From the NCBI GenBank assembly GCA_016933025.1, contig JAFGBT010000015.1, positions 78,064 to 142,063 of the forward strand: DNA of 64,000 bases, in the 5' to 3' direction. This document shows, one piece after another, positions 1 through 64,000 of the stretch. The stretch comes from Spirochaetota bacterium (GTDB taxonomy: Bacteria > Spirochaetota > UBA4802 > UBA5550). Numbering within the stretch: the first letter of the stretch is position 1; each line of letters opens with the position of its first letter. The translations under genes were made by a program, and so were the position numbers. The notes under the pieces are model-generated. The model ran no database searches. It was given only the letters and a program-made list of their open reading frames with translations, and was not told the origin of the DNA.

Positions 1-727
1 CGAATCTCTGAATCGTTTTTGAACTCTCCGGCAGCCGCAGCAGCGGGACTCCCTTGATCTCAGATTCCTCAATCTCCGAGTCCATCGGCGTGTAGCCGAG
101 AAACGGGATGCCGCTTTCCCTGATCCCGTCGAGGAACTCCTGCCCGAGCGTCTCCGGCGTGCGGTTGACCAGGAGATGGCGGCTCCCGACCGCGATTTTC
201 AGCTCGTCGACCATCGCGGAGAGGGCCTTCACGGTCTTCAGGCCCTTCAGTGAATAATTGGAACAGAAGATCAATGTGTCGATCCGTGCCGCGGTCTTGC
301 GGCTGAAATGCTCCATCCCCGCCTCGTTGTCCACGACGATGTAGGGGTAGTTCTTCGACAGGTCGTCGAAATAATCCCTGAGCATGGCGTTGGCGGCGCA
401 GTAACAGCCGGGTCCCTCAGGCACGCCCATCACCATCATGTCGATATCCTTTTCCTCTTTAAGGATCTGGTGCAGCTTCAGTTCTAGAAAGGCCTGCTTG
501 GTCATCCCGGGGGGAAGCGAGGCCCGATTTCGCAAAAAGTCGGAAAGGACCGAACCGATGCTGTCCTGCACCTGTATCCCGAGCGAATCGGCGAGGTTTG
601 CGTTCGGGTCGGCGTCCACGGCGAGGACGGGCGTTTTGCCCCGCCTGAGCAGCGTGCGTATGATGAGCGCCGCCGCCGTCGTTTTTCCGGTGCCGCCCTT
701 GCCGGCGACCGCAATAATCCTACTCAC
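1..727 (-). CDS. cooC: CO dehydrogenase/acetyl-CoA synthase nickel-insertion accessory ATPase (CooC/AcsF, MinD-type), N-terminal part. The gene runs off the window start.
   Basis: Minus-strand translation from GTG 725-727 reads MSRIIAVAGKGGTGKTTAAALIIRTLLRRGKTPVLAVDADPNANLADSLG... Walker A motif GKGGTGKTT. No stop codon before coordinate 1. Confidence 0.7.
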   Translation of the reverse strand, partial: MSRIIAVAGKGGTGKTTAAALIIRTLLRRGKTPVLAVDADPNANLADSLGIQVQDSIGSVLSDFLRNRASLPPGMTKQAFLELKLHQILKEEKDIDMMVMGVPEGPGCYCAANAMLRDYFDDLSKNYPYIVVDNEAGMEHFSRKTAARIDTLIFCSNYSLKGLKTVKALSAMVDELKIAVGSRHLLVNRTPETLGQEFLDGIRESGIPFLGYTPMDSEIEESEIKGVPLLRLPESSKTIQRF

Positions 728-2693
728 TTCTGTTCTCCTTCTTCCCGCACGTTCTGCCGAGGTTCTTGAACCGCTCCATTACCGACGGAAAATTCCGGAG
801 CTCCGTGTGCGGGAAGAAGAGCGCCGCCATGTAATGGTCCATGAAGGACTTGTTGTCCGCGAGTTCGAAGTTGGTCATCTTCGCCCCGATGTTCTCCGCG
901 TCGGCGAGAAGTTCGCGCGACAGTGTCGCCAGCCGCGCCCCCTGGAGCGAGCTGTTGCCGATAAAGGAAAAGCGCTCGACCGGGAGGTCCGGGAAGAGGC
1001 CGGTGGTGATGGACTTCTCGATGTCGATATAGCTGCCGAAGGCGCCGGCGATGATGATCTCGTCAAGGTCGGCGTAGGTGAGGCCGACGCTCTCCAGCAG
1101 TGTCTGATAGCCCGCGTACATGGCGCCCTTGGCCCGCATGAAGTTGTCGATATCCACCTCGGTGATGACGATGTCGCCGTCTATGCCGCTCCGTTCAGAG
1201 GGGACCAGGACGTACTCCATGCCGTCGCTGCCCTCTCTGACCCGGACGTTCTTCTCGAATTTGCCGTTCGGCTCAAGGATGCCGGTCTCCAGGAGCTCCG
1301 CCACAACATTGATGATCCCGGACCCGCAGATCCCGCGCGGCTTTTCCTCCCCGATGGTGAAGACCACGGGCTCGCAGGTAGCCGGGTCGATGCGGACCTC
1401 CTCGATGGCGCCGGCGGCCGCCCGCATGCCGTGCCGTATGCCGCCGCCCTCGAACGCGGGACCGGCGGAGCAGGAGGCCGTGACAAGCCATTCCCTGTTG
1501 CCCAGCACGATTTCGCCGTTGGTGCCGATGTCGATGAAGAGGGTGTTCCGGTCGCGCCGGTAGAGCCCGGACGCGAGGACTCCGGCCACGATGTCACCGC
1601 CGACGTAGCTCGATATCAGCGGCATGGCGTAGAGGTAGACATACCCGTCAAGGTCGAGGCCGAGACTCCGGGCCTTCACCGGCGGCACCCGGTTAACCGC
1701 GGGAGTGTAGGGCGCCGAACGGACGTAGCGCGTGTCGAGCCCGAGGAGCAGATGCGTCATGACAGTGTTTCCCGCCACGGTTATATGCGAGATATCGCGG
1801 CGATCCAGCGATGCGTCGCGCAGTAATTGGCCGATGACGCCGTTCATGGTTTCAGTGACGGCATGCTGTAAAATTTTCAGACCGTCCCCCTTCTGCGCGA
1901 ACACCATCCTGCTTATCACGTCATCGCCGTGTTTCATCTGCATGTTGTAGTCTGAGGCTTCCGCGATCACCTGGTCCCGGGAGAGGTCGATCATTTCGCC
2001 GCAGACAGTCGTGGTGCCGATGTCGATGGCCACGCAGTAATGGCGGCCGGCCGTGTCGCCCGGTTCGATCCTGACGAGCCTCGGCTCTCCGGGCCCGCCG
2101 GATCGGGACGCGCCGTCGTGGAGTATGGTCGCCGTCGCGGTCCAATTCCCTTCCCGGAGGGTGCCGGGCAGCGCCGCCATTGCCTGGAAATCGACGGAGA
2201 TGGTATCCAGTCCATGCTGCTTTTTTATGGCCCGAAGTGTCCGAGACAGGTCGCTGGCGTTATCCTGAAGAGTGGGGGGATCGACTGCGATGAGATTTTT
2301 TTCGACCACGGGGCGCTGTCCACCGGCGGGGAGTATCTGATCGGCGAGCGGCGCCGCGAGTCTGCCCGTCGGTTTGTCGACGCGCGGTTTGTCGAGGCCG
2401 CCGCGGTGCAGCCGCGATTCAGCCGGTATTTGCATCTCGAGCGGGGAGTCGGCGCGGCACAGACAGGCGAGGCGGTATCCTTTCGCGTATTCTTCGTCCG
2501 ATATTTTCTCTGTTTTACCGCCGGTCGTGCTCCCTTTTGTTACGATTACCCGGCACTTGCCGCAGGTGCCCTGGCCGCCGCACGAGGAAGTTATATGCAC
2601 CCCCGCTGCGTGGGCCGCGCGCAGGAGGCTCTCCCCGCGGGGCACGTCCACGGTCACGTTATCAGGGAGCAGTGTAATTCTGATATCGGGCAT
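720..2693 (-). CDS. Corrinoid reductive activase (RACo-type): N-terminal plant-type 2Fe-2S ferredoxin fused to an ASKHA/DUF4445 ATPase domain.
   Basis: 657-aa ORF. N-terminus CGGQGTCGKCRV and RLACLCR (2Fe-2S). Central DIGTTTV and GGDIVAG ASKHA-like motifs. Lies directly upstream of cooC in the same orientation. Confidence 0.75.
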   Translation of the reverse strand: MPDIRITLLPDNVTVDVPRGESLLRAAHAAGVHITSSCGGQGTCGKCRVIVTKGSTTGGKTEKISDEEYAKGYRLACLCRADSPLEMQIPAESRLHRGGLDKPRVDKPTGRLAAPLADQILPAGGQRPVVEKNLIAVDPPTLQDNASDLSRTLRAIKKQHGLDTISVDFQAMAALPGTLREGNWTATATILHDGASRSGGPGEPRLVRIEPGDTAGRHYCVAIDIGTTTVCGEMIDLSRDQVIAEASDYNMQMKHGDDVISRMVFAQKGDGLKILQHAVTETMNGVIGQLLRDASLDRRDISHITVAGNTVMTHLLLGLDTRYVRSAPYTPAVNRVPPVKARSLGLDLDGYVYLYAMPLISSYVGGDIVAGVLASGLYRRDRNTLFIDIGTNGEIVLGNREWLVTASCSAGPAFEGGGIRHGMRAAAGAIEEVRIDPATCEPVVFTIGEEKPRGICGSGIINVVAELLETGILEPNGKFEKNVRVREGSDGMEYVLVPSERSGIDGDIVITEVDIDNFMRAKGAMYAGYQTLLESVGLTYADLDEIIIAGAFGSYIDIEKSITTGLFPDLPVERFSFIGNSSLQGARLATLSRELLADAENIGAKMTNFELADNKSFMDHYMAALFFPHTELRNFPSVMERFKNLGRTCGKKENRSE

Positions 2694-2698
2694 GGCAG

Positions 2699-2742
2699 AT
2701 AACTATATTACTATATCAAGATATATTGATATAGTAATATAG
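2699..2742. promoter_or_regulatory. 44-bp near-perfect palindrome (one central mismatch) overlapping the -10 of a predicted minus-strand sigma70-like promoter: TTGACA (2754-2759), 17-bp spacer, TACTAT (2731-2736). Serves the RACo-cooC operon.
   Basis: aactatattactatatcaa / ttgatatagtaatatagtt arms seen directly. Hexamers read on the minus strand. Start codon at 2693. Confidence 0.4.
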
Positions 2743-2799
2743 TTTAACATTCCTGTCAAGATTAATTTCCGAAAAATGATGTTCTATTGAAAAACGTAA

Positions 2800-2813
2800 C
2801 TGATAGTTATCTG
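2800..2813. repeat. Degenerate copy (12/14) of the dyad motif CCGATAGTTATCGG (ctgatagttatctg).
   Basis: Read directly. Sits 7 bp from a perfect copy. Confidence 0.5.
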
Positions 2814-2820
2814 TTGAGAG

Positions 2821-2834
2821 CCGATAACTATCGG
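2821..2834. repeat. Dyad motif CCGATAACTATCGG (minus orientation of CCGATA-GT-TATCGG).
   Basis: Exact 14-mer read in sequence. Lies upstream (-60 to -75) of the predicted RACo promoter. Confidence 0.6.
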
Positions 2835-2993
2835 GAAATATCAGCCATTGTACACAAGAAACAGGTGCGTATCGGACAATTTGTAATAAATGTCGATATT
2901 CGGGCCACTTTCGCTGGCATAAATCCATGCCGTATACCGTTCCCGGATGTTGATAATTTTTGTCCTGTCAAAAGTATCCTGTCCGCTATCCGA

Positions 2994-4760
2994 TCAAAAT
3001 ACTCCGGTCACCTTTCGTCGTTTGAGATCGACGTCTATCCTTCTGAATGCCGGGTCAGAGGCGGTGCCCGGCATAAGGCTGATGGCCCCGGCTACCGGCA
3101 CGACAAATCCGGCTCCGTGATAGGAGAGGATGTCCCGGACCGGAAGGACCCAGTTTTCGGGCACTCCTTTCAGGTTCGGATCGTGTGAGAGCGAAAGGTG
3201 TGTCTTGACCATGCAGGTGCCGAGCTTTGATATCTCCGGGTCACTATCCATCGTTTTAAGCTTCTCTTCGGCGTCCGGCAGATATTTCACGCCGCTGGCG
3301 CCGTAGACTTCCCTGGCGATGATCTCGATCCGCCTGGAGAGCGGTTCTGATAGATCATAGAGGAACTTGAAGTCTGTTTTATCTTCGCACGCATCGACGA
3401 CCGCGTCGGTGAGCTCGAGCGCTCCGTCTCCACCCTCCAGCCAGTGGCGGGATACGGCGACGCGAGCGCCGGCCGCCTCGGCCTGGCGCCTGATCATGTC
3501 GATCTCGGCCTTCGTATCGGTGGAGAAGGGGTTTATGCAGACAACCGGGTTGATGCCGGCTTTCTTCACGGTCCCGATGTGACGTATCAGGTTTGCACAC
3601 CCTTTTTCCACCAGGCCGAGGTTCTCCTCCATGTAAACGGGGTCGAGCGGGTGCCCCGGCGGGACCGGCGGGCCGCCACCGTGGCTCTTGAGGGCGCGGA
3701 CCGTGGCGACGATGACCGCGCAGTGCGGCTTCAGACCGCTCATACGGCACTTCAGGTTCCAGAACTTCTCGAAGCCGATGTCCGCCCCGAACCCGCTTTC
3801 GGTGACGTGGTAATCCGAAAGCTTCAGCGCGAGTTTGTCCGCGGCGATGGACGATTGTCCTATGGCTATATTTGCGAAGGGGCCCGCATGCACGAAGAGC
3901 GGCTGTCCCTCGAGCGTCTGCAATAAATTGGGCTTCAGGGTATTGAACATCCAGGCGGTCATGGCGCCGTCGACCTCGAGGTCGGCTGTGGTGATGGGGT
4001 CCCCGTTTTTGCTGCGGGCCATAACGATTTTGCCGATCCGCTCCCGCATGTCCGCCATGCTGCTCGATACGGCCAGGATCGCCATGAGCTCCGAGCTGGC
4101 GGCGATCTGGAACTTGGACTCCATGAGGAAGCCGTCCGTCGAGCCGCCCATGCCGATCATGATCTTCCTGAGTGACTGGGCGCAGAAGTCGATGACCCAT
4201 CCCATCTCCACGCTCCGCGGGTCTATGCTGAGCCGGCGGAGCCGCTTCGACGCGAGCATCGCGTTATCATAGTTGAATTCGTGCTGCATGCGCGCGGTGA
4301 GTGCAACCATCGCCAGGTTGTGGGCGTTCATAATGTCGTTGTTGTCGCCGGTGAGCCCGAAGGAGAACGGCACGAGCGGGATGCACTGCGACAGGCCTCC
4401 GCCGCCGGCGCTCCCCTTTATATTCATGGTCGGGCCGCCGGACGGCTGCCGTATAGCGCCGGTCGCCTTTTTCCCCCTTTTTCCCAGTCCCTGGAGGAGC
4501 CCGATGGTGGTTGTACTCTTGCCTTCGCCCAGGGGCGTCGGGGTTATGGCGGTAACGTCGATATATTTGCCGTCGGGCCTGTTCGCGAGGCGCTCCAGGA
4601 CTATCTCAAAGTCGACCTTGCCGTAGTAATGACCGTTGGGAAGGAGTTCCTCGTCGCGGATTCCCAGCTCGTCAGCGAGCCGGTACACGGTCTTCATCTT
4701 CTTCTCGCCTTCCTCGGCGATCTGCCAGTCCGGCAGTTTTCTTGGATCCGGTTTTTTCAC
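2994..4760 (-). CDS. fhs: Formate--tetrahydrofolate ligase.
   Basis: 588-aa ORF with strong family hallmarks ([36 protein letters not shown]). GTG start preceded by AGGA. Confidence 0.9.
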
Positions 4761-4845
4761 AACTCATCCTGCCTGTCCGCATTACACGGAGGAAAATTTT
4801 TTTTGAAATTCAGGTGGATAGGCTAATTAATCAAGGATTTTTTGT

Positions 4846-5028
4846 TTATTCTTCCTTATTAATAGAGGGCCCATGCTTCTGGATTTCGTGTATAACGCAG
4901 GAGGTCCTGAATTTACAGTATCCCTTCGGGTCCCGGCATGAAAGGCATTCATCGCAGAGGAACTCGTTGTATTTCGAGCAGAAATACTTGCCGGTTCTCT
5001 CCGGATGTCGTACACAGGTTTGTTTCAT
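4846..5028 (-). CDS. Small Cys/His-rich zinc-finger protein (B-box-like).
   Basis: 60-aa ORF MKQTCVRHPERTGKYFCSKYNEFLCDECLSCRDPKGYCKFRTSCVIHE with regular C-x2-H, C-x2-C and C-x2-H spacing. Lies in an AT-rich intergenic gap. Confidence 0.45.
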   Translation of the reverse strand: MKQTCVRHPERTGKYFCSKYNEFLCDECLSCRDPKGYCKFRTSCVIHEIQKHGPSINKEE

Positions 5029-5336
5029 AAGAAACGCAAAATTATTTAATATATAATAAAATACTAAAATACTCTTATTCTGTCAACTCATTTTATCGGA
5101 AGGTCCTGGATGGTGAAATCCGTGGGTGAGAAAGGGAAATGTCATTGTCAATTCCAGGAATGAAGCGAGAAATTCAAAAAATATTTTTTTTATGGATGCG
5201 TGTTGATTTAGATCTGTTTTTTATATATTCATTGTACTAGAGGGAACTGATTATAGTACCTGTCCGATTCCACCCATGATTCATCACTGAATTGTTCGCT
5301 CTTTTTCACTATTCTTCATACGCAGGAGGGAGCTCA

Positions 5337-5570
5337 ATGCTATCAAAAAAAACAACCACTTCATCGTCTTCGCCGAAAGCCGCCCCGCCCAAAAGCGGCA
5401 AAAAGGTTAAACACGCCGCAACCTTCGATGTTTCTCGTTTCCAGGATGAAATAAAGCTGCAGGCGTATTACAACTATCTCAAGCGGGTAAATAATAATTT
5501 CCCCGGATCAGAGATGGGCGACTGGCTTGAAGCCGAGAAGAGCGTGATGTTAAAAATGAAGGCGCACTGA
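5337..5570 (+). CDS. Small DUF2934-like protein.
   Basis: ATG at 5337 preceded by GCAGGAGGGAG. C-terminal DWLEAE motif. Confidence 0.45.
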   Translation: MLSKKTTTSSSSPKAAPPKSGKKVKHAATFDVSRFQDEIKLQAYYNYLKRVNNNFPGSEMGDWLEAEKSVMLKMKAH

Positions 5571-5581
5571 GAGGGGCGGCC

Positions 5582-6889
5582 CTACAATTTCGCAACCCAT
5601 CCCCTGCCCTGTAGTTCCACGCCTTTTTTCATGGCGGCAAGAAAACGCGATCTGAGCCTGTCGCTCATGAGCGCCCGCTTGACCGGCGAAAGGCGGAGGA
5701 ATCCGCCTACAAAACTCCGCATGAAGTTCTGGGTTACGCTCTCGGGGTTCACGAATATCTGGTTCTGGAGGGTGTTGCGCTCCAGGGCGGCAAGGATCAC
5801 CTTCTCGAACACGGTTTCAGGGTGGATAACCCTGTTTTTCCGCCGCGTTAGTGTCATGGCCCCTTTGGGGCATTTGATCGCGCATACGCCGCAGCCCAGG
5901 CAGAAGGAGGAGTCGATAACAGGCTCCATTCTTTTTCTCGATCGTGGTGCTTGTACGGGTCGCATTTCGATTGCGTTAATGGGGCAGGCTTTTGCGCACG
6001 CGCCACAGCCGGTGCAGGCCTCGTCGTGATGCTGTACGATATAGGTTGACGTCACAACCGTCTTGGTGTAGCCGTACCTGCTGATGCCGGCAAGGGCATT
6101 GCAACAGCACTTGCAGCAGTGGCAGACAGCGGTGATGTTCTTCTGAACGTTATCTCCGCAGAAAACAAGGCCGAGCTCCCTCGATCGCGCGAAGTTTTCT
6201 TTCATCTCGGTGCGGGAAACCTTTTTCGCCAGTTTGTTCCTGATCATGTAGTCGGCACCGTAGCCGAACGAGGAGCATGTGTTGATCGGGTTTTTGCACT
6301 CCTTGCGGCCGGTATGCTGTTTCTCATTCCGGCAGGAGCAGATGCCGATTGCGAAGGTGTCATTCGATTCGATTATTGCGGACGCCTTTTCGTAGTCGAG
6401 TATCTCCGTGCACTCGGATTCCCCGATCGACTCTTCGTGCGGGATCGCCCTGAGTATTGAAATGACCTGCCCGTCGTTGAAATTCGCCCCGTAGAAGTCG
6501 CCGTTCAGGTATTCGTGAAAAAGGCCGGCCCATTTCTTGTAGTTGAGCTGTCCGCGGGTTCGCATCATGGTGAACTCAAAGATGCCGATGACCATCGGTG
6601 ACGGCATGTAGTAGTACCGGTCATTCGCGAAGATATCGGTAATGAGCCCCTTGCCCGCGAGCGTCTCGAGGATTTTCTGCAGATGGGCCGGCTGGTAGCC
6701 GGTGATCTTCGCTACCTGGGCGAGGTCGGCAAGGCCATAGGGCATGCGGGCAACAACATCCGCTTCTTCGGGTGTGTAGAGCTCTTTTAAGATCCGGAAC
6801 AGCGTCTCGCTCTGCGGCGCCCTGGCCGTAAGTCCGTCGATTTTTTCGCCAAGTTTTACATATGCTTCCTTCGGTCCGAGCTGGGCCAT
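5582..6889 (-). CDS. 4Fe-4S dicluster iron-sulfur protein of unknown function.
   Basis: 435 aa. Two ferredoxin motifs, CTGCGACAKACP and CLGCGVCAIKCP, plus an unusual Cys cluster CHCCKCCC and AIGICSC. Confidence 0.7.
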   Translation of the reverse strand: MAQLGPKEAYVKLGEKIDGLTARAPQSETLFRILKELYTPEEADVVARMPYGLADLAQVAKITGYQPAHLQKILETLAGKGLITDIFANDRYYYMPSPMVIGIFEFTMMRTRGQLNYKKWAGLFHEYLNGDFYGANFNDGQVISILRAIPHEESIGESECTEILDYEKASAIIESNDTFAIGICSCRNEKQHTGRKECKNPINTCSSFGYGADYMIRNKLAKKVSRTEMKENFARSRELGLVFCGDNVQKNITAVCHCCKCCCNALAGISRYGYTKTVVTSTYIVQHHDEACTGCGACAKACPINAIEMRPVQAPRSRKRMEPVIDSSFCLGCGVCAIKCPKGAMTLTRRKNRVIHPETVFEKVILAALERNTLQNQIFVNPESVTQNFMRSFVGGFLRLSPVKRALMSDRLRSRFLAAMKKGVELQGRGWVAKL

Positions 6890-6918
6890 CTGTTATCCTC
6901 CGTCAGCGGTTTTCAATA

Positions 6919-8298
6919 TCAGTCCCGCGAGTGATCTTCGACGCTTCCTTCCCAGAGATATTTTTTTGTCTCGGAAAAAATCACCCCGTTTAATAACAAC
7001 AGGACCACCAGATTGGGCAGTGCCATGAGCATGTTCATCATGTCGGCAAAGTCCCAGACGAGGGGGAGCGAAACGACCGCGCCGACCATGACCGCGATGA
7101 CCCAGAGGAGCCGGTAGGGCATGATCGATTTTTTACCGAACAGGTATTCGATCGCCCGCTCGCCGTAGTATGACCAGCCGAGGATGGTGGAGTATACGAA
7201 GGTCAGCAGCCCGACTGTCAGGATGACGGGGCCCACTACCGGCAGCTCTGCGAACGCGCGTTTGGTCATGGCCGCGCCGTTGAGAGCGCTGAAGTCGGCG
7301 GGGAATCGCATCATGGTGCTCACGAGCATCAGGCCGGTTATGGCGCAGACGACCACCGTGTCCCAGAAGGTCCCGGTGGCGGAAACCAGGGCCTGCTTCA
7401 CCGGGTTCCTGGTGATCGCGGCAGCGGCCACGATCGGCGCGGACCCGAGACCGGCCTCGTTGGAGAACAGGCCGCGGGCGATGCCCCAGCGCGCTGCCAT
7501 CATCACCGAGGCGCCGATAAACCCGCCGCCGGCCGCCTGCGGGGTGAATGCCGATTTCCCGATCAGGGCCAGAGATGGAATGAGGACTTCATGGTTTATT
7601 CCGAGTATGATGAGGCAGCCGGCGATATAGAATATCGCCATGAATGGAATGAGGAGGGTGCAGACGCGTGCGATGGAGCGCACCCCGCCCAGGATGACAA
7701 TGGCCGTGAGGATGGTGACGAAGCCGCCTGTTACCCAGTTGGGGGTCCCGAAGGTTTCCTTTGCCAAGTTGGATATGGCATTGGCCTGCACCATGTTGCC
7801 GATGCCAAAAGCCGCCAGAGAAGTGAAGATGCAGAACAATACCGCCAGCCATTTTTGCCCGAGTCCTTTCTCGAGGGCGTACATCGGCCCTCCCAGCATG
7901 GTGCCGTCAGGTGTTTTTTCCCGAAACTTGACCGCGAGCACAGCCTCACCGTATTTGGTGGCGAAGCCGAACACGCCGGTGAGCCAGCACCAGAGCACGG
8001 CGCCCGGCCCGCCAAGGGCCACGGCCGTGGCAACGCCCACGATGTTGCCGGTGCCGATGGTAGCGGCCAGCGCCGTGGTGAGCGCGCCGAAGTGGTGGAC
8101 ATCTCCGTGTCCGTCCGCGTCCTTTGTGAACGAGAGCTTGATGGCGAGGCCGACATATCGCTGAATGAATTTCAGTCGTATGGTGAGAAAGATGTGCGTT
8201 CCGAAAAGGACCACCAGCATCGGCGGTCCCCATAGATAGCCGTTTATCCATTTGATGATGTCGTGAATGGTTTCCATGGGCGTCCGCCTTGTTTTCAT
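6919..8298 (-). CDS. Alanine/glycine:cation symporter (AGCS family).
   Basis: 459-aa polytopic membrane protein. GTGNIVGVATA and GLFSNEAGLGSAPI motifs typical of sodium:alanine symporters. Confidence 0.85.
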   Translation of the reverse strand: MKTRRTPMETIHDIIKWINGYLWGPPMLVVLFGTHIFLTIRLKFIQRYVGLAIKLSFTKDADGHGDVHHFGALTTALAATIGTGNIVGVATAVALGGPGAVLWCWLTGVFGFATKYGEAVLAVKFREKTPDGTMLGGPMYALEKGLGQKWLAVLFCIFTSLAAFGIGNMVQANAISNLAKETFGTPNWVTGGFVTILTAIVILGGVRSIARVCTLLIPFMAIFYIAGCLIILGINHEVLIPSLALIGKSAFTPQAAGGGFIGASVMMAARWGIARGLFSNEAGLGSAPIVAAAAITRNPVKQALVSATGTFWDTVVVCAITGLMLVSTMMRFPADFSALNGAAMTKRAFAELPVVGPVILTVGLLTFVYSTILGWSYYGERAIEYLFGKKSIMPYRLLWVIAVMVGAVVSLPLVWDFADMMNMLMALPNLVVLLLLNGVIFSETKKYLWEGSVEDHSRD

Positions 8299-8367
8299 AA
8301 AATATGCTGGTGAACTCGTAATTTTTTGTACAAATTGTCGAGTTCTGTCAAATCATTTTTGTCGGAG

Positions 8368-8432
8368 CCGGGGTCAGAGTAAAATGGGGAGTATTGACAC
8401 CGATAGTTATCGGTTGGCACCGATTACTATCG
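8368..8432. repeat. Composite element: CCGGGGTCAGAGTAA box (8368-8382), TTGACA, dyad motif CCGATAGTTATCGG (8400-8413), then a degenerate second copy caccgattactatcg.
   Basis: Read directly. The same two boxes co-occur at 31691-31741. Confidence 0.6.
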
Positions 8433-8499
8433 TATATTCTTTAATCAAGGAAAGATATAGCCGATATTTTTTATAAGAGAATATGGAGACACGTATGTT

Positions 8500-8895
8500 A
8501 TGATTAGCGCACTCAATTTAAAAGAATTCTCCGAAAAGTTTTCTTATAATGATCACCGAAAACATCTTTTTGATTTGTTCGTGGAAGAACTTGAATCGGT
8601 GAAGAAACAATGCGCCAGGCTGCGTGTCCTGATATTCGGAAGCTATATCACGTCAAAAAAGAAGCCGGGCGATATTGATGTGCTGATATCATTGATCCCG
8701 AACAAGGATTGCGTCTACAGAATCGTAACCAGGGGATTGCAACACAGGCATCCCAGAGAAGTCGATATACACTACTACAAGACCCAGCGGTATATTAAGG
8801 ATGCAGACGGCCTCATCAGGCATTTTAATAAAAATCGGATCAATGAGCTGAAGGGAGTGTCAATCAAAAAGGCGATAGAGATAAAGGATATATGA
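8500..8895 (+). CDS. Nucleotidyltransferase-fold (Pol-beta superfamily) small protein.
   Basis: 131 aa. LIFGSY...PGDIDVLISL matches the GS-x(n)-DxD NTase motif. Lies in an AT-rich segment. Confidence 0.5.
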   Translation: MISALNLKEFSEKFSYNDHRKHLFDLFVEELESVKKQCARLRVLIFGSYITSKKKPGDIDVLISLIPNKDCVYRIVTRGLQHRHPREVDIHYYKTQRYIKDADGLIRHFNKNRINELKGVSIKKAIEIKDI

Positions 8896-8922
8896 CGCGC
8901 TTTTTCGGGGGGAGGGAAACAG

Positions 8923-9750
8923 TCATTTGCCTTTCCGGAATTCCTCTATCGATTTTCCCCTGATGCATTCTGCAAGTTCCCAGACGTAATTATAGAGATG
9001 GAGGCCCTTGGAGACGGCAATGATCTCGCCGTCTTCGACGCCGACTTCCGAAGCGATGTATTCCTTCATCATCTGCATGGCCGCAAGGTTCGCGGGGAAT
9101 CCTCCCCAGAGGTCCCATGACCGGAAATATATGATAAAGTTGAGCCTGCCGTCCTGGATGCGCGTGTCGATGAGACGCAGGCATGGCGGATCAATGAGAA
9201 CCATGTCTGCGGGGTGGGCCACCTGGAGCACCATCTGGTTGTTTCGGTGCCCCCTGTTTTTGTAGGTCCATATGCAGAGCTCCATCTGGTTGATGAAGTA
9301 GCGCCCGCTTTCCTCTATTATTATTTTTCGATTTTCCCATACCTCGCGGTCCTGGATCACGATATCCTCAAGCTCCTTGCTGCTGTAGGTGGTTGGATCT
9401 CCGATATGAATAGGATACCTGCATATCCTCTGGCCGTAGGTATACGACTCGCCCGGCTTTACCTCGCCGGTCATGAGGTACGGGAGATAATCGGTAAGGT
9501 AATCGTCCGCTACCGGGTTCGGGAGGTTGTATTGTCCCGGGATCTGGGGAAGGAGCGGCAGCTCCCCCGGCTTTTTAATGTGAATGGAGATAAAGTCGAA
9601 TTCAAGCCGTTTTTCTCCGGCATATGAACCGCGATCTATCGTAAAATCACGGCCGGATTCGAGACACTTGTAGACCGCCTGAAACCAGGCGTCAGGGAGC
9701 GTGGTGGCTTCGATGAAGATTGGTTTAAGTCCGATGTTTGTAGTGCTCAT
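8923..9750 (-). CDS. Thymidylate synthase family protein (divergent, archaeal-like ThyA).
   Basis: C-terminal half aligns to ThyA: HPADMVLIDPPCLRLID (catalytic Cys), YFRSWDLWGGFPANL, LHLYNY. N-terminal half is divergent. Confidence 0.7.
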   Translation of the reverse strand: MSTTNIGLKPIFIEATTLPDAWFQAVYKCLESGRDFTIDRGSYAGEKRLEFDFISIHIKKPGELPLLPQIPGQYNLPNPVADDYLTDYLPYLMTGEVKPGESYTYGQRICRYPIHIGDPTTYSSKELEDIVIQDREVWENRKIIIEESGRYFINQMELCIWTYKNRGHRNNQMVLQVAHPADMVLIDPPCLRLIDTRIQDGRLNFIIYFRSWDLWGGFPANLAAMQMMKEYIASEVGVEDGEIIAVSKGLHLYNYVWELAECIRGKSIEEFRKGK

Positions 9751-9952
9751 TATATGTTTCCATCATACAAGTATTTTTCCTATTTTGTCTGCGTATTATG
9801 TCTTGTGAATCAATTATCTGTCAAGAACTATGCGCAAGGTTAAAAATAGTACGGCAGTCAGTAAAATGCTTGCCGAAAGTGATGTGTCAGAGCAAGGCTA
9901 AAGGGTGCAGAGCGGACAAACAGGCACCTGAAAACTGGATAAATTATCCGGA

Positions 9953-11221
9953 GTGTATGATTTAATGAGCTATTTCAACAGCGGCACGGTCGAGGCAGTA
10001 CAGCGCTATCTGGAAAGGGGGATGCCCCGTTATCTTGATATCCTGAGCGACATGGTGGCCATTAATTCCTATACCCTGAATACTGCAGGGGTAAATCGCC
10101 TTGCCGCCTACACCGCCGGCGCGTTTAAAGAATTGGGATTTGCCGACGAGCAGATCCGGTCGACTGTCCCTGATTTCGGCAATCATCTGGCGCTGTCCAG
10201 GCCGGGAGGTTCTCCGATAGTTATCGGTTGCGTTTCACATCTTGATACCGTGTTCAGTCCGGAGGAGGAAGAGAGGAATGATTTCCGCTGGCGAGTCGAG
10301 GGGGACAGGGTGTATGGCCCCGGGACCATCGATATAAAGGGGGGCACGGTTGTGATGCTGATGACACTGGAGGCGATCAGGCATGCCGCGCCTGCGGTCT
10401 TCGACAAGGTCAACTGGACCCTTCTTCTGGACGCATCCGAGGAAATGGAATCCGATGACTTTGGTGCGCTCTGCTGCGATAGATTGCGCGCCCCGGCTTC
10501 GAATGGAGATACCCGGGCCTGCCTGGTCTTCGAGGCAGGCCTTTCGAGGGGGGGCAATTTCTACATGGTGGCCTCGCGGAAGGGCCGCGCCGAGTTGCGC
10601 ATAACGGTTGAGGGAAAGGGCGCGCATTCCGGCGTGGCGCACAGGAAGGGCGCCAGTGCCATCACCCAGATGGCCGATGTCGTACAGAGGCTCGAGGCCC
10701 TGACCGATTACGAGAAGGAGCTTACGGTAAACGTAGGAAGGATAGCGGGCGGGTCCCAGATCAATCGCGTCCCCCATTTCGCGGAGGCATTCGCGGAGAT
10801 GCGGGCGTTCGAGCCGGATGTTTTCGAGAAAGCGCTCGCTGACATAACGGCCCTCGACGGCCTTTCCGGCGTTGCCAGCGCTGACGGCGGTTTTTCATGC
10901 AGGACCGGGGTGGAGCTGGTACGCCGCGTGCCGGCGTGGCCGCACAACGAAGCGTCGGGTCGGCTCCTTGCACACTGGCAAGCCGCCGGTGAGCTCCTCG
11001 GCAGCAGGGTAATACTCGAGAAGCGGGGGGGGCTTTCGGACGGCAATTTCACCTGGGAGCAGGTGCCCACCCTTGACGGTCTGGGTCCGTCCGGCGGTAA
11101 TCCTCACTGCTCCGAGCATTCGGCCGACGGATCCAAGGAACAGGAATACGCAGTCGTCTCTTCATTTGTTCCGAAAGCCGTTCTCAACGCCATGGCAATT
11201 ATCAAAATTGCCGGAATGTAA
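9953..11221 (+). CDS. M20 family metallopeptidase (carboxypeptidase G2/ArgE/DapE-like).
   Basis: 422 aa. Motifs HLDTV, GPGTIDIKGG and EEMESDDFGA are typical of M20 peptidases. Confidence 0.8.
   Translation: MYDLMSYFNSGTVEAVQRYLERGMPRYLDILSDMVAINSYTLNTAGVNRLAAYTAGAFKELGFADEQIRSTVPDFGNHLALSRPGGSPIVIGCVSHLDTVFSPEEEERNDFRWRVEGDRVYGPGTIDIKGGTVVMLMTLEAIRHAAPAVFDKVNWTLLLDASEEMESDDFGALCCDRLRAPASNGDTRACLVFEAGLSRGGNFYMVASRKGRAELRITVEGKGAHSGVAHRKGASAITQMADVVQRLEALTDYEKELTVNVGRIAGGSQINRVPHFAEAFAEMRAFEPDVFEKALADITALDGLSGVASADGGFSCRTGVELVRRVPAWPHNEASGRLLAHWQAAGELLGSRVILEKRGGLSDGNFTWEQVPTLDGLGPSGGNPHCSEHSADGSKEQEYAVVSSFVPKAVLNAMAIIKIAGM
10214..10227 (+). repeat. Dyad motif CCGATAGTTATCGG inside the M20 peptidase CDS.
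   Basis: Exact 14-mer. In-frame translation is P-I-V-I-G. Confidence 0.6.
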
Positions 11222-11317
11222 AGAAATAATATCATGCAATTCCCCTCATTTTTTCTTGACGATAGGATTAGTGCGGCCTATTCTGCATGCATCTAATCCT
11301 CGTGCGGAGGCCTTTCT

Positions 11318-13063
11318 ATGAACCTGCTTCTTGTTCTCGGTATTTCAATTGCTCTGCTGCTGATGGGGTATATTTTTTACGGCCGCTTTATTGAAAAGAA
11401 TTTTGACGTTGACGGATCCCATGTGACACCTGCCGTCGAGCTTCAGGACGGCGTCGATTACGTGCCGACACATAAGATAGTCATATTCGGGCATCACTTC
11501 GCCTCCATTGCCGGCGGCGGTCCCATTATAGGGCCCTGCGTCGGCCTGATTTTCGGCTTCATGCCTGTCTGGTTCTGGATACTCTTCGGCACTATCTTTA
11601 TAGGTGCCGTACACGATTACTCCGTGCTCCTGGCTTCGATGCGCGAGAAGGGGAGGTCTATTGCCGAGATCGCGGAAAGGACCCTGGGGCGTACCGGCTT
11701 TCTGCTCTTTATAGGGTTTACCATAATAATGCTCCTTATGGTCACGTCGGTTTTTTTGACTCTCACGACAACCGCGCTCGCCTCAAAATACCCGATTGAA
11801 TTTTTCGGCGCCAATGAACTCGGTATCCGCACCGTGGTGGAGAACGGCGTAACCTACGCGGTCATCGGCGGCATCGCATCGACATCGGTCATTGTCATCA
11901 CCTGCTGCGCTCCTCTCCTGGGATATCTCCTGTACAAGCGTCAAGTCAACGCATGGATCATGGCGCTCATTGCCATAGCCGTTTGCGCCATCTCGATACA
12001 GATCGGATTGATGTTCCCGATAAAAATTGATGCGTTTATATGGATGATTATTCTTTCGGTATACACGATATTCGCGGCAGGCGTGCCGGTCTGGCTTATC
12101 CTCCAGCCCCGGGACTTCACCAACTCGTTTCTCCTGTACGGCGGGGTGACGGGTATGCTCATAGGCGGGATCATTCTCGGCTTCCAGGGAGCGGTGGTCG
12201 AGGCGCCGATGTTTAACCTTGACGTCGGAGCCAAGCACCTCGGGTACGTGTGGCCGGTTCTCTTCATCACCGTGGCATGCGGTGCCATAAGCGGGTTTCA
12301 TTCCCTGGTTGCCGGCGGGACCTCCGCCAAACAGGTGAATTTTGAACGCCCCGATTCGCGGATGGTCGGCTACGGCGGCATGACGATGGAGGCGCTCCTC
12401 GCTGTCGCGGTCATCGTAACTATCGCATGCGGCATCAGTTATGATCAGTTTCGGACAATCGTGTTCCCGGCGGCCGCGGGGGTAAAGGCAAATCCGGTGC
12501 TCGCTTTCGCTCTTGGCGTTGGCGGATTGCTCAATCGAGCGGTCGGCCTTCCGATCATATACGGTTCGGTCTTCGGCATCCTGATGGTCGAGGGCTTTGT
12601 CGTCACCACCCTGGACACGGCGGTACGGCTCAACCGGTATCTCTTCGAGGAGCTGTGGCGCATGATATTCAAGAAGGTTCCGAGGATTTTGAAAACCTAC
12701 CTTTTCAACTCGGGCCTCTGCGTCGTCCTGATGTTCATTCTGGCATACTTCAACGCATTCAAGCAGCTCTGGAACCTTTTCGGGGCGGCAAATCAGCTTC
12801 TCGCCGCTCTTGCATTGATTACGGTGAGTGTCTGGCTCCTTAAAAAGGGGAAGAGGTATCTGTTTACCATGGTGCCGGGTCTGTTTATGCTGGTTACGAC
12901 CATCGCCGCACTCGTCGTTATTCTGGTAAAGCAATATATTCCGAAGCATAACTGGATGCTTTCCTTCGGCGATGTTGTTCTCCTCTGCCTGTCGATTGGC
13001 GTTATAGTCCTCAGTTTTAAACAGTTTATGTTGAATAGAAAAGCAAGGGGTGCTGCTTCATAG
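11318..13063 (+). CDS. cstA: Carbon starvation protein A.
   Basis: 581-aa polytopic protein. N-terminus GHHFASIAGGGPIIGP is the CstA signature. Confidence 0.9.
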   Translation: MNLLLVLGISIALLLMGYIFYGRFIEKNFDVDGSHVTPAVELQDGVDYVPTHKIVIFGHHFASIAGGGPIIGPCVGLIFGFMPVWFWILFGTIFIGAVHDYSVLLASMREKGRSIAEIAERTLGRTGFLLFIGFTIIMLLMVTSVFLTLTTTALASKYPIEFFGANELGIRTVVENGVTYAVIGGIASTSVIVITCCAPLLGYLLYKRQVNAWIMALIAIAVCAISIQIGLMFPIKIDAFIWMIILSVYTIFAAGVPVWLILQPRDFTNSFLLYGGVTGMLIGGIILGFQGAVVEAPMFNLDVGAKHLGYVWPVLFITVACGAISGFHSLVAGGTSAKQVNFERPDSRMVGYGGMTMEALLAVAVIVTIACGISYDQFRTIVFPAAAGVKANPVLAFALGVGGLLNRAVGLPIIYGSVFGILMVEGFVVTTLDTAVRLNRYLFEELWRMIFKKVPRILKTYLFNSGLCVVLMFILAYFNAFKQLWNLFGAANQLLAALALITVSVWLLKKGKRYLFTMVPGLFMLVTTIAALVVILVKQYIPKHNWMLSFGDVVLLCLSIGVIVLSFKQFMLNRKARGAAS

Positions 13064-13093
13064 CGTAGCCTTGGCTGAAAAGTGAATTATTAT

Positions 13094-13137
13094 GAAGGGC
13101 CTCTTGTTTCACTGACGAACGAGAGGCCCTTTTACTG
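13094..13137 (+). terminator. Rho-independent terminator after cstA.
   Basis: GGGCCTCT / AGAGGCCC 8-bp stem followed by a TTTT run. Confidence 0.5.
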
Positions 13138-13245
13138 CATTGTTGCTCTGGCATTGAAGGGGAAACAGAGAGAAAAAATATTTGACGCCAATTATCCAGA
13201 AATAATCTGCATGTGATAAAACATTAAAAAATATGAAGGGTCGTT

Positions 13246-14148
13246 ATGAAGCTACATGCCTCCGGTAAAATTCACGAGAGAATCCACGTGGCCGCCAATC
13301 TCGCATATCCCGCGTATATTATCAAAGGCGATTCCAAAAACGCGATGATCGAAGGTGGCTTCAATCTGCTCGGTCCGCTGTATCTTAAATCCGTTGACGA
13401 GATTCTGGGAGACCGGAACAGTCTTTCCTATATATTCATAACTCATTCCCATTATGATCACCTCGGCGCGGTCCAGTATTTGAAGCGCCATATCCCCCGG
13501 GTCAGCGTTGCCGCCCATGAGCGCGTCGGCGGTTTGTTGAGAAAGGAGTCCGCCCTTGCGTTGATGAACCGCCTGAGCGAAAATCAGCGTATACTGTTCA
13601 AGGACATTGCCGGCGACGAGGATCTCACGATCAGGCCGATGGATATTGACCTTCCGCTTGCGGAGGGCGACTCGTTTGACCTCGGCGGCCTTGTCTGCAC
13701 GGTTCTGGAGGTGCCGGGGCATACGAGGGATTCCCTCGCTTTTTACATCCCGGAGTTGAAGGCGCTCTTTCCGGGCGAGGCCGCGGGCGTTCCGCAGGGC
13801 CTCGACGGCAATGAGCCGCAGGTGGAGTTTCTGGCCTCATACGAGGATTATCTCGCATCTCTCGAAAAAATGATTGCTCTGACCCCTGAGATGCTCTGCA
13901 TCGGTCACGGCTGGGTGCTCACCGGCACTGACGCCTCCGAGTTTCTCCGTAAATCCTACGAGGCCACATTCGAGTATCGTAAACTGATCGAGCGTTATCT
14001 GGACGGCGCCGACGGCGACGTTGAATCGGCCATTCAGTCAATTGCCCGCGTTGAATACGATGAGAAGGGGACCATCTTCCAGGAGAGAAACGCCTATCTC
14101 ACCAACCTCGCTGCGCAGGTCAAACATATCGCGGGACTTAAGAATTGA
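13246..14148 (+). CDS. MBL-fold metallo-hydrolase.
   Basis: 300 aa. ITHSHYDHLGA (HxHxDH metal-binding motif). Confidence 0.8.
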   Translation: MKLHASGKIHERIHVAANLAYPAYIIKGDSKNAMIEGGFNLLGPLYLKSVDEILGDRNSLSYIFITHSHYDHLGAVQYLKRHIPRVSVAAHERVGGLLRKESALALMNRLSENQRILFKDIAGDEDLTIRPMDIDLPLAEGDSFDLGGLVCTVLEVPGHTRDSLAFYIPELKALFPGEAAGVPQGLDGNEPQVEFLASYEDYLASLEKMIALTPEMLCIGHGWVLTGTDASEFLRKSYEATFEYRKLIERYLDGADGDVESAIQSIARVEYDEKGTIFQERNAYLTNLAAQVKHIAGLKN

Positions 14149-14157
14149 TTGCGCCGG

Positions 14158-14538
14158 CTATTTTTCCCGGCGTGTACGGGTAAACTGGCAGATGATATTC
14201 TTGTTTGGAGAGGTCAGGGTGACGATAAGCCTGTTCTTGTTGTCCGCCAGGGCATAGGTATACCCGTAGCGCTCATGTCCCTTCAGGTTGCGGAAATCGA
14301 GCATGTCCCCGTTTATCCTCCCGACGAGCTCGGCAATAGACCACTCGCCATTGACGAGCTGCCATGAGATCCTGAATTTATTGTGGCGGATTTTTTTTAT
14401 TTCGATGGCCTTGCCGCACCAGGGGTTCCTGATGGATGGGATTTTCTCGTATGATCCGCTAAAGTCGGCCGCGAATGTCAGTCCCCAGAGGGCGGCTGAT
14501 ATGAAGATAATGATTATGATAATCCCGCATTTTTTCAT
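14158..14538 (-). CDS. Hypothetical secreted protein.
   Basis: 126 aa. N-terminal signal peptide MKKCGIIIIIIFISAALWGLTFA. No recognisable domain. Confidence 0.45.
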   Translation of the reverse strand: MKKCGIIIIIIFISAALWGLTFAADFSGSYEKIPSIRNPWCGKAIEIKKIRHNKFRISWQLVNGEWSIAELVGRINGDMLDFRNLKGHERYGYTYALADNKNRLIVTLTSPNKNIICQFTRTRREK

Positions 14539-14621
14539 GGCAACCCCTTGCTCGCCGATGTTAATATCCAGCGTCGACCGGTATTCCTGTCAAGGACGTG
14601 GAAATCCGGGAAAAAGTATTT

Positions 14622-15347
14622 TCATATATGCGCATGTGCCGTCAGCCTTCCGATATCGATAATCGTTGCGTATACCATCAGCCCGATTATGATAATCCAG
14701 CAGGCCGCCATCAGAGGCACATAGGCCGCGCGGAGCCGAACGCTGATTTTTTCAAGAACGCAGAGGAGCACCTTCCCGCCGTCGAGAACCGGCAGCGGTA
14801 TGAGGTTGAAAACCGCCAGGTTCGCGCTCAGGATGAGGGCAAGGCGCGCGGTTCGCGACGGATCGTCTCCGATAAATACGCTCCCCTGATGAAGAATGCC
14901 GACGATGCCAGATACCTTGTCGGGTTCCTTAAAGAAGCCGGACAGCGCTGACAGGATGTTCCCGGCGAGCAGCCACGTCTGGCGGAACGGCTCCACGAAC
15001 GCCCCGTTGAGCGTAAACCCGTCTTGCGCGGTATTCAGCGATGCGAAGAGGAGGAGCACCAGTATGAAATTTGCCGTCGGGCCTCCGAGCGCAAACAAGG
15101 CCCGCCTGTGAGCCGGGATCCGGAAGTATTCCTCCTGGTCGCGGATTGCAGGGAGAACATATCCTCCCAGTGGTACCATGGATAACCGGAATTCGGTAAC
15201 TCCGATCTTCTTTTTCCATAGTGCGGGCCCGTATCCGACTGAAAAAACCTCGATCGGGATTCCGGCCTGCCTGGCCGCCATATAATGTCCCAGTTCATGC
15301 AGCAGTATCAGCGCGCTGATGATGCAGATGACGATGAAATAATTCAT
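14622..15347 (-). CDS. Site-2 protease family (M50) zinc metalloprotease.
   Basis: 241-aa membrane protein. HELGHY (HExxH) in the first TM segment, plus an LDGG motif. Confidence 0.75.
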   Translation of the reverse strand: MNYFIVICIISALILLHELGHYMAARQAGIPIEVFSVGYGPALWKKKIGVTEFRLSMVPLGGYVLPAIRDQEEYFRIPAHRRALFALGGPTANFILVLLLFASLNTAQDGFTLNGAFVEPFRQTWLLAGNILSALSGFFKEPDKVSGIVGILHQGSVFIGDDPSRTARLALILSANLAVFNLIPLPVLDGGKVLLCVLEKISVRLRAAYVPLMAACWIIIIGLMVYATIIDIGRLTAHAHI

Positions 15348-15455
15348 TATTCCCCCCGGCCGCTGAGCGTTTCGTTATAAGAAATGACGGCCGGTAAATT
15401 TGTTACAAAAATAGCGATGGTCGGACCACGCCGCTCTGGGTCCAAACCGGTGCCG

Positions 15456-16763
15456 TCAATCGCTGTGATCCTTGCCCGACGTGTCGGGCGTCTTGGCAAA
15501 GGCCTTCGCCTTTTCAATTATCTTTTCCCGGGTCCAGTCCTTCGGGTCTTCAATCCGGGAAGACTTTGGCCCGAGATCGTATGATTTTGCCTTCAGGATC
15601 GCCTCTATGCCCAGCGGCGCCGTGTCCTTCGAGTTGAGCACATTCACCATCATATTGTAGACGAAATCCTCGACGCCTTTTGCCATGCGTTCGCGCACGT
15701 CTCGAGGGAGGCCGGTTAGCTTATTCTCGAAGGGGAGGTTCAGCTTTTTATAGTCCCCGGCCTTCAGGCTTTTTTCCGTGGCGTATTTCACCATCTCCTC
15801 CCACATCTCCTCGGTTACGCCGGCGCCCGCGACCTTCTTGAAATTTTTGTTCGCGTCCATCATCGCGTTGCCGTAGTCGTTTACCTCGAGTCCCCAGGAG
15901 ATCATCTGCAGCGCGGTGGCAACATTGGCCTTGGTTGTGGCGGTTTTCTGCGCTATCTGGCGGAGCCTCTCCGAGCTGTTGCCGGATGTGCCGTGCTGGG
16001 CGCCGGAGACATTGTACTTCTCAATCGCCTTGTGTATGCTCGCCGTCAGATCTACCTGGATGCCGGCATCGCTCACCTCGATGCCGTGGGTGGTCCCGTT
16101 ATTGAGGGCTATCCAGTCCGGGAAAATCCCGTTTGCGTTGAGTCCCTGGATGAGGAAGAGGGCCTCTTCCGGCGTCGAAAGCCCTTCCTTTCCTTTGATC
16201 TCGCCAACCTCGGTTTCGAGGCCCGCCCACGCTGGCACAAACTTGTTCAGCTCGATGCTGGCCAGAAGGTTCAGGTCATCAGGGAGGTGGGACGCGTCGA
16301 TCGCGATTGAGGTAATGCCGGCGTCGAACATGGTGGGGATCTCGGTTTTCGCCGCGGCGAGGTCCTTGTCGTTCTGTATTCCGTAATGGTCGGCGTGAAT
16401 GGCTACCGGCACGGTGATCCCGAGCTCGTTGCAGGCCGCGTCGATCAGGGTCGCCATGTTCCAGTAGTTGATGGCGCAGTAGGCCTTCGCGCCCCCCTCG
16501 GATTTGGCTATTTCGAGTATCAGGGCGGCGTTGGCTCGCTGGGCAGCCTTCAGCGCCCCGCGTATGACGAAGCTGTTCCTGGCGTTGCAAGCGATCGCTA
16601 TCGCCTTTCCCCGGGCGATCATCGCGCGGTCGATCACCTTGCCGCTCACCAGGAGCGCCTTTGAATTCGGGAAGAGCTTAAGTATGTTAGGCGGCCTTCC
16701 CACTTCGAGAGCTTTTATGAAATCCTTATCATGGTGAGCCATGGTGGGTCCTCCTGTGATCAT
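15456..16763 (-). CDS. Class II fructose/tagatose-bisphosphate aldolase family protein (long form).
   Basis: 435 aa. AIHADHYG, IDASHLP and ETEVGEIKGKEG are the class II aldolase metal- and substrate-binding motifs. Also carries a ~120-aa C-terminal extension. Confidence 0.75.
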   Translation of the reverse strand: MITGGPTMAHHDKDFIKALEVGRPPNILKLFPNSKALLVSGKVIDRAMIARGKAIAIACNARNSFVIRGALKAAQRANAALILEIAKSEGGAKAYCAINYWNMATLIDAACNELGITVPVAIHADHYGIQNDKDLAAAKTEIPTMFDAGITSIAIDASHLPDDLNLLASIELNKFVPAWAGLETEVGEIKGKEGLSTPEEALFLIQGLNANGIFPDWIALNNGTTHGIEVSDAGIQVDLTASIHKAIEKYNVSGAQHGTSGNSSERLRQIAQKTATTKANVATALQMISWGLEVNDYGNAMMDANKNFKKVAGAGVTEEMWEEMVKYATEKSLKAGDYKKLNLPFENKLTGLPRDVRERMAKGVEDFVYNMMVNVLNSKDTAPLGIEAILKAKSYDLGPKSSRIEDPKDWTREKIIEKAKAFAKTPDTSGKDHSD

Positions 16764-16966
16764 TGTGTTCTGGAATTATCCCATTCTGGTAATCATAAAT
16801 GAAAATTTCAATATTTTTTGGTGCCACCAGTAAAAATATGCCTTTAAATTATGTCTCATAGCTGTACGGCTTTTGGGTAATCGATGCTTATAGACAGATT
16901 GCATACTGTGTTTTCTACGAGGTGACACTTTTTTGTTACCGTGGGGCGCTTGCCGTGCCAGGGCAT

Positions 16967-17003
16967 AAAAAACCCGGTGCAATTCGGCCCCGGGATTTTT
17001 TAT
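16967..17003 (-). terminator. Rho-independent terminator downstream of the LCCL lipoprotein gene.
   Basis: aaaaaCCCGG...CCGGGattttttat: GC stem flanked by A and T runs (potentially bidirectional). Confidence 0.45.
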
Positions 17004-17017
17004 GAATGGTTATTTGA

Positions 17018-17401
17018 CTACTTGGAGACGGTGTAAGCGGTATCGCCCCAACGTAAATTCCAGTCTTTTGATTTTATACCGTTCTTTACGCTCCCCGGAT
17101 ATTTATCCAGGCCGGCTACGATTTTTACTTTAACATTGCCGCCTTGTTCCCTTGTTATAACACCTGCGTGCGCCGCGGCCAGGCACACTGACGAGTCGAC
17201 CATATAGATGTCGGTTCCCCAGAGGGTTCCGCCCGTACATTTAGCCGGGCAGATCACGGTAAAAGTCGCGCCTTCCGACTTGTCCCATACTTTAACATCC
17301 CTGAGCTTCGTCACACATTCAACCGATACGGTTTTTTTGCACCCGATCATGATGCCTGCAAGTAAAACAATGGCCCCCAATATTATGATCGCATTTCTCA
17401 T
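17018..17401 (-). CDS. LCCL-domain lipoprotein.
   Basis: 127 aa. Lipobox LAGIMIGC. Sequence DSSVCLAAAHAGV...GGNVKV resembles an LCCL domain. Confidence 0.6.
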   Translation of the reverse strand: MRNAIIILGAIVLLAGIMIGCKKTVSVECVTKLRDVKVWDKSEGATFTVICPAKCTGGTLWGTDIYMVDSSVCLAAAHAGVITREQGGNVKVKIVAGLDKYPGSVKNGIKSKDWNLRWGDTAYTVSK

Positions 17402-17503
17402 ACAGAATGCCTCCTTCTGGTTTGTATCCCTATATCATATGGGCTGCGGGTGTCAATAATAATTATTGAAACCTGCGGATCGCATTGACCTCCCGATTTT
17501 TCA

Positions 17504-17517
17504 CAGATAGTTATCCG
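17504..17517. repeat. Degenerate copy (12/14) of the dyad motif (cagatagttatccg) in the divergent LCCL/moxR promoter region.
   Basis: Read directly. Confidence 0.45.
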
Positions 17518-17755
17518 TGGATTAATCTGTCCCACTGTCATTTTCTCCATTAAAATTGTGTAACAACAATCAGCCCCCGGTTGACTGAATATTGATATAT
17601 TGTCACTCGCCGGGGCGGTGAATCATTCCCCGGAATTGTTCATTTTCTGGTGGACAAAAAATATCGTTTTTTAACCCTCATAGATATAGTTGAACCTCAA
17701 GCACCTTCGGGGTGGTTGGGATACGAAAACCATTCAATAGCATTGGAGTAGCCAT

Positions 17756-18739
17756 ATGGATTACGCCCAGATTGAAAAGCTCACCGAGAAGGTGAAGGCT
17801 GAAAACGATTTTATTGGAAAAATCAAATCGGAAATCGCCACTGTGATCGTGGGCCAGGAGGCCCTGATCGAGCGAATCCTGATATCCTACATGTCGTCGG
17901 GGCACGTTCTCCTGGAGGGCCTGCCGGGCCTGGCCAAGACCCTCGCCATCCGCGCATTTTCCCGGGCAATCGACACCTCGTTCCAGAGGGTGCAGTTTAC
18001 GCCTGACCTCCTCCCGGCCGACCTGATCGGCACAAGAATATACAATCCAAAGGAGATGGATTTTTTTACCAAGAAGGGACCCATCTTCACGAACCTTCTC
18101 CTGGCCGACGAGATCAACCGCGCTCCCGCCAAGGTGCAGTCGGCGCTGCTTCAGTGCATGGAGGAAAAACAGGTCACCATTGGCGAGGAGACCTATCAGC
18201 TCGAGAAGCCCTTTATGGTCCTGGCGACCGAGAACCCGATCGAACAGGAGGGAACTTACCCGCTTCCGGAGGCCCAGCTGGACCGCTTCTTCATGAAGGT
18301 GCTGGTTGATTATCCCTCGCATCAGGAGGAGAAGGAGATACTGAACCGCTTCAGCGATATCAAGGTGGAAAACGTGAACAAGGTGCTTTCGCCGGATAAG
18401 ATAGCGAAGAAGTCGGAGATAATCGAGAAGATATACATCGACGAGAAGCTGATCGATTACATCGTCACGATAGTAGGCGAAACGCGAAAGCCTGCGCGCA
18501 AGGAGCTGAAGAAATACATCGAGTTCGGCGCGAGCCCGCGGGCATCCATCGCCCTCATGAAGGCGTCGCGCTGCATCGCCTTTTTCCGCGGACGGGGGTT
18601 CGTCACGCCCGACGACATCAAGGAGATCGGCGCCGACGTGCTCCGCCATCGCATTATACTGTCGTACGAGGCGGAGGCCGACGGTAAATCGGCGGACGAT
18701 GTCGTGCGGATGCTCTTTGACTCCGTGGAGGTCCCGTAA
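17756..18739 (+). CDS. moxR: MoxR-family AAA+ ATPase.
   Basis: 327 aa. Walker A GLPGLAKT, Walker B LLADEINRA, sensor motifs. Confidence 0.9.
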   Translation: MDYAQIEKLTEKVKAENDFIGKIKSEIATVIVGQEALIERILISYMSSGHVLLEGLPGLAKTLAIRAFSRAIDTSFQRVQFTPDLLPADLIGTRIYNPKEMDFFTKKGPIFTNLLLADEINRAPAKVQSALLQCMEEKQVTIGEETYQLEKPFMVLATENPIEQEGTYPLPEAQLDRFFMKVLVDYPSHQEEKEILNRFSDIKVENVNKVLSPDKIAKKSEIIEKIYIDEKLIDYIVTIVGETRKPARKELKKYIEFGASPRASIALMKASRCIAFFRGRGFVTPDDIKEIGADVLRHRIILSYEAEADGKSADDVVRMLFDSVEVP

Positions 18740-19579
18740 TTGGAATCGCAGGAACTGGCGTTACTCAGGAAGATCCGGCTGCGGCCGGGCAAGAAAATCA
18801 ACACCCTGTTCATGGGGGAGTACCACTCTGCCTTCAAGGGGCACGGGCTCTCCTTCGACTCGGTGCGCGAGTACCAGTACGGGGACGACGTCAGGAGCAT
18901 CGACTGGAACGTGTCGGCGCGCATGCGCCACCTTTTCGTGAAGCAGTATATAGAGGAGCGGGAGCTCTCGGTGGTGCTCATGATCGACATGTCGGGCTCC
19001 ACCGAGTTCGGCAGCGGCATGCGGAAGCGCGACCTCATTCTGGAGGTCGCCGCCCTCTTCCTGAACCTGGCGCAGATAAACCATGACCGGGTGAGCGTCT
19101 GCATCTTCACCGACCGGGTTGAGCGCTTCATACGGCCCAAGAAGGGCCGCCGGTTCATTCTAAAAGTGCTCGACGAGATTTTAAAGCACCGGCCGGAGGG
19201 AAGGAAGACCGATATATCGGGAGCCATCGATTTCATCCAGCGAGTGCTCAAGAAGCGGAGCATCGTATTCATCATCTCGGACTTTCTTTCAGGGGACGAC
19301 GGCTTTGTGTTGAAGATGAAGCTGCTGGCGCGGAAGCACGATATCATACCGGTGCAGGTCTTTGACCCTCTGGAAAAGGAGTCCCGGTTCTTCGGCCTCA
19401 CCGAGTTCGTGGACCTCGAAACGGGGAAGGTGTTCCTCTCGGACGCGGTCCCGGAAAAGGGGAATTTCCCGGCGCTCGCCGAGTTCAACGCCATATCGCT
19501 GAGCACGGCCGAGTCCATCGAGATACCGATCCTGAAGTTCTTCGAGAAGAGGAACAGGACACGTATTGTGCGCGGGTGA
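18740..19579 (+). CDS. DUF58 (vWA-like) protein, MoxR partner.
   Basis: TTG start immediately after the moxR stop. YQYGDDVRSIDWNVSAR and MIDMSGS motifs. Confidence 0.85.
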   Translation: MESQELALLRKIRLRPGKKINTLFMGEYHSAFKGHGLSFDSVREYQYGDDVRSIDWNVSARMRHLFVKQYIEERELSVVLMIDMSGSTEFGSGMRKRDLILEVAALFLNLAQINHDRVSVCIFTDRVERFIRPKKGRRFILKVLDEILKHRPEGRKTDISGAIDFIQRVLKKRSIVFIISDFLSGDDGFVLKMKLLARKHDIIPVQVFDPLEKESRFFGLTEFVDLETGKVFLSDAVPEKGNFPALAEFNAISLSTAESIEIPILKFFEKRNRTRIVRG

Positions 19580-19843
19580 TGCCTGTTATCCGCTATTCGT
19601 GCCGAGCGACTATGATAAATTTTCAAGTAGTGGTTGAAAATTCGCATTGATGAGCAATGACAATCATTGCAAGTATCCCCTCCCAGTATAAATAAAATTT
19701 CATTTTTAAAATAAATATACTTGACTAAATACTGCTGCTTGTTGGGATAAACTAACAAATTCAATAACGCCTTATTGATTTGAATATTGCAGTTTTTTTG
19801 AAAGGGAGACATGTGATAAAAATATTACAACGGGGGGAGAGTT

Positions 19844-20359
19844 ATGCTCAAACGATTTAAAGGAGTGGTGCTTGCTGTCTTTATCATGCCGATAATTGCC
19901 TTTTCAGGATGCGATTTTGGCGATAAGGAAAAAGATAATTCGGCGGTCCTGTTTTTGCTGTTAGCCAGCTCGTCGAATTACGGTTCGGTGGATTTTTCAT
20001 ATGGTGGAACTGATACGGGGGGATCAGCTGACAACTGGAGATCAGGCGGATTTGGCGACCCCGGTAGCGGTTCCTATCAGCAGGCATCATCGGAAGGTGC
20101 TGCACAGTTCTGGATTATCCTGACAGGAGGGCATGCTGTTGCTGATTATGATCAGGATAATGTTGAAATAATTTTTAACATTAATGGATATTCCTATACT
20201 ACTGTTACAGGTAGAGCCTTTACTTTGAGCATATCTTCTTGGCCGGGTGAAGGTGGTTTTGCTGAGGGTACCTTTAGTGGAACACTTGAGCGAGTTGATA
20301 ATAGTGCCCACACTGCTACCATATCTGGAGGAACTTTTAGAGTCAAAATATTGAATTAG
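19844..20359 (+). CDS. Hypothetical lipoprotein.
   Basis: 171 aa. Lipobox AFSGC. Lies in a low-GC segment with a GGAGAG RBS. Confidence 0.5.
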   Translation: MLKRFKGVVLAVFIMPIIAFSGCDFGDKEKDNSAVLFLLLASSSNYGSVDFSYGGTDTGGSADNWRSGGFGDPGSGSYQQASSEGAAQFWIILTGGHAVADYDQDNVEIIFNINGYSYTTVTGRAFTLSISSWPGEGGFAEGTFSGTLERVDNSAHTATISGGTFRVKILN

Positions 20360-20372
20360 ACCTATAGCGCTT

Positions 20373-20410
20373 CCTGTCCGCTTTGCGGGCAGGAAGCGCT
20401 ATATTCGCCT
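20373..20410 (+). terminator. Long hairpin (17-bp stem with 1 mismatch, 4-nt loop) downstream of the lipoprotein gene.
   Basis: tagcgcttcctgtccgc tttg cgggcaggaagcgcta read directly. No immediate T tract. Confidence 0.4.
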
Positions 20411-20578
20411 TTTCTGTCGCTTTGCTACGATAATTCCAATTGACAAAAACCCGCATACTCATAATGTAGTTCCCGTGCTTGTAACATTTGCGCCCGTCCT
20501 GAATCGAATAGTCCTATGATTTTCTCGCATTATTTTTCAATATTTTATAAGATAAAACCTGCTCAAAACCAGCAAAGC

Positions 20579-21583
20579 ATGTTACTGTGCGCCGTTGCAT
20601 TTGTGTTATGGTTGTGCGCCGCTTATAAAGCGACCGCCGCCGAGCCGCCCAAGATCAAGGCCGTGGTGAAGCCCGACAAGGCCACGGTGGGCTCGATTCT
20701 CGATTACCGGGTCAACGTGGCGGGCATGAATATCGGCACAATCGAGATCGTTCCGCCTGAAAAGCGCGAATGTTATCCTGAGCCGAAGAAAGAGGAACAG
20801 GCGAAGAAAAAGAGTGATAGGGGCGAGGACGCGGAAGAAGACCCGGCGCACTATGTTCCCCTGTACATCATACATTCCGTAAAAAAGGACGACCGGTCCG
20901 ACAAATCCATGACCGATATCACCGTGTCGATGCAGCTGTCATTTTACCGGCCCGGCACGTGGGCCCTCCCGGACATCGAGATCAGGGGAGCGGATGGCAT
21001 CGCCATCGGGTATAAGGTGCCGACCGTTGAGATACTCGCGGTTAACGAAAAGGGCGAGTATCAGGAGATAGAGCCGCCTCTTTCGCTCGGCGGCAACTAC
21101 TGGCGCCTTGCCTTCCTGGCCATGGGATTGATCGCTCTGGGAGTCGCCGCATTCTTTGCGTATCGTTACATCCGGAGAGTGTGGGAGGAAAGAAGGGCCG
21201 CCCCGATCGTCATTCCGCCAATAGAGACATTCATGTCGGATTTAGAAAAGTTCAATGGAGACAGGCTGATAGATGAGGGTAAGATCGAGGAGTTCGTCTT
21301 CGGCATATCGATGATTTTCCGGAAGTTCCTCTCGTCCCAGTTCGGCTTTGACGCGACCGATATGACCACTTACGAGATAGAGAGAAAAATCATGAAGGTA
21401 TTCCCGAGGAGCCTGTATGACCGGCATGCCGGCGATATCGTGCAGGGACTCAATCTCTGGGACCTTTCGAAATTTGCGGAGTTCACCCCGTCAGGAGACA
21501 TGCTTCGCGCGAGCCTGGCGAAAACGATAGAGCTGGCCAAGAACCTTTCCGGGGAGGCGGACGATGGCGCACCTCGAGTTTAA
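20579..21583 (+). CDS. Hypothetical signal-peptide/TM protein inside the Bat operon.
   Basis: Start chosen at MLLCAVAFVLWLCAAYKATAA (signal peptide). One internal TM helix. Acidic/lysine-rich stretch. Confidence 0.5.
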   Translation: MLLCAVAFVLWLCAAYKATAAEPPKIKAVVKPDKATVGSILDYRVNVAGMNIGTIEIVPPEKRECYPEPKKEEQAKKKSDRGEDAEEDPAHYVPLYIIHSVKKDDRSDKSMTDITVSMQLSFYRPGTWALPDIEIRGADGIAIGYKVPTVEILAVNEKGEYQEIEPPLSLGGNYWRLAFLAMGLIALGVAAFFAYRYIRRVWEERRAAPIVIPPIETFMSDLEKFNGDRLIDEGKIEEFVFGISMIFRKFLSSQFGFDATDMTTYEIERKIMKVFPRSLYDRHAGDIVQGLNLWDLSKFAEFTPSGDMLRASLAKTIELAKNLSGEADDGAPRV

Positions 21584-22559
21584 AAATGCCATGTTCCTCC
21601 TCCTGCTCGTCCCGTGGGCGGCGATGATCTTCTGGTTTTTCTTCCGGCGGATCTACAACCGGGAGGCCGCTGTCGCCATATCGTCCGAGCGGGTGTTTCG
21701 CGCGAGGGAATCGGTTCGCGCCCGGACCTACCGGTTTCTCCCCGCGCTCCGGTTTGCCGCGGTACTTCTGCTCATCATCGCCATGTCCAGGCCGGGGAAG
21801 GGCATCCATTATTCAAGCATCAAGAACCTGGGCATCGACATCATGGTTGCCATGGACGTTTCGCTCTCCATGCTGGCCGAGGACTTTCAGCCGAAAAACC
21901 GGCTGGCGGTGTCCAAGCAGGTGATCGGTGACTTCGTGGGACGCCGCAGGGCCGACCGGATCGGGATGGTGGTGTTTGCCGGCGAAGCGTATCTGCAGTG
22001 TCCGCTGACTCTCGAGCACCGGATGATCAATGATATCGTGAACGAGGTGGATTTCGAGTCCGTTCACGTTGACGGTACGGCCATCGGCGACGCGATCGCC
22101 CTTGCCACGGCGCGTATGATGGACAGCAAGGCCAGGAGCAGGGTTATCCTTCTGGTCACCGACGGGATGAACAACCGCGGGAGCATCGACCCGGAGACCG
22201 CTGCGAAGGCCGCCGCGGAGATGGGGATCAAGATATACACGGTCGGCATCGGGAAGAAAGGGGAGGCGGTCCCGTACCCGACCGGGATACCGATGATGAA
22301 GCAGCACGTCGTAATCGACCTGGACGACGAGATGCTGAAAAAGGTTGCGGAGACCACCGGCGGCAGGTATTATAACGCCACTTCGAGCGGCGTGCTCTGG
22401 CAGAACATCAAGGACATCGACCGGCTTGAGAAGAGCCAGGTCGAGATAAAACAGTACCATGAGTTTTACGACCGGTTCCAGTGGTTTCTCCTGGCGGCCG
22501 CGGCGCTGTTTTTCGCGGAAATATTTCTACGGTCGGTTTTTTATCGTAAGGTTCCATGA
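21564..22559 (+). CDS. batA: vWA-domain aerotolerance protein BatA.
   Basis: 331 aa. N-terminal TM helices. vWA MIDAS motif DVSLSM. The operon also contains MoxR and DUF58. Confidence 0.85.
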   Translation: MAHLEFKNAMFLLLLVPWAAMIFWFFFRRIYNREAAVAISSERVFRARESVRARTYRFLPALRFAAVLLLIIAMSRPGKGIHYSSIKNLGIDIMVAMDVSLSMLAEDFQPKNRLAVSKQVIGDFVGRRRADRIGMVVFAGEAYLQCPLTLEHRMINDIVNEVDFESVHVDGTAIGDAIALATARMMDSKARSRVILLVTDGMNNRGSIDPETAAKAAAEMGIKIYTVGIGKKGEAVPYPTGIPMMKQHVVIDLDDEMLKKVAETTGGRYYNATSSGVLWQNIKDIDRLEKSQVEIKQYHEFYDRFQWFLLAAAALFFAEIFLRSVFYRKVP

Positions 22560-23626
22560 GTATGGCGGCCCCGGAGGCGCGTTCCCGTGAACGCGCCTCC
22601 GGGGCCGCGGTAAAAGGCATACGGATGATCCAATTCGGCAACTATACATATCTGGTCTACATCGTTTCGGTTTCTGCGGTGGTGATGGCGCTGTATGCCG
22701 CCTATCTCCTCTGGAAACGGCATGCGGTGGCGCTTATGCAGAGGGGCGTCGCGCGCGACCACCTGATCAGGGGCTCGCAGACTGTGGGGAAGATCAAAAG
22801 TGTCCTTATGGCCGTCTCAATCGCACTGTGCGCTCTGCTTCTTCTCAGGCCCCAGTGGGGCGAGCAGGTCAGGGAGGTTCACAGCGAGGGCTCCGATGTC
22901 CTCATCGCCCTGGATGTGAGTCCCAGCATGCTCGCGCAGGACGTTAAGCCGAGCAGGCTGCAGCACGCCAAGGACGCGGTGCGCTGGCTCGTGGAGTCGC
23001 TCAAAGGCGACCGGGTCGGGCTTGTGCTTTTTTCCGGCGACGCGTTTCTCCAGTGCCCTCTCACCAACGACTACGGCGCCTTCATGATGTTCCTGGACGC
23101 GGCGTCGCCCGACTCCATACATCTCAAGGGGACCGACATCGGCATGGCCCTGCGTCAGGCCTACCGCGTTTTCAAGGACAAGCGCCTTACCTCGCGAATG
23201 CTGGTGATCATAACCGATGGTGAAGATCACGAGGGCACGGCGGAGGAAGCGGCGAAGATGTTCCGCAAAATGGACGTGGCGGTCTACACGGTAGGCATCG
23301 GGACGGGGTCCGGTGAGGTGATCCCTGCGACGGGCGACGACGAGACCGCCGATAATTATTACCGCGACGGCTCGGGGAAGCTGATAAAGACAAGAAAAGA
23401 CGCCTCGTTTTTAAAGAGAATCGCGGGTCTAACTCGCGGCGCTTACATCGACATATCGGGGAGTTTTTCCGATCTCAGCTTCATTATCGGCATCATCAAT
23501 GACCAGCGCCGCAACGAATACGGATCCCGGATTATTAAGGAACCCCGCGAGCATTATCAGATTTTCACCCTCCTCTTGATCATGCTCCTTTCGCTCGAGC
23601 TGATGCTTCCTGAGCGGAAATGGTGA
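22556..23626 (+). CDS. batB: vWA-domain aerotolerance protein BatB.
   Basis: Paralogous to BatA. vWA MIDAS motif DVSPSM. C-terminal TM helix. The true start may be the internal Met at 22625. Confidence 0.8.
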   Translation: MSMAAPEARSRERASGAAVKGIRMIQFGNYTYLVYIVSVSAVVMALYAAYLLWKRHAVALMQRGVARDHLIRGSQTVGKIKSVLMAVSIALCALLLLRPQWGEQVREVHSEGSDVLIALDVSPSMLAQDVKPSRLQHAKDAVRWLVESLKGDRVGLVLFSGDAFLQCPLTNDYGAFMMFLDAASPDSIHLKGTDIGMALRQAYRVFKDKRLTSRMLVIITDGEDHEGTAEEAAKMFRKMDVAVYTVGIGTGSGEVIPATGDDETADNYYRDGSGKLIKTRKDASFLKRIAGLTRGAYIDISGSFSDLSFIIGIINDQRRNEYGSRIIKEPREHYQIFTLLLIMLLSLELMLPERKW

Positions 23627-23820
23627 TGCGCGCCGACCGTCCTGCCGGTCGGTTTCAATCGATCTATTAAGCACGTTTCTGATATCAGAAACCAGCCGGT
23701 TTCTGGGTGATAAAAATCATTGACACCCCTTGGCGACAATCCAAATCTTCAGTATTATTTTTTCAGGCAGTAAAGAGCGATGCTTGGCATCATGTTAGGA
23801 GGGAGCAATATAACAGGTGT

Positions 23821-24762
23821 ATGAAGAATGAAATATGCAGAGTACTGCTGGTGACTGACAATGTGGCCATGGTCACGGCGATAACCGGGTTCCTTGATGG
23901 AGAGAGGTTTTCCATCTCGACCTGTCCGGGCAGCAACAGGATCATCAGGATTGTCTCCTTGATGCTCGAGAAGGAGCGGTTTGACGCGGTCATCATCGAT
24001 ATGGTCGCCCTGATATACGCCGGGAACGAGCTTCTCAAGGAAGTGAGGAAGGCTGCTATGCGTCCGGCGGTCATCCTGATTACCGGCAACAGCGCGGCGG
24101 CGATGGCAATGGATTACATCAACAGGGGGGTGAGCGATATCCTCACCCGCCCGGTCAATCGCGACCACCTTCTGATGGTGCTGAATAGGGTCATGGAACG
24201 CAAACAGATGCTGGCGGAGGCGCAGGAGCGCGAGCCGTACCGGCAGACCCGGCTCGTTGACAGCCTTACCGGCCTCTATAACAGGAGTTATTTCCGGGAG
24301 CGGGTCGAGCAGGAGATCTCCTTCTCTCGCAGAAAGAAGGGGAAGTTTTCGGTCATCTTCATGGAGATACACAACCTGAAAAAAATTAATGATGATTTCG
24401 GCAGAGAGGCCGGCGACGATCTTCTGAAGAGCGTGTCGGCGAACATCCAGGAATTGTGCCGCGATTGCGATACCATCGCCCGCTGCGGCGGCGACGAGTT
24501 TGGGATTATTCTGCCGGACGCCTCATCTGAAACGGTGCAATCGGTCGCCGGGCGCATCCTGGGGGCGGTTTTGTCCGGACGGTACCTCTGCATCAACAAC
24601 GGCCCGGTCGCCGCCTCCATCGGCATATCGTCTTTCCCGAAGCATGCCGAGGAGCCGCGGGAGTTGCTCAGAAAGGCTGACCGTGCCCTCACACACAGCA
24701 GGGAATCCGGGAGCAATCGGTACACACTCTATATCAGCGAATTAAACGGCCATCCCGCATAG
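23821..24762 (+). CDS. Response-regulator receiver + GGDEF diguanylate cyclase.
   Basis: REC-like N-terminus. C-terminal GGDEF domain (RCGGDEFGIIL, LTGLYNRSYF). Confidence 0.8.
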   Translation: MKNEICRVLLVTDNVAMVTAITGFLDGERFSISTCPGSNRIIRIVSLMLEKERFDAVIIDMVALIYAGNELLKEVRKAAMRPAVILITGNSAAAMAMDYINRGVSDILTRPVNRDHLLMVLNRVMERKQMLAEAQEREPYRQTRLVDSLTGLYNRSYFRERVEQEISFSRRKKGKFSVIFMEIHNLKKINDDFGREAGDDLLKSVSANIQELCRDCDTIARCGGDEFGIILPDASSETVQSVAGRILGAVLSGRYLCINNGPVAASIGISSFPKHAEEPRELLRKADRALTHSRESGSNRYTLYISELNGHPA

Positions 24763-24835
24763 GCCCGCGTAACTTTTTTGCTTGCGCGAAACACATATCT
24801 TCTATCAGTATTACTCCAGTGACAGGTAATTGAGA

Positions 24836-25020
24836 ATGGGGCTGTCTCGCATCCCCCCTAAATCCCCCGAAGGGGGACTTTAAAGAATTAAGAACTGAAA
24901 AGCCCCCCTCTGGGGGGTGGGGGGTGTCGCAAGCTATATTTAGGACAGTCCCGTGTCATGGCGAGCGCACCCTTCGACTCCGCTCAGGGTAAACTCCGTC
25001 GAGGCAGGCGACGCCATCTT
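24836..25020. repeat. Intergenic repeat: poly-C/G hairpins (CCCCCGAAGGGGG, CCCCCCTCTGGGGGG), then a REP-like unit gtcatggcgagcgcacccttcgactccgctcagggtaaactccgtcgaggca.
   Basis: Related units at 41205-41370 and 56150-56240 share the ccttcgac...gctcagg(g/a)taaactccgtcgaggca core. Confidence 0.55.
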
Positions 25021-25035
25021 GATTGGGAATAAAAC

Positions 25036-25716
25036 ATGATTGCAAGAAAAATATTGATGTTTTCAGTATTGATCCTTTCGGTGTTTTCCATCGCGTGGCT
25101 CGATCCCTACCGTGACGCCGTCTCCAGCGGCAATGATGAATACGGCAGTAAGAAATACAACAATGCAAAGCGGTATTATGAAAAGGCTGAAAAATATGCG
25201 CCGGCTGAGGACGATAAGAAAAAGCTCTCCCTGAATATGGCCGACGCGGATTTCATGCTTGAAGATTACGACGGCGCCATTGCTGGCTTCCAGAGGGCGA
25301 TTCAATCTGACGACCGGGAGGTGCAAAAGAAAGCCTTTTTCAACACCGGGAATGCCTACCTCAAGCAGGGAAATTACCGTGAGGCGATTAATGCATATGT
25401 AAACGCCCTTAAAATCGATCCAAATTATGATAAGGCAAAGAAGAATATCGAGTATATCCTCAAGCATATGAATAACAAGGATAACAAGAGGGATAATAAA
25501 GATAATAAAGATAAAGACAAGAGGAAGGACTCAGATAAATCACAGCAAAACAAGAAGCAGGACCCGAAACGGCAGCAGGGGAAGGACCGGCAGCAGGCCG
25601 ACAACCAGATGAACAGGGAGCAGATTCAGAACATTCTCCGTTCCCTTCAGCAGAGCCCTGTTCGTCGCCAGAAAGGGAGCAGCGGCGAGAGGAGGAAGCT
25701 TGAGAAATTCTGGTAA
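25036..25716 (+). CDS. batC: TPR-repeat aerotolerance protein BatC.
   Basis: Signal anchor. TPR motifs (GNAYLKQGNYREAINAY). Lys/Asp-rich C-terminal tail typical of BatC. Confidence 0.7.
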   Translation: MIARKILMFSVLILSVFSIAWLDPYRDAVSSGNDEYGSKKYNNAKRYYEKAEKYAPAEDDKKKLSLNMADADFMLEDYDGAIAGFQRAIQSDDREVQKKAFFNTGNAYLKQGNYREAINAYVNALKIDPNYDKAKKNIEYILKHMNNKDNKRDNKDNKDKDKRKDSDKSQQNKKQDPKRQQGKDRQQADNQMNREQIQNILRSLQQSPVRRQKGSSGERRKLEKFW

Positions 25717-27340
25717 GATAGTTCTCTCCGCGTTGTTGGCGATCGGTCTCGCAATGCCGATGTCCGCGGCACAGCTTGAGACCGACATCGACGACGTGTC
25801 GATTGAGGCGGGCGGCACGACAACGCTCAGGGTCCGACTCTCGGGCGACCCGGCCGACGTCAAGACCCTGAAATTCCCCTCCGTCCCCGGGCTCCGGATT
25901 GAGTATTCCGGGATGGAGAGAAGCTTTGAGTACATCAACGGCAAGTCGTGGTCCGGTGCCAAACTCCTCTTCACCATCACCGGCCTGAAGCGGGGGACCT
26001 ACCGAATTCCCTCCTTTGTGTTCCAGCGCGGCAAGGAGCGGATGCAATCCCGCGAAGTGAGCCTTACCGTAACGGCGGGAGGAGAGGACGGCACGACCGC
26101 TGTGGCGGATGTCAAGAGCGCGGTGGAGCTCTCTTCTGCCAGCGCCTATGTCGGGCAGCCGGTGATCATGCGCTATTACATTATGACCGCCGGCCTCCGC
26201 GCCGCGGTGAACCAGTTTAACGATTACCCTGACACCAAGGGATTCGCCATAAAGACCATCGACGATCCCGCCCACGAGGAACGGCGCATTCGCGAGGGCG
26301 ACTACGAGAAGGCGCACCTTGTGACCTTTGCGCTTATACCGGCGGGTCCGGGAAATTATCGTGTCGGCGGCGGGTCCGCCGTACTGACGGTTGAGGCCCC
26401 GGCGCGCCGCCGTGGCGGGCCGGACTTTTTCGGCATGAATTTTCCCGGCTTCACCCGCCGGCAGGTCCTCGAGTTCGAGACCAGGCCGCTCGCCATTCTC
26501 CCCCTGCCGGCGGCGGGCAGGCCCGATAATTTCCAGGGCGATATCGGCTCATTCAGCATCAGGGCCGATGTGCCCGACGGCGAGATCACGGTGTTCGAGG
26601 AAAAGAAGATCGCCGTGACAGTGGAGGGTGCCGGGAACCTGGCGACCATGACGAAGCCGGTCCTCGAGCGCGAGGTCCCCGGGCTCAAGGTCATAGCCGA
26701 GGAGGGAGAATCCTCCATCAGTATCGAGGGCGGAAGGCTCCGCGGAAGCAAAAAGTTTACTTATACCCTCATTCCCGAGAAGGCGGGCGAGGTGAAGGCG
26801 GGCCGGCTCAGGCTATCCTTTTTCAATCCTGACAGCGGCCGGTACGAGACAGCAGAAACGAAAGAGATAGCGTTTGTGGCGAAGGGAGACGGCACGCGCC
26901 AGGGAGTCCGATTTGACGATGACGCCGAGAAGAAGATAGACCTGAATCCTCTCTATTTTGTCCTCATTGCCTTGGCCCTGGCGGGGGCCATAGCCTTCGT
27001 AACCTTCTGGGAGCGGAGGAGGTTTCGCATGGTCGCCCACGGAACGGATGCACAGGCCGGCAGGGAAGATCATCCCGAAGTTTTCCAGGGGCGGGACTAC
27101 ATCGCCGAAGCCGGCAGATGCGCTGAGCGGAACGACAGGGACGGCTTCCTGGGGTCGGCGGAGAAAGCCCTTGACCAGATAAAGAAGGGCTACGGCGATG
27201 CGGTCTCGGAGGGCGCCGGAGCCGCCATCGCGCGCGCCAAGGATGAAATTTACGGGTACCGGTTCGGCCGCGGCGCCATCTCACCTGCCGATATGAAGCG
27301 CCTTCTTGAAGAGATTGTGCGACTTAAAGCATCCCGGTAG
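25700..27340 (+). CDS. batD: Oxygen-tolerance protein BatD.
   Basis: 546 aa. Signal peptide. BatD-like N-terminal domain. TM helix near residue 420. Confidence 0.75.
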   Translation: MRNSGKIVLSALLAIGLAMPMSAAQLETDIDDVSIEAGGTTTLRVRLSGDPADVKTLKFPSVPGLRIEYSGMERSFEYINGKSWSGAKLLFTITGLKRGTYRIPSFVFQRGKERMQSREVSLTVTAGGEDGTTAVADVKSAVELSSASAYVGQPVIMRYYIMTAGLRAAVNQFNDYPDTKGFAIKTIDDPAHEERRIREGDYEKAHLVTFALIPAGPGNYRVGGGSAVLTVEAPARRRGGPDFFGMNFPGFTRRQVLEFETRPLAILPLPAAGRPDNFQGDIGSFSIRADVPDGEITVFEEKKIAVTVEGAGNLATMTKPVLEREVPGLKVIAEEGESSISIEGGRLRGSKKFTYTLIPEKAGEVKAGRLRLSFFNPDSGRYETAETKEIAFVAKGDGTRQGVRFDDDAEKKIDLNPLYFVLIALALAGAIAFVTFWERRRFRMVAHGTDAQAGREDHPEVFQGRDYIAEAGRCAERNDRDGFLGSAEKALDQIKKGYGDAVSEGAGAAIARAKDEIYGYRFGRGAISPADMKRLLEEIVRLKASR

Positions 27341-27348
27341 AGGCGAGG

Positions 27349-28131
27349 TCATACATGTTTTTTCGATTCCTGCCAGAGCCTCTCCATTTCATCGATTGTC
27401 ATCTCTTCCAGGTTTTTCCCGATTTCGTTCGCCCGTTTTTCGATATACTTGAACCGTGCTGTGAACTTGTCGATCGTTTTCATCAGGGCGTCTTCCGGGT
27501 TGATGTTCATGAAGCGGAGAAGGTTGGCGATGCTGAAGAGAATGTCTCCGGCCTCCTCGGCGGCCTGCTCCCTGTTCGGTGACGCGATTGCGGCCTTGAG
27601 CTCGGCCACCTCCTCGTCCAGCTTCGCCGATACGTCCTCGATGCGCTCCCAGTCGAAGCCGACACGTGATGCCCGCTGCTGTATCCGGTAGGCCTTGAGG
27701 AGGGACGGCATATGCCTGGGTACGCCGTCGAGCAGCGACTCGCGGCCGGGCTTTTCCTCTTTCTTGATTTTTTCCCATTGCTCGACGACCTGGTCCGATT
27801 CAGCCAGGCGTTCGCCTCCGAACACGTGGGGGTGCCTCAGGATGATCTTGTCGATAATAGACTGCGCCACGTCGTCGATGGTGAAGTCCCCCCGCTCCCG
27901 CGCTATCTCCGCGTGCAGGTATATCTGCAGCAGTACATCGCCCATTTCTTCCTTTACATGGGCCGGATCGCCGCTCTCTATGGCGTCAAGCGCCTCGTAC
28001 GCCTCCTCGATGAGATAGGGCCTCAGCGAATCGTGGGTCTGTTTTCGGTCCCAGGGGCAGCCGTTCTCGGCCCTGAGGGCTGCGACGATCTCGGCGAACC
28101 GGTAGAGGGGGCGTGTTTCCTTGAATTTCAT
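27349..28131 (-). CDS. mazG: Nucleoside triphosphate pyrophosphohydrolase MazG.
   Basis: 260 aa. Tandem MazG EExxE motifs (LIEEAYE, VAELKAA) and GCPWDRKQTH. Confidence 0.85.
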   Translation of the reverse strand: MKFKETRPLYRFAEIVAALRAENGCPWDRKQTHDSLRPYLIEEAYEALDAIESGDPAHVKEEMGDVLLQIYLHAEIARERGDFTIDDVAQSIIDKIILRHPHVFGGERLAESDQVVEQWEKIKKEEKPGRESLLDGVPRHMPSLLKAYRIQQRASRVGFDWERIEDVSAKLDEEVAELKAAIASPNREQAAEEAGDILFSIANLLRFMNINPEDALMKTIDKFTARFKYIEKRANEIGKNLEEMTIDEMERLWQESKKHV

Positions 28132-28347
28132 GGCGCGTCTGCTCCGTTACAGTTTGCAGATACGATGCTTCATCGCTTCTGCCGGAGTCAATACCTTTTC
28201 GGGCGCCGTGATGGCGGGGGATTGCCCGACCGGGCCTTTGCGTTGATAAGGGCCTCATATGCACTTAACTCTTGACAGGATAGTACTTGTTGGTTAGCCT
28301 ACCATCTCCGGTCGGGCCCCGGCCGGATTAGTGACGGGGAGTCGCAG

Positions 28348-28629
28348 ATGCAACGCGAAATCATTTATGACACTCTCGAGACGTTCCTCGGTGCGCTCAG
28401 GGAGAATTCCATCAGCAAGATAGCCTTCGGCGAGACCAGCGAGAAGCGAGCTTTGGAGGTGGAACCGGGGAAACTCCAGATCGTTCACGTGGAGCGTGTC
28501 GATCTGCTCGGCTACCGCGATTCGGCAATATACAAGTGCGTCCTGAAAGACGTTGATCGCGATGCCCTTGCTGATCGTTTGACCGCTGAAGGATTCGAGG
28601 TCACGCGGCGGAGCAGGAACATCACCTGA
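28348..28629 (+). CDS. Hypothetical protein.
   Basis: 93-aa ORF with plausible codon usage. No recognisable domain. Confidence 0.4.
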   Translation: MQREIIYDTLETFLGALRENSISKIAFGETSEKRALEVEPGKLQIVHVERVDLLGYRDSAIYKCVLKDVDRDALADRLTAEGFEVTRRSRNIT

Positions 28630-28638
28630 GGAAGGGCC

Positions 28639-29604
28639 ATGGCGGCGTTACTGGAAGTCAAAAACCTGTGTGTCCGGTTCCCCCAGTCGGAGGGGGATGT
28701 TCTCGCGGTGCGGGACGTTTCGTTCTCCCTCCAGAGGGGCCGGACCCTTGGTTTCGTGGGGGAATCCGGGTGCGGCAAGTCGGTCACCGCGTATTCGGTC
28801 CTCCGTCTCGTTCCCCCGCCGGGGGTGATTGACGCCGGCGCGATATCCTACCAGGGGCGCGATATCATCGGCATGGACGACGAAGAGATCAGGAAGGTGC
28901 GGGGGAAGGAGATCGCCATGATCTTCCAGGAGCCGATGACCTCGCTCAATCCCGTGTTCACCGTGGGGTACCAGATTGCGGAGAACATTATCCTCCACCT
29001 GGGGATGCGGAAGCGGGAGGCGAGAGAGTATTCGGTCGAGTTGCTCAACAGCGTGGGCATACCCGACCCCGCGGACCGGTTCAATTCATATCCCCATGAG
29101 CTGTCCGGCGGCATGCGCCAGCGGGCGATGATCGCCATGGCGCTTTCAACGTCGCCGTCAGTACTGATCGCCGACGAGCCTACCACGGCGCTTGACGTCA
29201 CCATACAGGCCCAGATACTCGATCTTCTTCTCAGGCTTCAGGCGGAGCGGCGCATGTCGCTCCTCCTTATCACCCATGATCTCGGGATTGTGGCGAATAT
29301 CGCGGATGAAATCGCGATCATGTACGCCGGGGAGATCGTTGAATTCGGGAAAACACGGGACATCTTCAGGAAGCCGGGACATCCCTACACGCGCGGCCTC
29401 TTTCGTGCGATCCCGCGCATAGGGAGGAAGAAGGCGGAACTCAGGACAATCCCCGGGACAGTTCCCTCCATGACGGCTGTGCCCGCCGGGTGCGTTTTCT
29501 CACCCCGGTGCGACAGCAGGATCGCTCGGTGCGACCGGTCGCCTGTCGGGCTGTCGCGCCGCAAGGGCCGCGCCGTCCGGTGCATTCGCTATAAGGCGAA
29601 TTGA
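28639..29604 (+). CDS. ABC transporter ATP-binding protein (OppD/DppD oligopeptide type).
   Basis: Walker A GESGCGKS. Signature LSGGMRQR. Walker B LLIADEPTTALD. C-terminal oligopeptide-ABC extension. Confidence 0.85.
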   Translation: MAALLEVKNLCVRFPQSEGDVLAVRDVSFSLQRGRTLGFVGESGCGKSVTAYSVLRLVPPPGVIDAGAISYQGRDIIGMDDEEIRKVRGKEIAMIFQEPMTSLNPVFTVGYQIAENIILHLGMRKREAREYSVELLNSVGIPDPADRFNSYPHELSGGMRQRAMIAMALSTSPSVLIADEPTTALDVTIQAQILDLLLRLQAERRMSLLLITHDLGIVANIADEIAIMYAGEIVEFGKTRDIFRKPGHPYTRGLFRAIPRIGRKKAELRTIPGTVPSMTAVPAGCVFSPRCDSRIARCDRSPVGLSRRKGRAVRCIRYKAN

Positions 29605-29605
29605 A

Positions 29606-29851
29606 TTAGCTGAGTTCCTCCAGCCGCGCGGCGAAGCTTTCCACGTTCATTTTCCGGTTCTCACTAAGCATGAGATAGATTTCCTCGGCTATCACGGAGG
29701 CGATCATCTCCTTGGCGGAGGCCTCATCGTGGCCATTTTCAAGGAGCCGATCAAAGGCGGCTTTGGTTACCGGCGGATCGTTGTCCCTGATCTGCGTCTC
29801 CACCGACTGGATTACGATTTTATGTAGATTGAAATCGTCTTCGATATTCAT
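29606..29851 (-). CDS. Hypothetical small protein.
   Basis: 81-aa ORF from MNIEDD. No recognisable domain. Confidence 0.35.
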   Translation of the reverse strand: MNIEDDFNLHKIVIQSVETQIRDNDPPVTKAAFDRLLENGHDEASAKEMIASVIAEEIYLMLSENRKMNVESFAARLEELS

Positions 29852-30073
29852 CGCATGTCCCCCCACGCGTTTTGTACTTCATGCTTTCTGCCGGGCCACG
29901 GCTGTTCGCTGCCCCGAGGTAATCATTCTACAGTAATGCAGAATTATTACAAGAAAAATTCCATCCTGAAATACATGAGTTTTTATCGTCAGTAATGATC
30001 TATTTTTACCGATTTTTTGAGCAGCGAGCCCCGTTGTAGGGCGGAAGAGGCGCGGGGCCGGTAGGGCCGTTAT

Positions 30074-31588
30074 TCACACGTCGTAGTTCCGCTGGAGGTT
30101 CTTGTAGGACAGGGCCTCGAGTATATGGTTTTTCCTGATGGTGCCCCCGCCCGCGAGGTCCGCGATGGTGCGCGCGGTTTTCAGTATTTTGAAAAACGAG
30201 CGGGCCGTAAGGGCGGTGCGCATGACAGCGGCCTCCAGCACCGCCTCGGCGTCAGCGTCAAGCCGGCAGTGGTCTCGGATCTCCCCGGGCGTCATCCGGG
30301 AATTGTAGCGCGTCGCGCTCTCGTCGAACCGATTTTTCTGCCTTTCCCGCGCGGTTTTCACACGCTCAAGTATAGCCGCTGATTTCTCGCAGGAATGAAC
30401 CTCGAGAAGGTCCCGGTGGGGGACCCTCCCCACCAGCACCTCGATGTCGATCCGGTCAAGGATGGGGCCCGCGATCTTCTGGAAGTGGCTCCTCACCTGG
30501 TGCGGCGGGCAGACGCAGGGGATCTCGCCGTCGAAGAGATAGCCGCACCGGCACGGGTTGCTCGCCGCCACCAGCATGAAGTCAGCCGGGAACCGGAACG
30601 TACCGAGGGCGCGCGATACCGTTATCTCGTAGTCCTCGAGGGGCTGGCGGAGCGCCTGGATTACGTTGTTTTTAAATTCCACGAATTCGTCCAAAAAGAG
30701 GACACCATTGTGCGACAGTGAGACCTCGCCTACAGTGGGGAACGTTCCCCCGCCGGCGAGGGCCACGTCGGAAGAGGTGTGGTGCGGCGAACGGAAGGGT
30801 GGATGTGTGATAAGGCCACCCCCTGATTTGAGTTCACCGCCCACACTGTGTATCATCGTGGTTTCGATTGCCTGCTCTTTTCCGAGCGGCGGCAGGATCG
30901 AGGGTATCCGCTTGGCCAGCATGGTCTTTCCCGATCCGGGCGAACCGTACAGGAGGATGTTGTGGTGCCCGGCGGCGGCTATCTCAATGGCTCGCTTGGC
31001 CGTCTCCTGCCCCCTGACATCGGAAAAATCCGGGCCGGCGTGGGGGTCATCACATTCCCTGCCGTCGCGGAACGGACCGAACTCACCCCGAAGCACCGAC
31101 AGAGTCTCGGCGAGTGTTTTGACCGGGAAGACCTCGATCTCCCGTATTGCCGCGGCCTCATGCCGGTTTTCGTACGGCACGATAACGGAGCGGTATCCGC
31201 CGCGGTAGATGGCAATCGTCATCGATATGACGCCTCGCACCGGCTTGACCCGTCCGTCAAGTGAAAGCTCGCCCACCATCGGTATGGCCGCCGGGTCGAT
31301 GCCGGCCTGACCCGTTGCGTGCAGAATCGACATGGCGACCGGCAGGTCGTAGGTGGCCCCCTGTTTCTTGAAGCCGGCCGGGGCCAGGTTGACCACGAAG
31401 TTGCGCGGCGGGAACTCAAACCCCGAGTTCTCTATGGCGGACCTGATCCGTTCGCGGGATTCGCGGATGGTCGAGTCCGGGAGGCCCACAATCGTGAACC
31501 CCGGGAGCCCGCGTATGATGTCGACCTCCACCTCGATAATTCTGGCGTCTATGCCGTGGATCCCGAATGAGATTGATTTGGAGAGCAC
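30074..31588 (-). CDS. YifB/ComM family Mg-chelatase-like AAA+ ATPase.
   Basis: 504 aa. N-terminal Lon-protease-like domain. Walker A GSPGSGKT, Walker B VLFLDE. Confidence 0.9.
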   Translation of the reverse strand: MLSKSISFGIHGIDARIIEVEVDIIRGLPGFTIVGLPDSTIRESRERIRSAIENSGFEFPPRNFVVNLAPAGFKKQGATYDLPVAMSILHATGQAGIDPAAIPMVGELSLDGRVKPVRGVISMTIAIYRGGYRSVIVPYENRHEAAAIREIEVFPVKTLAETLSVLRGEFGPFRDGRECDDPHAGPDFSDVRGQETAKRAIEIAAAGHHNILLYGSPGSGKTMLAKRIPSILPPLGKEQAIETTMIHSVGGELKSGGGLITHPPFRSPHHTSSDVALAGGGTFPTVGEVSLSHNGVLFLDEFVEFKNNVIQALRQPLEDYEITVSRALGTFRFPADFMLVAASNPCRCGYLFDGEIPCVCPPHQVRSHFQKIAGPILDRIDIEVLVGRVPHRDLLEVHSCEKSAAILERVKTARERQKNRFDESATRYNSRMTPGEIRDHCRLDADAEAVLEAAVMRTALTARSFFKILKTARTIADLAGGGTIRKNHILEALSYKNLQRNYDV

Positions 31589-31690
31589 AGGTGTTACCTC
31601 CGGGTTTGTTTGATGGCCCCGGAGGATATACGAACGGGCGTGAGAGATAGTAAAAAAATTTTTTCCAGACCGGGTAATTTTTGATTTAAC

Positions 31691-31741
31691 CCGGGGTCAG
31701 AGTAACGGGTTCCCGATAGTTATCGGTTACTCTGACCCCGG
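31691..31741. repeat. 51-bp nested inverted repeat: CCGGGGTCAGAGTAAC, spacer gggtt, dyad motif CCGATAGTTATCGG (31713-31726), then GTTACTCTGACCCCGG.
   Basis: Arms are exact reverse complements, read directly. Shares the CCGGGGTCAGAGTAA box with 8368-8382. Confidence 0.65.
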
Positions 31742-31746
31742 AACAT

Positions 31747-32682
31747 CTACCGGAGGGAGTCGATTGCCTCCATGACCGCCTCCGGATGGACGAACTGAAC
31801 CATGTGGCCTGTGTTTTTGAGGACATTCAGGCGCGCGTTTCGGATTTTTTTCCGGATATCGATCGAATGCTCCACCGGGACAAGTTTGTCGCTGTCTCCA
31901 TGTATCAGATATACAGGCTTTAAGATGCCCTGACACATCGGCATTATTTCCCCGATGCTCTTGTTGTAATAGACCTCTTCGTGAGCAATGGTCATGATTA
32001 CTTTTGTCTGGAGCCATATCGGGGACCTGGTCTCTATCAGTTCTTTTGATAGAAAAGAACTGTTCGGATCGAATGCCCGCGATAATCCCTCCTCGATCAT
32101 ACCGCTGCCGAGGAGCCGTGAGCCGACCACGGCAAAGCCGCGGCCGATTCCGGGGAGGGTGTTGATTCTGTATATCGGCAAGGGGCCTTCGCCGGGTTTG
32201 CTTCCACCGGCGATCGAAACAAAGCACTTCACCTGCTTCGGGTTCCGGACGGCCATGGCATAGGAAATGCTTCCCCCGTACGAGTGGCCGACCACGATTA
32301 CGTCTTTCAGCTTAAGATGATCGATTAAGAGGAGCGCGATGTCCGCGTTCTGCTTGAGATTATATTCCAGGTCCACAGCGCTGCTGAAGCCGTGCCCGGG
32401 CCGGTCATAGGCCGTTACGCGGTATTGTGCCGCGGCTGCCCGAATGATCGGGTCCCAGTCTTCAATCGAGCCGGGAAGGCCGTGAATGAGGAGAATGTCC
32501 GGACCGTTCCCGGTTTGATAGCACCTGATTTTTTCCCCCGCAATCGATACATAATGTCCCCTGTAGTGCTCCGGAATCCTGATGTCGTCTCCGCTTGCGA
32601 TTCCCATGATAAGTAACGCAATAATCGGGAGAATAAAAATAATGACAATGATAGTCAGAGTTTTTTTCATAGTACCTCCCAC
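31747..32682 (-). CDS. Alpha/beta-fold hydrolase.
   Basis: Signal anchor. LLIHGLPGS and nucleophile elbow GHSYGG. Confidence 0.8.
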   Translation of the reverse strand: MGGTMKKTLTIIVIIFILPIIALLIMGIASGDDIRIPEHYRGHYVSIAGEKIRCYQTGNGPDILLIHGLPGSIEDWDPIIRAAAAQYRVTAYDRPGHGFSSAVDLEYNLKQNADIALLLIDHLKLKDVIVVGHSYGGSISYAMAVRNPKQVKCFVSIAGGSKPGEGPLPIYRINTLPGIGRGFAVVGSRLLGSGMIEEGLSRAFDPNSSFLSKELIETRSPIWLQTKVIMTIAHEEVYYNKSIGEIMPMCQGILKPVYLIHGDSDKLVPVEHSIDIRKKIRNARLNVLKNTGHMVQFVHPEAVMEAIDSLR

Positions 32683-32884
32683 TTCCAGTATCTGTCCATC
32701 AATGAAAATATATGTGTCCGGTAATAATGCCCGGATCGATCCATTAAATCAATAACAAAATAGAAGAAATGTCCGCCTGCCGGTTGTTGAAAGCCACGTC
32801 GCTGATGAATAAAAGGGTAAAATGAGAGGAGAAATCTCGCATTTTTATTTGACAATCGGAGCCGGGAGCCCGCCGTTATAGTGT

Positions 32885-33805
32885 ATGATGCAACTCGGGA
32901 AGATAACAGTCGCTGGCCCCCTCATGCTCGCGCCCATAGCCGGTTTCACCGATTCGCCGTACCGGAGGATCGCGCTCCGGCATGGGGCCGGGCTCGCCGT
33001 GACCGAGCTGGTGTCCGCGGAGGGAATCGTGCGGATGAATCGCAAGACGGCCGAGCTCCTGCGTTTCCACGAGGAGGAGAGGCCCATCGCCATACAGATT
33101 TTCGGAAACAGGCCGGAGGTCATGGCAGACGCCGCCGCGGTTGTTGAGGGCCTGGGCCCCGATCTGATTGATATCAACATGGGCTGCCCGGCGCGGAGGA
33201 TCTGCAATGCCGGTTCGGGCGCGGCTCTCCTTCTGGAGCCGAAGAAAATGTTTGCGATTGCCTCGGCGATCACGGCGAGGGTTCGCCTCCCGGTGACCGC
33301 CAAGATTCGCATCGGCTGGGACCATGAAAACCTCACGTATCGTGACGCGGTGAAGGCGCTTGAAGAAGCCGGCGTGGCGTGTATATTCGTCCACGGCAGG
33401 ACGCGGGCCCAGCAGTACGGGGGCGCGGCTGACTGGGATGTTATAAGGGAAATCGTCGGACGCGCGTCCGTGCCGGTCGTGGGAAACGGCGATATCACGA
33501 CCCATGGCGAGGCGCTTGACCGCATGGAACAGTCCGGCTGCAGGGCGGTCATGATAGGCCGCGGCGCGCTCGGCAATCCATGGATCTTTTCAGGCGAGGC
33601 GCCCGCCATCGCGGAGGTGGTCGCTCTCGTCAAGGAGCACCTTGACCTCATGATTGAATTCTGCGGCGAGCGGGGCATCATCCTCATGAGAAAGCATTTT
33701 GTTCGCTATATCCACGCCTTTCCCGGCGCGCGGACTCTCCGAAAGGAACTGGTCACTGCCGCGACCAGGGAGGAAATACACCGCATACTTGATTCTATCG
33801 TGTGA
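32885..33805 (+). CDS. tRNA-dihydrouridine synthase.
   Basis: 306 aa. LAPIAGFTD, DINMGCP and VHGRTRAQ are Dus family motifs. Confidence 0.85.
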   Translation: MMQLGKITVAGPLMLAPIAGFTDSPYRRIALRHGAGLAVTELVSAEGIVRMNRKTAELLRFHEEERPIAIQIFGNRPEVMADAAAVVEGLGPDLIDINMGCPARRICNAGSGAALLLEPKKMFAIASAITARVRLPVTAKIRIGWDHENLTYRDAVKALEEAGVACIFVHGRTRAQQYGGAADWDVIREIVGRASVPVVGNGDITTHGEALDRMEQSGCRAVMIGRGALGNPWIFSGEAPAIAEVVALVKEHLDLMIEFCGERGIILMRKHFVRYIHAFPGARTLRKELVTAATREEIHRILDSIV

Positions 33806-35717
33806 CCTGTCTGTCGCCTCGCGGTGAGATCAGCGCGTCGATGCGCGCGAGGAGATCGCTGGAGCTAAATGGCTTTATCAGAAAATCATCGACGCCGTAT
33901 GGCATTTCTTTTATTTCTTCCGTAATCTCGGCTCGCGCGGTGAGCATGATGACCGGGATGTGCCTGAGCGCGCCGTCTTCCTTGATCTTCCGGGTCAGGT
34001 CGTAGCCGCTCATCACCGGCATCATCACGTCGGTGATGATAAGCGATGGCATAATCTCGCGCGCCTTATCGAGCCCCTCTTTCCCGTTTGTCGCGCAGTG
34101 GATGATGAACCTTCGCTCGAGGAGGGTGGTGAGGAACTTCCGCATTTCAAGGTTATCCTCCACGATCAGGATGGTCATCCCGGAACCCCCGACCGGGGCA
34201 GGCGGTTCCGCCGGGACGTCGGTATCTTCGATCAGGTCCCGTATCTCCGCGAGCCGGATTTCACGGAAAGTATGCTCTCTGTCCTCGCCCGCCGCGGCTC
34301 TCCGGACGTGTGTAAGGCCCGTGAAGTGGTCGCTTCCTGTGGGGAGGGATATTCGGAAGAGCGTTCCATGGTCCTCGGGATGGTCGTCGATGAATCTGCT
34401 CTCCACGGATATGCTGCCGCCATGCATTTCGATGAATTCCCTCGCGAGGGAGAGACCGATGCCGGTGCCGCCGTACCGGCGCGTCGGGCCCGTGTCGACC
34501 TGGCTGAAACGGTCGAAGATGATGCCGATCCTGTCCGTAGGGATGCCGGTGCCGTTGTCTTCGAATTCGATGATACACCGCCCGCCCTCATCGCGTATGC
34601 GGATGGAGATGGCCCCGCCGGGCGGGGTGAACTTGAGGGCGTTAGAAAAAAGGTTCATGAAAACCTTATCCATCTTTTCGGCGTCAAAGCAGAGAGTTAT
34701 AGAATCGTGCGTCGACGCGATCCCGAGTGATATGCGCCTCAGCTCCGCGACGGGGTTGACTGTGTCGACATATAATCGGATAAAACCGACAATGTCCTTT
34801 TCCGCGACGGTCATGGTCATGCGTCCCGCCTCGAGTTTTGATATGTCAAGAAGATCGTTGACCAGCCTGAGGAGTTTGACGGCGTTGCGCTCTATGTTTT
34901 TAAGGAACCCTTTGTCCCGGTCGACTTCCTGCTCGCCGCGAAGGGCCGATTCGATCGGTGTGAGTATAAGCGTGAGCGGGGTCCTGATCTCGTGCGAGAG
35001 ATTGGAGAAGAAATTCGATTTGATCCGGTCCATTTCCCTCAGCTTTTCATTTGCCATGTTAAGCTCGCCGGTTCGTTCCCGCACTTTTACCTCGAGGTTC
35101 ATGTTTAAATCGAGGTTTTTTTCAATTTCCTCTTCCGCGAGATGGAGGGCGCGCCTGTAGATTCTGAAAATATAGTATGATATCAGGCTGATGAAGACGA
35201 TGGCCGCTGTTACGTCAGCCAGGTAGTCGGAAAGCGCGTAGAGCGAGAGGTTGAACCGGACCTTTGCATAGTAGGCGAAAAAGAGAAATATGATGAGATT
35301 TACGGCTCCGTAGATAAAAATGCTGGATTTTCTCTCCGAGACCACGAGCGGCGTCAGCACAAGGAGCCCGGGGATGTACAGGATCGTGTCAAGGACGACG
35401 AGTGAGTCGGTGTTTGTATTGAAGAAGAGCGTGGTCCAGGCGCCAAGGAGGGTGATACAGAGCACAAGATGCGCCGAAATGCTGAACCGGCCCGCTCTCA
35501 GCAGCAGAATCGCGATGAAGTTCAGAATGAAGCCCGTGGCAAGAGGCCCGATGACGGATATCGAGTTGTCGCCGCGGGCGAGGTTGGTGATTATCAATAT
35601 CAGCATGAACAGCATGATGAGAAAGCCGATCGTGAGAATCACCCTGGATTTTTGCTGGAGGACGAAATCGGTGTTTTCGTATTTTTTAAGAAAGAAACGA
35701 TTTATTTTATTCCACAT
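33795..35717 (-). CDS. Hybrid sensor histidine kinase/response regulator.
   Basis: 640 aa. About 6 N-terminal TM helices. HisKA H-box SHEIRTPL. HATPase motifs (DNGTGI, GGTGIGLS). C-terminal REC domain (ILIVEDN...ITDVMMP). Confidence 0.85.
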   Translation of the reverse strand: MWNKINRFFLKKYENTDFVLQQKSRVILTIGFLIMLFMLILIITNLARGDNSISVIGPLATGFILNFIAILLLRAGRFSISAHLVLCITLLGAWTTLFFNTNTDSLVVLDTILYIPGLLVLTPLVVSERKSSIFIYGAVNLIIFLFFAYYAKVRFNLSLYALSDYLADVTAAIVFISLISYYIFRIYRRALHLAEEEIEKNLDLNMNLEVKVRERTGELNMANEKLREMDRIKSNFFSNLSHEIRTPLTLILTPIESALRGEQEVDRDKGFLKNIERNAVKLLRLVNDLLDISKLEAGRMTMTVAEKDIVGFIRLYVDTVNPVAELRRISLGIASTHDSITLCFDAEKMDKVFMNLFSNALKFTPPGGAISIRIRDEGGRCIIEFEDNGTGIPTDRIGIIFDRFSQVDTGPTRRYGGTGIGLSLAREFIEMHGGSISVESRFIDDHPEDHGTLFRISLPTGSDHFTGLTHVRRAAAGEDREHTFREIRLAEIRDLIEDTDVPAEPPAPVGGSGMTILIVEDNLEMRKFLTTLLERRFIIHCATNGKEGLDKAREIMPSLIITDVMMPVMSGYDLTRKIKEDGALRHIPVIMLTARAEITEEIKEMPYGVDDFLIKPFSSSDLLARIDALISPRGDRQVTR

Positions 35718-36038
35718 GGTCCTCCTGTTTTCAGGGAAACCGGAACTCGGTTTCGGAATACCGAAGGTTTAAAAACATTGAGAAATGGAGTTCCGTCCAC
35801 TCTTATAATTTATATGAATGAAATTCAGATTGTCAATTATAAATAACGAATTTTATCGTCCATAAAAATCTTGACTATATCAAGGTTAATTTTATTAATG
35901 CATCATGCTCCTATGTGGGAGCAGGCCAGATCGACATAATCAGCCATTAGCTGTTCCGGCGCTAATACCCCGCCCAGGGGCGGTCCCCGGGCGGAGCCCG
36001 TATCACCGGCACGGACGCTGTAATTAAGGAGAAAAATT

Positions 36039-37259
36039 GTGAAGTCATGTCCGATTCCCGAGGCAATTGAGGAGATTCGCGCGGGAAGGATAATTATCCT
36101 TGTCGACAACGAGGACCGTGAAAACGAGGGCGACCTAGTCATTGCCGCGGAGTTCTGCACCCCGGAAGTCGTCAATTTTATGGCCACCCATGGGAAGGGG
36201 CTCATTTGCGTGCCTATGACCCAGGAGCGGGCACGGAGCCTTGAACTGGACCTGATGGTGGAGGACAACCAGGACAAGTACGGCACCGCCTTTACTGTCT
36301 CCGTTGACGCGCGCGAGGGCACGACGACCGGCATATCGGCGCATGACCGCGCCGCGACGGTAAAGGTGCTTATCGGCGATACGACCGTTCCCGGCGATCT
36401 CCGCAAACCGGGTCACATTTTTCCGCTTGCGGCCCGCAACGGCGGCGTGCTGGTGCGCGCCGGCCACACGGAGGGGGTGGTTGATCTCACGCACCTGGCC
36501 GGTCTCAGGCCGGCCGGCGTCATCTGCGAGATCCTCAACGAGGACGGCTCCATGGCGCGGCGTCCCGACCTTGACAGCTTTGCCGAGAAGCACCGGCTGA
36601 AGATCGCCACGATAGCGGACCTGATCAAGTTCCGGCAGCACAAGGAGCGGCTGGTGCGCCGCATTTCCGAAGCGGTCCTTCCCACCATGTACGGCGATTT
36701 CAGTATAATCGCCTACGAGACGGAGGTGGGTCAGGCCACCCACGTCGCCCTGGTCAAGGGGAGCGTGGAGGGAAAGGAGAACGTGCTGGTGCGCGTCCAT
36801 TCGGAGTGTCTCACCGGCGACGTTTTCGGCTCGCTTCGCTGCGATTGCGGGTCGCAAATACACCGGGCGATGGAGATGGTCGAGCGCGAGGGCCAGGGGG
36901 TCATCCTCTACATGCGCCAGGAGGGTCGCGGGATAGGCCTCGGCAACAAGATCAAGGCCTATCATCTCCAAGATAAGGGCCTGGACACCGTCGAGGCCAA
37001 CATCGAACTCGGGTTCCCGCCTGACCTCCGTGATTACGGGATCGGAGCCCAGATCCTCGTTGATCTGGGACTCCACAGGATACGGCTTCTGACCAACAAT
37101 CCCAAGAAGGTGATCGGCCTAGACGGCTATGGCCTTGAGATCGTCGAGCGGGTGCCGATTGAGGTTGAGCCCCATGAAAGGAACGTGGATTACCTCCGGG
37201 CGAAGCGCGACAAGATGGGGCACCTGATACTGAGCGAAGATGAACATAAAGATAAATAG
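36039..37259 (+). CDS. ribBA: Bifunctional 3,4-dihydroxy-2-butanone-4-phosphate synthase / GTP cyclohydrolase II.
   Basis: RibB motifs DRENEGDL. RibA Cys triad [24 protein letters not shown] with GTG start. Confidence 0.9.
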
Positions 37260-38177
37260 ATGAACAATAACGGGGCAAAGATACTCGTCGTCGACGACGA
37301 GGAGGTGATCCGCTACTCTCTGCAGAAAAAGCTGTCGAGGCTGGGATACAGGGTTATAACGCTGGAGAAGGCCGAGGACGTCCTTTACCTCCTGAAAAAC
37401 GGGGAGAGTGTCGATCTCATCATAACAGACATCAAGCTCAGAAAAATGGACGGCATAGAACTTCTCCGGAGGATCCACAGCCTGGACGAGCCGATCCCGG
37501 TGCTGATCATAACCGGCCACGGGAATGTGGAGGATGCGATCAAGGCGCTCCGCTACGGCGCGAGCGATTTCATCCGCAAGCCGTTTGACATCAATGACGT
37601 GGCGTCGACGGTCCGGGTCATCCTGAACCGCAAGCTCGAGAAGACCATGGCCGAGCGGTTCGCCCGCTACCTGGTCTACACCAAGGGGCGCTTCCGTGTC
37701 CCCATCGACGAATCGATCATCAATGCCATATCCTACCACCTGACCAAGGACCTTGTTCCGTCCGGCATATGCAACAACACCACGGCGGAGAACATCTCGC
37801 TCGCCCTCCAGGAGGCGATCAGCAACGCGATGTTCCACGGCTGCCTTGAGATATCGTCGTCCATACGCGAGGATTACGGCATCAAGGGATACAACGACGA
37901 GATCGAGAGGCGGAAGGCCGACGAACGATATCGCGGCCGGCACGTAACCATATCATACGAATTAAACCGAGACTACATCGAGTATATAATAGAAGACGAA
38001 GGCCCGGGATTTGATTACAACGCGCTCCCGGACCCGAGGGACCCGGAAAATTTTTTCAGAAACAGCGGCCGTGGCCTGCTCATCATACGCATACATATGG
38101 ACGAGGTAAGCTGGAATGAGAAGGGGAACGTCCTGCGCCTCCGCAAGAACCGGGTCGAGCGTAACGGCGTCCATTGA
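37260..38177 (+). CDS. Response regulator: REC domain fused to a GHKL (RsbW/SpoIIAB-like) serine-kinase-type ATPase domain.
   Basis: ATG directly abuts the ribBA TAG (TAGATG). REC motifs VVDDEE and DLIITDIKL. C-terminal GHKL N and G boxes (NAMFHG, IEDEGPGF). Confidence 0.75.
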   Translation: MNNNGAKILVVDDEEVIRYSLQKKLSRLGYRVITLEKAEDVLYLLKNGESVDLIITDIKLRKMDGIELLRRIHSLDEPIPVLIITGHGNVEDAIKALRYGASDFIRKPFDINDVASTVRVILNRKLEKTMAERFARYLVYTKGRFRVPIDESIINAISYHLTKDLVPSGICNNTTAENISLALQEAISNAMFHGCLEISSSIREDYGIKGYNDEIERRKADERYRGRHVTISYELNRDYIEYIIEDEGPGFDYNALPDPRDPENFFRNSGRGLLIIRIHMDEVSWNEKGNVLRLRKNRVERNGVH

Positions 38178-38216
38178 TGAGCGGCCGTTGAGCGGCCTAA
38201 ATGATGGAGGGGGAGT

Positions 38217-39245
38217 ATGTTTACTATCAAATGGAACGGCGATTCGGTGACCATCCTCGACCAGAGGCTCCTGCCGAAGAAAGAGGTCTACAACACATAC
38301 CGGCATTATCGCGATGTCGCCGATTCAATTCGGAATATGGAGACCCGGGGGGCGCCGGCCATCGGCATAACCGCGGCCATGGGCATCGCGCTGGCGGCCC
38401 AGAACGTGTCGTTTAAAAACGTCGACGGATTCCGCGAAGAGATGAACAGGGTCTGCGATGCCTTCGCGGCGACGCGTCCAACGGCGGTCAACCTTTTCGC
38501 CGCCATCACGAGGATGAAGAACATAATCGCCCAGGGGAACGACCCGGCCGCGGTGCGGCAGCTCCTGGAGAAGGAGGCGATGGCCGTGTACAACGAGGAC
38601 ATCGAGGCCAACAAGGCCATGGGCAAGAACGGGAGCAAGTACATCAGTGACGGCGACGTCGTTATGACGCACTGCAACGCCGGCGCGCTTGCGACCGGCG
38701 GCTACGGCACCGCGCTCGGCGTGATACGGGCTGCCGTTGAGCAGGGGAAGAAGATAAAGGTCTTTGCCTGCGAGACCAGGCCCTATCTGCAGGGCGCCCG
38801 CCTCACCGCGTGGGAGTTGCTGAACGACAAGATACCGGTGACGCTCATCACGGATTCGATGTCGGGCCATTTCATGCGAACCGGGGTCATCAAGAAGGTG
38901 ATCGTCGGCGCCGACCGCGTTGCCGCCAACGGCGATGTAGCGAACAAGATCGGCACCTACAACCACGCGGTGCTCGCGAAGGAGAACGGGATACCATTTT
39001 ACGTGGCGGCGCCGCTGTCGACGCTCGATCCGGCCACCAAGTCCGGGGAGGATATCATCATCGAAGAGCGGGGCATCGAGGAGGTGGCGTTCGTGATGGA
39101 CCAGCAGATAGCGCCGGAAGGCATATCCATCAGGAACCCGGCGTTCGACGTAACGCCGGCGAAGTACGTGACCGCCATCATCACCGAGAAAGGGGTGATC
39201 GAGAACCCTGCGACCCAGGGGATCACGAAATTCCTGAAGTCATGA
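38217..39245 (+). CDS. mtnA: S-methyl-5-thioribose-1-phosphate isomerase (eIF-2B alpha/beta/delta family).
   Basis: 342 aa. TRGAPAIGI, THCNAG and CETRPYLQG are MtnA family motifs. Confidence 0.85.
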   Translation: MFTIKWNGDSVTILDQRLLPKKEVYNTYRHYRDVADSIRNMETRGAPAIGITAAMGIALAAQNVSFKNVDGFREEMNRVCDAFAATRPTAVNLFAAITRMKNIIAQGNDPAAVRQLLEKEAMAVYNEDIEANKAMGKNGSKYISDGDVVMTHCNAGALATGGYGTALGVIRAAVEQGKKIKVFACETRPYLQGARLTAWELLNDKIPVTLITDSMSGHFMRTGVIKKVIVGADRVAANGDVANKIGTYNHAVLAKENGIPFYVAAPLSTLDPATKSGEDIIIEERGIEEVAFVMDQQIAPEGISIRNPAFDVTPAKYVTAIITEKGVIENPATQGITKFLKS

Positions 39246-39694
39246 AGCCCGTAGTCGCCGAGATCTGCATCTATGCACCGGCTGGCAAGGTCTGGGACAT
39301 CATCACCGACTTTGACCGTTATCCAGTCTGGAACACCTTCACGCCCCGCATTACGCTTGCAACCTCCGGGTTCACCGTTGGCGCTGAATTCGACCTTGAC
39401 TGCAGGATGAACGGCCGTCGGCTCCTCAAGGATGAACGGGAGGTCATCCTCTCCGTTGAACCCGATAACTATCGCTTCGCCATGGGGACCTCGCGCACAC
39501 GCGGAAGGCCGGGCATCAGGAGTTTCCGATGGCAGACCTGCGAGCCGATGTCCGGCGGCCGCACACGCTTCATCAACAGCGAGGAATTTCATGGCCCGCT
39601 TGCGCCTCTGGTGTATGCCCTGTACGCGAGGCAATTGCGGGCCGCTTTCAAAAGGTACTGCCTGGACCTGAAAGAATATGCCGAGCTGCGGTAG
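39242..39694 (+). CDS. SRPBCC (Bet v1-like/polyketide cyclase) family protein.
   Basis: ATGA overlap with the mtnA stop. ~150 aa with the expected length and pattern of the SRPBCC fold. Confidence 0.6.
   Translation: MKPVVAEICIYAPAGKVWDIITDFDRYPVWNTFTPRITLATSGFTVGAEFDLDCRMNGRRLLKDEREVILSVEPDNYRFAMGTSRTRGRPGIRSFRWQTCEPMSGGRTRFINSEEFHGPLAPLVYALYARQLRAAFKRYCLDLKEYAELR
39462..39475 (+). repeat. Dyad motif copy (13/14, ccgataactatcgc) inside the SRPBCC CDS.
   Basis: In-frame translation is P-D-N-Y-R. Confidence 0.5.
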
Positions 39695-39701
39695 CCCCCT
39701 G

Positions 39702-40469
39702 TCAGAAGAGTAACCGGTAGTAGACCAGTAGAATCTCCCGCCCGAACAGGAGTGAAACAATGAGGCCGAGCGTGAGGAACGGGGCGAAGGGTATCCTCGT
39801 CCTGAGGCCTTTCCTGGTCTTCAGGGCGTAGGCGACGCCGATGACCGCCCCGGACACCAGCGCGACCTCGAGGACAAGGATGGACATCTCCAGCCCGGAG
39901 AAAAGGCCGATGGCCGAAGCGAACTTGACGTCGCCCCATCCGAACGACCCGGGAAACACGAGGAGGATCACGATGAATACGGCAAATAACGCAGCCATAC
40001 CCAGGAGGCTCTCCTGTATGTCGGCGTTGAGCACGACCGGATACGCCGACAGCAGCGCGAAGGCGATCACCAGCGAATCGGGAACGACCATGGCCTTCAT
40101 GTCGACGGCCGCTATGCAGAGGGCCACGCACGCCAGGAGGTAGAGGTTGACGGTCAGGATTGAGGCGCCGAGTCTCACGGAGAACAGGGCCGCCACTGCA
40201 CCGTACAGGATCTCAGCGGCGGGATAGAGTGGCGATATGGGCGCGCCGCACCTGGCGCACTTCCCTTTTTGAACGAGAAAGCCGATGACGGGTACGAGCA
40301 TGAGGGGACTTATTGTCTCGCCGCACGCGGGACAGCGCGAGCGGGAGAAGAGCGCCTTCAGCGGTGCCTTCTGCATCCTCCCGTCGGCGTAGCGGAGGGC
40401 AAGGGTGTGGAAGAAGCTCCCCATCAGGGTCCCTAATGCGAACGCAAGTATCGGCATCGCGATGTTCAT
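39702..40469 (-). CDS. Prepilin peptidase (A24 family).
   Basis: 255-aa polytopic protein. Zinc-ribbon CPACGETI...CARCG. Catalytic Asp in conserved context. Confidence 0.85.
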   Translation of the reverse strand: MNIAMPILAFALGTLMGSFFHTLALRYADGRMQKAPLKALFSRSRCPACGETISPLMLVPVIGFLVQKGKCARCGAPISPLYPAAEILYGAVAALFSVRLGASILTVNLYLLACVALCIAAVDMKAMVVPDSLVIAFALLSAYPVVLNADIQESLLGMAALFAVFIVILLVFPGSFGWGDVKFASAIGLFSGLEMSILVLEVALVSGAVIGVAYALKTRKGLRTRIPFAPFLTLGLIVSLLFGREILLVYYRLLF

Positions 40470-40677
40470 TTCTACCGGTGATCCTCCTGGCGCCCTCTGG
40501 TTAAATCCGCGTATATAGCAGATTAGGATTGGACCGCAATTGTTACGTCAAGGATTATATTTGGACGCATAATCGGGGGTCCTCTCTTCCCGTGCGGGTT
40601 CCGGGCCGTTATGAAAAAATTGTTTCTTGACACACGGCTTTTCTGCCGTAAAGATTTCCCCTTGGAGCGAGGTGATC

Positions 40678-41121
40678 ATGTGCAGGATGCGACTATCATA
40701 CAGAAGCCTTTTCGCGCTGGCCCTTGTACTGCCGTGCGGCTGTGCCACAACCGGGCCGGTGACGGCTGACCGGATACGCGCGGATATGGCCTCGGTAGTG
40801 AAGAGTATCAGGGCCAACAGGGGCACCATCGACAGGCTTAATGACCGCCGGGTCGGCAAGACCGGGTTCTATTACATCGTCGACACCAACGGCAGGGTGG
40901 TTGCGCATCCCCAGAAGGCCCTGATAGGCAGCAGCTTCAGGGACCACTGGTTCGTCAATACGATCATCGACCGGGGTACCGGGTGCATCTCCTACCGGCT
41001 CGGGAGCCGGACGCATCTGGTGTTCTTCAACCGTCTCGACGACTGGGAGATCCTCTGCTTCTCCATTCTGGCCGATGACCTGACGCAGCCGGCTGATTGC
41101 CCGCAGGTCGAGATGCCGTAG
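40678..41121 (+). CDS. Hypothetical lipoprotein (possible Cache-like sensor fold).
   Basis: GGAG RBS. Lipobox LVLPCGC. FYYIVDTNGRVVAHP segment is reminiscent of Cache domains. Confidence 0.5.
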   Translation: MCRMRLSYRSLFALALVLPCGCATTGPVTADRIRADMASVVKSIRANRGTIDRLNDRRVGKTGFYYIVDTNGRVVAHPQKALIGSSFRDHWFVNTIIDRGTGCISYRLGSRTHLVFFNRLDDWEILCFSILADDLTQPADCPQVEMP

Positions 41122-41204
41122 ACCTGTTGTTAAGCGAATGTCACCTGCTTGATCGTCATTATTCGGTGAGACACTTTTATCGCTGCTTTTGCTGGGGAAG
41201 ATTC

Positions 41205-41370
41205 ATGATTGTCGTCATCACGAGCGCAGCGCCCTTCGATGGAGCCTGTGGTGAGCCTGTCGAACCACTCAGGGCGACACTTCATTTGTCATGCCGAGCC
41301 CTTCGACTAAGCCTGTCCCGAGCGTAGTCGATAGGCTCAGGATAAACTCCGTCGAGGCATGTTTCGTCGT
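41205..41370. repeat. Two tandem degenerate REP-like units of the PFDSAQGKLR/FDKL hairpin family.
   Basis: Unit 1: tcatcacgagcgcagcgcccttcgatgg...ctcagggcgac. Unit 2: gtcatgccgagcccttcgactaagcctgtcccgagcg...ggctcaggataaactccgtcgaggcatg. Confidence 0.55.
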
Positions 41371-41428
41371 CCCGATTTTATCGGGACTCCCCGCAATGAT
41401 AATCCGGTCCATTAATTTTTTATAATTA

Positions 41429-42007
41429 TTATCTCAGTCCGGACAAATCGCTATCTTTCCCGTTCATTCCGCTCCATTCTGAAAGGAAGAAAAGATAAAA
41501 TGCGGTGACGATTATGGAGTGGTTTATGGGTCCGCGGCGGATCATATCCATGATTTCATCCCGTTCGAATGTTAGGACCTCTATGTCCTCGGCCGGATCG
41601 AGGTCCTGGTTGTGGATCCTGACGCAGTTCGGCGCAAAATAATAATAGATGTAATTGTCGAAGATCGCGGGGTTGACGCTCAGCTTCTTGAGGAGATGCA
41701 GCTCTTTCGCCTCGTAGCCGGTCTCCTCGCGAAGCTCCCGCCGGGCGGTTTCCTCCGGGGATTCACCAGGCTCGATGAGGCCGCCCGGTGTTTCAATGGT
41801 GATTTCGTCAGTGCCGAGCCGGTGCTGGCGTACCATGATAAAGCGGTGATCGTCGGTCAGGGCGACTATGTTGATCCAGTCAGGCGTGCTGAGGGTGAAA
41901 AACCTGTGTGTGAAGTCTTTGCCGGGGTGGTAGCATTCAACGTCCTTCACGGCGAAAATTCTTCTCCGGTACAGTTCTTCCTCTGATTTTTTTATCCATC
42001 TCTTCAT
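41429..42007 (-). CDS. NUDIX hydrolase (ADP-ribose pyrophosphatase-like).
   Basis: Nudix box GGLIEPGESPEETARRELREETGY. Start placed at MKRWIK. The upstream extension of the ORF looks non-coding. Confidence 0.75.
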   Translation of the reverse strand: MKRWIKKSEEELYRRRIFAVKDVECYHPGKDFTHRFFTLSTPDWINIVALTDDHRFIMVRQHRLGTDEITIETPGGLIEPGESPEETARRELREETGYEAKELHLLKKLSVNPAIFDNYIYYYFAPNCVRIHNQDLDPAEDIEVLTFERDEIMDMIRRGPINHSIIVTAFYLFFLSEWSGMNGKDSDLSGLR

Positions 42008-42189
42008 GCCCTGTGTCCCCGTTCGCCCCGGGCTGCGCGCAGGAGCGCGCCACCCGGCGCGTTGATTAAAATATTTATAATACAGTAAAAAATATATTGC
42101 TATGAGGCAAGAAATAAATAATAGTTGGATGATATCGCGAAAACGCAATCAGGTGTCTCCCGGCCCGCCCATTATTCTGGAGGACTGCC

Positions 42190-43242
42190 ATGCAAAAAAA
42201 GATCATTATCACAGTGTGCCTGGTCCTTGCGGGGATTGCCGCCCTCGGCCTCATCACCCTGAAGGATGCCGGTGAATTCAAGAAGCTCGCGCCGCATTCC
42301 AGCTGCACGTGCGTGAAAGTGCATAACGTGCTCGGAGCAGAGGACATCGCCATTGACCCCTCGACCGGCACGGCCTTTATATCCTCGCATGACCGAAGGG
42401 CGTATCTGAACGAGGGGAAGCTTTTTCAGGGCGCACTATTCGGGTATGAACTTGCGGGGAGGCCGCGCTTAAGAAACCTGACGGCAGGTCTGAAGATGCC
42501 GTTCCATCCTCATGGCATCAGCTTTTATCGCGCCCCTGACGGGAGAAGGCTCCTGTTTGTCATCAACCATGTGTCGCCCCTGCATACCGTTGAGATTTTT
42601 GAGTATGATAATGGGGCGCTTGCGCACAGGGAAACCGTGACTGACCCGCTGATGATAAGCCCCAATGATATCACCGCGGTGGGTCCGCGCCTGTTTTACT
42701 TTACGAACGATCACGGCTCCGGATCGGGGTTCGCAAAGAAGATGGAAGAATTCCTCCGCCTGCCTCGTTCGAATATCGTCTACTATGACGGCGCCGGGGC
42801 GCGCGTGGTCGCCGGCGGACTGGCCTACGCAAACGGCATATGGGCGGGCGCTGCAGGGAAGCTCCTGTACGCGTCGACAACGACCGGAAAGAAGTTTTAC
42901 GTATTCAGGCGCGGGACGTCCGGCGCGCTCACGCTCCTCCGCGCGATTGACATCGGAACGGCCGGAGACAACATTGATGTCGATGCGCGCGGGACCATCC
43001 GTGTCACCTGTCACCCGAAGATGCTGACCTTCCTGAGGCACGCCGCCGACGAGGCCAACAGGGCCCCTTCCCAGATACTCGAGGTGCGGGGGAGTCCGGA
43101 GGACGGGTACTCCTTCACGGAAACATACCTTGACGGCGGCACGGAGATTTCGGCCGCGAGCGTGGCCGCGGGGTACCGCGAACATCTCCTGATCGGCTCG
43201 GTGTTCGAGCCATTTTTCCTGCACTGTAAGGCGGGTAAATGA
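42190..43242 (+). CDS. SMP-30/gluconolactonase/paraoxonase-like beta-propeller protein.
   Basis: 350 aa. Signal anchor. Repeated Gly/aromatic blade pattern. Distant PON/arylesterase resemblance. Confidence 0.55.
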   Translation: MQKKIIITVCLVLAGIAALGLITLKDAGEFKKLAPHSSCTCVKVHNVLGAEDIAIDPSTGTAFISSHDRRAYLNEGKLFQGALFGYELAGRPRLRNLTAGLKMPFHPHGISFYRAPDGRRLLFVINHVSPLHTVEIFEYDNGALAHRETVTDPLMISPNDITAVGPRLFYFTNDHGSGSGFAKKMEEFLRLPRSNIVYYDGAGARVVAGGLAYANGIWAGAAGKLLYASTTTGKKFYVFRRGTSGALTLLRAIDIGTAGDNIDVDARGTIRVTCHPKMLTFLRHAADEANRAPSQILEVRGSPEDGYSFTETYLDGGTEISAASVAAGYREHLLIGSVFEPFFLHCKAGK

Positions 43243-44063
43243 CCGGCTCACGGGGCGGATTCCTCCCCCGGATTCTCGGGGCCGTTATCATCGGCGTTTT
43301 CGCGCTGTCGGGCGCAGCGTGCAAGAACCGCTTCCTCTTCTACCCGGAGCGCCAGATCGTCTCTACCCCGGCGGCGTCCGGCCTCGCGTGGGAGGACGTC
43401 TATTTCACGACCGACGACGGCGTCAGGCTGAACGGCTGGTGGGTGCCGGCATCGTCGCCACGGTGCACCGTGCTTTTCTGCCACGGGAATGGCGGCAACA
43501 TCTCCTACCTTGTCGGCACTATCGGCATCTATCATTCCCTGAATTTCAGCGTCCTGGTTTTCGACTACCGCGGATACGGCATGAGCGGCGGGGTGCCGTC
43601 TGAAGAGGGGACCTACCGCGATGTCCGGGCCGCATGGGATTTCCTTACAGAGACGAAGAGCATCGCCCCGGTGCGTATAGTCGTCATCGGCAGGTCGCTC
43701 GGGGGTCCGATCGCCGCATGGCTCTGTCGGTCAGCGGCGCCGGCTGGCCTGGTGCTTGAGTCGACCTTCACCTGCGCTGCGGACGTCGCGGACAGCCACT
43801 GCCGCATATCGCCGGGCCGGCTGGTATTCGGCGACACGTATGACACTGCCTCGTACGCGGCCAGGGCGGACTGCCCGGTGCTGGTCATCCACAGCCCGGA
43901 TGACGAGATAGTCCCGTTCGAGCTCGGGGAGCGTCTCTATCGCTCGATTCCGGGGAGCAAGGAATTTCTCCGTATCAGCGGGTCTCATAACGCCGGGTTC
44001 ATCAAGTCCGTTGGCCGGTATTCTGCCGGTCTTGACATGTTTGTGAAGATGTGTCTGAGGTGA
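43239..44063 (+). CDS. Alpha/beta hydrolase (S9/BAAT-like).
   Basis: VLFCHGNGGN and nucleophile elbow GRSLGG. ATGA overlap with the upstream gene. Confidence 0.8.
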   Translation: MTGSRGGFLPRILGAVIIGVFALSGAACKNRFLFYPERQIVSTPAASGLAWEDVYFTTDDGVRLNGWWVPASSPRCTVLFCHGNGGNISYLVGTIGIYHSLNFSVLVFDYRGYGMSGGVPSEEGTYRDVRAAWDFLTETKSIAPVRIVVIGRSLGGPIAAWLCRSAAPAGLVLESTFTCAADVADSHCRISPGRLVFGDTYDTASYAARADCPVLVIHSPDDEIVPFELGERLYRSIPGSKEFLRISGSHNAGFIKSVGRYSAGLDMFVKMCLR

Positions 44064-44077
44064 GGGTCCGCGAAGAG

Positions 44078-44479
44078 CTATTCTATCCTCTTGTAGATCT
44101 CGGTGCTATTGCGGTGGTTCTCGCCGGTGATCAGGCGTGACGAATCGATATGAATAATGTTGACGGTATACGTTTTTTCGCCGGTGTCGAGGAGGCAGGC
44201 GCCATTCAGCATTCGGTAGGTGCCGCGTTTCACGTCGTTTACAATGAGCTCGCCGTTTTTCGCGTAGCGGAAGATGAGAGTCCCCGTGTACCACTCGCAG
44301 TTGTTTCCATCTGCATCGCAATGGACCGATGAGAGCTTCCAGGCCCCAACTATCGTCGCGTGCTTCACGGCTCCGTCCCGGCCGGATAGCGCGGCGTTCT
44401 CCTCCTGCGACAGAGCGCATGCGAAGAGGCCCGCAGAGGCCGCCACGACAACGAGCCACACTGCCACATTTTTTCCCAT
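44078..44479 (-). CDS. Hypothetical lipoprotein (lipocalin-like).
   Basis: Lipobox LFAC. 133 aa. Confidence 0.5.
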   Translation of the reverse strand: MGKNVAVWLVVVAASAGLFACALSQEENAALSGRDGAVKHATIVGAWKLSSVHCDADGNNCEWYTGTLIFRYAKNGELIVNDVKRGTYRMLNGACLLDTGEKTYTVNIIHIDSSRLITGENHRNSTEIYKRIE

Positions 44480-44621
44480 AGCGTAAAACCTTAGAGCCGT
44501 TTCAGAAGGAATTCGATTTCCTCCCTGTCCATGCTTTTTCTGTTTCGCAACAGAGCCCGCTTTATTTTATCTTTAAGTTCCCGCTCCGGGCTTGGTTTTC
44601 TGTTCCCCGCCGTGTTCTTTT

Positions 44622-44894
44622 TTATCTCAGGTCTGGTCTTCCCCACTTCCATTTGCCCTTCAGACTTTTTCCGCCAGGATAGTACATGGTCCCGTAGCCG
44701 AACGGCTTGCCGCTCCTGAATTCGCCTTCGTACCTGTTTCCGTTCGGGTAGACGTAGGTCCCGAGGCCGCTATAGCAGTTGCCCTTGATGCACTTTCCCT
44801 CCGTGCCTTCATCGGGGTCCTCCCGCTGTTGCGTGCCGCACGACAGCGTCATGGTCAGGGACGCCATAAGTACTATTAGGATTCGTCTTCTCAT
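44622..44894 (-). CDS. MORN-repeat lipoprotein.
   Basis: Lipobox LSCG. YxGxxxxGxxxGxG MORN-like repeats (YVYPNGNRYEGEF, GYGTMYYPGGKSLKGKW). Confidence 0.55.
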   Translation of the reverse strand: MRRRILIVLMASLTMTLSCGTQQREDPDEGTEGKCIKGNCYSGLGTYVYPNGNRYEGEFRSGKPFGYGTMYYPGGKSLKGKWKWGRPDLR

Positions 44895-45103
44895 CGTAAG
44901 AGTTTGATCGGATTTGATATAACAATTAACACATCATGCCTGATTACAAGTCAATTTTTTTTTAAAAATATTTTTTTCCGTCTCCATTATGTCTACCTGT
45001 TGAGAAAATTAACCGCCCCGGATTTTTTTTGACGAATCCTCAATAATAAAAAAAATCTGTTGCCAATTGCGGGCCGTTTCTGTAGATCGGCCGGGAGGAT
45101 CTC

Positions 45104-45583
45104 ATGAGGCCGAGTATAGTATCTTCTCTGGCGTTGATCGTTCCGCTGCTGATGTCGTGCGGCTCGCAGGGCGGCACGCCGGTTATATATACGAACCCCA
45201 GGTGCGCGGTTTTCACCGAAGGGTTTCCCGACGCGCCGATGTGCACCTACGCGCCGTTCGTGCCGGAGTTGAAGGACATAATCGCGGCGGATAAAATTGT
45301 GGCCGAAAAAATTGCGCGTGATCACCCGCGTTCCTCGATTTGCCGGAGCTACAGGAAAAACAGCTGGGCGGACTACATCCGTCAGTGCGTCGGCATAATA
45401 AATGAAAAGGGCGAGCCCCTCCTCTGGATGAATTATATCTGCGCCGGATCGCGCGAGGACACAACGGGATACTGGAAGAAGAAGATTGTCTACGTTATGG
45501 GCGGCGGGGAATGCTATTTCAGCGGTTCGGTCAACCTCGCCTCCAGGCGATGCGAGATCCTCATTCTCAACAGTGCGCGCTAA
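45104..45583 (+). CDS. Hypothetical lipoprotein.
   Basis: Lipobox LMSCG. 159 aa. Confidence 0.5.
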   Translation: MRPSIVSSLALIVPLLMSCGSQGGTPVIYTNPRCAVFTEGFPDAPMCTYAPFVPELKDIIAADKIVAEKIARDHPRSSICRSYRKNSWADYIRQCVGIINEKGEPLLWMNYICAGSREDTTGYWKKKIVYVMGGGECYFSGSVNLASRRCEILILNSAR

Positions 45584-45607
45584 TCCCCGCCTGAAACACT
45601 TGACAAA

Positions 45608-45621
45608 CCGATAACTATCGT
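45608..45621. repeat. Dyad motif copy (13/14, ccgataactatcgt) directly preceded by TTGACA. Lies in the promoter region of the downstream hypothetical gene.
   Basis: cacTTGACAaaccgataactatcgtgtcatacc read directly. Confidence 0.5.
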
Positions 45622-45685
45622 GTCATACCACGAAGGGGGGCGCTTGCGGCTGACGCAGCGCAGGGCCATGGGACCGGAAGCAAAC

Positions 45686-46126
45686 ATGCAGATACGTCTC
45701 AATGATTTTGTCCGAGAGATGGCGGCGCTCGCCAGCCGGGGGTCGCACTTCGGCACTGACACCGGCGGCCGCTACATCGATCCGTGGGAAATGAACTACC
45801 GCCGCGTCGGTTTTTATGCGAACAGGTTCGTTACCAGGGACTTCGGAGATGATTCATGCGTTCGGATATTTGTTCCCGCAACCGAGACCGGCGTGGCGCC
45901 GTCGGAGGGCGAACAGCCCTTCGGCTGGAGCGGAAAGATCAACGAGCACTCGGCTGAGCTCGCGGTCTGGTGGGCCTTCGAGCTGTTCAGCGAGGGCGAG
46001 GCCCGGGCGTTTATGAGGGAACAACGGCCCGCGGTACTGTTTCAGTATATGGAGGGCGGAGCGCTCCATGAGGTGGAGGCCCGCTTCAACGGGGAGATCT
46101 GGATCGTGGAAAAAACCTCGCTCTGA
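45686..46126 (+). CDS. Hypothetical protein.
   Basis: 146-aa ORF with coding-like composition. No recognisable domain. Confidence 0.45.
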   Translation: MQIRLNDFVREMAALASRGSHFGTDTGGRYIDPWEMNYRRVGFYANRFVTRDFGDDSCVRIFVPATETGVAPSEGEQPFGWSGKINEHSAELAVWWAFELFSEGEARAFMREQRPAVLFQYMEGGALHEVEARFNGEIWIVEKTSL

Positions 46127-46641
46127 CGTGGGTGAAGCATCATTGCGCGGTAATCGGCCCTGAGGCTCCGCTCAGGCTTATTAACGCCGGATATCCCCGC
46201 TTTTTCCCCTTGTTAGTCTTTTGTCCTTATTCTCATCCCGAGAACAGTCGGGGGACATTCAGGTCGGCACCCCGAAGCGGGGGAGTATCCAGCGCTGAAG
46301 AATAATCCAGAACGCCAGGAATAAAACGAACCATATCATAGATTTCATTACGATCACGCGATTTATTAAATATATTAAAATATACTTAAATAATAAACAA
46401 TCGTCAAGTTTCTACATGCTTAAAAAGCGTATTCGTGCCATATTTCATCTGAAATCGTCCTGAGAGTGCAGGGTATTCCCATTACAGTAAAACCACCGAT
46501 ACCGCTATATCATTTTCAACCATAAGGCTATTGAAAAGGACTGAATGTGCTCGTATGTTATAGTCGACATACGGCCGTTCCGTTTCCCATGCAGCCGGCC
46601 CGGGAATGAAAAGCACAACAATAATAAGGCAGAATTGACAG

Positions 46642-46947
46642 ATGGATAAGCATCAGAAAAAGGAAAGCGCCGTCGTGTTTTTCAACATGAAGGAGATGGC
46701 CGCATCAGGGACCCTGAAGGACTTCTGCAAGACCCTTGAGGTGTTCGGGTACCGGGGCACTGAAATCGTTCTCGACTTCAGGGGCGTCAGCGAGGTGCAG
46801 TCGGACGATGCTGAATCCCTCATGTCCGCATGCAGGAAGCTCAAGGGCCAGGGCAATACGGTACAGATGAAGGACCTCTCCATCGCGCTCCGAAACCTGT
46901 TTTTACTGACCGCCGTGCATTCCGCAGATGAATATCCCAGGCTATGA
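46642..46947 (+). CDS. STAS-domain (anti-sigma-factor antagonist-like) protein.
   Basis: 101 aa. GTEIVLDFRGVSEV..S pattern typical of SpoIIAA/STAS. Confidence 0.55.
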   Translation: MDKHQKKESAVVFFNMKEMAASGTLKDFCKTLEVFGYRGTEIVLDFRGVSEVQSDDAESLMSACRKLKGQGNTVQMKDLSIALRNLFLLTAVHSADEYPRL

Positions 46948-47009
46948 CAGAATCGGCGTTCCCACGCCCGCTCGTTCCATGGCGCTTCTTTATGATTGAC
47001 ATATAACGT

Positions 47010-49451
47010 GTGTCGAACTATTATAAATCTCCGACGCGGAACATGAGAGGGCGGAGCGGTCCGGCATGGCCGCGCAACGCGGGATGTATGTCAAAGCCGT
47101 CATACGAACAACTAAAGGAAAAGATCGCACTCCTTGAAAAGGAGCTCGCCGCCATCAGGTCGTCGCACAGGGATGAAGCGGGCCTCCCCGGCCTCCGTGC
47201 CATGATCGATTTCGCGTACGACTGGGAATACTGGCGTCTCCCCGACGGTACGATCCGGTACACCTCTCCCTCGTGCGAGCGGATTACCGGATACAGGCCG
47301 GATGAGTTCGACAGTGATCCCCGCCTCATCCTGAGCATAGTCCATCCCGACGACAGGTGCTTCGTTGAAGAACATTTTCGATGCGCGGAGAACCGGCGGG
47401 CGGACGATGTGCTTGTTGATTTCCGCATCATCCGCCGTGACGGCCAGGTGAAGTGGATCGCCCATGTCTGCTCCCCCATGCTGGACGGCAGCGGAAGGTT
47501 CCTCGGGAGGCGCGTGAGCCACCGCGACATCACCGACAGAAAAAATATGGAAATGGCGCTGCAAACTAGCGAGGAGAAATACCGCGCACTGCTGGAGAAT
47601 TCTCTGGCAGGCATCGGCGTGTCCCAGGGGGACCGGATCATCTACGCGAACAAGGCGCTCTTGAACATGTACGGATATTCCTCTTTCGAGGAACTCTCCT
47701 CAATGTCCATCCTGGATCATTCCACAGAGGAGTCGCGGGAGTTTCTCCGAGGCTGGCGGCGCCGCAAGGCGAACGGCGAGTCCATACCGATGGAATTCAA
47801 CCATCAGATCATCTGCAAGAACGGCACGGCCAGGACGCTGCGGCTCAATATCAATTATGTGACGATTGATGGGCTCCAGTACGCGTATACCACCTTCGTC
47901 GACGTGACCGACCTGCTTGCCGCCTATCAGGCAAAGAGGGAGAGCGAGGAGTTCCTGAGGAGCCTGGCGAACAGCATCCCCGGCGTTGTGTACCAGTTTT
48001 ACGTCCGCGATAACGGCGAGATGGGATTTTATTATATCAGCGAACGGGCGGCGGATTTCCTGGGGCAGGAGAAGGTGACGGACGATGTGTTCGAGCTCTT
48101 CATCGCGGGCATGACGCCTGAGGACAGGGGGCGGTTTCTCGATTCGATACGGGAAGCGGTGCGCCAGAATAAAACCTGGCAGTTCGAGGGCCGGTTTATC
48201 GCCAGGAACGGGAAGATAAGATATTTCAGCGGCATTTCGCACCCGCGGCGGTCCGGCGGCGAAGTGGTGTTCAACGGTCTCATGCTTGACAATACCGAAC
48301 GGAAGAGGGCGGAAGAACGGTTAAAGTGGCAGCTGGCCATGAATATGGCGCTTGCAGGGCTGTCCGGCTCCATCATCGCGCAGTCGTTCACCATAAAGGA
48401 CATTGCCGCCATTGCTCTCCAGTATGCCAGGCTCCTGACCGACAGCGAGCACGGGTTTGTTTCCGAGATCGATCCGCAAACGCGGAAGAACGTCATCCAT
48501 GCTATGGACGGCGCGCTGTTCAGTGCCGTCGATCGGGAGTGGAATCCGGCCGGGCCTGACAATCGGTACGCCGGGATCTGGGGGAAGGTGCTGAACGAAG
48601 GGCGGGCTTTTTTTACCAACGATCCGCGAAGCCATGAGGCATGGAGCGAGTCCCGTGAGGGCGAAACGGAGATCCGCCGTTACCTGGGAGTCCCGGTGCT
48701 GCTGAACAAGGATGTCGTCGGCGAGGTGGTCCTGACGAACGCCGACCGCGATTATACCGGTGAAGACCTCGTCACGACGCGGAGAATTGCCTCGCTCTAC
48801 GCCATGGCCATCGCCCGCATTCGAAACGAGGAGGATCTCAGGGAGTCCCTCCATGAAAAGGAAATACTGATCAAGGAGCTGCATCACCGCGTCAAGAACA
48901 ACCTCCAGGTGGTTTCCAGCCTTCTCGCTCTGCAGTCGAACAGAATCGACAGCGAAGTGTACCGCGGCTATTTTCAGGAGAGCCAGAACCGCGTGCACGC
49001 TATGGCCCTTATCCACGAAAAGCTTTACAATTCGGAAGCCCTGGCCCGAATCGATTTTTCACGTTATATAGACGATTTGACGCGGCATCTCTTTTACTCG
49101 TACAATATCAATACGCAGAAGGTGCGGCTCGTCATTGACGTGCGGGACGTATACCTCGGCATTGACGCCGCCGTTCCCTGCGCCATGATCATCAACGAGC
49201 TCGTTTCGAATTCACTCAAGCACGGCTTTCCGGGCGACCGCGCCGGAGAGATCGTGGTCGGGCTTGCCAAAAACGCCGGAGACGGGTACACGCTCACGGT
49301 GAGCGATAACGGTGTCGGTATGCCGGAGCGGGTAGAGGGGAAAGAATCAGCTTCCCTGGGGATGCAGATCGTTGCCTCCCTGACCAGGCAGATCAAGGGG
49401 GCCATCGATGTATCGGGGCAGGGCGGCACCCGGGTAACCATAACATTCTGA
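47010..49451 (+). CDS. Multi-PAS/GAF sensor histidine kinase (HisKA_2/HWE-type).
   Basis: 813 aa. Several PAS blocks. GAF-like segment. H-box HHRVKNNLQVVSSLLALQ and HATPase G-boxes. The true start is probably an internal Met near 47086. Confidence 0.85.
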   Translation: MSNYYKSPTRNMRGRSGPAWPRNAGCMSKPSYEQLKEKIALLEKELAAIRSSHRDEAGLPGLRAMIDFAYDWEYWRLPDGTIRYTSPSCERITGYRPDEFDSDPRLILSIVHPDDRCFVEEHFRCAENRRADDVLVDFRIIRRDGQVKWIAHVCSPMLDGSGRFLGRRVSHRDITDRKNMEMALQTSEEKYRALLENSLAGIGVSQGDRIIYANKALLNMYGYSSFEELSSMSILDHSTEESREFLRGWRRRKANGESIPMEFNHQIICKNGTARTLRLNINYVTIDGLQYAYTTFVDVTDLLAAYQAKRESEEFLRSLANSIPGVVYQFYVRDNGEMGFYYISERAADFLGQEKVTDDVFELFIAGMTPEDRGRFLDSIREAVRQNKTWQFEGRFIARNGKIRYFSGISHPRRSGGEVVFNGLMLDNTERKRAEERLKWQLAMNMALAGLSGSIIAQSFTIKDIAAIALQYARLLTDSEHGFVSEIDPQTRKNVIHAMDGALFSAVDREWNPAGPDNRYAGIWGKVLNEGRAFFTNDPRSHEAWSESREGETEIRRYLGVPVLLNKDVVGEVVLTNADRDYTGEDLVTTRRIASLYAMAIARIRNEEDLRESLHEKEILIKELHHRVKNNLQVVSSLLALQSNRIDSEVYRGYFQESQNRVHAMALIHEKLYNSEALARIDFSRYIDDLTRHLFYSYNINTQKVRLVIDVRDVYLGIDAAVPCAMIINELVSNSLKHGFPGDRAGEIVVGLAKNAGDGYTLTVSDNGVGMPERVEGKESASLGMQIVASLTRQIKGAIDVSGQGGTRVTITF

Positions 49452-49709
49452 CGGCCTTGCGGCTCACCGACTCGCTCATCGGGTCACTCAAACGTGCGGT
49501 ATGCCCCTCGCTGGAGCGGCGCGAATAAATAAATGGGAATAATGCCGGCAGGCGATTATTCCCAGAGAAGATTTTGGAGGGTCTTTAAAGAACTTAATTG
49601 ATATGGTATACCCTGGCCGCCGTTGTTACAAAAAAATGAAATTATTTTTTATCCTGCCCGTATGCCGTTTGCCTGCTTCGTCCGTTGGGGCCCTGCCGGT
49701 CGATCGAGA

Positions 49710-49934
49710 TCAGGCGTTCTTCTGTTCTTTCCGCATCTTCAGGTAGGAATAGCCGGCGTATACGGCCGTGCCGAGCAGCATCGGGATATCATCGAGATAA
49801 CCGGCGGGAAATAACATATCAGGTATTAAATCGATCGGCGAAATCGTGTATATGATGGCCAGGCCGAGCATTACCAGCGAAAAAATGAACTGTTTTTTTA
49901 AGGAACCGATGCTTTTATCCTCTACTTGTTTCAT
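49710..49934 (-). CDS. DUF1232 (YkvA-like) small membrane protein.
   Basis: SPIDLIPD...GYLDD motif. Confidence 0.55.
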   Translation of the reverse strand: MKQVEDKSIGSLKKQFIFSLVMLGLAIIYTISPIDLIPDMLFPAGYLDDIPMLLGTAVYAGYSYLKMRKEQKNA

Positions 49935-50109
49935 GCTCTATGGGCACCTCTGAGGTCGATATGTATCTATGTAACTCTGAAGGCCGGTTTGTTAAATTTT
50001 CAAGGTATTTTTTTTCTTGAATAAATATATTGATATTACAAGTATATGTCGCCGCATTAACCGGGGTACCCGTCGCGGCGCGACTCGAACGAGATAACGG
50101 GGTGACAAT

Positions 50110-51030
50110 ATGAAGGATCTTATAATAATCGGGGCCGGGCCTGCAGGCCTTGCGGCCGCCATTTACGGAATCAGGGCGGGGCTTGATCTCATGGTCGTTG
50201 AAAGGCTGTCGCCGGGCGGGCAGGTGATGAACACATTCGAGGTTGAAAATTATCCTGGTTTTGAGGAACCCGTACCCGGCTGGGAGCTGATGTCGAAAAT
50301 GGAGGGGCAGGCCCGCAGGCTCGGGGCGGAGATCGCGAGCGGCGACGTCGCCTCGGTCCGGAAGGACGCGGGGAGCGGCATCTTCACGGTCGCGCTGAAT
50401 GACGGAACCTCGATGGAATCGAAAACCGTGATCTCGGCCTCCGGCGCGTCGTACCGGAGGCTTAATGTGCCGGGCGAAGAAGAATACCTTGGCCATGGTG
50501 TCTCGTTCTGCGCCACATGCGACGGCGCCTTCTTCAAGGACCGCATATGTGCTGTTATTGGAGGAGGCGATACGGCGCTGGAGGAAGCCCACTTCCTCAC
50601 CCGCTTCGCGAAAAAAGTTTACCTTGTGCACCGGCGTGATAAATTCCGTGGCGCGAAAATTTTACAGAATCGCGTTCAGGAGACCGAAAAGATCGAGCCG
50701 GTATACGACAGCGTCGTTGAATCGATCGACGGGGAAACCACTGTGAAGGGAGTCACCCTGAAAAACGTGAAGACCGGTAAGACCTCCTCCCTTGCGGTCG
50801 ACGGGGTATTCATTTTTGTGGGGTTCACGGCAAATACGAGCTATCTCCCGCCGGATGTCCTCGACGGGAACGGCGAGGCCGCGGTCGACGCCCGCATGAG
50901 GACGTCGGTGCCGGGCCTGTATGCCGCCGGAGACCTGAGGAGCGGGTCCAGACGCCAGATTGTTATGGCCGCCGCCGACGGCGCTACCGCGGCCCTTGAG
51001 GCCTATGATTATATTTTAGGTTTGACATAA
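50110..51030 (+). CDS. trxB: Thioredoxin-disulfide reductase.
   Basis: GAGPAG FAD motif. Redox-active CATC. NADPH-binding GGGDTA. Confidence 0.9.
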   Translation: MKDLIIIGAGPAGLAAAIYGIRAGLDLMVVERLSPGGQVMNTFEVENYPGFEEPVPGWELMSKMEGQARRLGAEIASGDVASVRKDAGSGIFTVALNDGTSMESKTVISASGASYRRLNVPGEEEYLGHGVSFCATCDGAFFKDRICAVIGGGDTALEEAHFLTRFAKKVYLVHRRDKFRGAKILQNRVQETEKIEPVYDSVVESIDGETTVKGVTLKNVKTGKTSSLAVDGVFIFVGFTANTSYLPPDVLDGNGEAAVDARMRTSVPGLYAAGDLRSGSRRQIVMAAADGATAALEAYDYILGLT

Positions 51031-51170
51031 TACCAGAATCCCCCTTTTATGACTTGTGTGCGGGCATGCGGCGCCGCGCCCTCCGGGTGATGCGCACCTC
51101 GATACCTGACAGCAAATCATTATTGAAGAAAATAATCCACTAATCATTAATGGGAAGGAGTTCGGTTATT

Positions 51171-51605
51171 ATGAAGAAAATGTTGGCGATGGCATCTGCG
51201 GTCTTTGTCGCGCTGGTCAGTTTCACCTGCAGGCCATCCGGGAAGTATGCCGATTACAGTGAATACATGAGCGATGTGATCGAGGCGAATGAAGACTATA
51301 TCTCTGCGCTGGAGAAAGCGAACAGCCCCAAGGAAGTGGCCGAGGCCATCACCGAGCTTGGCGATAAAATGGAAACGATAACGAAGGTGCGGGAGAATAT
51401 CGAAAAAAAATATCCCGAGATCAAAACGATAGACAGGAAAAACCCGCCTTCGGAGCTGAAAAAAGACTTCGACAGGCTTGATGAGATGACGCAGAAGCTC
51501 CTGACCGTTTACATGAAGAAGATGAAATATATGATGGACCCGGAGGTAATGAAGGCGTCACAGGAAATGGCAAAGAAATCCGGGAATAGCGGTCTGTTTG
51601 ACTGA
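51171..51605 (+). CDS. Hypothetical lipoprotein.
   Basis: GGGAAGGAG RBS. Lipobox SFTC. Confidence 0.5.
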   Translation: MKKMLAMASAVFVALVSFTCRPSGKYADYSEYMSDVIEANEDYISALEKANSPKEVAEAITELGDKMETITKVRENIEKKYPEIKTIDRKNPPSELKKDFDRLDEMTQKLLTVYMKKMKYMMDPEVMKASQEMAKKSGNSGLFD

Positions 51606-51631
51606 GAAGCCGGTACCGTGGAAAGCTGAAC

Positions 51632-51658
51632 CGCCGGCGTGATGCCGGCGGTTTTTTC
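51632..51658. terminator. Bidirectional rho-independent terminator between convergent genes.
   Basis: ccgccggcgtgatgccggcgg stem followed by tttttt. Confidence 0.55.
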
Positions 51659-52637
51659 ATGAAAAATATTTTGTGTAGAATTTTTCAACTGCCGACCAGA
51701 TGAGACCGCGAAGGTGGCGTATTCTCAGTTCGTCAACTTTCAGGTATTCGAAGTTGAAATGGGCGTCGTTCAGGAAGAGAGCCCGGGAGACTCCGATGCG
51801 GACCATGGGAATCTTTCCGACGCCGTATTCCGCGAGGATGAATCCTCCGGAGGGGTCGGGACTTGCAACGAATTTTTCCGCTATTGTCTCTTCCTCGCCG
51901 GAAAGCGATTTTTCCAGCTGCTCCACGAGGCCCCGGACCAGGGAGGGGTCGCACGTGGACGAGACGCTCTTGCCGCGGGGGGCAAGGTGCTCGATCATCA
52001 CCAGGGGCCGCGGTTTCCCCGGGTCCCGCGAGACCGCAGGGCCCACGGGCATTATCGTATGGCATTCGAGGATCAGCCTGACGGAGCCCGAGGTGACAAT
52101 GTTTTTTATGGCGTCATGAAAGGGGAGCCAGTAGCGTTTCACCAGGTTGGGGATCGCGATTTCATCCGGGAAGAGCTCTTCCCGGAAGAGCGGCTTGCCG
52201 TAGAGGGTCGTTTTCTTGATTACGCCGTCCCGCCCGGATTGCAGGGCCGTGTACGGCCTGTCCAGGTCGATAAAGAGCCGAGAGATATCGGTGTCCAGGG
52301 TCCCGGCAACGCGCTCGCCGAAGGAGAAGAGCTCGTTAGCGCAGGTGTCAGACTGAATAAACAGGTCGAACCTGGTGACCGCCTCGTATCCCGACAGCTC
52401 TTCGGGGACCCTGCAGCCACCGTGAGGGATGACGACCAGAATGGGGAGGTGCCCTTTTTTCTTCACCGTGAGTATCGCGCCGTTTTCTTCGAGAATGTAA
52501 CAGGGAATCGCGTATCCTGTCAAGAAATTCAGCGTCCGAACGCTCTGGAATTCTGATAATTTGTGTTGAAATAAAACACCGCGTGCGTATATTCGATAGA
52601 TGCGTGAATCATATCCATCATCCACTGGAGCCGCCAA
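51657..52637 (-). CDS. N-formylglutamate amidohydrolase family protein.
   Basis: PILVVIPHGG motif. Start uncertain: no internal ATG, and the ORF's Met coincides with the divergent neighbour's start. Confidence 0.5.
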   Translation of the reverse strand: MAAPVDDGYDSRIYRIYARGVLFQHKLSEFQSVRTLNFLTGYAIPCYILEENGAILTVKKKGHLPILVVIPHGGCRVPEELSGYEAVTRFDLFIQSDTCANELFSFGERVAGTLDTDISRLFIDLDRPYTALQSGRDGVIKKTTLYGKPLFREELFPDEIAIPNLVKRYWLPFHDAIKNIVTSGSVRLILECHTIMPVGPAVSRDPGKPRPLVMIEHLAPRGKSVSSTCDPSLVRGLVEQLEKSLSGEEETIAEKFVASPDPSGGFILAEYGVGKIPMVRIGVSRALFLNDAHFNFEYLKVDELRIRHLRGLIWSAVEKFYTKYFS

Positions 52638-54577
52638 TGAAAATGACCGACATCCTCATCATCGCGGTGCTGTTGTGCCTTCCGCTCTCCCTGTACGGGA
52701 AAGAGCGGACCCTGACCGTCGTGCACACCAACGATATGCATTCGCATCTCCTGGGGTACCCGCCGACCATTGACTACACGCCGATGTCGACGGGCGACGA
52801 CGGCACCGCAGGAGGCTGGGCACGGATTGCGACCGTCATCAGGCAGATCAGGGCCGAAAGAAGCAATCCGGTCCTGCTGGTTGACGGCGGCGACTTTCTG
52901 ATGGGGACCCTGTTCCACGTAATATCCCGCGAACGCTCGGTGGAGCTCGGGCTTATGCGCGAAATGGGATACGACATGATCACGCTGGGGAACCACGAGT
53001 TCGATTTGAGGCCCGCCGGCCTCGCGCGTATACTCCGCGCAGCGGAGCGGAACGGGGGACTTCCGCCCATGGTGGCCTCCAATGTTATATTTGATCCAAC
53101 GGATGATAGAGACAATACCCTCGAGGAAGTATTCAGGTCGGGTCTGGTGCGGCCATACCGGGTCGTCGTGAAAGACGGGATTACAGTAGGCTTTTTCGGC
53201 CTGATGGGGAAGAACGCTGCCGAGGTCGCCCCGTTCGCGACGCCGGTGACCTTCGGCGATCCGGTTGCGGTCGCGCGTGAGATGACCGCCCTCCTGAGGG
53301 AGAAGGAGAAGGTCGATGTCATCATCTGCCTGTCTCACTCCGGCCTGGTTCCCGGCAAGCCTGCCATATCAGAGGATGTGAAGCTCGCCCGCAAGGTGCC
53401 GGGCATCGACATCATTATCAGCGCTCACACGCACACGCCTCTGGCCCGGCCGATCGTCGAGGGCGATACCGTCATCGTCCAGGCCTGGTACAACGGCAAG
53501 TGGGTGGGCGTGCTTGACCTGTCGCTCGACGCCGGGCGTCCGGCGCTTAAAAAATACCGGATCATCGAGATCAACGATACGATCAGGGGCGATGCCCGCC
53601 TCACGTCCCTCATTGATGGCAATAAGGGCGAGATAAGCCGGGCGCTGCTGGCGCCGCTCGGGCTCGCCTTCGACTCGATCATCGCCGAAACGGCTTTCGA
53701 TCTGGCCATTGGCGAGGATGAGACGAATCTCGGCAACCTGATAGCCGACGCAAGCCGCTGGTATGTCAACAGGTTTGCGTATGATCCTCATGACCCCGCC
53801 ACGCGCGTGGCGGTAGCCTTTGATTCCAACGGGCTTATCAGGGACCCGGTGGCAAAGGGGAAAACCGGGAAGGTGGGGGTGTGCGACCTGTTCAGCGCCC
53901 TCCCGCTCGGGATCGGCGAGGATGACACCATCGGGTATCCCATGGTCGCGGTCTACCTGAATGCCGCGGAAATCAAGAAGGCGCTCGAGGTCGCCACAAG
54001 CATTTACCCTCTCAGGGGAGGCGATTATTTCTTACAGGTTTCGGGCCTCAGGTACCGGTACAATCCGTACCGAATGATTTTTGACCGGGTGACCGGGATT
54101 GATCTCGGCGACGAGACAGGCGGCTACCGGCCCCTGGATTATTCTGAATCAAACAGGAGCCTCTACCGGATCACCGCCAATATGTACAACGCCACCTTTC
54201 TGAAAATCGTCGGTGATTTTACCCTGAATATCCTGAATATAGTCCCCAAGGACCGGAACGGGAAACCGATCAAGGACCTCGCGGAGGCCCTCGTTGACGC
54301 CGACCCGGACAGGCCCGGGGTGCAGGAGGTCAAGCAGTGGGTCGGGTTGGTTGAATACGTGCGGGGGTTCAGGGACCTTAACGGCAACGGCCGCCCGGAT
54401 ATCCCCGGGGCCTATCGCGCGAAGCTCGGCCGCATCCTGAGCGAGCCGAGCCTTTGCCCGGTTGCGCTCCTTAAGCGGGGCAACTGGCTGACCTGGATCG
54501 GGTTCGGGATAGTTATCGGTGCATGCGCGGTGGTTGCCGTTGCCGCGATTGTCGTCGTGAGGAAAATCAGGAAATAG
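52637..54577 (+). CDS. Bifunctional metallophosphatase / 5'-nucleotidase with C-terminal membrane anchor.
   Basis: Signal peptide. VVHTNDMHSHL, GNHEFD, C-terminal 5'-nucleotidase domain. Terminal TM helix. Confidence 0.8.
   Translation: MKMTDILIIAVLLCLPLSLYGKERTLTVVHTNDMHSHLLGYPPTIDYTPMSTGDDGTAGGWARIATVIRQIRAERSNPVLLVDGGDFLMGTLFHVISRERSVELGLMREMGYDMITLGNHEFDLRPAGLARILRAAERNGGLPPMVASNVIFDPTDDRDNTLEEVFRSGLVRPYRVVVKDGITVGFFGLMGKNAAEVAPFATPVTFGDPVAVAREMTALLREKEKVDVIICLSHSGLVPGKPAISEDVKLARKVPGIDIIISAHTHTPLARPIVEGDTVIVQAWYNGKWVGVLDLSLDAGRPALKKYRIIEINDTIRGDARLTSLIDGNKGEISRALLAPLGLAFDSIIAETAFDLAIGEDETNLGNLIADASRWYVNRFAYDPHDPATRVAVAFDSNGLIRDPVAKGKTGKVGVCDLFSALPLGIGEDDTIGYPMVAVYLNAAEIKKALEVATSIYPLRGGDYFLQVSGLRYRYNPYRMIFDRVTGIDLGDETGGYRPLDYSESNRSLYRITANMYNATFLKIVGDFTLNILNIVPKDRNGKPIKDLAEALVDADPDRPGVQEVKQWVGLVEYVRGFRDLNGNGRPDIPGAYRAKLGRILSEPSLCPVALLKRGNWLTWIGFGIVIGACAVVAVAAIVVVRKIRK
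54506..54519 (+). repeat. Dyad motif copy (12/14, gggatagttatcgg) inside the 5'-nucleotidase CDS.
   Basis: In-frame translation is G-I-V-I-G. Confidence 0.45.
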
Positions 54578-54592
54578 ACAGGCGGCGCGGAA

Positions 54593-55162
54593 TCAGGCCA
54601 GTCCCAGCTCCGCGGCTCTGTCCCGCATGCCGAGGATCGATTCCCTGATGAGCTCGGAGAGCTCGATGCCGAGCATTGCCGCCCCCTTTTCGATAACCGT
54701 CCGGTCTACTCCGGCGGCGAAGCCCTTGTCCTTCCATTTCTTTTTTACCGATGACGCCTCCAGGTCCATCAGGCTCCTTGACGGCCTCACCAGCGCGGCC
54801 GCTATGATAAGGCCCGAAAGTTCGTCAACGGCGTACAGGGTCTTTTCCATCAGCGTCTGCGGCTCGATGTCCGTGAACATTCCCCAGCCGTGGCTCGCGA
54901 CCGCGCGGACGTATTCTTCCGGCCATCCCTTTTCGCGGAGTATTTTCTGGCTCATGGCGCAGTGCTCTTTCGGGAACCGCTCGTAATCGAGGTCGTGGAC
55001 CAGGCCCACCGCGCCCCACATCTCCTCGTCTTCGTTGTGCTTTCGCGCGAAGTGGCGCATGATCGCTTCCACCGCTATGCCGTGCTTGATCAGAGGCTCG
55101 GTCGTGTTGTATTCTTTCAGAAGCGAGAAGGCTTCTTCGCGCGTGGGCCTGTGCGTGCTCAT
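54593..55162 (-). CDS. HD-domain phosphohydrolase.
   Basis: H...HD motif (GLVHDLD). 189 aa. Confidence 0.8.
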   Translation of the reverse strand: MSTHRPTREEAFSLLKEYNTTEPLIKHGIAVEAIMRHFARKHNEDEEMWGAVGLVHDLDYERFPKEHCAMSQKILREKGWPEEYVRAVASHGWGMFTDIEPQTLMEKTLYAVDELSGLIIAAALVRPSRSLMDLEASSVKKKWKDKGFAAGVDRTVIEKGAAMLGIELSELIRESILGMRDRAAELGLA

Positions 55163-55248
55163 CGTGACCTCCGGTTATTGCATCTTATCAGCAGTGACTA
55201 TGGGACACCGGCAGGGATCCGGCAAGCAAAAAGTGCCGGGCAGGTGTG

Positions 55249-55548
55249 TTAAAATTTGATCCTCCTGAAATTAATCCTGTATCCGAGAACGGCCGCCAAC
55301 GCGTTTAATTTTTTCAGCGTAATGTTCGAGCTGTTCCCCGAGCGGATTCTCTGTATGATGGCCGGAGACACGCCCGCCTTCCCGGCGAGCTTTCTTACCG
55401 ATATATTGTTTTCCTCCATGGCTTCCAGAAGAAATTCATTCACCAGGTACTGGTTATAGCCCTTTTCAAACCGTTCCCTGCGCTTGGGGTCCTTCATGAT
55501 CCGGTCAAAGGTGGAGAGCTGTTTTTTTGACGCTTTAGCCCTGTTCAT
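55249..55548 (-). CDS. XRE-family helix-turn-helix antitoxin (HigA-like).
   Basis: Start MNRAK overlaps the upstream toxin stop by 14 nt. HTH segment ISVRKLAGKAGVSPAIIQRI. Confidence 0.6.
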   Translation of the reverse strand: MNRAKASKKQLSTFDRIMKDPKRRERFEKGYNQYLVNEFLLEAMEENNISVRKLAGKAGVSPAIIQRIRSGNSSNITLKKLNALAAVLGYRINFRRIKF

Positions 55549-55921
55549 AGTATATTCCTTCCTTGATGCGGGACAGAAAATCTTCACGCGACTTCATTGC
55601 CCTTTGCTTTTCTTTACGCGGCAATGCATCAGATTTCTTTACAAAGGCATTGGTAATAATTATCTTCCTCCCCTTTACAAAAAAGCAGAGGAACCGATCC
55701 GGTTGAGGCTTAAATGCAAAAATATCATCGCCCTCGTATCTGAATTGCGCCTTATTGCTGATTTTCCCGAAATCGCCCATTCGTTTTAAAAGATACAGCG
55801 TTTTATCCTGCCTTCCTTCGTTCAACTCCTGGAAATATTCGAGCGCTTGGCTTTTCCCGCCGGTGTCAAAATACCATTCAATCGCAAAGCATGGACCTTC
55901 GTACGCAAGGTGCCGCGGCAT
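55535..55921 (-). CDS. Gp49/HigB-like (RelE/ParE superfamily) toxin.
   Basis: About 120 aa. Toxin-then-HTH-antitoxin order typical of HigBA/Gp49 pairs. The true start may be internal. Confidence 0.5.
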   Translation of the reverse strand: MPRHLAYEGPCFAIEWYFDTGGKSQALEYFQELNEGRQDKTLYLLKRMGDFGKISNKAQFRYEGDDIFAFKPQPDRFLCFFVKGRKIIITNAFVKKSDALPRKEKQRAMKSREDFLSRIKEGIYYEQG

Positions 55922-55931
55922 TGCCCCTCCA

Positions 55932-55953
55932 AATGTACTAATATATTAGTACA
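55932..55953. promoter_or_regulatory. 22-bp perfect palindrome ATGTACTAATA|TATTAGTACAT immediately upstream of the toxin-antitoxin pair. Probable autoregulatory operator.
   Basis: Exact reverse-complement symmetry read directly. Confidence 0.45.
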
Positions 55954-56045
55954 TTGTCAATAATAATTAATATGCTACCGGGTATACGAATGGGTATGGG
56001 GATTTATGAAAAAAATTTGGTTTTCGGCATGCACCGTGCGCGTCG

Positions 56046-56059
56046 CCGATAGTTATCGG
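56046..56059. repeat. Dyad motif CCGATAGTTATCGG (intergenic).
   Basis: Exact 14-mer. Confidence 0.6.
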
Positions 56060-56149
56060 TAGACGGGTATCGGGGGGCGGGGTTTTATATCCAGGTTTAA
56101 TATCCAAACTACGGACACACCATCGGCGACTGATGCGACACAGGGGCTC

Positions 56150-56240
56150 TTGCTTGTGCTGAACCCTTCGATAGTTCGACAAGCTCACTACGCCGCTTCG
56201 CTCAGGACAGGCCTGTCGAAGCATCCGCAGTGACATGACA
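56150..56240. repeat. REP-like hairpin unit of the FDKL family (cccttcgatagttcgacaagctcac...gctcaggacaggcctgtcgaagc).
   Basis: Shares the ccttcga...gctcagg core with 24950-25020 and 41205-41370. Confidence 0.5.
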
Positions 56241-56451
56241 CATCAGGAAGGATCCGGCAAGCAAAAAGTTCTGGACATGGGGGGAATTTCAAAAATCATA
56301 GATTGAGTTGAGTTTTTTAGCATTTCGCAATGCCGCCGGTTGTCCCGATCAGGGGTCATAGTAGGCCCTGGCGGCAAAAAAAGTCCCGGTGCACGGACAT
56401 TTTTTTGTGCATTTTATCATTCATTTAAAACATTATAAATAGGAAGACGGA

Positions 56452-56976
56452 GTGAATCAGCGGGCCGTAAGAAAAAAGATCGAGGAATTTTCTCAGGCAT
56501 ATATGGAATTTTATCCGGTCGTCTACAGTTCCGTTCTCTCCCGCATCCAGCGGAGAGATGATGCAGATGATATTTGCCAGGAGATATTCATCATTTTTTT
56601 AGATAAGTTTGAGACGATTGGGAACAAGAGAAACTGGCTTTACGGAACCATGAAAAACATCCTCTATAACTACTATAGGAAAAAAAACATGAATGTCGAC
56701 TCCGTCGACAATTTCGATGACGTGGGATTGGCCTTCACCAATGGCTTCCGCGACACCAGGATCCTCATAGCTGAGGCTATGGAAGAGATTGAATGCACAG
56801 AGAAAGATCGTATCATACTGGAGATGGTCGCCACGTATAATTACACCTATGCCCATGTGGGGAAGGCCCTGGGACTCTCCCGGCGCCAGGTTGTATACCG
56901 CTATGAACAGGTGGTAAAGAGGATACAGGACTATTTCAGCCAGAAGGGCATCAAGGACATCGGCCAATTATTATGA
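56452..56976 (+). CDS. ECF (sigma-70 family) RNA polymerase sigma factor.
   Basis: Region-2 motif DDICQEIFIIF. Region-4 HTH YTYAHVGKALGLSRRQV. Confidence 0.75.
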   Translation: MNQRAVRKKIEEFSQAYMEFYPVVYSSVLSRIQRRDDADDICQEIFIIFLDKFETIGNKRNWLYGTMKNILYNYYRKKNMNVDSVDNFDDVGLAFTNGFRDTRILIAEAMEEIECTEKDRIILEMVATYNYTYAHVGKALGLSRRQVVYRYEQVVKRIQDYFSQKGIKDIGQLL

Positions 56977-57512
56977 AAACGAATGCTGAACAATTCACCG
57001 CTCTGATGGCCAAATACGGGCTGTCCCATCCAATACCTGCTGATGATCAGCGCTATATCCTCAACAGCATCCACCCGAGCCTGAAGGCGTTGTTAAAGCG
57101 AAAAGGTCTGTACAGTTCGGCCTTAGGGACCGTCATCCTGTTGATTCTACTATTTAAAAAAGCAGGTATCAAGCTGTCGCTAATCCAGGCAAAAATTGTC
57201 GCGGGCCTGACCGCAACCGCCCTGGCCACGGCGTCCGTAACGGGGACGGTCACCGCGGCGCACTACATCAAGAAAAAGATTGATGAATCAAAAAAAACCG
57301 GTGAAGAGAAAAAGAGAGACGGGGTCCCGGACCTTAAAACCGACTCGCAGATACGGGAGTATTACCAGAAGCTGGAAGAAGTGTATATCGATGACGGAAC
57401 GCGCCTGGTCGGCGCCGTGATCTTTCAGGACAGGAAAACGATAAAGATCCACACCATCCATGGAGTGATCCAGGTTCCCGTGACAAGCGTGCGGACAATA
57501 AAATTGCGCTGA
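56973..57512 (+). CDS. Putative membrane anti-sigma factor.
   Basis: ATGA overlap with the sigma gene. Single TM helix. No recognisable domain. Confidence 0.45.
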   Translation: MKTNAEQFTALMAKYGLSHPIPADDQRYILNSIHPSLKALLKRKGLYSSALGTVILLILLFKKAGIKLSLIQAKIVAGLTATALATASVTGTVTAAHYIKKKIDESKKTGEEKKRDGVPDLKTDSQIREYYQKLEEVYIDDGTRLVGAVIFQDRKTIKIHTIHGVIQVPVTSVRTIKLR

Positions 57513-57689
57513 ACAACGCGCCGGAGAGCACGATCCATGAAAACTGAATTTGTATATAATTACGCCATGGCAAAAAATTTTGTTTATTTGTGCGCTGATC
57601 AGACACTTTATGTAGTGTAAGCCGGTAAAGGATACATGTTTTTATATGCATCGACGCTTGACATATAAAATGAAGGGGGCGGCCTTCAT

Positions 57690-58694
57690 ATGAGAAAAAG
57701 AGACATCATAAAATTTTTCATCATAATTGTTGCCTGCGTACTGCTTGGCGGATGCGATTCCATGACGCGATCAACGGTCAGGAACGATCTCCGCGGCGTT
57801 AAAAGACATCTGTCCGGAGGGGAAGACGTCAACAGGCATGACAAGTACGGATGGACGCCGCTGTCGTGGGCGGTGTATTACAATTATCCCGACATGGTCA
57901 AATACCTGCTGGAACAGAAGGCCGATCCCAACGTTAAGACGTCATATGGATATGGAGCTATTTATAGCGGCAGTACCCCGCTTATAATAGCTGCCTATTA
58001 TGGATATGAGGAAATCGTTGATCTGCTTCTCAAGTCCGGCGCCAATGTTGACGAGGTAAACTGTCAGGGTGACAACGCGTATGAGCTCGCAAAAAAGAAT
58101 GGATTCATAGCAGTGATGTATTTATTGTCGAAAGACAGGGGTAATCGTTTGACGGATATACTTGAAGAACTCAAGGAGAAGGATCCTGTCAAAACTGAAT
58201 CCGGGAACATAGGTCGGAATAACACCGTCTGCAGGGAAAAATATCGTGCTGTGAAAGATCCCACCGGATGGCTCGCGCTGGGTCTGGGTGCTACCTCGGG
58301 AATGGTGTTTCTTATCGCAGGAGCGGGAGGGTACTACTACGGTGGAGATAAAACATATTATGATAGAATTTTCTTTTTGGATCGTTGGGATAAATTGTCA
58401 GAAAATGAAAAAAAAGTAGTCCTCCTCTACTTTTGGCGAAGTCGCCGGGCATATCTACGGAGTGATGATCGCCGGCGTAAAACCGGCTATTATGTCGGCG
58501 CCGGCATAGGCGGCGCCGCGGTGGTCATGCTGGCGGCCTTTATCGGACGTAATATCGACGCAGCCATAAAGGAAAAAAAATCGGAAAAATCCGGAGACGT
58601 CTCTCTGGTGTTTCCTGCCGATAGGTTTAATCCAGCTGTTTTGCCGAATAAGGATCAACTTCATTTCGGTCTGGGATTGTCGATGAAATTCTAG
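57690..58694 (+). CDS. Ankyrin-repeat lipoprotein.
   Basis: Lipobox LLGGC. Ankyrin repeats (GWTPLSWAV, TPLIIAAYYGYEEIVDLLLKSGANVD). Confidence 0.75.
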   Translation: MRKRDIIKFFIIIVACVLLGGCDSMTRSTVRNDLRGVKRHLSGGEDVNRHDKYGWTPLSWAVYYNYPDMVKYLLEQKADPNVKTSYGYGAIYSGSTPLIIAAYYGYEEIVDLLLKSGANVDEVNCQGDNAYELAKKNGFIAVMYLLSKDRGNRLTDILEELKEKDPVKTESGNIGRNNTVCREKYRAVKDPTGWLALGLGATSGMVFLIAGAGGYYYGGDKTYYDRIFFLDRWDKLSENEKKVVLLYFWRSRRAYLRSDDRRRKTGYYVGAGIGGAAVVMLAAFIGRNIDAAIKEKKSEKSGDVSLVFPADRFNPAVLPNKDQLHFGLGLSMKF

Positions 58695-59049
58695 GGATAG
58701 TTTCGCGCAAAAATCCTGCGCGATGAATGGTTCGCAAAAGTCGACGAGCTCACGGCCGCGGTAAAGACATCGACATTCCCCCGGACGATTAAGGAGGCGG
58801 TCGTTAACCTGCGCATCTACAGCGTGAGCTGCCGGGTGCCGATGTGTAAGCAGGCGGCGGCCTTTGTGCAAAAAAACGGTCGGTGCTGTTATCAATCCTT
58901 TCACTCAGCAGTCGGGGGTGAGATAAATTCCCCCTTTGGGGGATTCGGGGGCATATGAGGCAACCCGGTGTATTTATGTTGCCATTTCCATCCTGTATTG
59001 GTATATTAACTGGATTCTGAAAAAGACAGGGAAATACTCTACAGAGAGG

Positions 59050-61074
59050 ATGATCATGATCGCAAAGAAATATTCCTATATCGCGATGGTCCTTTTTGCC
59101 CTGATGATGCCGGCCGTTGCGAGAGGGGCGGACTGGCCCGTATACAAGGGTAATATCTTCTACACGGGAAACAATGACGAGATCACCGTGAAGAACAACA
59201 ATCTCAAGTGGCTCTTTCAGGCCTCGGACACGGTTTTTAATCCGATTATCTCCGACGGCATGGTCTATTTTGTCGATATGAAAAAAAACGTCTACTGCCT
59301 TGAGGAGGAATCGGGAAAACTCAAATGGAAGATAAGCCTCACCGAGCTTTCGAAGCGGTTCCTCCCGAGCGTGAAGTCGGCCGGCAAGGTGAAATATCCC
59401 CTGGTCAAAGACCACCGACTCATCCTGACCGATAATTTCGTCATCTACTGCCTGGATAAAAGGAGCGGCAGGGTCCTCTGGGCCCGTACCGGCATGAGGG
59501 ACGAAAAGGAGCTGTTCGACCGTGACAGCGACTACAACAAGAAAACCCCGACCTGGGGACCGGGGGTAAAAAACTGGGACCCGACAAAGCACTCAACCAC
59601 GCTGGTGGACGGCATTTACTCAGACCCCGTTATTCGGGGCGACATGATCTACTACGGCACGCGCAATGTCTTCATCTCCCGGGAGATAGAGCAGGGGCAC
59701 CTGAAATGGGACAATAAAAACGTCAAATCCTGGAGCGGGTTCCCCTCGTTTTATGATGATTATATATTCACCCAGTCCATGGATTACACAAAGAACGCCT
59801 ATGCCCTCTACTGCCTGGACGCGAACACCGGCGCGACACGGTGGAGCAATTCCATAACCAAACCGGTCCGGATTTTTTCTCCGGTGGTGTATCAGGGGAG
59901 GGTCTACCTCGCCGCCGGGAGCGTGCTGCACTGCTTTAATCTCTCCGACGGCGCGAAGATCTGGGCGAAGGACTACGGCAACATTATAACCTCAAACCCG
60001 AGCTTCACCGAGCGCGAGATCCTGTTCACCACCGGGAACAGGCAGGTCGTAATTATCAATCCGCAGAGCGGCGGCATCGCCTTCGCCATCGATCTCGGGG
60101 AGAAGTCGAGCCCCTATTTCGTGACGATCCGCGACCAGATATACCTCGCCAGCACCTTCAAGAAGTGTGTCGGCGGCCGCGATCTCTCCTACGCTTCGCT
60201 CCGGGCCCTCAGGTTTGGCGGTAAGAACGCGCTCTGGGAGTTCGTCCCGCCGTTTCCCGGCGGCGCATACCAGCCGGCCGCGTCCGGGGGGATCATGTTC
60301 GTCCCGGCGGCGAACTATCTCTATGCCGTAGGCACCGACTATTATTCGCGCATTATCGACGGCGGGAGCGCGATATACGACCCGTATAACAGGCATGACG
60401 ACGGTACCGTCGTCCCCGACAGGGGGGCGGCCGGTAAAAAGGAAACGAGCAAGGAGCAGGATAAAAAGAATGATCTCCGGAAAATAAGGATCACGGTCAA
60501 GGATAAAGAAGGCAACCACGTAAAGGCGAACGTCGACATCAGAAAATGGGACCGCGGCAAGGTCGTGTATTCTGATCGGAAAACAATAAGCGGGTCCTCC
60601 CGGGATATCGACGTGCCCGATGCCGACGACGTGGAGATAACGGCCGATGCCGACGGCTACGTGCCGAAGAAGGTGATCATATCGCGCGATGACAAGGAGA
60701 AGTCCATCACCCTGGACAGGATCGAGAAGGGGAAGGGGATTGTGGTCGAGAACATACACTTCGAGATCGACGAGGCGTATCTCCTGAAAGAGTCGCTCAA
60801 TGTCCTCGACCGGATGATCGACGCGATGAAGCGAAACCCGAGGATAAAACTCGAGGTGCGGGGCCATACCGACATTACCGGCACCCATGCCCATAACATG
60901 AAGCTCTCCGAACGAAGGGCGGACGCTGTCAGGGAATACATGATAAAGAACGGCATCAGCCCGGAGCGGCTCGTGGCGATCGGGTTTGGTCCGGATCGAC
61001 CGATTGCGGATAACAAAACCGGGGAGGGCCGGAGGCTGAACAGGCGGACTGAATTTTATATCCTCGACAAATAG
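59050..61074 (+). CDS. PQQ-like beta-propeller repeat protein with C-terminal OmpA-family peptidoglycan-binding domain.
   Basis: AGAGAGGA RBS. Signal peptide. Repeated W/Y-containing blades. C-terminal NIHFEIDEAYL...LSERRADAV...NRRTEF OmpA motifs. Confidence 0.75.
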   Translation: MIMIAKKYSYIAMVLFALMMPAVARGADWPVYKGNIFYTGNNDEITVKNNNLKWLFQASDTVFNPIISDGMVYFVDMKKNVYCLEEESGKLKWKISLTELSKRFLPSVKSAGKVKYPLVKDHRLILTDNFVIYCLDKRSGRVLWARTGMRDEKELFDRDSDYNKKTPTWGPGVKNWDPTKHSTTLVDGIYSDPVIRGDMIYYGTRNVFISREIEQGHLKWDNKNVKSWSGFPSFYDDYIFTQSMDYTKNAYALYCLDANTGATRWSNSITKPVRIFSPVVYQGRVYLAAGSVLHCFNLSDGAKIWAKDYGNIITSNPSFTEREILFTTGNRQVVIINPQSGGIAFAIDLGEKSSPYFVTIRDQIYLASTFKKCVGGRDLSYASLRALRFGGKNALWEFVPPFPGGAYQPAASGGIMFVPAANYLYAVGTDYYSRIIDGGSAIYDPYNRHDDGTVVPDRGAAGKKETSKEQDKKNDLRKIRITVKDKEGNHVKANVDIRKWDRGKVVYSDRKTISGSSRDIDVPDADDVEITADADGYVPKKVIISRDDKEKSITLDRIEKGKGIVVENIHFEIDEAYLLKESLNVLDRMIDAMKRNPRIKLEVRGHTDITGTHAHNMKLSERRADAVREYMIKNGISPERLVAIGFGPDRPIADNKTGEGRRLNRRTEFYILDK

Positions 61075-61112
61075 GGGCGGAGGTCGGATCGGCACGAATC
61101 CCCCCTTTTTTA

Positions 61113-61508
61113 TTATTTCTCCGAGGTGTAGAATGCGTTCTCGCTTTTTGTTTCCAGATCGGGCCTCAGCTTTTTCGCGCCGTACAGGTAGACATGGGTC
61201 ATTTCGTCCTGGCGACGGTCGGAATTAACGTGGAGCAGGACCCTGATGCAGCTCTTCAGGCTCCCGGGCACGCTGATTTCAAGGGCGCAGAAGAGGGGCG
61301 TGTATAGCCATCCCAGCTGACGGGCCGCGACGGCCGGGAATTCAGCGTTCAGGTCATCGGTCACGGAAAACGTGGCGGAGGCGATATCCTCCACCCGTAT
61401 GTCGTTCAGCTTAATGATCCTTTCAAGGAGCTCTTTCGTTTTTGCGACGATCTCGCCCTTCGTGTTTGATCCGGCAGTTGTGGCACCCCGTATTCCCCGT
61501 ATCGCCAT
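61113..61508 (-). CDS. aroH: Chorismate mutase, AroH class.
   Basis: N-terminal IRGIRGATT signature. 131 aa. Confidence 0.8.
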   Translation of the reverse strand: MAIRGIRGATTAGSNTKGEIVAKTKELLERIIKLNDIRVEDIASATFSVTDDLNAEFPAVAARQLGWLYTPLFCALEISVPGSLKSCIRVLLHVNSDRRQDEMTHVYLYGAKKLRPDLETKSENAFYTSEK

Positions 61509-61511
61509 AGC

Positions 61512-62783
61512 TCACTCCATCAGCGTAATATCGGCCCCGATGGACTTCATCAGGTCCGGAAAATTCGGAAAGGTCACCGAAACCGATTCCGCGGTTTCGA
61601 TGCGGGTCTCTCCTTCGGCGGCAAGCCCCGCCACGGCCAGTGCCATGGCGACCCTGTGATCATGGTGCCCGTTCACCCGGCACCCCTTGAGGCCGCTCTT
61701 TTTGATGACGAGGCCGTCAGGGAGCTCCTCGACACGCGCCCCCATTTTTTCCAGCTCTTCGCGCATCACGCTGATCCGGTCGGTTTCCTTGAGCCGCGCC
61801 TGCGGGACGTTGGCGAGGCGCGTTTCGCCCTCGGCGAAGCAGGCGGCCACGGAAAGCGCGGGCAGCGAGTCGGGCATGGCATTGAGGTCGAACGTGCCGC
61901 CGGCGAGCCTGCCGCCCCGCACGGATATTGAGCGTTCCCCGATCTCGATTTCCGCCCCCATTTTCTTTAGAATGGTCACCACCTCTTTGTCCCCCTGGGT
62001 GTCGTTGAAATCAAGGCCCTGGAGCGTCAGAGCGGAGCCGGTGATCGCCGCCGCCACCAGGAAAAAGGTCGCGGATGAAAAGTCGACCGCGATCTCCTCC
62101 CGGAAGGAGGGATAGTTCTGGCCTCCCGGTATGGAAAATGACCGATAGTTATCGGTCGTGTAGCGTATGCCGAGGCGATCCAGCCAGCCGAGGGTCATGG
62201 TAACGTACGGCCTCTCGTTGAGGAGGGGCACGTCGATCACCGTGTCCCGGCCGGCAAGGGGGGCGGCGATCAGCAGCGAGGTGAGGTACTGGGACGTCAC
62301 CGCGCTGATCTCCGTGGCGCCGCCCTCTATCCTTCCCTTCACCACGACCGGCGGCATGCCGTTACCCCTGGTGGAGAAAGCGCGGCCGCCCAGGCGGTTT
62401 ATCGATTCCATGAGGCCGTCCGCGGGCCGGCTGCGGATCTGGTGGTCCCCGGTGAACACGGTATGGCCGTTTGCCAGGGACGCGATCCCCAGGCCTATGT
62501 AGAGCGACGTTCCGGAGTTGCCGACGTCCACGATGTCGTCCGGCACCGCCGGCTCGCCGCCGGTACCGGCCACGATCCAGGCCGCTTCCCCCTCTGTCAC
62601 CCGGGCGCCGAATTTCCGTATCATGGCGAGGCAGGAGCGCGTATCCGAAGAATCAAGGGGGCGCCCGATCGTCGACTCGCCGCTTCCCAGAAGGCCGAGG
62701 ACCAGCGCGCGGATGGTGTGCGATTTTGACCCGGGGACGGCAAGAGATCCTCGCAAGGAAGATGGCTTTACTGCAAATTCCAT
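61512..62783 (-). CDS. aroA: 3-phosphoshikimate 1-carboxyvinyltransferase (EPSP synthase).
   Basis: 423 aa. LPGSKSHTIRAL and DHRVAMALAVAGL motifs. Confidence 0.9.
   Translation of the reverse strand: MEFAVKPSSLRGSLAVPGSKSHTIRALVLGLLGSGESTIGRPLDSSDTRSCLAMIRKFGARVTEGEAAWIVAGTGGEPAVPDDIVDVGNSGTSLYIGLGIASLANGHTVFTGDHQIRSRPADGLMESINRLGGRAFSTRGNGMPPVVVKGRIEGGATEISAVTSQYLTSLLIAAPLAGRDTVIDVPLLNERPYVTMTLGWLDRLGIRYTTDNYRSFSIPGGQNYPSFREEIAVDFSSATFFLVAAAITGSALTLQGLDFNDTQGDKEVVTILKKMGAEIEIGERSISVRGGRLAGGTFDLNAMPDSLPALSVAACFAEGETRLANVPQARLKETDRISVMREELEKMGARVEELPDGLVIKKSGLKGCRVNGHHDHRVAMALAVAGLAAEGETRIETAESVSVTFPNFPDLMKSIGADITLME
62140..62157 (-). repeat. 18-bp extended dyad GACCGATAGTTATCGGTC inside aroA. 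A partial copy (gggatagttctgg) lies 30 bp upstream.
   Basis: Exact. Translates as T-D-N-Y-R-S on the gene strand. Confidence 0.6.
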
Positions 62784-63563
62784 TTACTGTTTTTTCTCTG
62801 GTTTCTTTCTCATGAACACGCCGATGTAATACGGTTCGGATATGGTGGCGCTGTCAATATGATACAGCTCGGAAAATTTTTCCCGGTTGCCGTCGATCAG
62901 GCTCATCGGGGCTCCACTCCTGTTTTTGTACAGGGATCCGAAATAATCCGTCAGCGCGCTCAGGTCGGTTTTGTAATATTCGATGTGGCCCTTGATGAAT
63001 TTGAACTCGTTCAGGTCCAGCACGGTCTTCAGGTCGTCCCTCAGGTAATAATCGTTGTGCAGCGGGAATGCTGACTTCATGAAGTCGTCATACAGACCTT
63101 CCAGGTCGTCATCATGGAGGACAACACCCGAGAGGAAGAGGATCCCGTCGAACTGGAGAGCCCTCCTGAATTCGTCGACCACCATGCCCGTCTCCAGGAA
63201 GTCCAGGTTGTCGATGCTGACGAGGAGGTCGGCGGCGTAGTAATCGACCGGAAAGCTGTTGAAATCGCCGTTGATGAAGCGTATTCGCTCGACATCCGTG
63301 TCGCCGGCGTGGCGTTCCATGAAGTCTCTGATTATCCGCATTGAAGGCTCCACCACGACGATATATGACCCTGAATTCGCGGCGAGCTCCCTTAGTAATT
63401 GGCCGTTGCCCAGCCCCGCCTTGACAATGACGCCCGGATTGTACGTCTTTACAACGTCGAGAAGGCTTTCAAGCAGCTTGGCGTGCCTCTTTTCCGGTTC
63501 AATGACGACCCGGTTCCGGGAGTCGTGCTCAAGAAATGTGATGATTTCGTTCAGCCTGTCCAT
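62784..63563 (-). CDS. Probable class I SAM-dependent methyltransferase-like protein.
   Basis: VKAGLGNGQLL (GxGxG motif I-like). Start assigned to MDRLNEI. Abuts the aroA start. Confidence 0.5.
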   Translation of the reverse strand: MDRLNEIITFLEHDSRNRVVIEPEKRHAKLLESLLDVVKTYNPGVIVKAGLGNGQLLRELAANSGSYIVVVEPSMRIIRDFMERHAGDTDVERIRFINGDFNSFPVDYYAADLLVSIDNLDFLETGMVVDEFRRALQFDGILFLSGVVLHDDDLEGLYDDFMKSAFPLHNDYYLRDDLKTVLDLNEFKFIKGHIEYYKTDLSALTDYFGSLYKNRSGAPMSLIDGNREKFSELYHIDSATISEPYYIGVFMRKKPEKKQ

Positions 63564-63843
63564 CGGTATCTCCTCAGGAAGGTTTATCACCGTAAGTTGT
63601 ATTTTCTGCAACTATTTTTTGCAATTCAGGGGACCGACGCGAGGGATGATACGATGTCAGGGCAGACCTCGCCTCACGGCGCTCTCCATTTCTATCCGAC
63701 ATAATCGGAATTATTATTGACATATTGATGTTAAAAGTTGAATATTCACTGCAATCCGAAATATTCGGGATGGTAAGGATTTTGCCATGATGCCCGGACC
63801 GCATCCGGGAGAGCACTGTTACAGCGGCCGTGAGGAGGGCCAG

Positions 63844-64000
63844 ATGAAAGACAATACCGTCTATTACGATTCATATAAAGAGGAACGGGACCTTATTCTC
63901 GAGTACAATCAGGTCGACCTTAATGACGCGAAGATAACCAATATCATGGGGATCGGCATTGACAATATGACGCGCGCCCAGGCGGTCGTCAGGGTAATGG
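63844..64000 (+). CDS. WecB/TagA/CpsF-family glycosyltransferase, N-terminal fragment. The gene runs off the window end.
   Basis: IMGIGIDNMTRAQAV resembles the family N-terminus. No stop before the window end. Confidence 0.45.
   Translation, partial: MKDNTVYYDSYKEERDLILEYNQVDLNDAKITNIMGIGIDNMTRAQAVVRVM

Follow-up and report, generated by a model that had tools for sequence, protein, structure and literature searches.

A recurrent 16-base near-palindrome in uncultivated Spirochaetota, a candidate docking site for a DNA-binding protein

Why should one short word recur along the chromosome of a spirochete, both between genes and inside them? The word in question, aCCGATAGTTATCGGt (hereafter S), is a slightly lopsided palindrome of 16 bases. 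It occurs about once per 5–6 kb in its source, an uncultivated Spirochaetota MAG, and in distant relatives; this genome-wide density is an extrapolation from ~73 kb of the source and four relative loci picked around site-containing genes. We analysed a 64-kb stretch of the source genome, referred to below as the window, together with related loci from metagenomes. Given that S is frequent, shared with distant relatives and present even in genes whose protein bends to fit it, a protein docking site appears the most likely explanation, ahead of a mobile element or chance.

A self-contained word and its copies in the window

A preliminary description of the window had listed eleven copies of the 14-mer CCGATAGTTATCGG, and the motif is indeed present at each of these positions. 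It had overlooked a twelfth, degenerate copy at 8420, which pairs with 8400 as 2821 does with 2800, as well as a second over-represented word, X (GGGTCAGAGYAA), and the lineage-wide sharing of S. The over-representation it described is borne out: the 14-mer has six exact and six near-exact copies in the window against an expectation of 0 and no exact copy across 100 shuffles, and the core GATWGTTATC, expected 0.19 times, is found 11 times. A further 8.8 kb past the right end of the window holds no copy of S.

The 14-mer is the core of a 16-mer unit, aCC-GAT-W-GTT-ATC-GGt, whose centre is asymmetric and invariant and whose right half is better conserved than the left. Outside the 16-mer, the information content of the flanks is about 0 over 189 sites, and we found no larger repeat containing S in the window. 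The descent from a common sequence proposed in the preliminary description is not upheld, as the copies are alike only within the 16-mer. The twelve copies are as follows.

2800..2813, plus strand: S, CTGATAGTTATCTG, two mismatches; forms a head-to-head pair with 2821, 21 bp away, as its left member
2821..2834, minus strand: S, exact; right member of the head-to-head pair with 2800
8400..8413, plus strand: S, exact; TTGACA immediately 5'; divergent region between a Na:alanine symporter gene and a DUF6932 gene
8420..8433, minus strand: degenerate S, ACGATAGTAATCGG; head-to-head with 8400, 20 bp apart
10214..10227, plus strand: S, exact; within an M20 peptidase gene, encoding PIVIG
17504..17517, plus strand: S, CAGATAGTTATCCG, two mismatches; divergent region between an LCCL-domain gene and a moxR/bat operon
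31713..31726, plus strand: S, exact; 22 bp past an alpha/beta-hydrolase stop codon and ~125 bp upstream of a comM-like gene
39462..39475, minus strand: S, GCGATAGTTATCGG, one mismatch; 456-bp stretch flanked by mtnA-like and prepilin-peptidase genes in convergent orientation
45608..45621, minus strand: S, ACGATAGTTATCGG, one mismatch; 27 bp past the stop codon of ORF 45104-45583, preceded by TTGACA at a distance of 2 bp
54506..54519, plus strand: S, GGGATAGTTATCGG, two mismatches; final 70 nt of a 5'-nucleotidase gene, encoding GIVIG, at a convergent gene junction
56046..56059, plus strand: S, exact; divergent region between a higBA toxin-antitoxin pair and an ECF sigma factor gene
62142..62155, plus strand: S, exact; within aroA (a minus-strand gene), encoding DNYR

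Two further candidates, at 6585 and 52278, do not contain the core and resemble chance matches, and the partial copy previously noted at 62110 (GGGATAGTTCTGG) is weak and without further support.

Nine of the twelve copies lie outside called genes, although non-coding DNA makes up just 13.6% of the window (p = 2e-6). The mix of intergenic and intragenic copies, like the oriented centre, is thus as first described, and so are the TTGACA hexamers preceding 8400 and 45608. Pfam agrees with the assignments of the M20 peptidase, 5'-nucleotidase and aroA genes. By contrast, the 'SRPBCC protein' reported at 39462 has no counterpart, as none of the ORFs there matches a Pfam family even at E = 0.5; this copy may be either intergenic or inside an ORF without a family match. 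Likewise, ORF 45104-45583 and ORF 45668-46126, the latter lying downstream of the copy at 45608, have no family match. Some copies stand near promoter-like sequences: the pair 2800/2821, between the FTHFS and RACo genes, is ~40–70 bp upstream of a TTGACA-N17-TACTAT site for RACo, and 56046 is ~85 bp upstream of a TTGACA-N17-TACATT site for higB. The higBA cassette and its S are flanked by 43-nt direct repeats, and the DUF6932 gene adjoining the pair at 8400 is missing from that place in relatives.

Conservation among relatives and inside genes

A large uncultivated lineage of Spirochaetota has conserved S at the level of its DNA. Syntenic relatives with ~70–77% amino acid identity and a GC content of 48–57% carry it, often in the same intergenic regions as the source, and syntenic loci at ~70% identity hold 8–9 copies per 21 kb. 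In one relative (L123), the symporter gene has an S-S pair upstream, and LCCL genes with S at most 250 bp upstream recur in metagenome loci. Paired copies occur in more than 120 metagenome stretches, about half of which represent genomes of 47–62% GC with non-tandem pairs, and in none of 2.9 million viral contigs. Other S-bearing contigs span 37–62% GC, with a few loci carrying both S and X at 37–44%.

Two of the intragenic sites, in the M20 peptidase and aroA genes, are found at identical positions in relatives. At the M20 site, L123 has an exact copy, L248 a flipped one (CCGATAACTATCGG, encoding PITIG) and L125 a decayed one (CCGATTGTGATCGG), while other M20 homologs have GKKIG, GRAIG or similar at this spot. 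The aroA site is exact in L250 (77% amino acid identity, 48.5% GC), and the DNYR spot is variable in the rest of the family. Since both copies fall at variable positions of their protein families, it is the DNA, not the protein, that is conserved; and since they lie in-frame in variable parts of conserved proteins, they must have arisen by substitution rather than by insertion. The codon phase that the preliminary description found to be shared holds for the window, where it reflects stop avoidance and a small sample; the clade uses all four stop-free frames (PIVIG, PITIG, DNYR, DSYR), so that the phase is not a special property.

Copies inside genes also bear on the idea that S is a 'self' tag spread by molecular drive, as are the uptake sequences of Neisseriaceae and Pasteurellaceae. 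In putatively competent cells, a surface or periplasmic receptor would prefer S-bearing DNA, and S would spread by recombination, reaching also those parts of genes that tolerate it. As with uptake sequences, intragenic copies of S occupy poorly conserved residues and the peptide follows the word (PMC2817400). S is also lineage-wide and present on both strands, and the comM-like and prepilin peptidase genes of the window are weakly suggestive. This origin is nevertheless improbable, given the very strong intergenic excess of S, an estimated density 4–6 times below that of DUS/USS, and head-to-tail arrays of up to nine copies, when known uptake sequences are non-palindromic and form no such phased arrays; it would also leave X unexplained.

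Persistence at orthologous positions inside genes would also suit a 16-bp palindrome acting as a parS-like centromere or another region-specific landmark (matS, ram). About 12 copies in 64 kb resemble parS clusters, and in one metagenome locus (L219) a 7 x 22-bp array lies 170 bp from a ParA-like ATPase gene. This association does not recur, however, and the window has no parAB genes, no GC skew switch and no canonical parS sequence. As S is found in different gene neighborhoods in more than 50 metagenome stretches and in a second, non-syntenic region of L250, and forms head-to-tail arrays in AT-rich intergenic DNA, we regard such a landmark as very improbable.

Arrays, companion word and mode of recognition

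In the clade, S forms head-to-tail arrays of up to nine copies with spacings of 21–22, 42–43, 52–53 and 61–65 bp. Direct spacings are phased with periods of 10.5 and 21 bp (Rayleigh p ~1e-6), in an analysis resting partly on loci chosen for 42–72 bp spacing. Neighboring pairs are direct in 105 cases and inverted in 20, and 7 of 14 convergent (+-) neighbor pairs are 17–21 bp apart. X is interleaved with S in these arrays and also occurs in the window.

8371..8382, plus strand: X, GGGTCAGAGTAA; 18 bp upstream of S 8400
9884..9895, plus strand: X-like, GTGTCAGAGCAA; upstream of the M20 gene
13874..13885, minus strand: X, GGGTCAGAGCAA; within a metallo-beta-lactamase-fold gene
31691..31742, no strand: composite inverted repeat X(+)-S-X(-), CCGGGGTCAGAGTAAC-(S)-GTTACTCTGACCCCGG
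59616..59627, minus strand: X-like, GGGTCTGAGTAA, one mismatch; within a PQQ/OmpA gene

In the composite, two inverted X words form a long hairpin with S 31713 at its tip, and the folding energy lies between -34 and -36 kcal/mol (z between -5 and -6). In relatives, the M20 gene is preceded by the order X-X-S-S-X, of which the S pair is absent in the window. Copy number also varies between loci beside homologous genes: the hydrolase gene is accompanied by one copy in the window, is followed by five in L186 and has two nearby in L193 and L225, and what is apparently the same secreted-protein gene has nine copies upstream in one locus and three in another. On the other hand, site spacing is identical within the near-identical strain sets L125/126/127, L168/175, L177/211 and L210/216.

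Such arrays could suggest that S is one module, a short inverted repeat, within a mosaic repeat of the intergenic DNA, after the models of dRS3/NIME and REP/BIME. A dedicated enzyme, whether a RAYT or an integrase of IS110 or phage type, would recognize S. Recombination at S, or insertion there, would expand and shrink the arrays, with any function for the cell being secondary. The 6–7-bp inverted arms in a unit of 16–20 bp, the variable spacers carrying X, the unequal copy number, the occurrence in convergent regions and near stop codons, the DUF6932 gene at an S pair and the direct repeats around higBA with its S all fit this picture, as does an estimated density in the dRS3 range (PMC3898611). 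Yet homology stops at the 16-mer, isolated copies stand in unique DNA, and in-frame copies in conserved genes cannot be insertions. S persists with an invariant centre over relatives of ~70% amino acid identity and a wide GC range, without a GTAG-type flank or compensatory change, near-identical strains keep their site spacing, and no transposase or integrase is encoded in the window or among 43 neighboring proteins. We therefore consider a mosaic repeat unlikely.

Among intergenic regions of 100 bp or more, S is present in 43% of those between tandem genes, 31% of the divergent ones and 39% of the convergent ones, for instance between convergent msrAB and DUF2007 genes and beside DUF2064 genes. 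Between tandem genes, arrays lie nearer the upstream stop codon in 24 of 31 cases (p = 0.003), and their AC centre runs along transcription with a bias of 22:8 (p = 0.016). These two biases, together with the copies between convergent genes, could mean that S acts within the transcript or at transcription-unit 3' ends, either as a small RNA hairpin (ACCGAU-AACU-AUCGGU) that stabilizes or processes mRNA 3' ends, or as a DNA site at which, with intrinsic terminators being few, a polar roadblock protein stops transcription. In this respect, the first 20 kb hold 30 terminator-like hairpins, not clearly above the 20.9 +/- 5.2 expected by chance, and the CstA-lactamase spacer has a canonical terminator in the window where relatives have S/X mosaics. 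However, a single spacer in L125 combines a terminator-like hairpin with copies of S, and S also occurs in divergent promoter regions and mid-gene, in either orientation.

Moreover, S appears to be read as a sequence and not as a hairpin. Its arms show no compensatory changes: where the left arm deviates (50–58 cases), often leaving it unpaired, the right arm stays G, and only the T-G wobbles expected by chance are kept. The centre is AGTT or TGTT in ~280 counts with both strands scanned, against 0 for the symmetric AATT and 3 for AGCT. An isolated S folds weakly (-5.6 kcal/mol) and without a U-tail, and no Rfam family matches it. A transcript-level role thus appears distinctly improbable.

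We tentatively favor S as the high-affinity docking site of one putative sequence-specific double-stranded DNA-binding protein. The near-dyad suggests that this protein would be a dimer, and the invariant off-centre G and stronger right half that it would read the two halves unequally. It could occupy single sites, head-to-head pairs 17–21 bp apart, and head-to-tail arrays with spacings of 21, 42, 52–53 and ~63 bp, at which the sites share one face of the helix; X often lies beside them. Control of a single regulon does not fit the heterogeneous genes downstream of S and its tandem, divergent and convergent contexts. Since S lies beside unrelated genes, in intergenic regions with and without promoters and at fixed intragenic places, its role would rather be global or architectural: nucleoid organization, boundary formation or insulation, or repression from a distance, as for proteins of the Noc/ParB/KorB or CodY type.

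Some observations sit less easily with a docking site. No regulator gene consistently adjoins S. Near-perfect sites at ~1 per 5–6 kb are more uniform and numerous than those of typical global regulators, and copy number differs beside homologous genes. Mosaic arrays with a second word are a classic trait of REP/BIME/NIME-type repeats. Finally, a purely DNA-level, symmetric binder would predict neither the proximity to stop codons nor the orientation bias.

Comparison with known systems

DUS and USS are non-palindromic 9–12-mers that occur about once per kb and form no phased direct arrays. Unlike them, S is a 16-bp quasi-palindrome, found about once per 5–6 kb, which forms arrays and is in strong excess between genes. 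What they share with S is that they are lineage-wide over-represented words on both strands and inside genes; intragenic uptake sequences lie at poorly conserved residues, where the peptide follows the word (PMC2817400).

The dRS3 element, 20 bp long and bounded by 6-bp terminal inverted repeats, has ~700 copies in 2.2 Mb and forms arrays of 200–2700 bp with RS units (PMC3898611). Like S, dRS3/NIME elements have units of 16–20 bp with 6–7-bp inverted arms and hundreds of mainly intergenic copies (PMC3898611). Both form head-to-tail arrays, with variable spacers from other repeat families (X in the case of S) and sizes that vary between relatives. The centre of dRS3 is variable (N8), and the element is confined to Neisseria and is a target of phage or IS110-type integration. 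By contrast, S has an invariant, asymmetric centre, is common to relatives of ~70% amino acid identity and differing GC, and lies in-frame in genes at conserved positions, with no recombinase linked to it.

REPs are 20–40 nt long, with a stem kept by pairing, a GTAG-type tetranucleotide and alternating orientation in BIMEs, and they differ between species. S resembles them as an extragenic palindromic unit in hundreds of copies, often just past stop codons or between convergent genes and in mixed-motif clusters, but it has just 16 bp, lacks compensatory changes and conserved flanks, is mostly directly oriented (105:20) and is stable across genera.

HIP1 of cyanobacteria (GCGATCGC) is a perfectly symmetric 8-mer with GATC, occurring once per 0.3–1 kb and linked to DNA methyltransferases. 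It is likewise a phylum- or lineage-wide over-represented palindromic word, genic and intergenic and long maintained, whereas S has 16 bp, is asymmetric and ~10 times rarer, and lacks GATC. We agree with the preliminary description that neither CRISPR, HIP1 nor a classical MITE fits S.

Lastly, the sites of ParB (parS), Noc (NBS), SlmA (SBS), MatP (matS) and KorB (OB) are 13–16-bp palindromes with near-perfect matches, read by dimers, which lie in and between genes at no fixed distance from promoters and are conserved at orthologous positions. These systems comprise 4 to ~80 sites per replicon, usually with symmetric centres and without head-to-tail arrays, and their proteins are known; S, by contrast, is estimated at several hundred copies per genome, its asymmetric centre is obligatory and its protein putative. 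Even so, S shares with them near-perfect palindromes in and between genes that are kept at orthologous positions, and of the candidates in the preliminary description, it is the site of a global regulator or nucleoid protein that our evidence favors.

Occurrence of S and X in the window

The window is ordinary chromosome of an uncultivated spirochete. Its gene content comprises RACo and FTHFS (Wood-Ljungdahl), peptide and amino-acid uptake systems, peptidases and a BatA-D/MoxR operon, as well as aroA, a chorismate mutase, two-component proteins, a higBA pair and an ECF sigma factor; it holds no parAB or transposase genes, no tRNA genes and no Rfam matches. S, an oriented 16-bp quasi-palindrome, is present six times in its exact form (CCGATAGTTATCGG), which never arose in 100 dinucleotide-preserving shuffles of the window, and the excess over composition that the preliminary description had reported for its 14-mer is thereby confirmed. 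A scan with two mismatches permitted recovers further copies; all the coordinates reported earlier proved correct, and the minus-strand copy at 8420 joins them. The companion word X (GGGTCAGAGYAA) is found six times against 0.39 expected, with two of these copies lying inside genes.

Copies of S and X in the window
2800, plus strand: S, with mismatches permitted
2821, minus strand: S, exact
8371-8382: X
8400, plus strand: S, exact
8420, minus strand: S, with mismatches permitted
9884-9895: X
10214, plus strand: S, exact
13874-13885: X
17504, plus strand: S, with mismatches permitted
31694-31705: X
31713, plus strand: S, exact
31727-31738: X
39462, minus strand: S, with mismatches permitted
45608, minus strand: S, with mismatches permitted
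54506, plus strand: S, with mismatches permitted
56046, plus strand: S, exact
59616-59627: X
62142, plus strand: S, exact

Two more matches, at 6585 and 52278, are without the core, and chance probably accounts for them. The 10-nt core GATWGTTATC itself was observed 11 times in the window, with 0.19 occurrences expected. As the next 8.8 kb past the right end of the window are free of S, the local density comes to about one copy per 6 kb; the figure of about one per 5-6 kb used below is an extrapolation to the genome level.

The copies are dispersed, and nine of the 12 lie outside called genes, in the 13.6% of the window that is non-coding (p = 2e-6). Two head-to-head pairs are formed by 2800/2821 (21 bp) and 8400/8420 (20 bp). 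Several intergenic copies precede good promoter-like sites of the type TTGACA-N16-17-TAnnnT by 40-85 bp (RACo, symporter, LCCL, higB), and one intervenes between a -35 element and an ORF start; no convincing sigma-54 promoters were found downstream of S sites. The TTGACA hexamers reported ahead of two copies are indeed there, directly adjoining at 8400 and 2 bp ahead at 45608. The ORF that follows the promoter-overlapping copy at 45608 was considered as a source of the binding protein and rejected, since it has no family match and no hint of DNA binding in its sequence. The copy at 31713 forms the tip of a 52-nt inverted repeat built from two copies of X, here in the form CCGGGGTCAGAGTAAC (-34 to -36 kcal/mol).

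The window also contains other repeats. The start codon of RACo is directly preceded by a near-perfect palindrome of 44 bp (2701-2744; AACTATATTACTATATCAAGAT / ATATTGATATAGTAATATAGTT, 95% complementary), which overlaps the -10 element of a predicted promoter (TTGACA-N17-TACTAT) and appears to be an operator of its own. Two 43-nt direct repeats (55200-55242 and 56235-56277, 79% identical) flank a 1035-bp segment with higBA and the S copy at 56046, which looks like a cassette insertion. At the junction of two VWA-domain (BatA/BatB-like) genes, an inverted repeat has perfectly matched arms of 20 nt that are separated by 4 nt (22565-22608; GCGGCCCCGGAGGCGCGTTC / GAACGCGCCTCCGGGGCCGC). Finally, a 43-nt repeat, GCTCAGGrTAAACTCCGTCGAGGCA..., has two non-coding copies with 79% identity, one upstream of a TPR gene (24982-25024) and one downstream of a NUDIX gene (41335-41377; gene on the minus strand, 41429-42148).

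Arrays of S in relatives and metagenomes

M20 peptidase homologs of about 70% identity mark syntenic loci in other Spirochaetota, one of them with a 4.8-Mb genome. These loci, picked around site-bearing genes, carry 8-9 S copies per 21 kb. Intergenic regions with S are often shared, namely those upstream of the symporter and of M20, the spacer between CstA and the lactamase-fold gene, and the surroundings of FTHFS; the number, spacing and exact position of the copies vary between relatives, and near-identical strain pairs have the same spacing. Typically, head-to-tail S pairs 59-61 bp apart reside in AT-rich DNA with flanking X words, and X, in both orientations, tends to stand upstream of S by about 20 bp or downstream of it by 23 bp. 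Relative L250 has S in a second, non-syntenic region as well. A search of genome contigs with the CstA protein gave a non-syntenic Spirochaetota MAG without S as its sole match.

Individual spacers differ in content. In the window, the spacer that separates CstA from the lactamase-fold gene contains a canonical terminator hairpin (13085-13135; GGGCCTCT...AGAGGCCC then TTTT) and no S; in the relatives L248 (5300-5504) and L125 (13097-13471), this spacer holds three S copies interleaved with X. A gene for a nucleotidyltransferase-like DUF6932 protein (8500-8895) is found only in the window, between the symporter and a thymidylate-synthase-like gene and beside an S pair. The corresponding place in relatives (L123 7068-7327, L125 8570-8578) is taken by an X-S-S-X module or has no spacer, which suggests that the gene was inserted at an S module.

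A metagenome scan for two S copies 30-60 bp apart yielded at least 120 matches, and the same pattern had none in 2.9 million viral contigs. Among the metagenome loci listed, which were thus picked for paired copies, about half have a GC content of 47-62%, like the clade of the window, and a few loci with S and X have 37-44%. The window-like loci show non-tandem S pairs with X words, (S-X)n arrays with a period of 42-43 bp, and pure S arrays with a period of 21-22 bp and up to nine copies. X was found in the relatives L123 and L125 and in loci L209, L238, L239, L146 and L248, the latter five featuring S-X-S-X arrays with periods of 42-43 and about 53 bp. Outside the window, array linkers measure 5-50 bp and carry X. 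No Rfam families were detected at S arrays in 19 loci.

Direct spacings group at 21-22, 42-43, 52-53 and 61-65 bp (p ~1e-6 in a Rayleigh test for 10.5-bp and 21-bp periods), the range of 42-72 bp being imposed by the search pattern. Neighboring copies are direct in 105 cases and inverted in 20, and half of the convergent (+-) neighbor pairs (7/14) are 17-21 bp apart. Copy number is variable: beside a hydrolase gene, homologous loci have 1, 5 or 2 copies. Likewise, upstream of secreted-protein genes from different metagenomes, judged similar from their N-terminal signal and early mature sequence, nine 21-bp units (L205 8753-8930) correspond to three (L187 146-200), which looks like a length-variable array in a promoter region. 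In another metagenome locus, L219, an array of seven 22-bp S units (410-560) lies in a convergent spacer, 170 bp past the 3' end of an orphan gene (712-1455) for a ParA/MinD-type ATPase; no ParB-like ORF was seen in L219, and a ParA association was not found in other loci.

The low-GC half of the metagenome matches represents a different phenomenon, with tandem repeats beside tRNA genes, a variable center and CCC/GGG flanks, and was left out of all inference on the window. Here, the word tCCCGATAG(T/C)TATCGGGa occurs almost only in perfect tandem repeats, in loci with GC <0.46 among L129-L244 (e.g. L195 140-510; L204 3905-4451; L218 3121-3327; L241 1231-1535; L154 581-790). The repeats directly adjoin genuine tRNA genes of many specificities in at least 33 of 60 loci; each unit consists of a copy of the tRNA 5' part and its upstream spacer, with the palindrome in place of the D-loop. 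At least one of these contigs (L204) belongs to Bacteroidota, judging from the names of its HipA homologs. The 12-nt core of S appears to be used unrelatedly in Bacteroidota, where partial tRNA gene copies in tandem have it in place of their D-loop; we found no description of such repeats. In viral contigs, a scan with the single 14-mer returned chance matches and repeats with the same stem and other centers. Two of them (L096 1702-3301, L001 2527-3162; GC ~44%) contain CCGATAGCTATCGG and CCGATAACTATCGG within GGGACTATCGGG-type repeats, which appear unrelated to S and resemble cyanobacterial repeats.

Conservation of S and its genomic context

When copies from the window, from its relatives and from the metagenome loci of high GC content are aligned (189 in all), the information is confined to the 16 positions a-CC-GAT-W-GTT-ATC-GG-t, with about 0 bits elsewhere. 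The preliminary description had named a larger known repeat containing the 14-mer as the finding that would speak against it; no larger repeat was found around S. The two halves of S are not equivalent, the right one being better kept (G 95%, G 93%, T 81%) than the left (C 74-75%, A 40%). Its center is asymmetric and essentially fixed: on both strands, CGAT-NNNN-ATCGG is filled by AGTT/AACT 232 times, by TGTT/AACA 48 times, by AGCT three times and by the symmetric AATT never. In 50-58 cases, the left arm has departed from CC with the right arm still GG, and only T-G wobble pairs at chance level are kept; an isolated S hairpin reaches just -5.6 kcal/mol. Since pairing between the arms is not kept, the hairpin is weak and the asymmetric center is fixed, we conclude that S is conserved as a sequence and not as a stem-loop.

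This bears on the idea that S is a transcript-end or roadblock signal. Where genes are in tandem, 24 of 31 arrays are nearer to the stop codon of the upstream gene (p = 0.003), and in 22 of 30 the AC center reads along transcription (p = 0.016). While this proximity and orientation bias speak for such a signal, the lack of a pairing constraint and the copies in promoters and in mid-gene speak against it, and we consider it very unlikely.

The wider surroundings are heterogeneous. Genes of the metagenome loci are crude longest-ORF calls, with Pfam checks for key convergent cases. Among intergenic regions of at least 100 bp, S is present in 43% of those between tandem genes, in 31% between divergent genes and in 39% between convergent genes; the msrAB/DUF2007 space (L148, L210) and the space beside DUF2064 (L220, L234) are among the convergent ones, with these gene calls confirmed by Pfam. 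The 43 genes within 250 bp downstream of S copies represent 58 different Pfam families, and beyond orthologous neighborhoods, no gene family recurs beside S arrays; a recurrent neighbor gene as candidate binder or transposase was accordingly dismissed. The distances of S to -35 elements and start codons vary. Together with the heterogeneous neighbors and the sites between convergent genes, this led us to reject an operator of a defined regulon, for which a dyad at a constant place in the promoters of functionally related genes would be expected. A KOPS/Chi-type replication bias was rejected as well: the ratio of 37:20 falls to about 20:15 (hand tally) once orthologous loci are set aside, which is not significant, and orientation then does not follow GC skew. 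That S might serve as a centromere would be in line with the ATPase gene next to one of its arrays, but its many unrelated loci and the lack of parAB in the window make this extremely improbable.

Copies inside genes were reported earlier for four hosts. Pfam supports the M20 peptidase, the 5'-nucleotidase and aroA, and gives no support for the 'SRPBCC protein' at 39462. The codon phase that they share is not a special property, as all four stop-free frames are used in the wider clade. In the M20 family, the site is variable (GKKIG, GRAIG, DRTIG and others). PIVIG is present only in a subset of close relatives and PITIG in two, and these peptides are translations of the two S orientations in the same frame. 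At the DNA level, the word is exact in L123 and decayed, as CCGATTGTGATCGG, in L125; L248 carries CCGATAACTATCGG on the codons in question. The DNYR motif of aroA is confined to close relatives, in an otherwise variable loop, and the exact word stands at the same position in a relative with a GC content of 48.5% and 77% identity. For comparison, identical amino acids in the M20 and aroA gene pairs use the same codon in only 39-49% of cases. The comparison of orthologous sites, proposed as a check for insertion-like behavior, thus found the word at the M20 and aroA sites of relatives; the genic copies arose by substitution and not by insertion, as a word of 14-16 nt cannot be inserted in-frame. 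They have been kept, or repeatedly regenerated, at the DNA level. S is also a clean case of a DNA signal overriding protein sequence, with PIVIG/PITIG at one residue block and DNYR at another.

The same genic pattern has been described for uptake sequences by Findlay and Redfield (PMC2817400), and an uptake-type tag spread by drive would account for it. However, such a tag leaves the phased arrays and the palindromic form unexplained; the competence-related genes noted are limited to a comM-like and a prepilin-peptidase gene, and we regard this origin as quite unlikely. The main rival explanation is a mosaic repeat of the NIME/dRS3 or REP/BIME kind, with which the array architecture, the copy-number variation, the companion X and the closeness to gene ends agree well (PMC3898611). 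Given that homology ends at 16 bp, that the center is invariant, that the word is conserved across genera, that copies lie in-frame within genes and that no recombinase is associated with S, we deem it unlikely.

A putative protein-binding site and its comparison with known systems

The reading that we tentatively favor, at somewhat less than even confidence, is that S is the site of one sequence-specific protein, which would recognize it as double-stranded DNA and would have a global or architectural role. Several features argue for such recognition: S is a long, nearly invariant quasi-dyad with an obligatory asymmetric center and arms free of pairing constraint, it persists across distant relatives of differing base composition and is conserved at the DNA level inside genes, and its spacings hold the sites on one helix face. 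Its varied contexts suggest a global or architectural role more than they do a regulon. It is a less probable, speculative extension that S and X together form the cis-element of an unrecognized genome-wide protein-DNA system, be it a transcription-unit boundary or roadblock factor or a 'self' tag outside Proteobacteria, with the S core being reused unrelatedly in the Bacteroidota tRNA repeats.

Should several hundred near-perfect 16-bp sites in each genome be read by one protein, this protein would be a major organizer or regulator of the chromosome that has gone unrecognized until now. Its hosts are widespread anaerobic spirochetes with the Wood-Ljungdahl pathway, known only from digester, aquifer and sediment metagenomes. 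The length and specificity of S also suit it as a lineage marker in binning and in following the exchange of DNA. A literature search for S, X and their variants returned no mention of them, only unrelated primers, and S fits none of the Rfam families or the known definitions of parS, HIP1, CRISPR and MITE.

REP elements with their RAYTs are folding imperfect palindromes of 20-40 nt, in which pairing holds the stem and a conserved GTAG-type tetranucleotide stands next to it, and they are strictly extragenic. By contrast, S has 16 bp, no maintenance of pairing and flanks with about 0 information, and exact copies of it lie within the M20 peptidase and aroA genes and are kept in relatives; no gene for a RAYT (Y1 HUH transposase) was found in the window or among 43 neighboring proteins. 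NIME/dRS3 elements are short units with terminal inverted repeats, arranged head-to-tail with other repeats in between, and S arrays are built likewise. Such units are also targeted by a site-specific recombinase or a phage integrase; no integrase or prophage junction was seen at S in any locus read. Similarly, DUS/USS are lineage-wide words that also occupy weakly constrained coding residues (PMC2817400), as S does. A further mark of DUS/USS is that competent cells, by way of a specific receptor, preferentially take up DNA with the word. ParABS systems rely on a canonical site of the TGTTNCACGTGAAACA type, or on sites clustered beside parAB in the origin region. S corresponds to neither, and the window contains neither a canonical parS nor a GC-skew switch.

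We also agree with the preliminary description that S is not HIP1-like, CRISPR or MITE. HIP1 is a perfectly symmetric 8-bp palindrome at about one per kb or denser, whereas S spans 16 bp with an asymmetric center at about one per 5-6 kb. In CRISPR arrays, which come with cas genes, direct repeats of 23-50 bp alternate with unique spacers about as long as the repeats, whereas S is dispersed in the window, which has no cas domains, and its linkers carry X. MITEs exceed 50 bp and have terminal inverted repeats, a target-site duplication and homologous copies, whereas homology between S copies ends at 16 bp. S can be placed among known kinds of elements, namely lineage-wide over-represented protein-recognition words and intergenic mosaic repeats, from which it is set apart by the length of the word, an obligatory asymmetry, conservation across genera and the clear override of protein sequence.

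Follow-up and report, generated by a model that had tools for sequence, protein, structure and literature searches.

A mosaic intergenic repeat pairing a hairpin-forming box with a palindromic dyad in a Spirochaetota genome

Gene context and structure of the two composite loci

Two intergenic loci in the window, by which we mean the whole 64,000-nt stretch of Spirochaetota DNA analyzed here, carry a short box (CCGGGGTCAGAGTAA) side by side with a dyad motif (CCGATAGTTATCGG). As the initial annotation had reported, exact matches to both were recovered at 8368 and at 31691–31741 (Table 1). The dyad is a perfect 6+2+6 palindrome. The gene context had also been read correctly, with a nucleotidyltransferase-fold gene past the first locus and the second in the gap between comM/yifB and a hydrolase gene, except that the placement of the hairpin had to be corrected by strand. 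Because hydrolase and comM are both encoded on the minus strand, the hairpin lies 5 nt past the hydrolase stop codon, with a further 103 nt separating it from the start of comM.

The element at 31691–31741 is 51 bp long with perfect 16-bp arms, and contains the box exactly at 31691–31705 (+) and 31727–31741 (−). The stem-loop capacity ascribed to it was borne out by folding, which gave −35.6 and −33.7 kcal/mol for RNA of the two strands (z ~ −6) and −20.6 kcal/mol for DNA (z ~ −6 to −7 over RNA and DNA folds). Its earlier parse as an inverted repeat with the dyad at the centre stands, but the spacer, read as gggtt, was one base short (GGGTTC) because G31726 had been counted twice. The 51-bp element recurs unchanged in L223, assembled independently from the same species, so an assembly artefact is excluded. 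A 22-mer of the element, consisting of CGGGTTC, the dyad and T, is found again at 54499–54520.

The composite at 8368–8433 is arranged as box, 11 nt, TTGACA (8394–8399), dyad, 6 nt and a degenerate dyad. No sigma-70 site emerged from the promoter scan at 8394–8401, and TTGACA is not convincing as a −35 hexamer. The TTGACACC at 8394–8401 may be what remains of a right arm, decayed and joined to the dyad in the manner of the units of contig L132.

Table 1. Features of the window that bear on the box and the dyad
Feature	Position	Strand	Remarks
Two box-free dyads	2800–2834		Upstream of RACo promoter; one position kept in relatives L122 and L123
Solo box CCGGGGTCAGAGTAA	8368–8382	+	Exact; left-arm type
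TTGACACC	8394–8401	+	Compare right arm CTGACCCC and L132 unit ...CTTCTGACCCGATAG...
Exact dyad CCGATAGTTATCGG	8400–8413	+	
Degenerate dyad CCGATTACTATCGT (ACGATAGTAATCGG on − strand)	8420–8433	−	2 mismatches
DUF6932 gene (nucleotidyltransferase-fold)	8500–8895	+	Downstream of 8368 composite; weak pol-beta-palm match
Box-free exact dyad	10214–10227	+	Within M20 peptidase coding sequence
Box variant GGGGTCAGAGCAA	13874–13888	−	Inside metallo-beta-lactamase-fold gene; membership uncertain, chance ~0.08
comM/yifB Mg-chelatase-like ATPase	30074–31588	−	
Left arm CCGGGGTCAGAGTAAC	31691–31706	+	Putative REP-class foot; 3′ arm on transcribed (−) strand
Spacer GGGTTC	31707–31712	+	Unpaired asymmetric bulge
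Dyad CCGATAGTTATCGG	31713–31726	+	Apical 5-bp stem, 4-nt loop
Right arm GTTACTCTGACCCCGG	31726–31741	+	Complements left arm perfectly; G31726 common with dyad
Alpha/beta hydrolase gene	31747–32682	−	P0295 100% identical, annotated Spirochaetes MAG
Box-free exact dyad	62142–62155	+	Within aroA coding sequence

Distribution of the box and the dyad

Allowing up to three mismatches, the box has six matches in the window against 1.49 expected, a number reached by 0 of 100 shuffles. Good box loci number two (three arms) in the ~73 kb formed by the window and 8.8 kb of adjoining sequence from the same species, and the latter contains no box. The dyad is commoner, with 12 loci in the window versus two or three for the box: exact copies lie at 2821 (−), 8400, 10214, 31713, 56046 and 62142, and degenerate ones at 2800, 8420, 17504, 39462, 45608 and 54506. 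Its strand-matches in the window amount to 24 (6.5 expected), again unmatched by any of 100 shuffles.

The initial annotation had regarded motif-only copies as solo remnants of the larger element, which is contradicted by the distribution of the dyad. It outnumbers the box, does not occur in 854 kb of gammaproteobacterial DNA that carries the box, is conserved alone at RACo, where it precedes TTGACA-N17-TACTAT, and is found inside genes; it is therefore an independent motif, a lineage-specific palindrome that is probably a protein-binding site.

In Gammaproteobacteria, the 13–15-mer of the box forms the foot of hairpins, with an inverted partner within 140 nt in 95 of 135 genome-contig matches. 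These hairpins are abundant and lie mostly between genes, in short gaps whose flanking genes show every configuration, at a density of 0.45 box arms per kb in loci that were selected for carrying the box. Their interiors measure 0–111 nt between the arms and are unrelated in sequence. The DNA folds of the 31691 element and of a gammaproteobacterial copy (L001) are nevertheless alike, each with a 15-bp foot, a bulge on the 5′ side, a 5–6-bp apical stem and a 4-nt loop. At all four gammaproteobacterial loci examined, a Y1/IS200-like gene of the RAYT (REP-associated tyrosine transposase; REP, repetitive extragenic palindrome) type is bracketed by the repeat. In L048 and L018, Y1_Tnp genes (PF01797) with REP_Tyr_transpos as best NCBIfam match lie between box arms; in L220 and L221, Y1 homologues of ~70% identity are flanked by a one-base variant (GGGGTCAGTGTAA/TTACACTGACCCC). 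The PF01797 matches of these genes have E values of 1e-11 to 1e-13, and the proteins score 65–69 bits against REP_Tyr_transpos, under its 80-bit cutoff. Neither the window nor the ~230 kb of Spirochaetota-lineage DNA searched yielded a RAYT/Y1 gene.

Box and dyad pairing in other contigs

The probability that two randomly placed loci would both lie no more than 40 nt from a dyad locus is ~3e-4. In a metagenome scan, 12 further contigs contained box-N(0-30)-dyad against ~0.007 expected, three of which (L126, L129 and L137) encode proteins annotated as Spirochaetota. Additional composites that played no part in the selection lie on the same contigs (L137:11342–11441, L130 and L129), L132 carries a tandem array of period 42 with 3.3 copies, and a Spirochaetota MAG from the box-only scan (L039) has a degenerate dyad 11 nt past the box. 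Box and dyad occur together at about 10 independent Spirochaetota-type loci, in inverted, direct and tandem arrangements. The gaps between them are 0, 7–9, 11, 15, 17 or 21–25 nt, with most composites, including the 31691 element, in the 7–9-nt class, and the dyad is variably oriented to the box. In Spirochaetota, many of the boxes stand singly or in direct repeat and are unable to form a hairpin by themselves. Several composites begin 0–12 nt past a stop codon (31691 in the window, L134, L137a, L130 and L126), and the genes downstream of composites are unrelated, encoding a cupin, a CAAX protease, ORF6N, a Glt symporter, DUF6932 and ComM.

The hydrolase–comM spacer of L222, where the hydrolase is 73% identical, retains the left arm at 12 of 13 positions, the dyad at 14 of 14 and the right arm with a 1-nt indel, and its GGGTTC spacer has diverged. 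The hairpin layout is kept (−23 kcal/mol, z −1.5), but no compensatory changes were seen in L222, its substitutions breaking pairs and weakening the stem. Another dyad follows after 50 nt and precedes a conserved stretch that resembles a comM promoter. The conservation of the L222 arms is at the level of sequence, for which a protein-binding operator would account equally well. In another orthologous pair, L126 and L131, the dyad with TAAAGGTTTT is identical at 24 of 24 positions versus 13 of 21 in the spacer. The further contigs, the unselected composites and the conserved orthologous spacer together uphold the suggestion of a larger modular unit, and the pairing is not a coincidence.

Interpretation of the composite element

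The element belongs to a known general type, that of small mosaic repeats between genes, and is not a new element class. With slightly more confidence than doubt, we read it as a REP-type hairpin that bears, at its apex or flank, a lineage-specific candidate protein-binding dyad, like the BIME/RIP of Escherichia coli. Its first module would be the box GGGGTCAGAG[T/C]AA, the conserved foot of a REP-type hairpin class, of a sort elsewhere tied to a domesticated transposase, and its second the dyad CCGATAGTTATCGG(T), a palindrome of the Spirochaetota lineage of the type bound by a dimeric DNA-binding protein. At 31691 the dyad occupies the apical stem-loop, exactly where gammaproteobacterial copies hold a lineage-specific apical palindrome of their own; at 8368 only the left arm would survive, perhaps with a decayed right arm, beside two dyads. 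We infer dispersal by a RAYT-type HUH enzyme, which would make copies from single-stranded hairpin DNA. Retained copies may serve as intergenic punctuation: the stem past the hydrolase stop codon, once transcribed, could protect or terminate the hydrolase mRNA, and the dyad, placed shortly before the comM promoter, could attract a regulator or a nucleoid protein, comparable to the IHF site between the REPs of RIP/BIME-1. The low copy number of the box in the ~73 kb, unlike its gammaproteobacterial density, counts against a REP reading, as do the lack of a RAYT/Y1 gene in the ~230 kb searched, the missing GTAG/CGTC tags and the many boxes unable to fold by themselves. Among the three identities initially proposed, a small non-autonomous mobile element comes closest, although of the REP/RAYT kind and not a classical MITE.

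A complex operator had been another of these proposals. Box and dyad would then each be bound by a separate regulator, or both by a single two-domain one, and would co-occur through promoter co-regulation, which we judge unlikely. The dyads at 2800/2821, 8400/8420, 10214, 17504, 31713, 45608 and 56046 seemed to lie 60–135 nt upstream of gene starts (10214 was then placed inside the M20 coding sequence), and an operator would suit the dyad position conserved upstream of the RACo promoter, the retention of arms and dyad in L222 as sequence, without compensation, and the second dyad before the comM promoter-like stretch. It fits poorly with the identity of the box to a repeat found on both sides of RAYT-type genes of another phylum, with the varying gaps and unfixed orientation of the dyad, and with the copies adjoining stop codons, the unrelated downstream genes and the exact dyads within genes. 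A structured RNA, the third proposed identity, is not upheld. It is quite improbable that the hairpin is chiefly a terminator, a 3′-UTR stabilizer or a small structured RNA to which the sequence repeats are secondary, even though it folds very stably from either strand, is situated right after the hydrolase gene and before the comM promoter region, and persists in layout in L222. The terminator scan of 31550–31800 returned 0 terminator-like sites, with no U/T tract after the hairpin on either strand, and Rfam 15 gave no match, whether at gathering threshold across the entire window or at E<=1 at the two composite loci. The L222 substitutions weaken the stem uncompensated, copies occur in divergent promoter regions, the solo and direct boxes cannot fold, and the dyad is mixed in orientation relative to transcription.

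A classical MITE, mobilized by a DDE transposase with the box as terminal inverted repeats, would account for the small size, the perfect 16-bp inverted ends and the AAC on both sides of 31691–31741. When target-site duplications were sought, as the initial annotation had proposed, none was consistent around the other full copies (L126, L131 and those of Gammaproteobacteria), and AAC/AAC is confined to 31691–31741. The interior is of no constant size class and its sequence unrelated between copies, the associated gene, where found, encodes a Y1/HUH enzyme and not a DDE transposase, and a viral scan gave chance single matches only; this explanation is already largely refuted, and we regard it as very improbable. 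Equally hard to credit is a sigma-28 (FliA)-type promoter with TAAA of the box as −35 and CCGATA of the dyad as −10. The sigma-28 consensus is TAAA-N15-GCCGATAA; TAAA-N15-ACCGATAG reads out at 8379–8406, and the spacing also fits three other composites, these four being the dyad strand-sites, of 38, that have TAAA at 15–17 nt, versus ~0.45 expected. The 7–9-nt gaps of the 31691 element and most composites do not fit, a promoter would not explain why the dyad is strictly two-fold symmetric, and no flagellar or chemotaxis genes lie downstream.

Returning to the REP-type hairpin, a more speculative and rather doubtful extension is that a RAYT-associated REP class (foot GGGGTCAG[A/T]GTAA) is common to phyla and that the Spirochaetota hairpin acquired an operator to which a lineage-specific global DNA-binding protein binds. 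Dispersal would have distributed, or would now insulate, its sites, so that purifying selection would maintain repeat-borne regulon wiring at orthologous loci. Much is known of REP/BIME-type repeats from enterobacteria and pseudomonads, and hardly anything from Spirochaetota. With a palindrome nested in its apex that evolves separately and is strongly conserved, the hairpin offers a concrete and testable case of a repeat joined to a probable protein-binding site. For annotation, two odd intergenic structures become ordinary repeat biology and not a new RNA or mobile element class.

Comparison with known systems

Like a Rho-independent terminator, the hairpin has a GC-rich stem directly past a stop codon; unlike one, it has no U-tract on either strand, and its stem recurs with the same sequence in other phyla and at loci that are unrelated. 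Neisseria DUS are short, over-represented words, frequently arranged as inverted pairs right after genes, and Correia elements are small repeats with protein-binding sites or promoters. The present system resembles both, in its over-represented short words placed as inverted pairs after genes and in its small repeats with putative binding sites. It differs from DUS in its much lower density, with no sign of an uptake function, and from Correia elements in having no TA duplication and no Correia-like conserved body.

The REP/REPIN and RAYT system (Nunvar 2010, PMC2817692, where BIMEs are also summarized; Bertels & Rainey 2011, PMC3116915; Bertels 2017, PMC5581495) is closer, sharing short extragenic palindromes that are single, inverted or clustered, a repeat that brackets a single-copy Y1/IS200-like gene (shown for the box in the four gammaproteobacterial loci), and frequent vertical inheritance at orthologous sites. 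Departures from it are the low copy density in this genome, the lack of a RAYT in the ~230 kb of Spirochaetota-lineage DNA, and gammaproteobacterial Y1 proteins that fall below the NCBIfam cutoff. The two REP superfamilies are described by a GTAG or CGTC terminal tag, and untagged REP-like families are acknowledged (PMC3733652); neither tag is found at the ends of the box or of the element. REPs are usually species- or genus-specific, whereas the 13-nt foot is common to uncultured Gammaproteobacteria and a Spirochaetota lineage. Such identity in two phyla is unusual because REP sequences normally stay within one lineage and evolve together with their RAYT. It points either to horizontal RAYT–REP transfer or to a recognition sequence under unusually tight constraint.

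E. coli BIME-1 and RIP (RIB) consist of two inverted REPs around an IHF-binding motif. The internal motif differs here in being a perfect palindrome and not an IHF site, and in being far more abundant alone than in the mosaic, including in promoters and coding DNA. Binding of the dyad by a host protein would accord, indirectly, with its perfect two-fold symmetry and with its conservation at 14 of 14 positions beside diverged spacers. The likeness lies in the mosaic itself, a REP pair with a separately conserved putative protein-binding motif between its arms, in tandem and mixed arrangements; inverted REP-like units surround a distinct conserved motif at 31691–31741 of the window, in L222 and in L126/L131.

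Architecture and Context of the Element

A scan of the window identified exact copies of the 15-nt box, CCGGGGTCAGAGTAA, at 8368(+), 31691(+), and 31727(−), and found the 14-nt palindromic dyad, CCGATAGTTATCGG, at six exact and six degenerate places, both far above shuffle expectation. The box, the dyad, and the two arrangements in which they combine are all present as described in the initial annotation (see table), and the probability that two random loci would both lie ≤40 nt from a dyad is approximately 3e-4. The hairpin element is located between comM and an alpha/beta hydrolase gene, as previously noted, although the gene orientation needs correction: both genes are on the minus strand, so the hairpin lies 5 nt past the hydrolase stop codon and 103 nt ahead of the comM start. 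The best homologues of ComM are 84–85% identical, and several homologues at 64–83% identity are named as Spirochaetota/Spirochaetes MAG proteins; for the hydrolase, a "Spirochaetes bacterium" MAG protein matches at 100% identity.

Positions and arrangements of the box–dyad elements and adjacent genes
Feature	Location	Strand	Composition
Hairpin element	31691–31741		16-nt left arm, GGGTTC spacer, dyad, 16-nt right arm; one G common to right arm and dyad
Second composite	8368–8433		box, 11 nt, TTGACA, dyad, 6 nt, degenerate dyad
comM	30074–31588	−	
Alpha/beta hydrolase	31747–32682	−	
Box–dyad–inverted box arrangement	window 31691; metagenome contigs L126, L131		
Direct box–dyad repeats	metagenome contigs L129, L130, L137b		
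Solo box	window 8368		

The proposed stem-loop capability of the hairpin is borne out by a very stable predicted RNA fold on both strands (−35.6 and −33.7 kcal/mol; −20.6 kcal/mol when folded as DNA). Scans for sigma-70 promoters and for terminators identified none at the 8368 or 31691 locus. Neither box nor dyad recurs in the 8.8 kb past the right end of the window, and local box density in this species is low across the window and these 8.8 kb.

Other repeats were also observed in the window. At 22565–22608, where two plus-strand ORFs meet, the arms of an inverted repeat (GCGGCCCCGGAGGCGCGTTC/GAACGCGCCTCCGGGGCCGC) pair perfectly over 20 bp around a 4-nt loop. Two pairs of 43-nt direct repeats, each with 79% identity, were found at 24982–25024/41335–41377 and at 55200–55242/56235–56277; the latter flanks a long intergenic region (55922–56451), where a dyad also lies at 56046 and a box-like word at 56352.

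Recurrence and Conservation of the Box–Dyad Pairing

The co-occurrence noticed at two places in the window proved recurrent. Using the pattern GGGGTCAGAGTAA-N(0-30)-CCGATARYTATCGG (26 specified positions), we identified 12 metagenome contigs representing about eight distinct sequences, against a chance expectation, by arithmetic, of roughly 0.007; three of the 12 (L126, L129, and L137) encode proteins annotated as Spirochaetota. Composites outside the selected matches were found on the same contigs, including L137:11342–11441 and second units in L129 and L130, and box–dyad pairing is thus real beyond the window. A box-only genome scan also recovered a Spirochaetota MAG locus (L039) with a degenerate dyad 11 nt past the box. 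In contig L132, a tandem array (1496–1636; period 42 nt, 3.3 copies), each unit of which comprises a short box hairpin and a dyad, lies 36 nt past one gene and about 50 nt ahead of a cupin gene. Box-to-dyad gaps cluster at 7–9 and 22–25 nt, with others of 0, 11, 15, 17, and 21 nt, and the orientation of the dyad relative to the box varies among composites.

A common downstream gene family was ruled out because the neighboring genes are heterogeneous. Tandem ORF6N (KilA-N/Rha-like) genes adjoin the composite in two Spirochaetota contigs (L126:8893–10117 and L131:446–1450); these mark a single orthologous locus and are absent from the window, and a link with ORF6N was likewise rejected.

The 31691–31741 sequence is identical in a second, independent assembly from this species. 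In a relative (L222; 73% hydrolase identity), the element lies at the same place in the hydrolase–comM spacer, with 12/13 positions of the left arm and 14/14 of the dyad retained, one inserted base in the right arm, an unrelated inner spacer, and a second dyad 50 nt beyond. Its fold is kept in outline but is weaker (−23 kcal/mol, z −1.5); none of the changes is compensatory. Between the orthologous L126 and L131 composites, the dyad plus TAAAGGTTTT is conserved at 24/24 positions versus 13/21 in the 21-nt spacer. Conservation at these two loci indicates that the element is old, vertically inherited, and under sequence-level constraint that is strongest in the dyad. Neither box nor dyad was identified at a more distant hydrolase homologue (51% identical) with different synteny.

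The Dyad as an Independent Motif

Dyad-only copies had been suggested to be solo remnants of the composite. The dyad instead outnumbers the box four- to sixfold in the window and represents an independent motif rather than composite debris, as indicated by this abundance, its conservation at a promoter, its in-gene copies, and its absence with the gammaproteobacterial box. In 854 kb of gammaproteobacterial DNA that carries the box, the dyad is all but missing, and it is therefore specific to the Spirochaetota lineage. Seven dyad loci apparently lie 60–135 nt 5′ of start codons, but the copy at 10214 is within the M20 peptidase coding sequence. Ahead of the RACo promoter (TTGACA-N17-TACTAT), one dyad position is kept in two relatives (L122 and L123). 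Exact dyads inside coding sequence occur in the M20 peptidase gene (10214–10227) and aroA (62142–62155); in the former, the dyad encodes PIVIG, with a rare ATA codon, just N-terminal to the HLDTV metal-binding motif. These in-gene copies suggest selection on the DNA word itself. The simplest interpretation of the slightly asymmetric dyad (...TATCGGT) is that a dimeric DNA-binding protein would bind there. A larger unit of 22 nt (CGGGTTC, dyad, and T) is common to 31706–31727 and 54499–54520 (20/22), the latter within the last 25 codons of a 5′-nucleotidase ORF, indicating that some copies spread as larger units.

Two further palindromes were observed. At 2701–2744, a near-perfect palindrome of 22 + 22 nt (AACTATATTACTATATCAAGAT/ATATTGATATAGTAATATAGTT) overlaps the RACo −10 region (TACTAT) and the transcribed leader and is almost invariant in L122 and L123; it is probably an operator or leader structure for this corrinoid-activation gene. 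In three Spirochaetota MAG loci (L039:2235, L120:424, and L124:152), a longer palindrome (TTTTTATAACGAT[A/T]GTTATCGGTATT) containing a variant dyad is conserved in AT-rich surroundings adjoining a small gene of unknown function.

The Box as a Probable REP-Type Foot

Scanning genome contigs with the box 15-mer returned at least 119 loci, with about 1100 chance matches expected in 596 Gb, and among the matches listed, solo boxes in unrelated taxa look like chance matches. An inverted partner, TTACTCTGACCCC, is present ≤140 nt from the box in 95 of the 135 occurrences listed, and these paired occurrences belong nearly all to uncultured Gammaproteobacteria (sponge/coral symbionts, Lysobacterales, Halieaceae, and others). 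Among the matches listed, the gammaproteobacterial hairpins occupy short intergenic gaps between convergent (25), tandem (38), and divergent (14) gene pairs, at densities of up to 4 per 8 kb (0.45 arms per kb). The foot, at the base of these hairpins, does not vary; at the apex, each lineage has its own palindrome. One gammaproteobacterial copy (L001) and the window hairpin fold alike, each with a 15-bp foot, a 5′-side bulge, and a 5–6-bp apical stem capped by a tetraloop. A scan of viral contigs yielded 80 single box matches, which is at chance level, none with an inverted partner or dyad. Searching the literature for the box turned up nothing but papers with mouse qPCR primers, and the sequence appears in no REP paper searched.

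Two gammaproteobacterial loci (L048:159–857 and L018:4011–4682) encode a Y1_Tnp protein of 220–230 aa matching PF01797 (E 1e-11 to 1e-13); the best NCBIfam match is REP_Tyr_transpos at 65–69 bits, under the 80-bit cutoff. Both genes are flanked by box arms, with left arms on the upstream side and right arms on the downstream side, and two independently fetched homologues with about 70% identity (L220:3001–3696 and L221:3001–3687) have arms of a one-base variant (GGGGTCAGTGTAA/TTACACTGACCCC) on either side. Such bracketing is the defining arrangement of REPs and their associated tyrosine transposases, RAYTs (PMC2817692, PMC5581495). Searches by tblastn and with a clade-specific HMM found no RAYT/Y1 gene in approximately 230 kb of Spirochaetota DNA, and among the best 120 database homologues of the gammaproteobacterial RAYT, every named organism is gammaproteobacterial.

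This Y1_Tnp clade (~230 aa, uncultured Gammaproteobacteria), bracketed by GGGGTCAG[A/T]GTAA repeats, is recorded publicly only as "transposase," except for one JGI record naming a homologue REP-associated tyrosine transposase, and its members fall short of the REP_Tyr_transpos cutoff. The clade and its flanking repeats may constitute an undescribed REP-RAYT family.

Nature of the Composite Element

The best-supported interpretation is that the composite is a BIME/RIP-like mosaic, in which a REP-class hairpin carries a lineage-specific, putative protein-binding palindrome at its apex or flank. A two-site operator would also account for the sequence-level conservation, but it leaves unexplained why an identical sequence flanks RAYT genes in another phylum, why the geometry varies, and why some copies lie right next to stop codons. 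Only 4 of 38 sites, all in the long-gap subset, fit a sigma-28 promoter.

A purely RNA element is at odds with the lack of a U-tract, Rfam match, or covariation. For a DDE-type MITE, target-site duplications were sought around the copies and none was consistent, and a conserved body is likewise missing. As a BIME/RIP-like mosaic, the composite might have been dispersed by a RAYT-type enzyme, as the gammaproteobacterial evidence suggests. At present, the stable stem just past the stop codon may insulate or stabilize the upstream transcript, and the dyad might be bound by a protein in front of the comM promoter.

Elements of this kind (REP/RAYT and BIME) are well known; new here are the untagged foot common to Gammaproteobacteria and Spirochaetota and the nested, separately conserved dyad.
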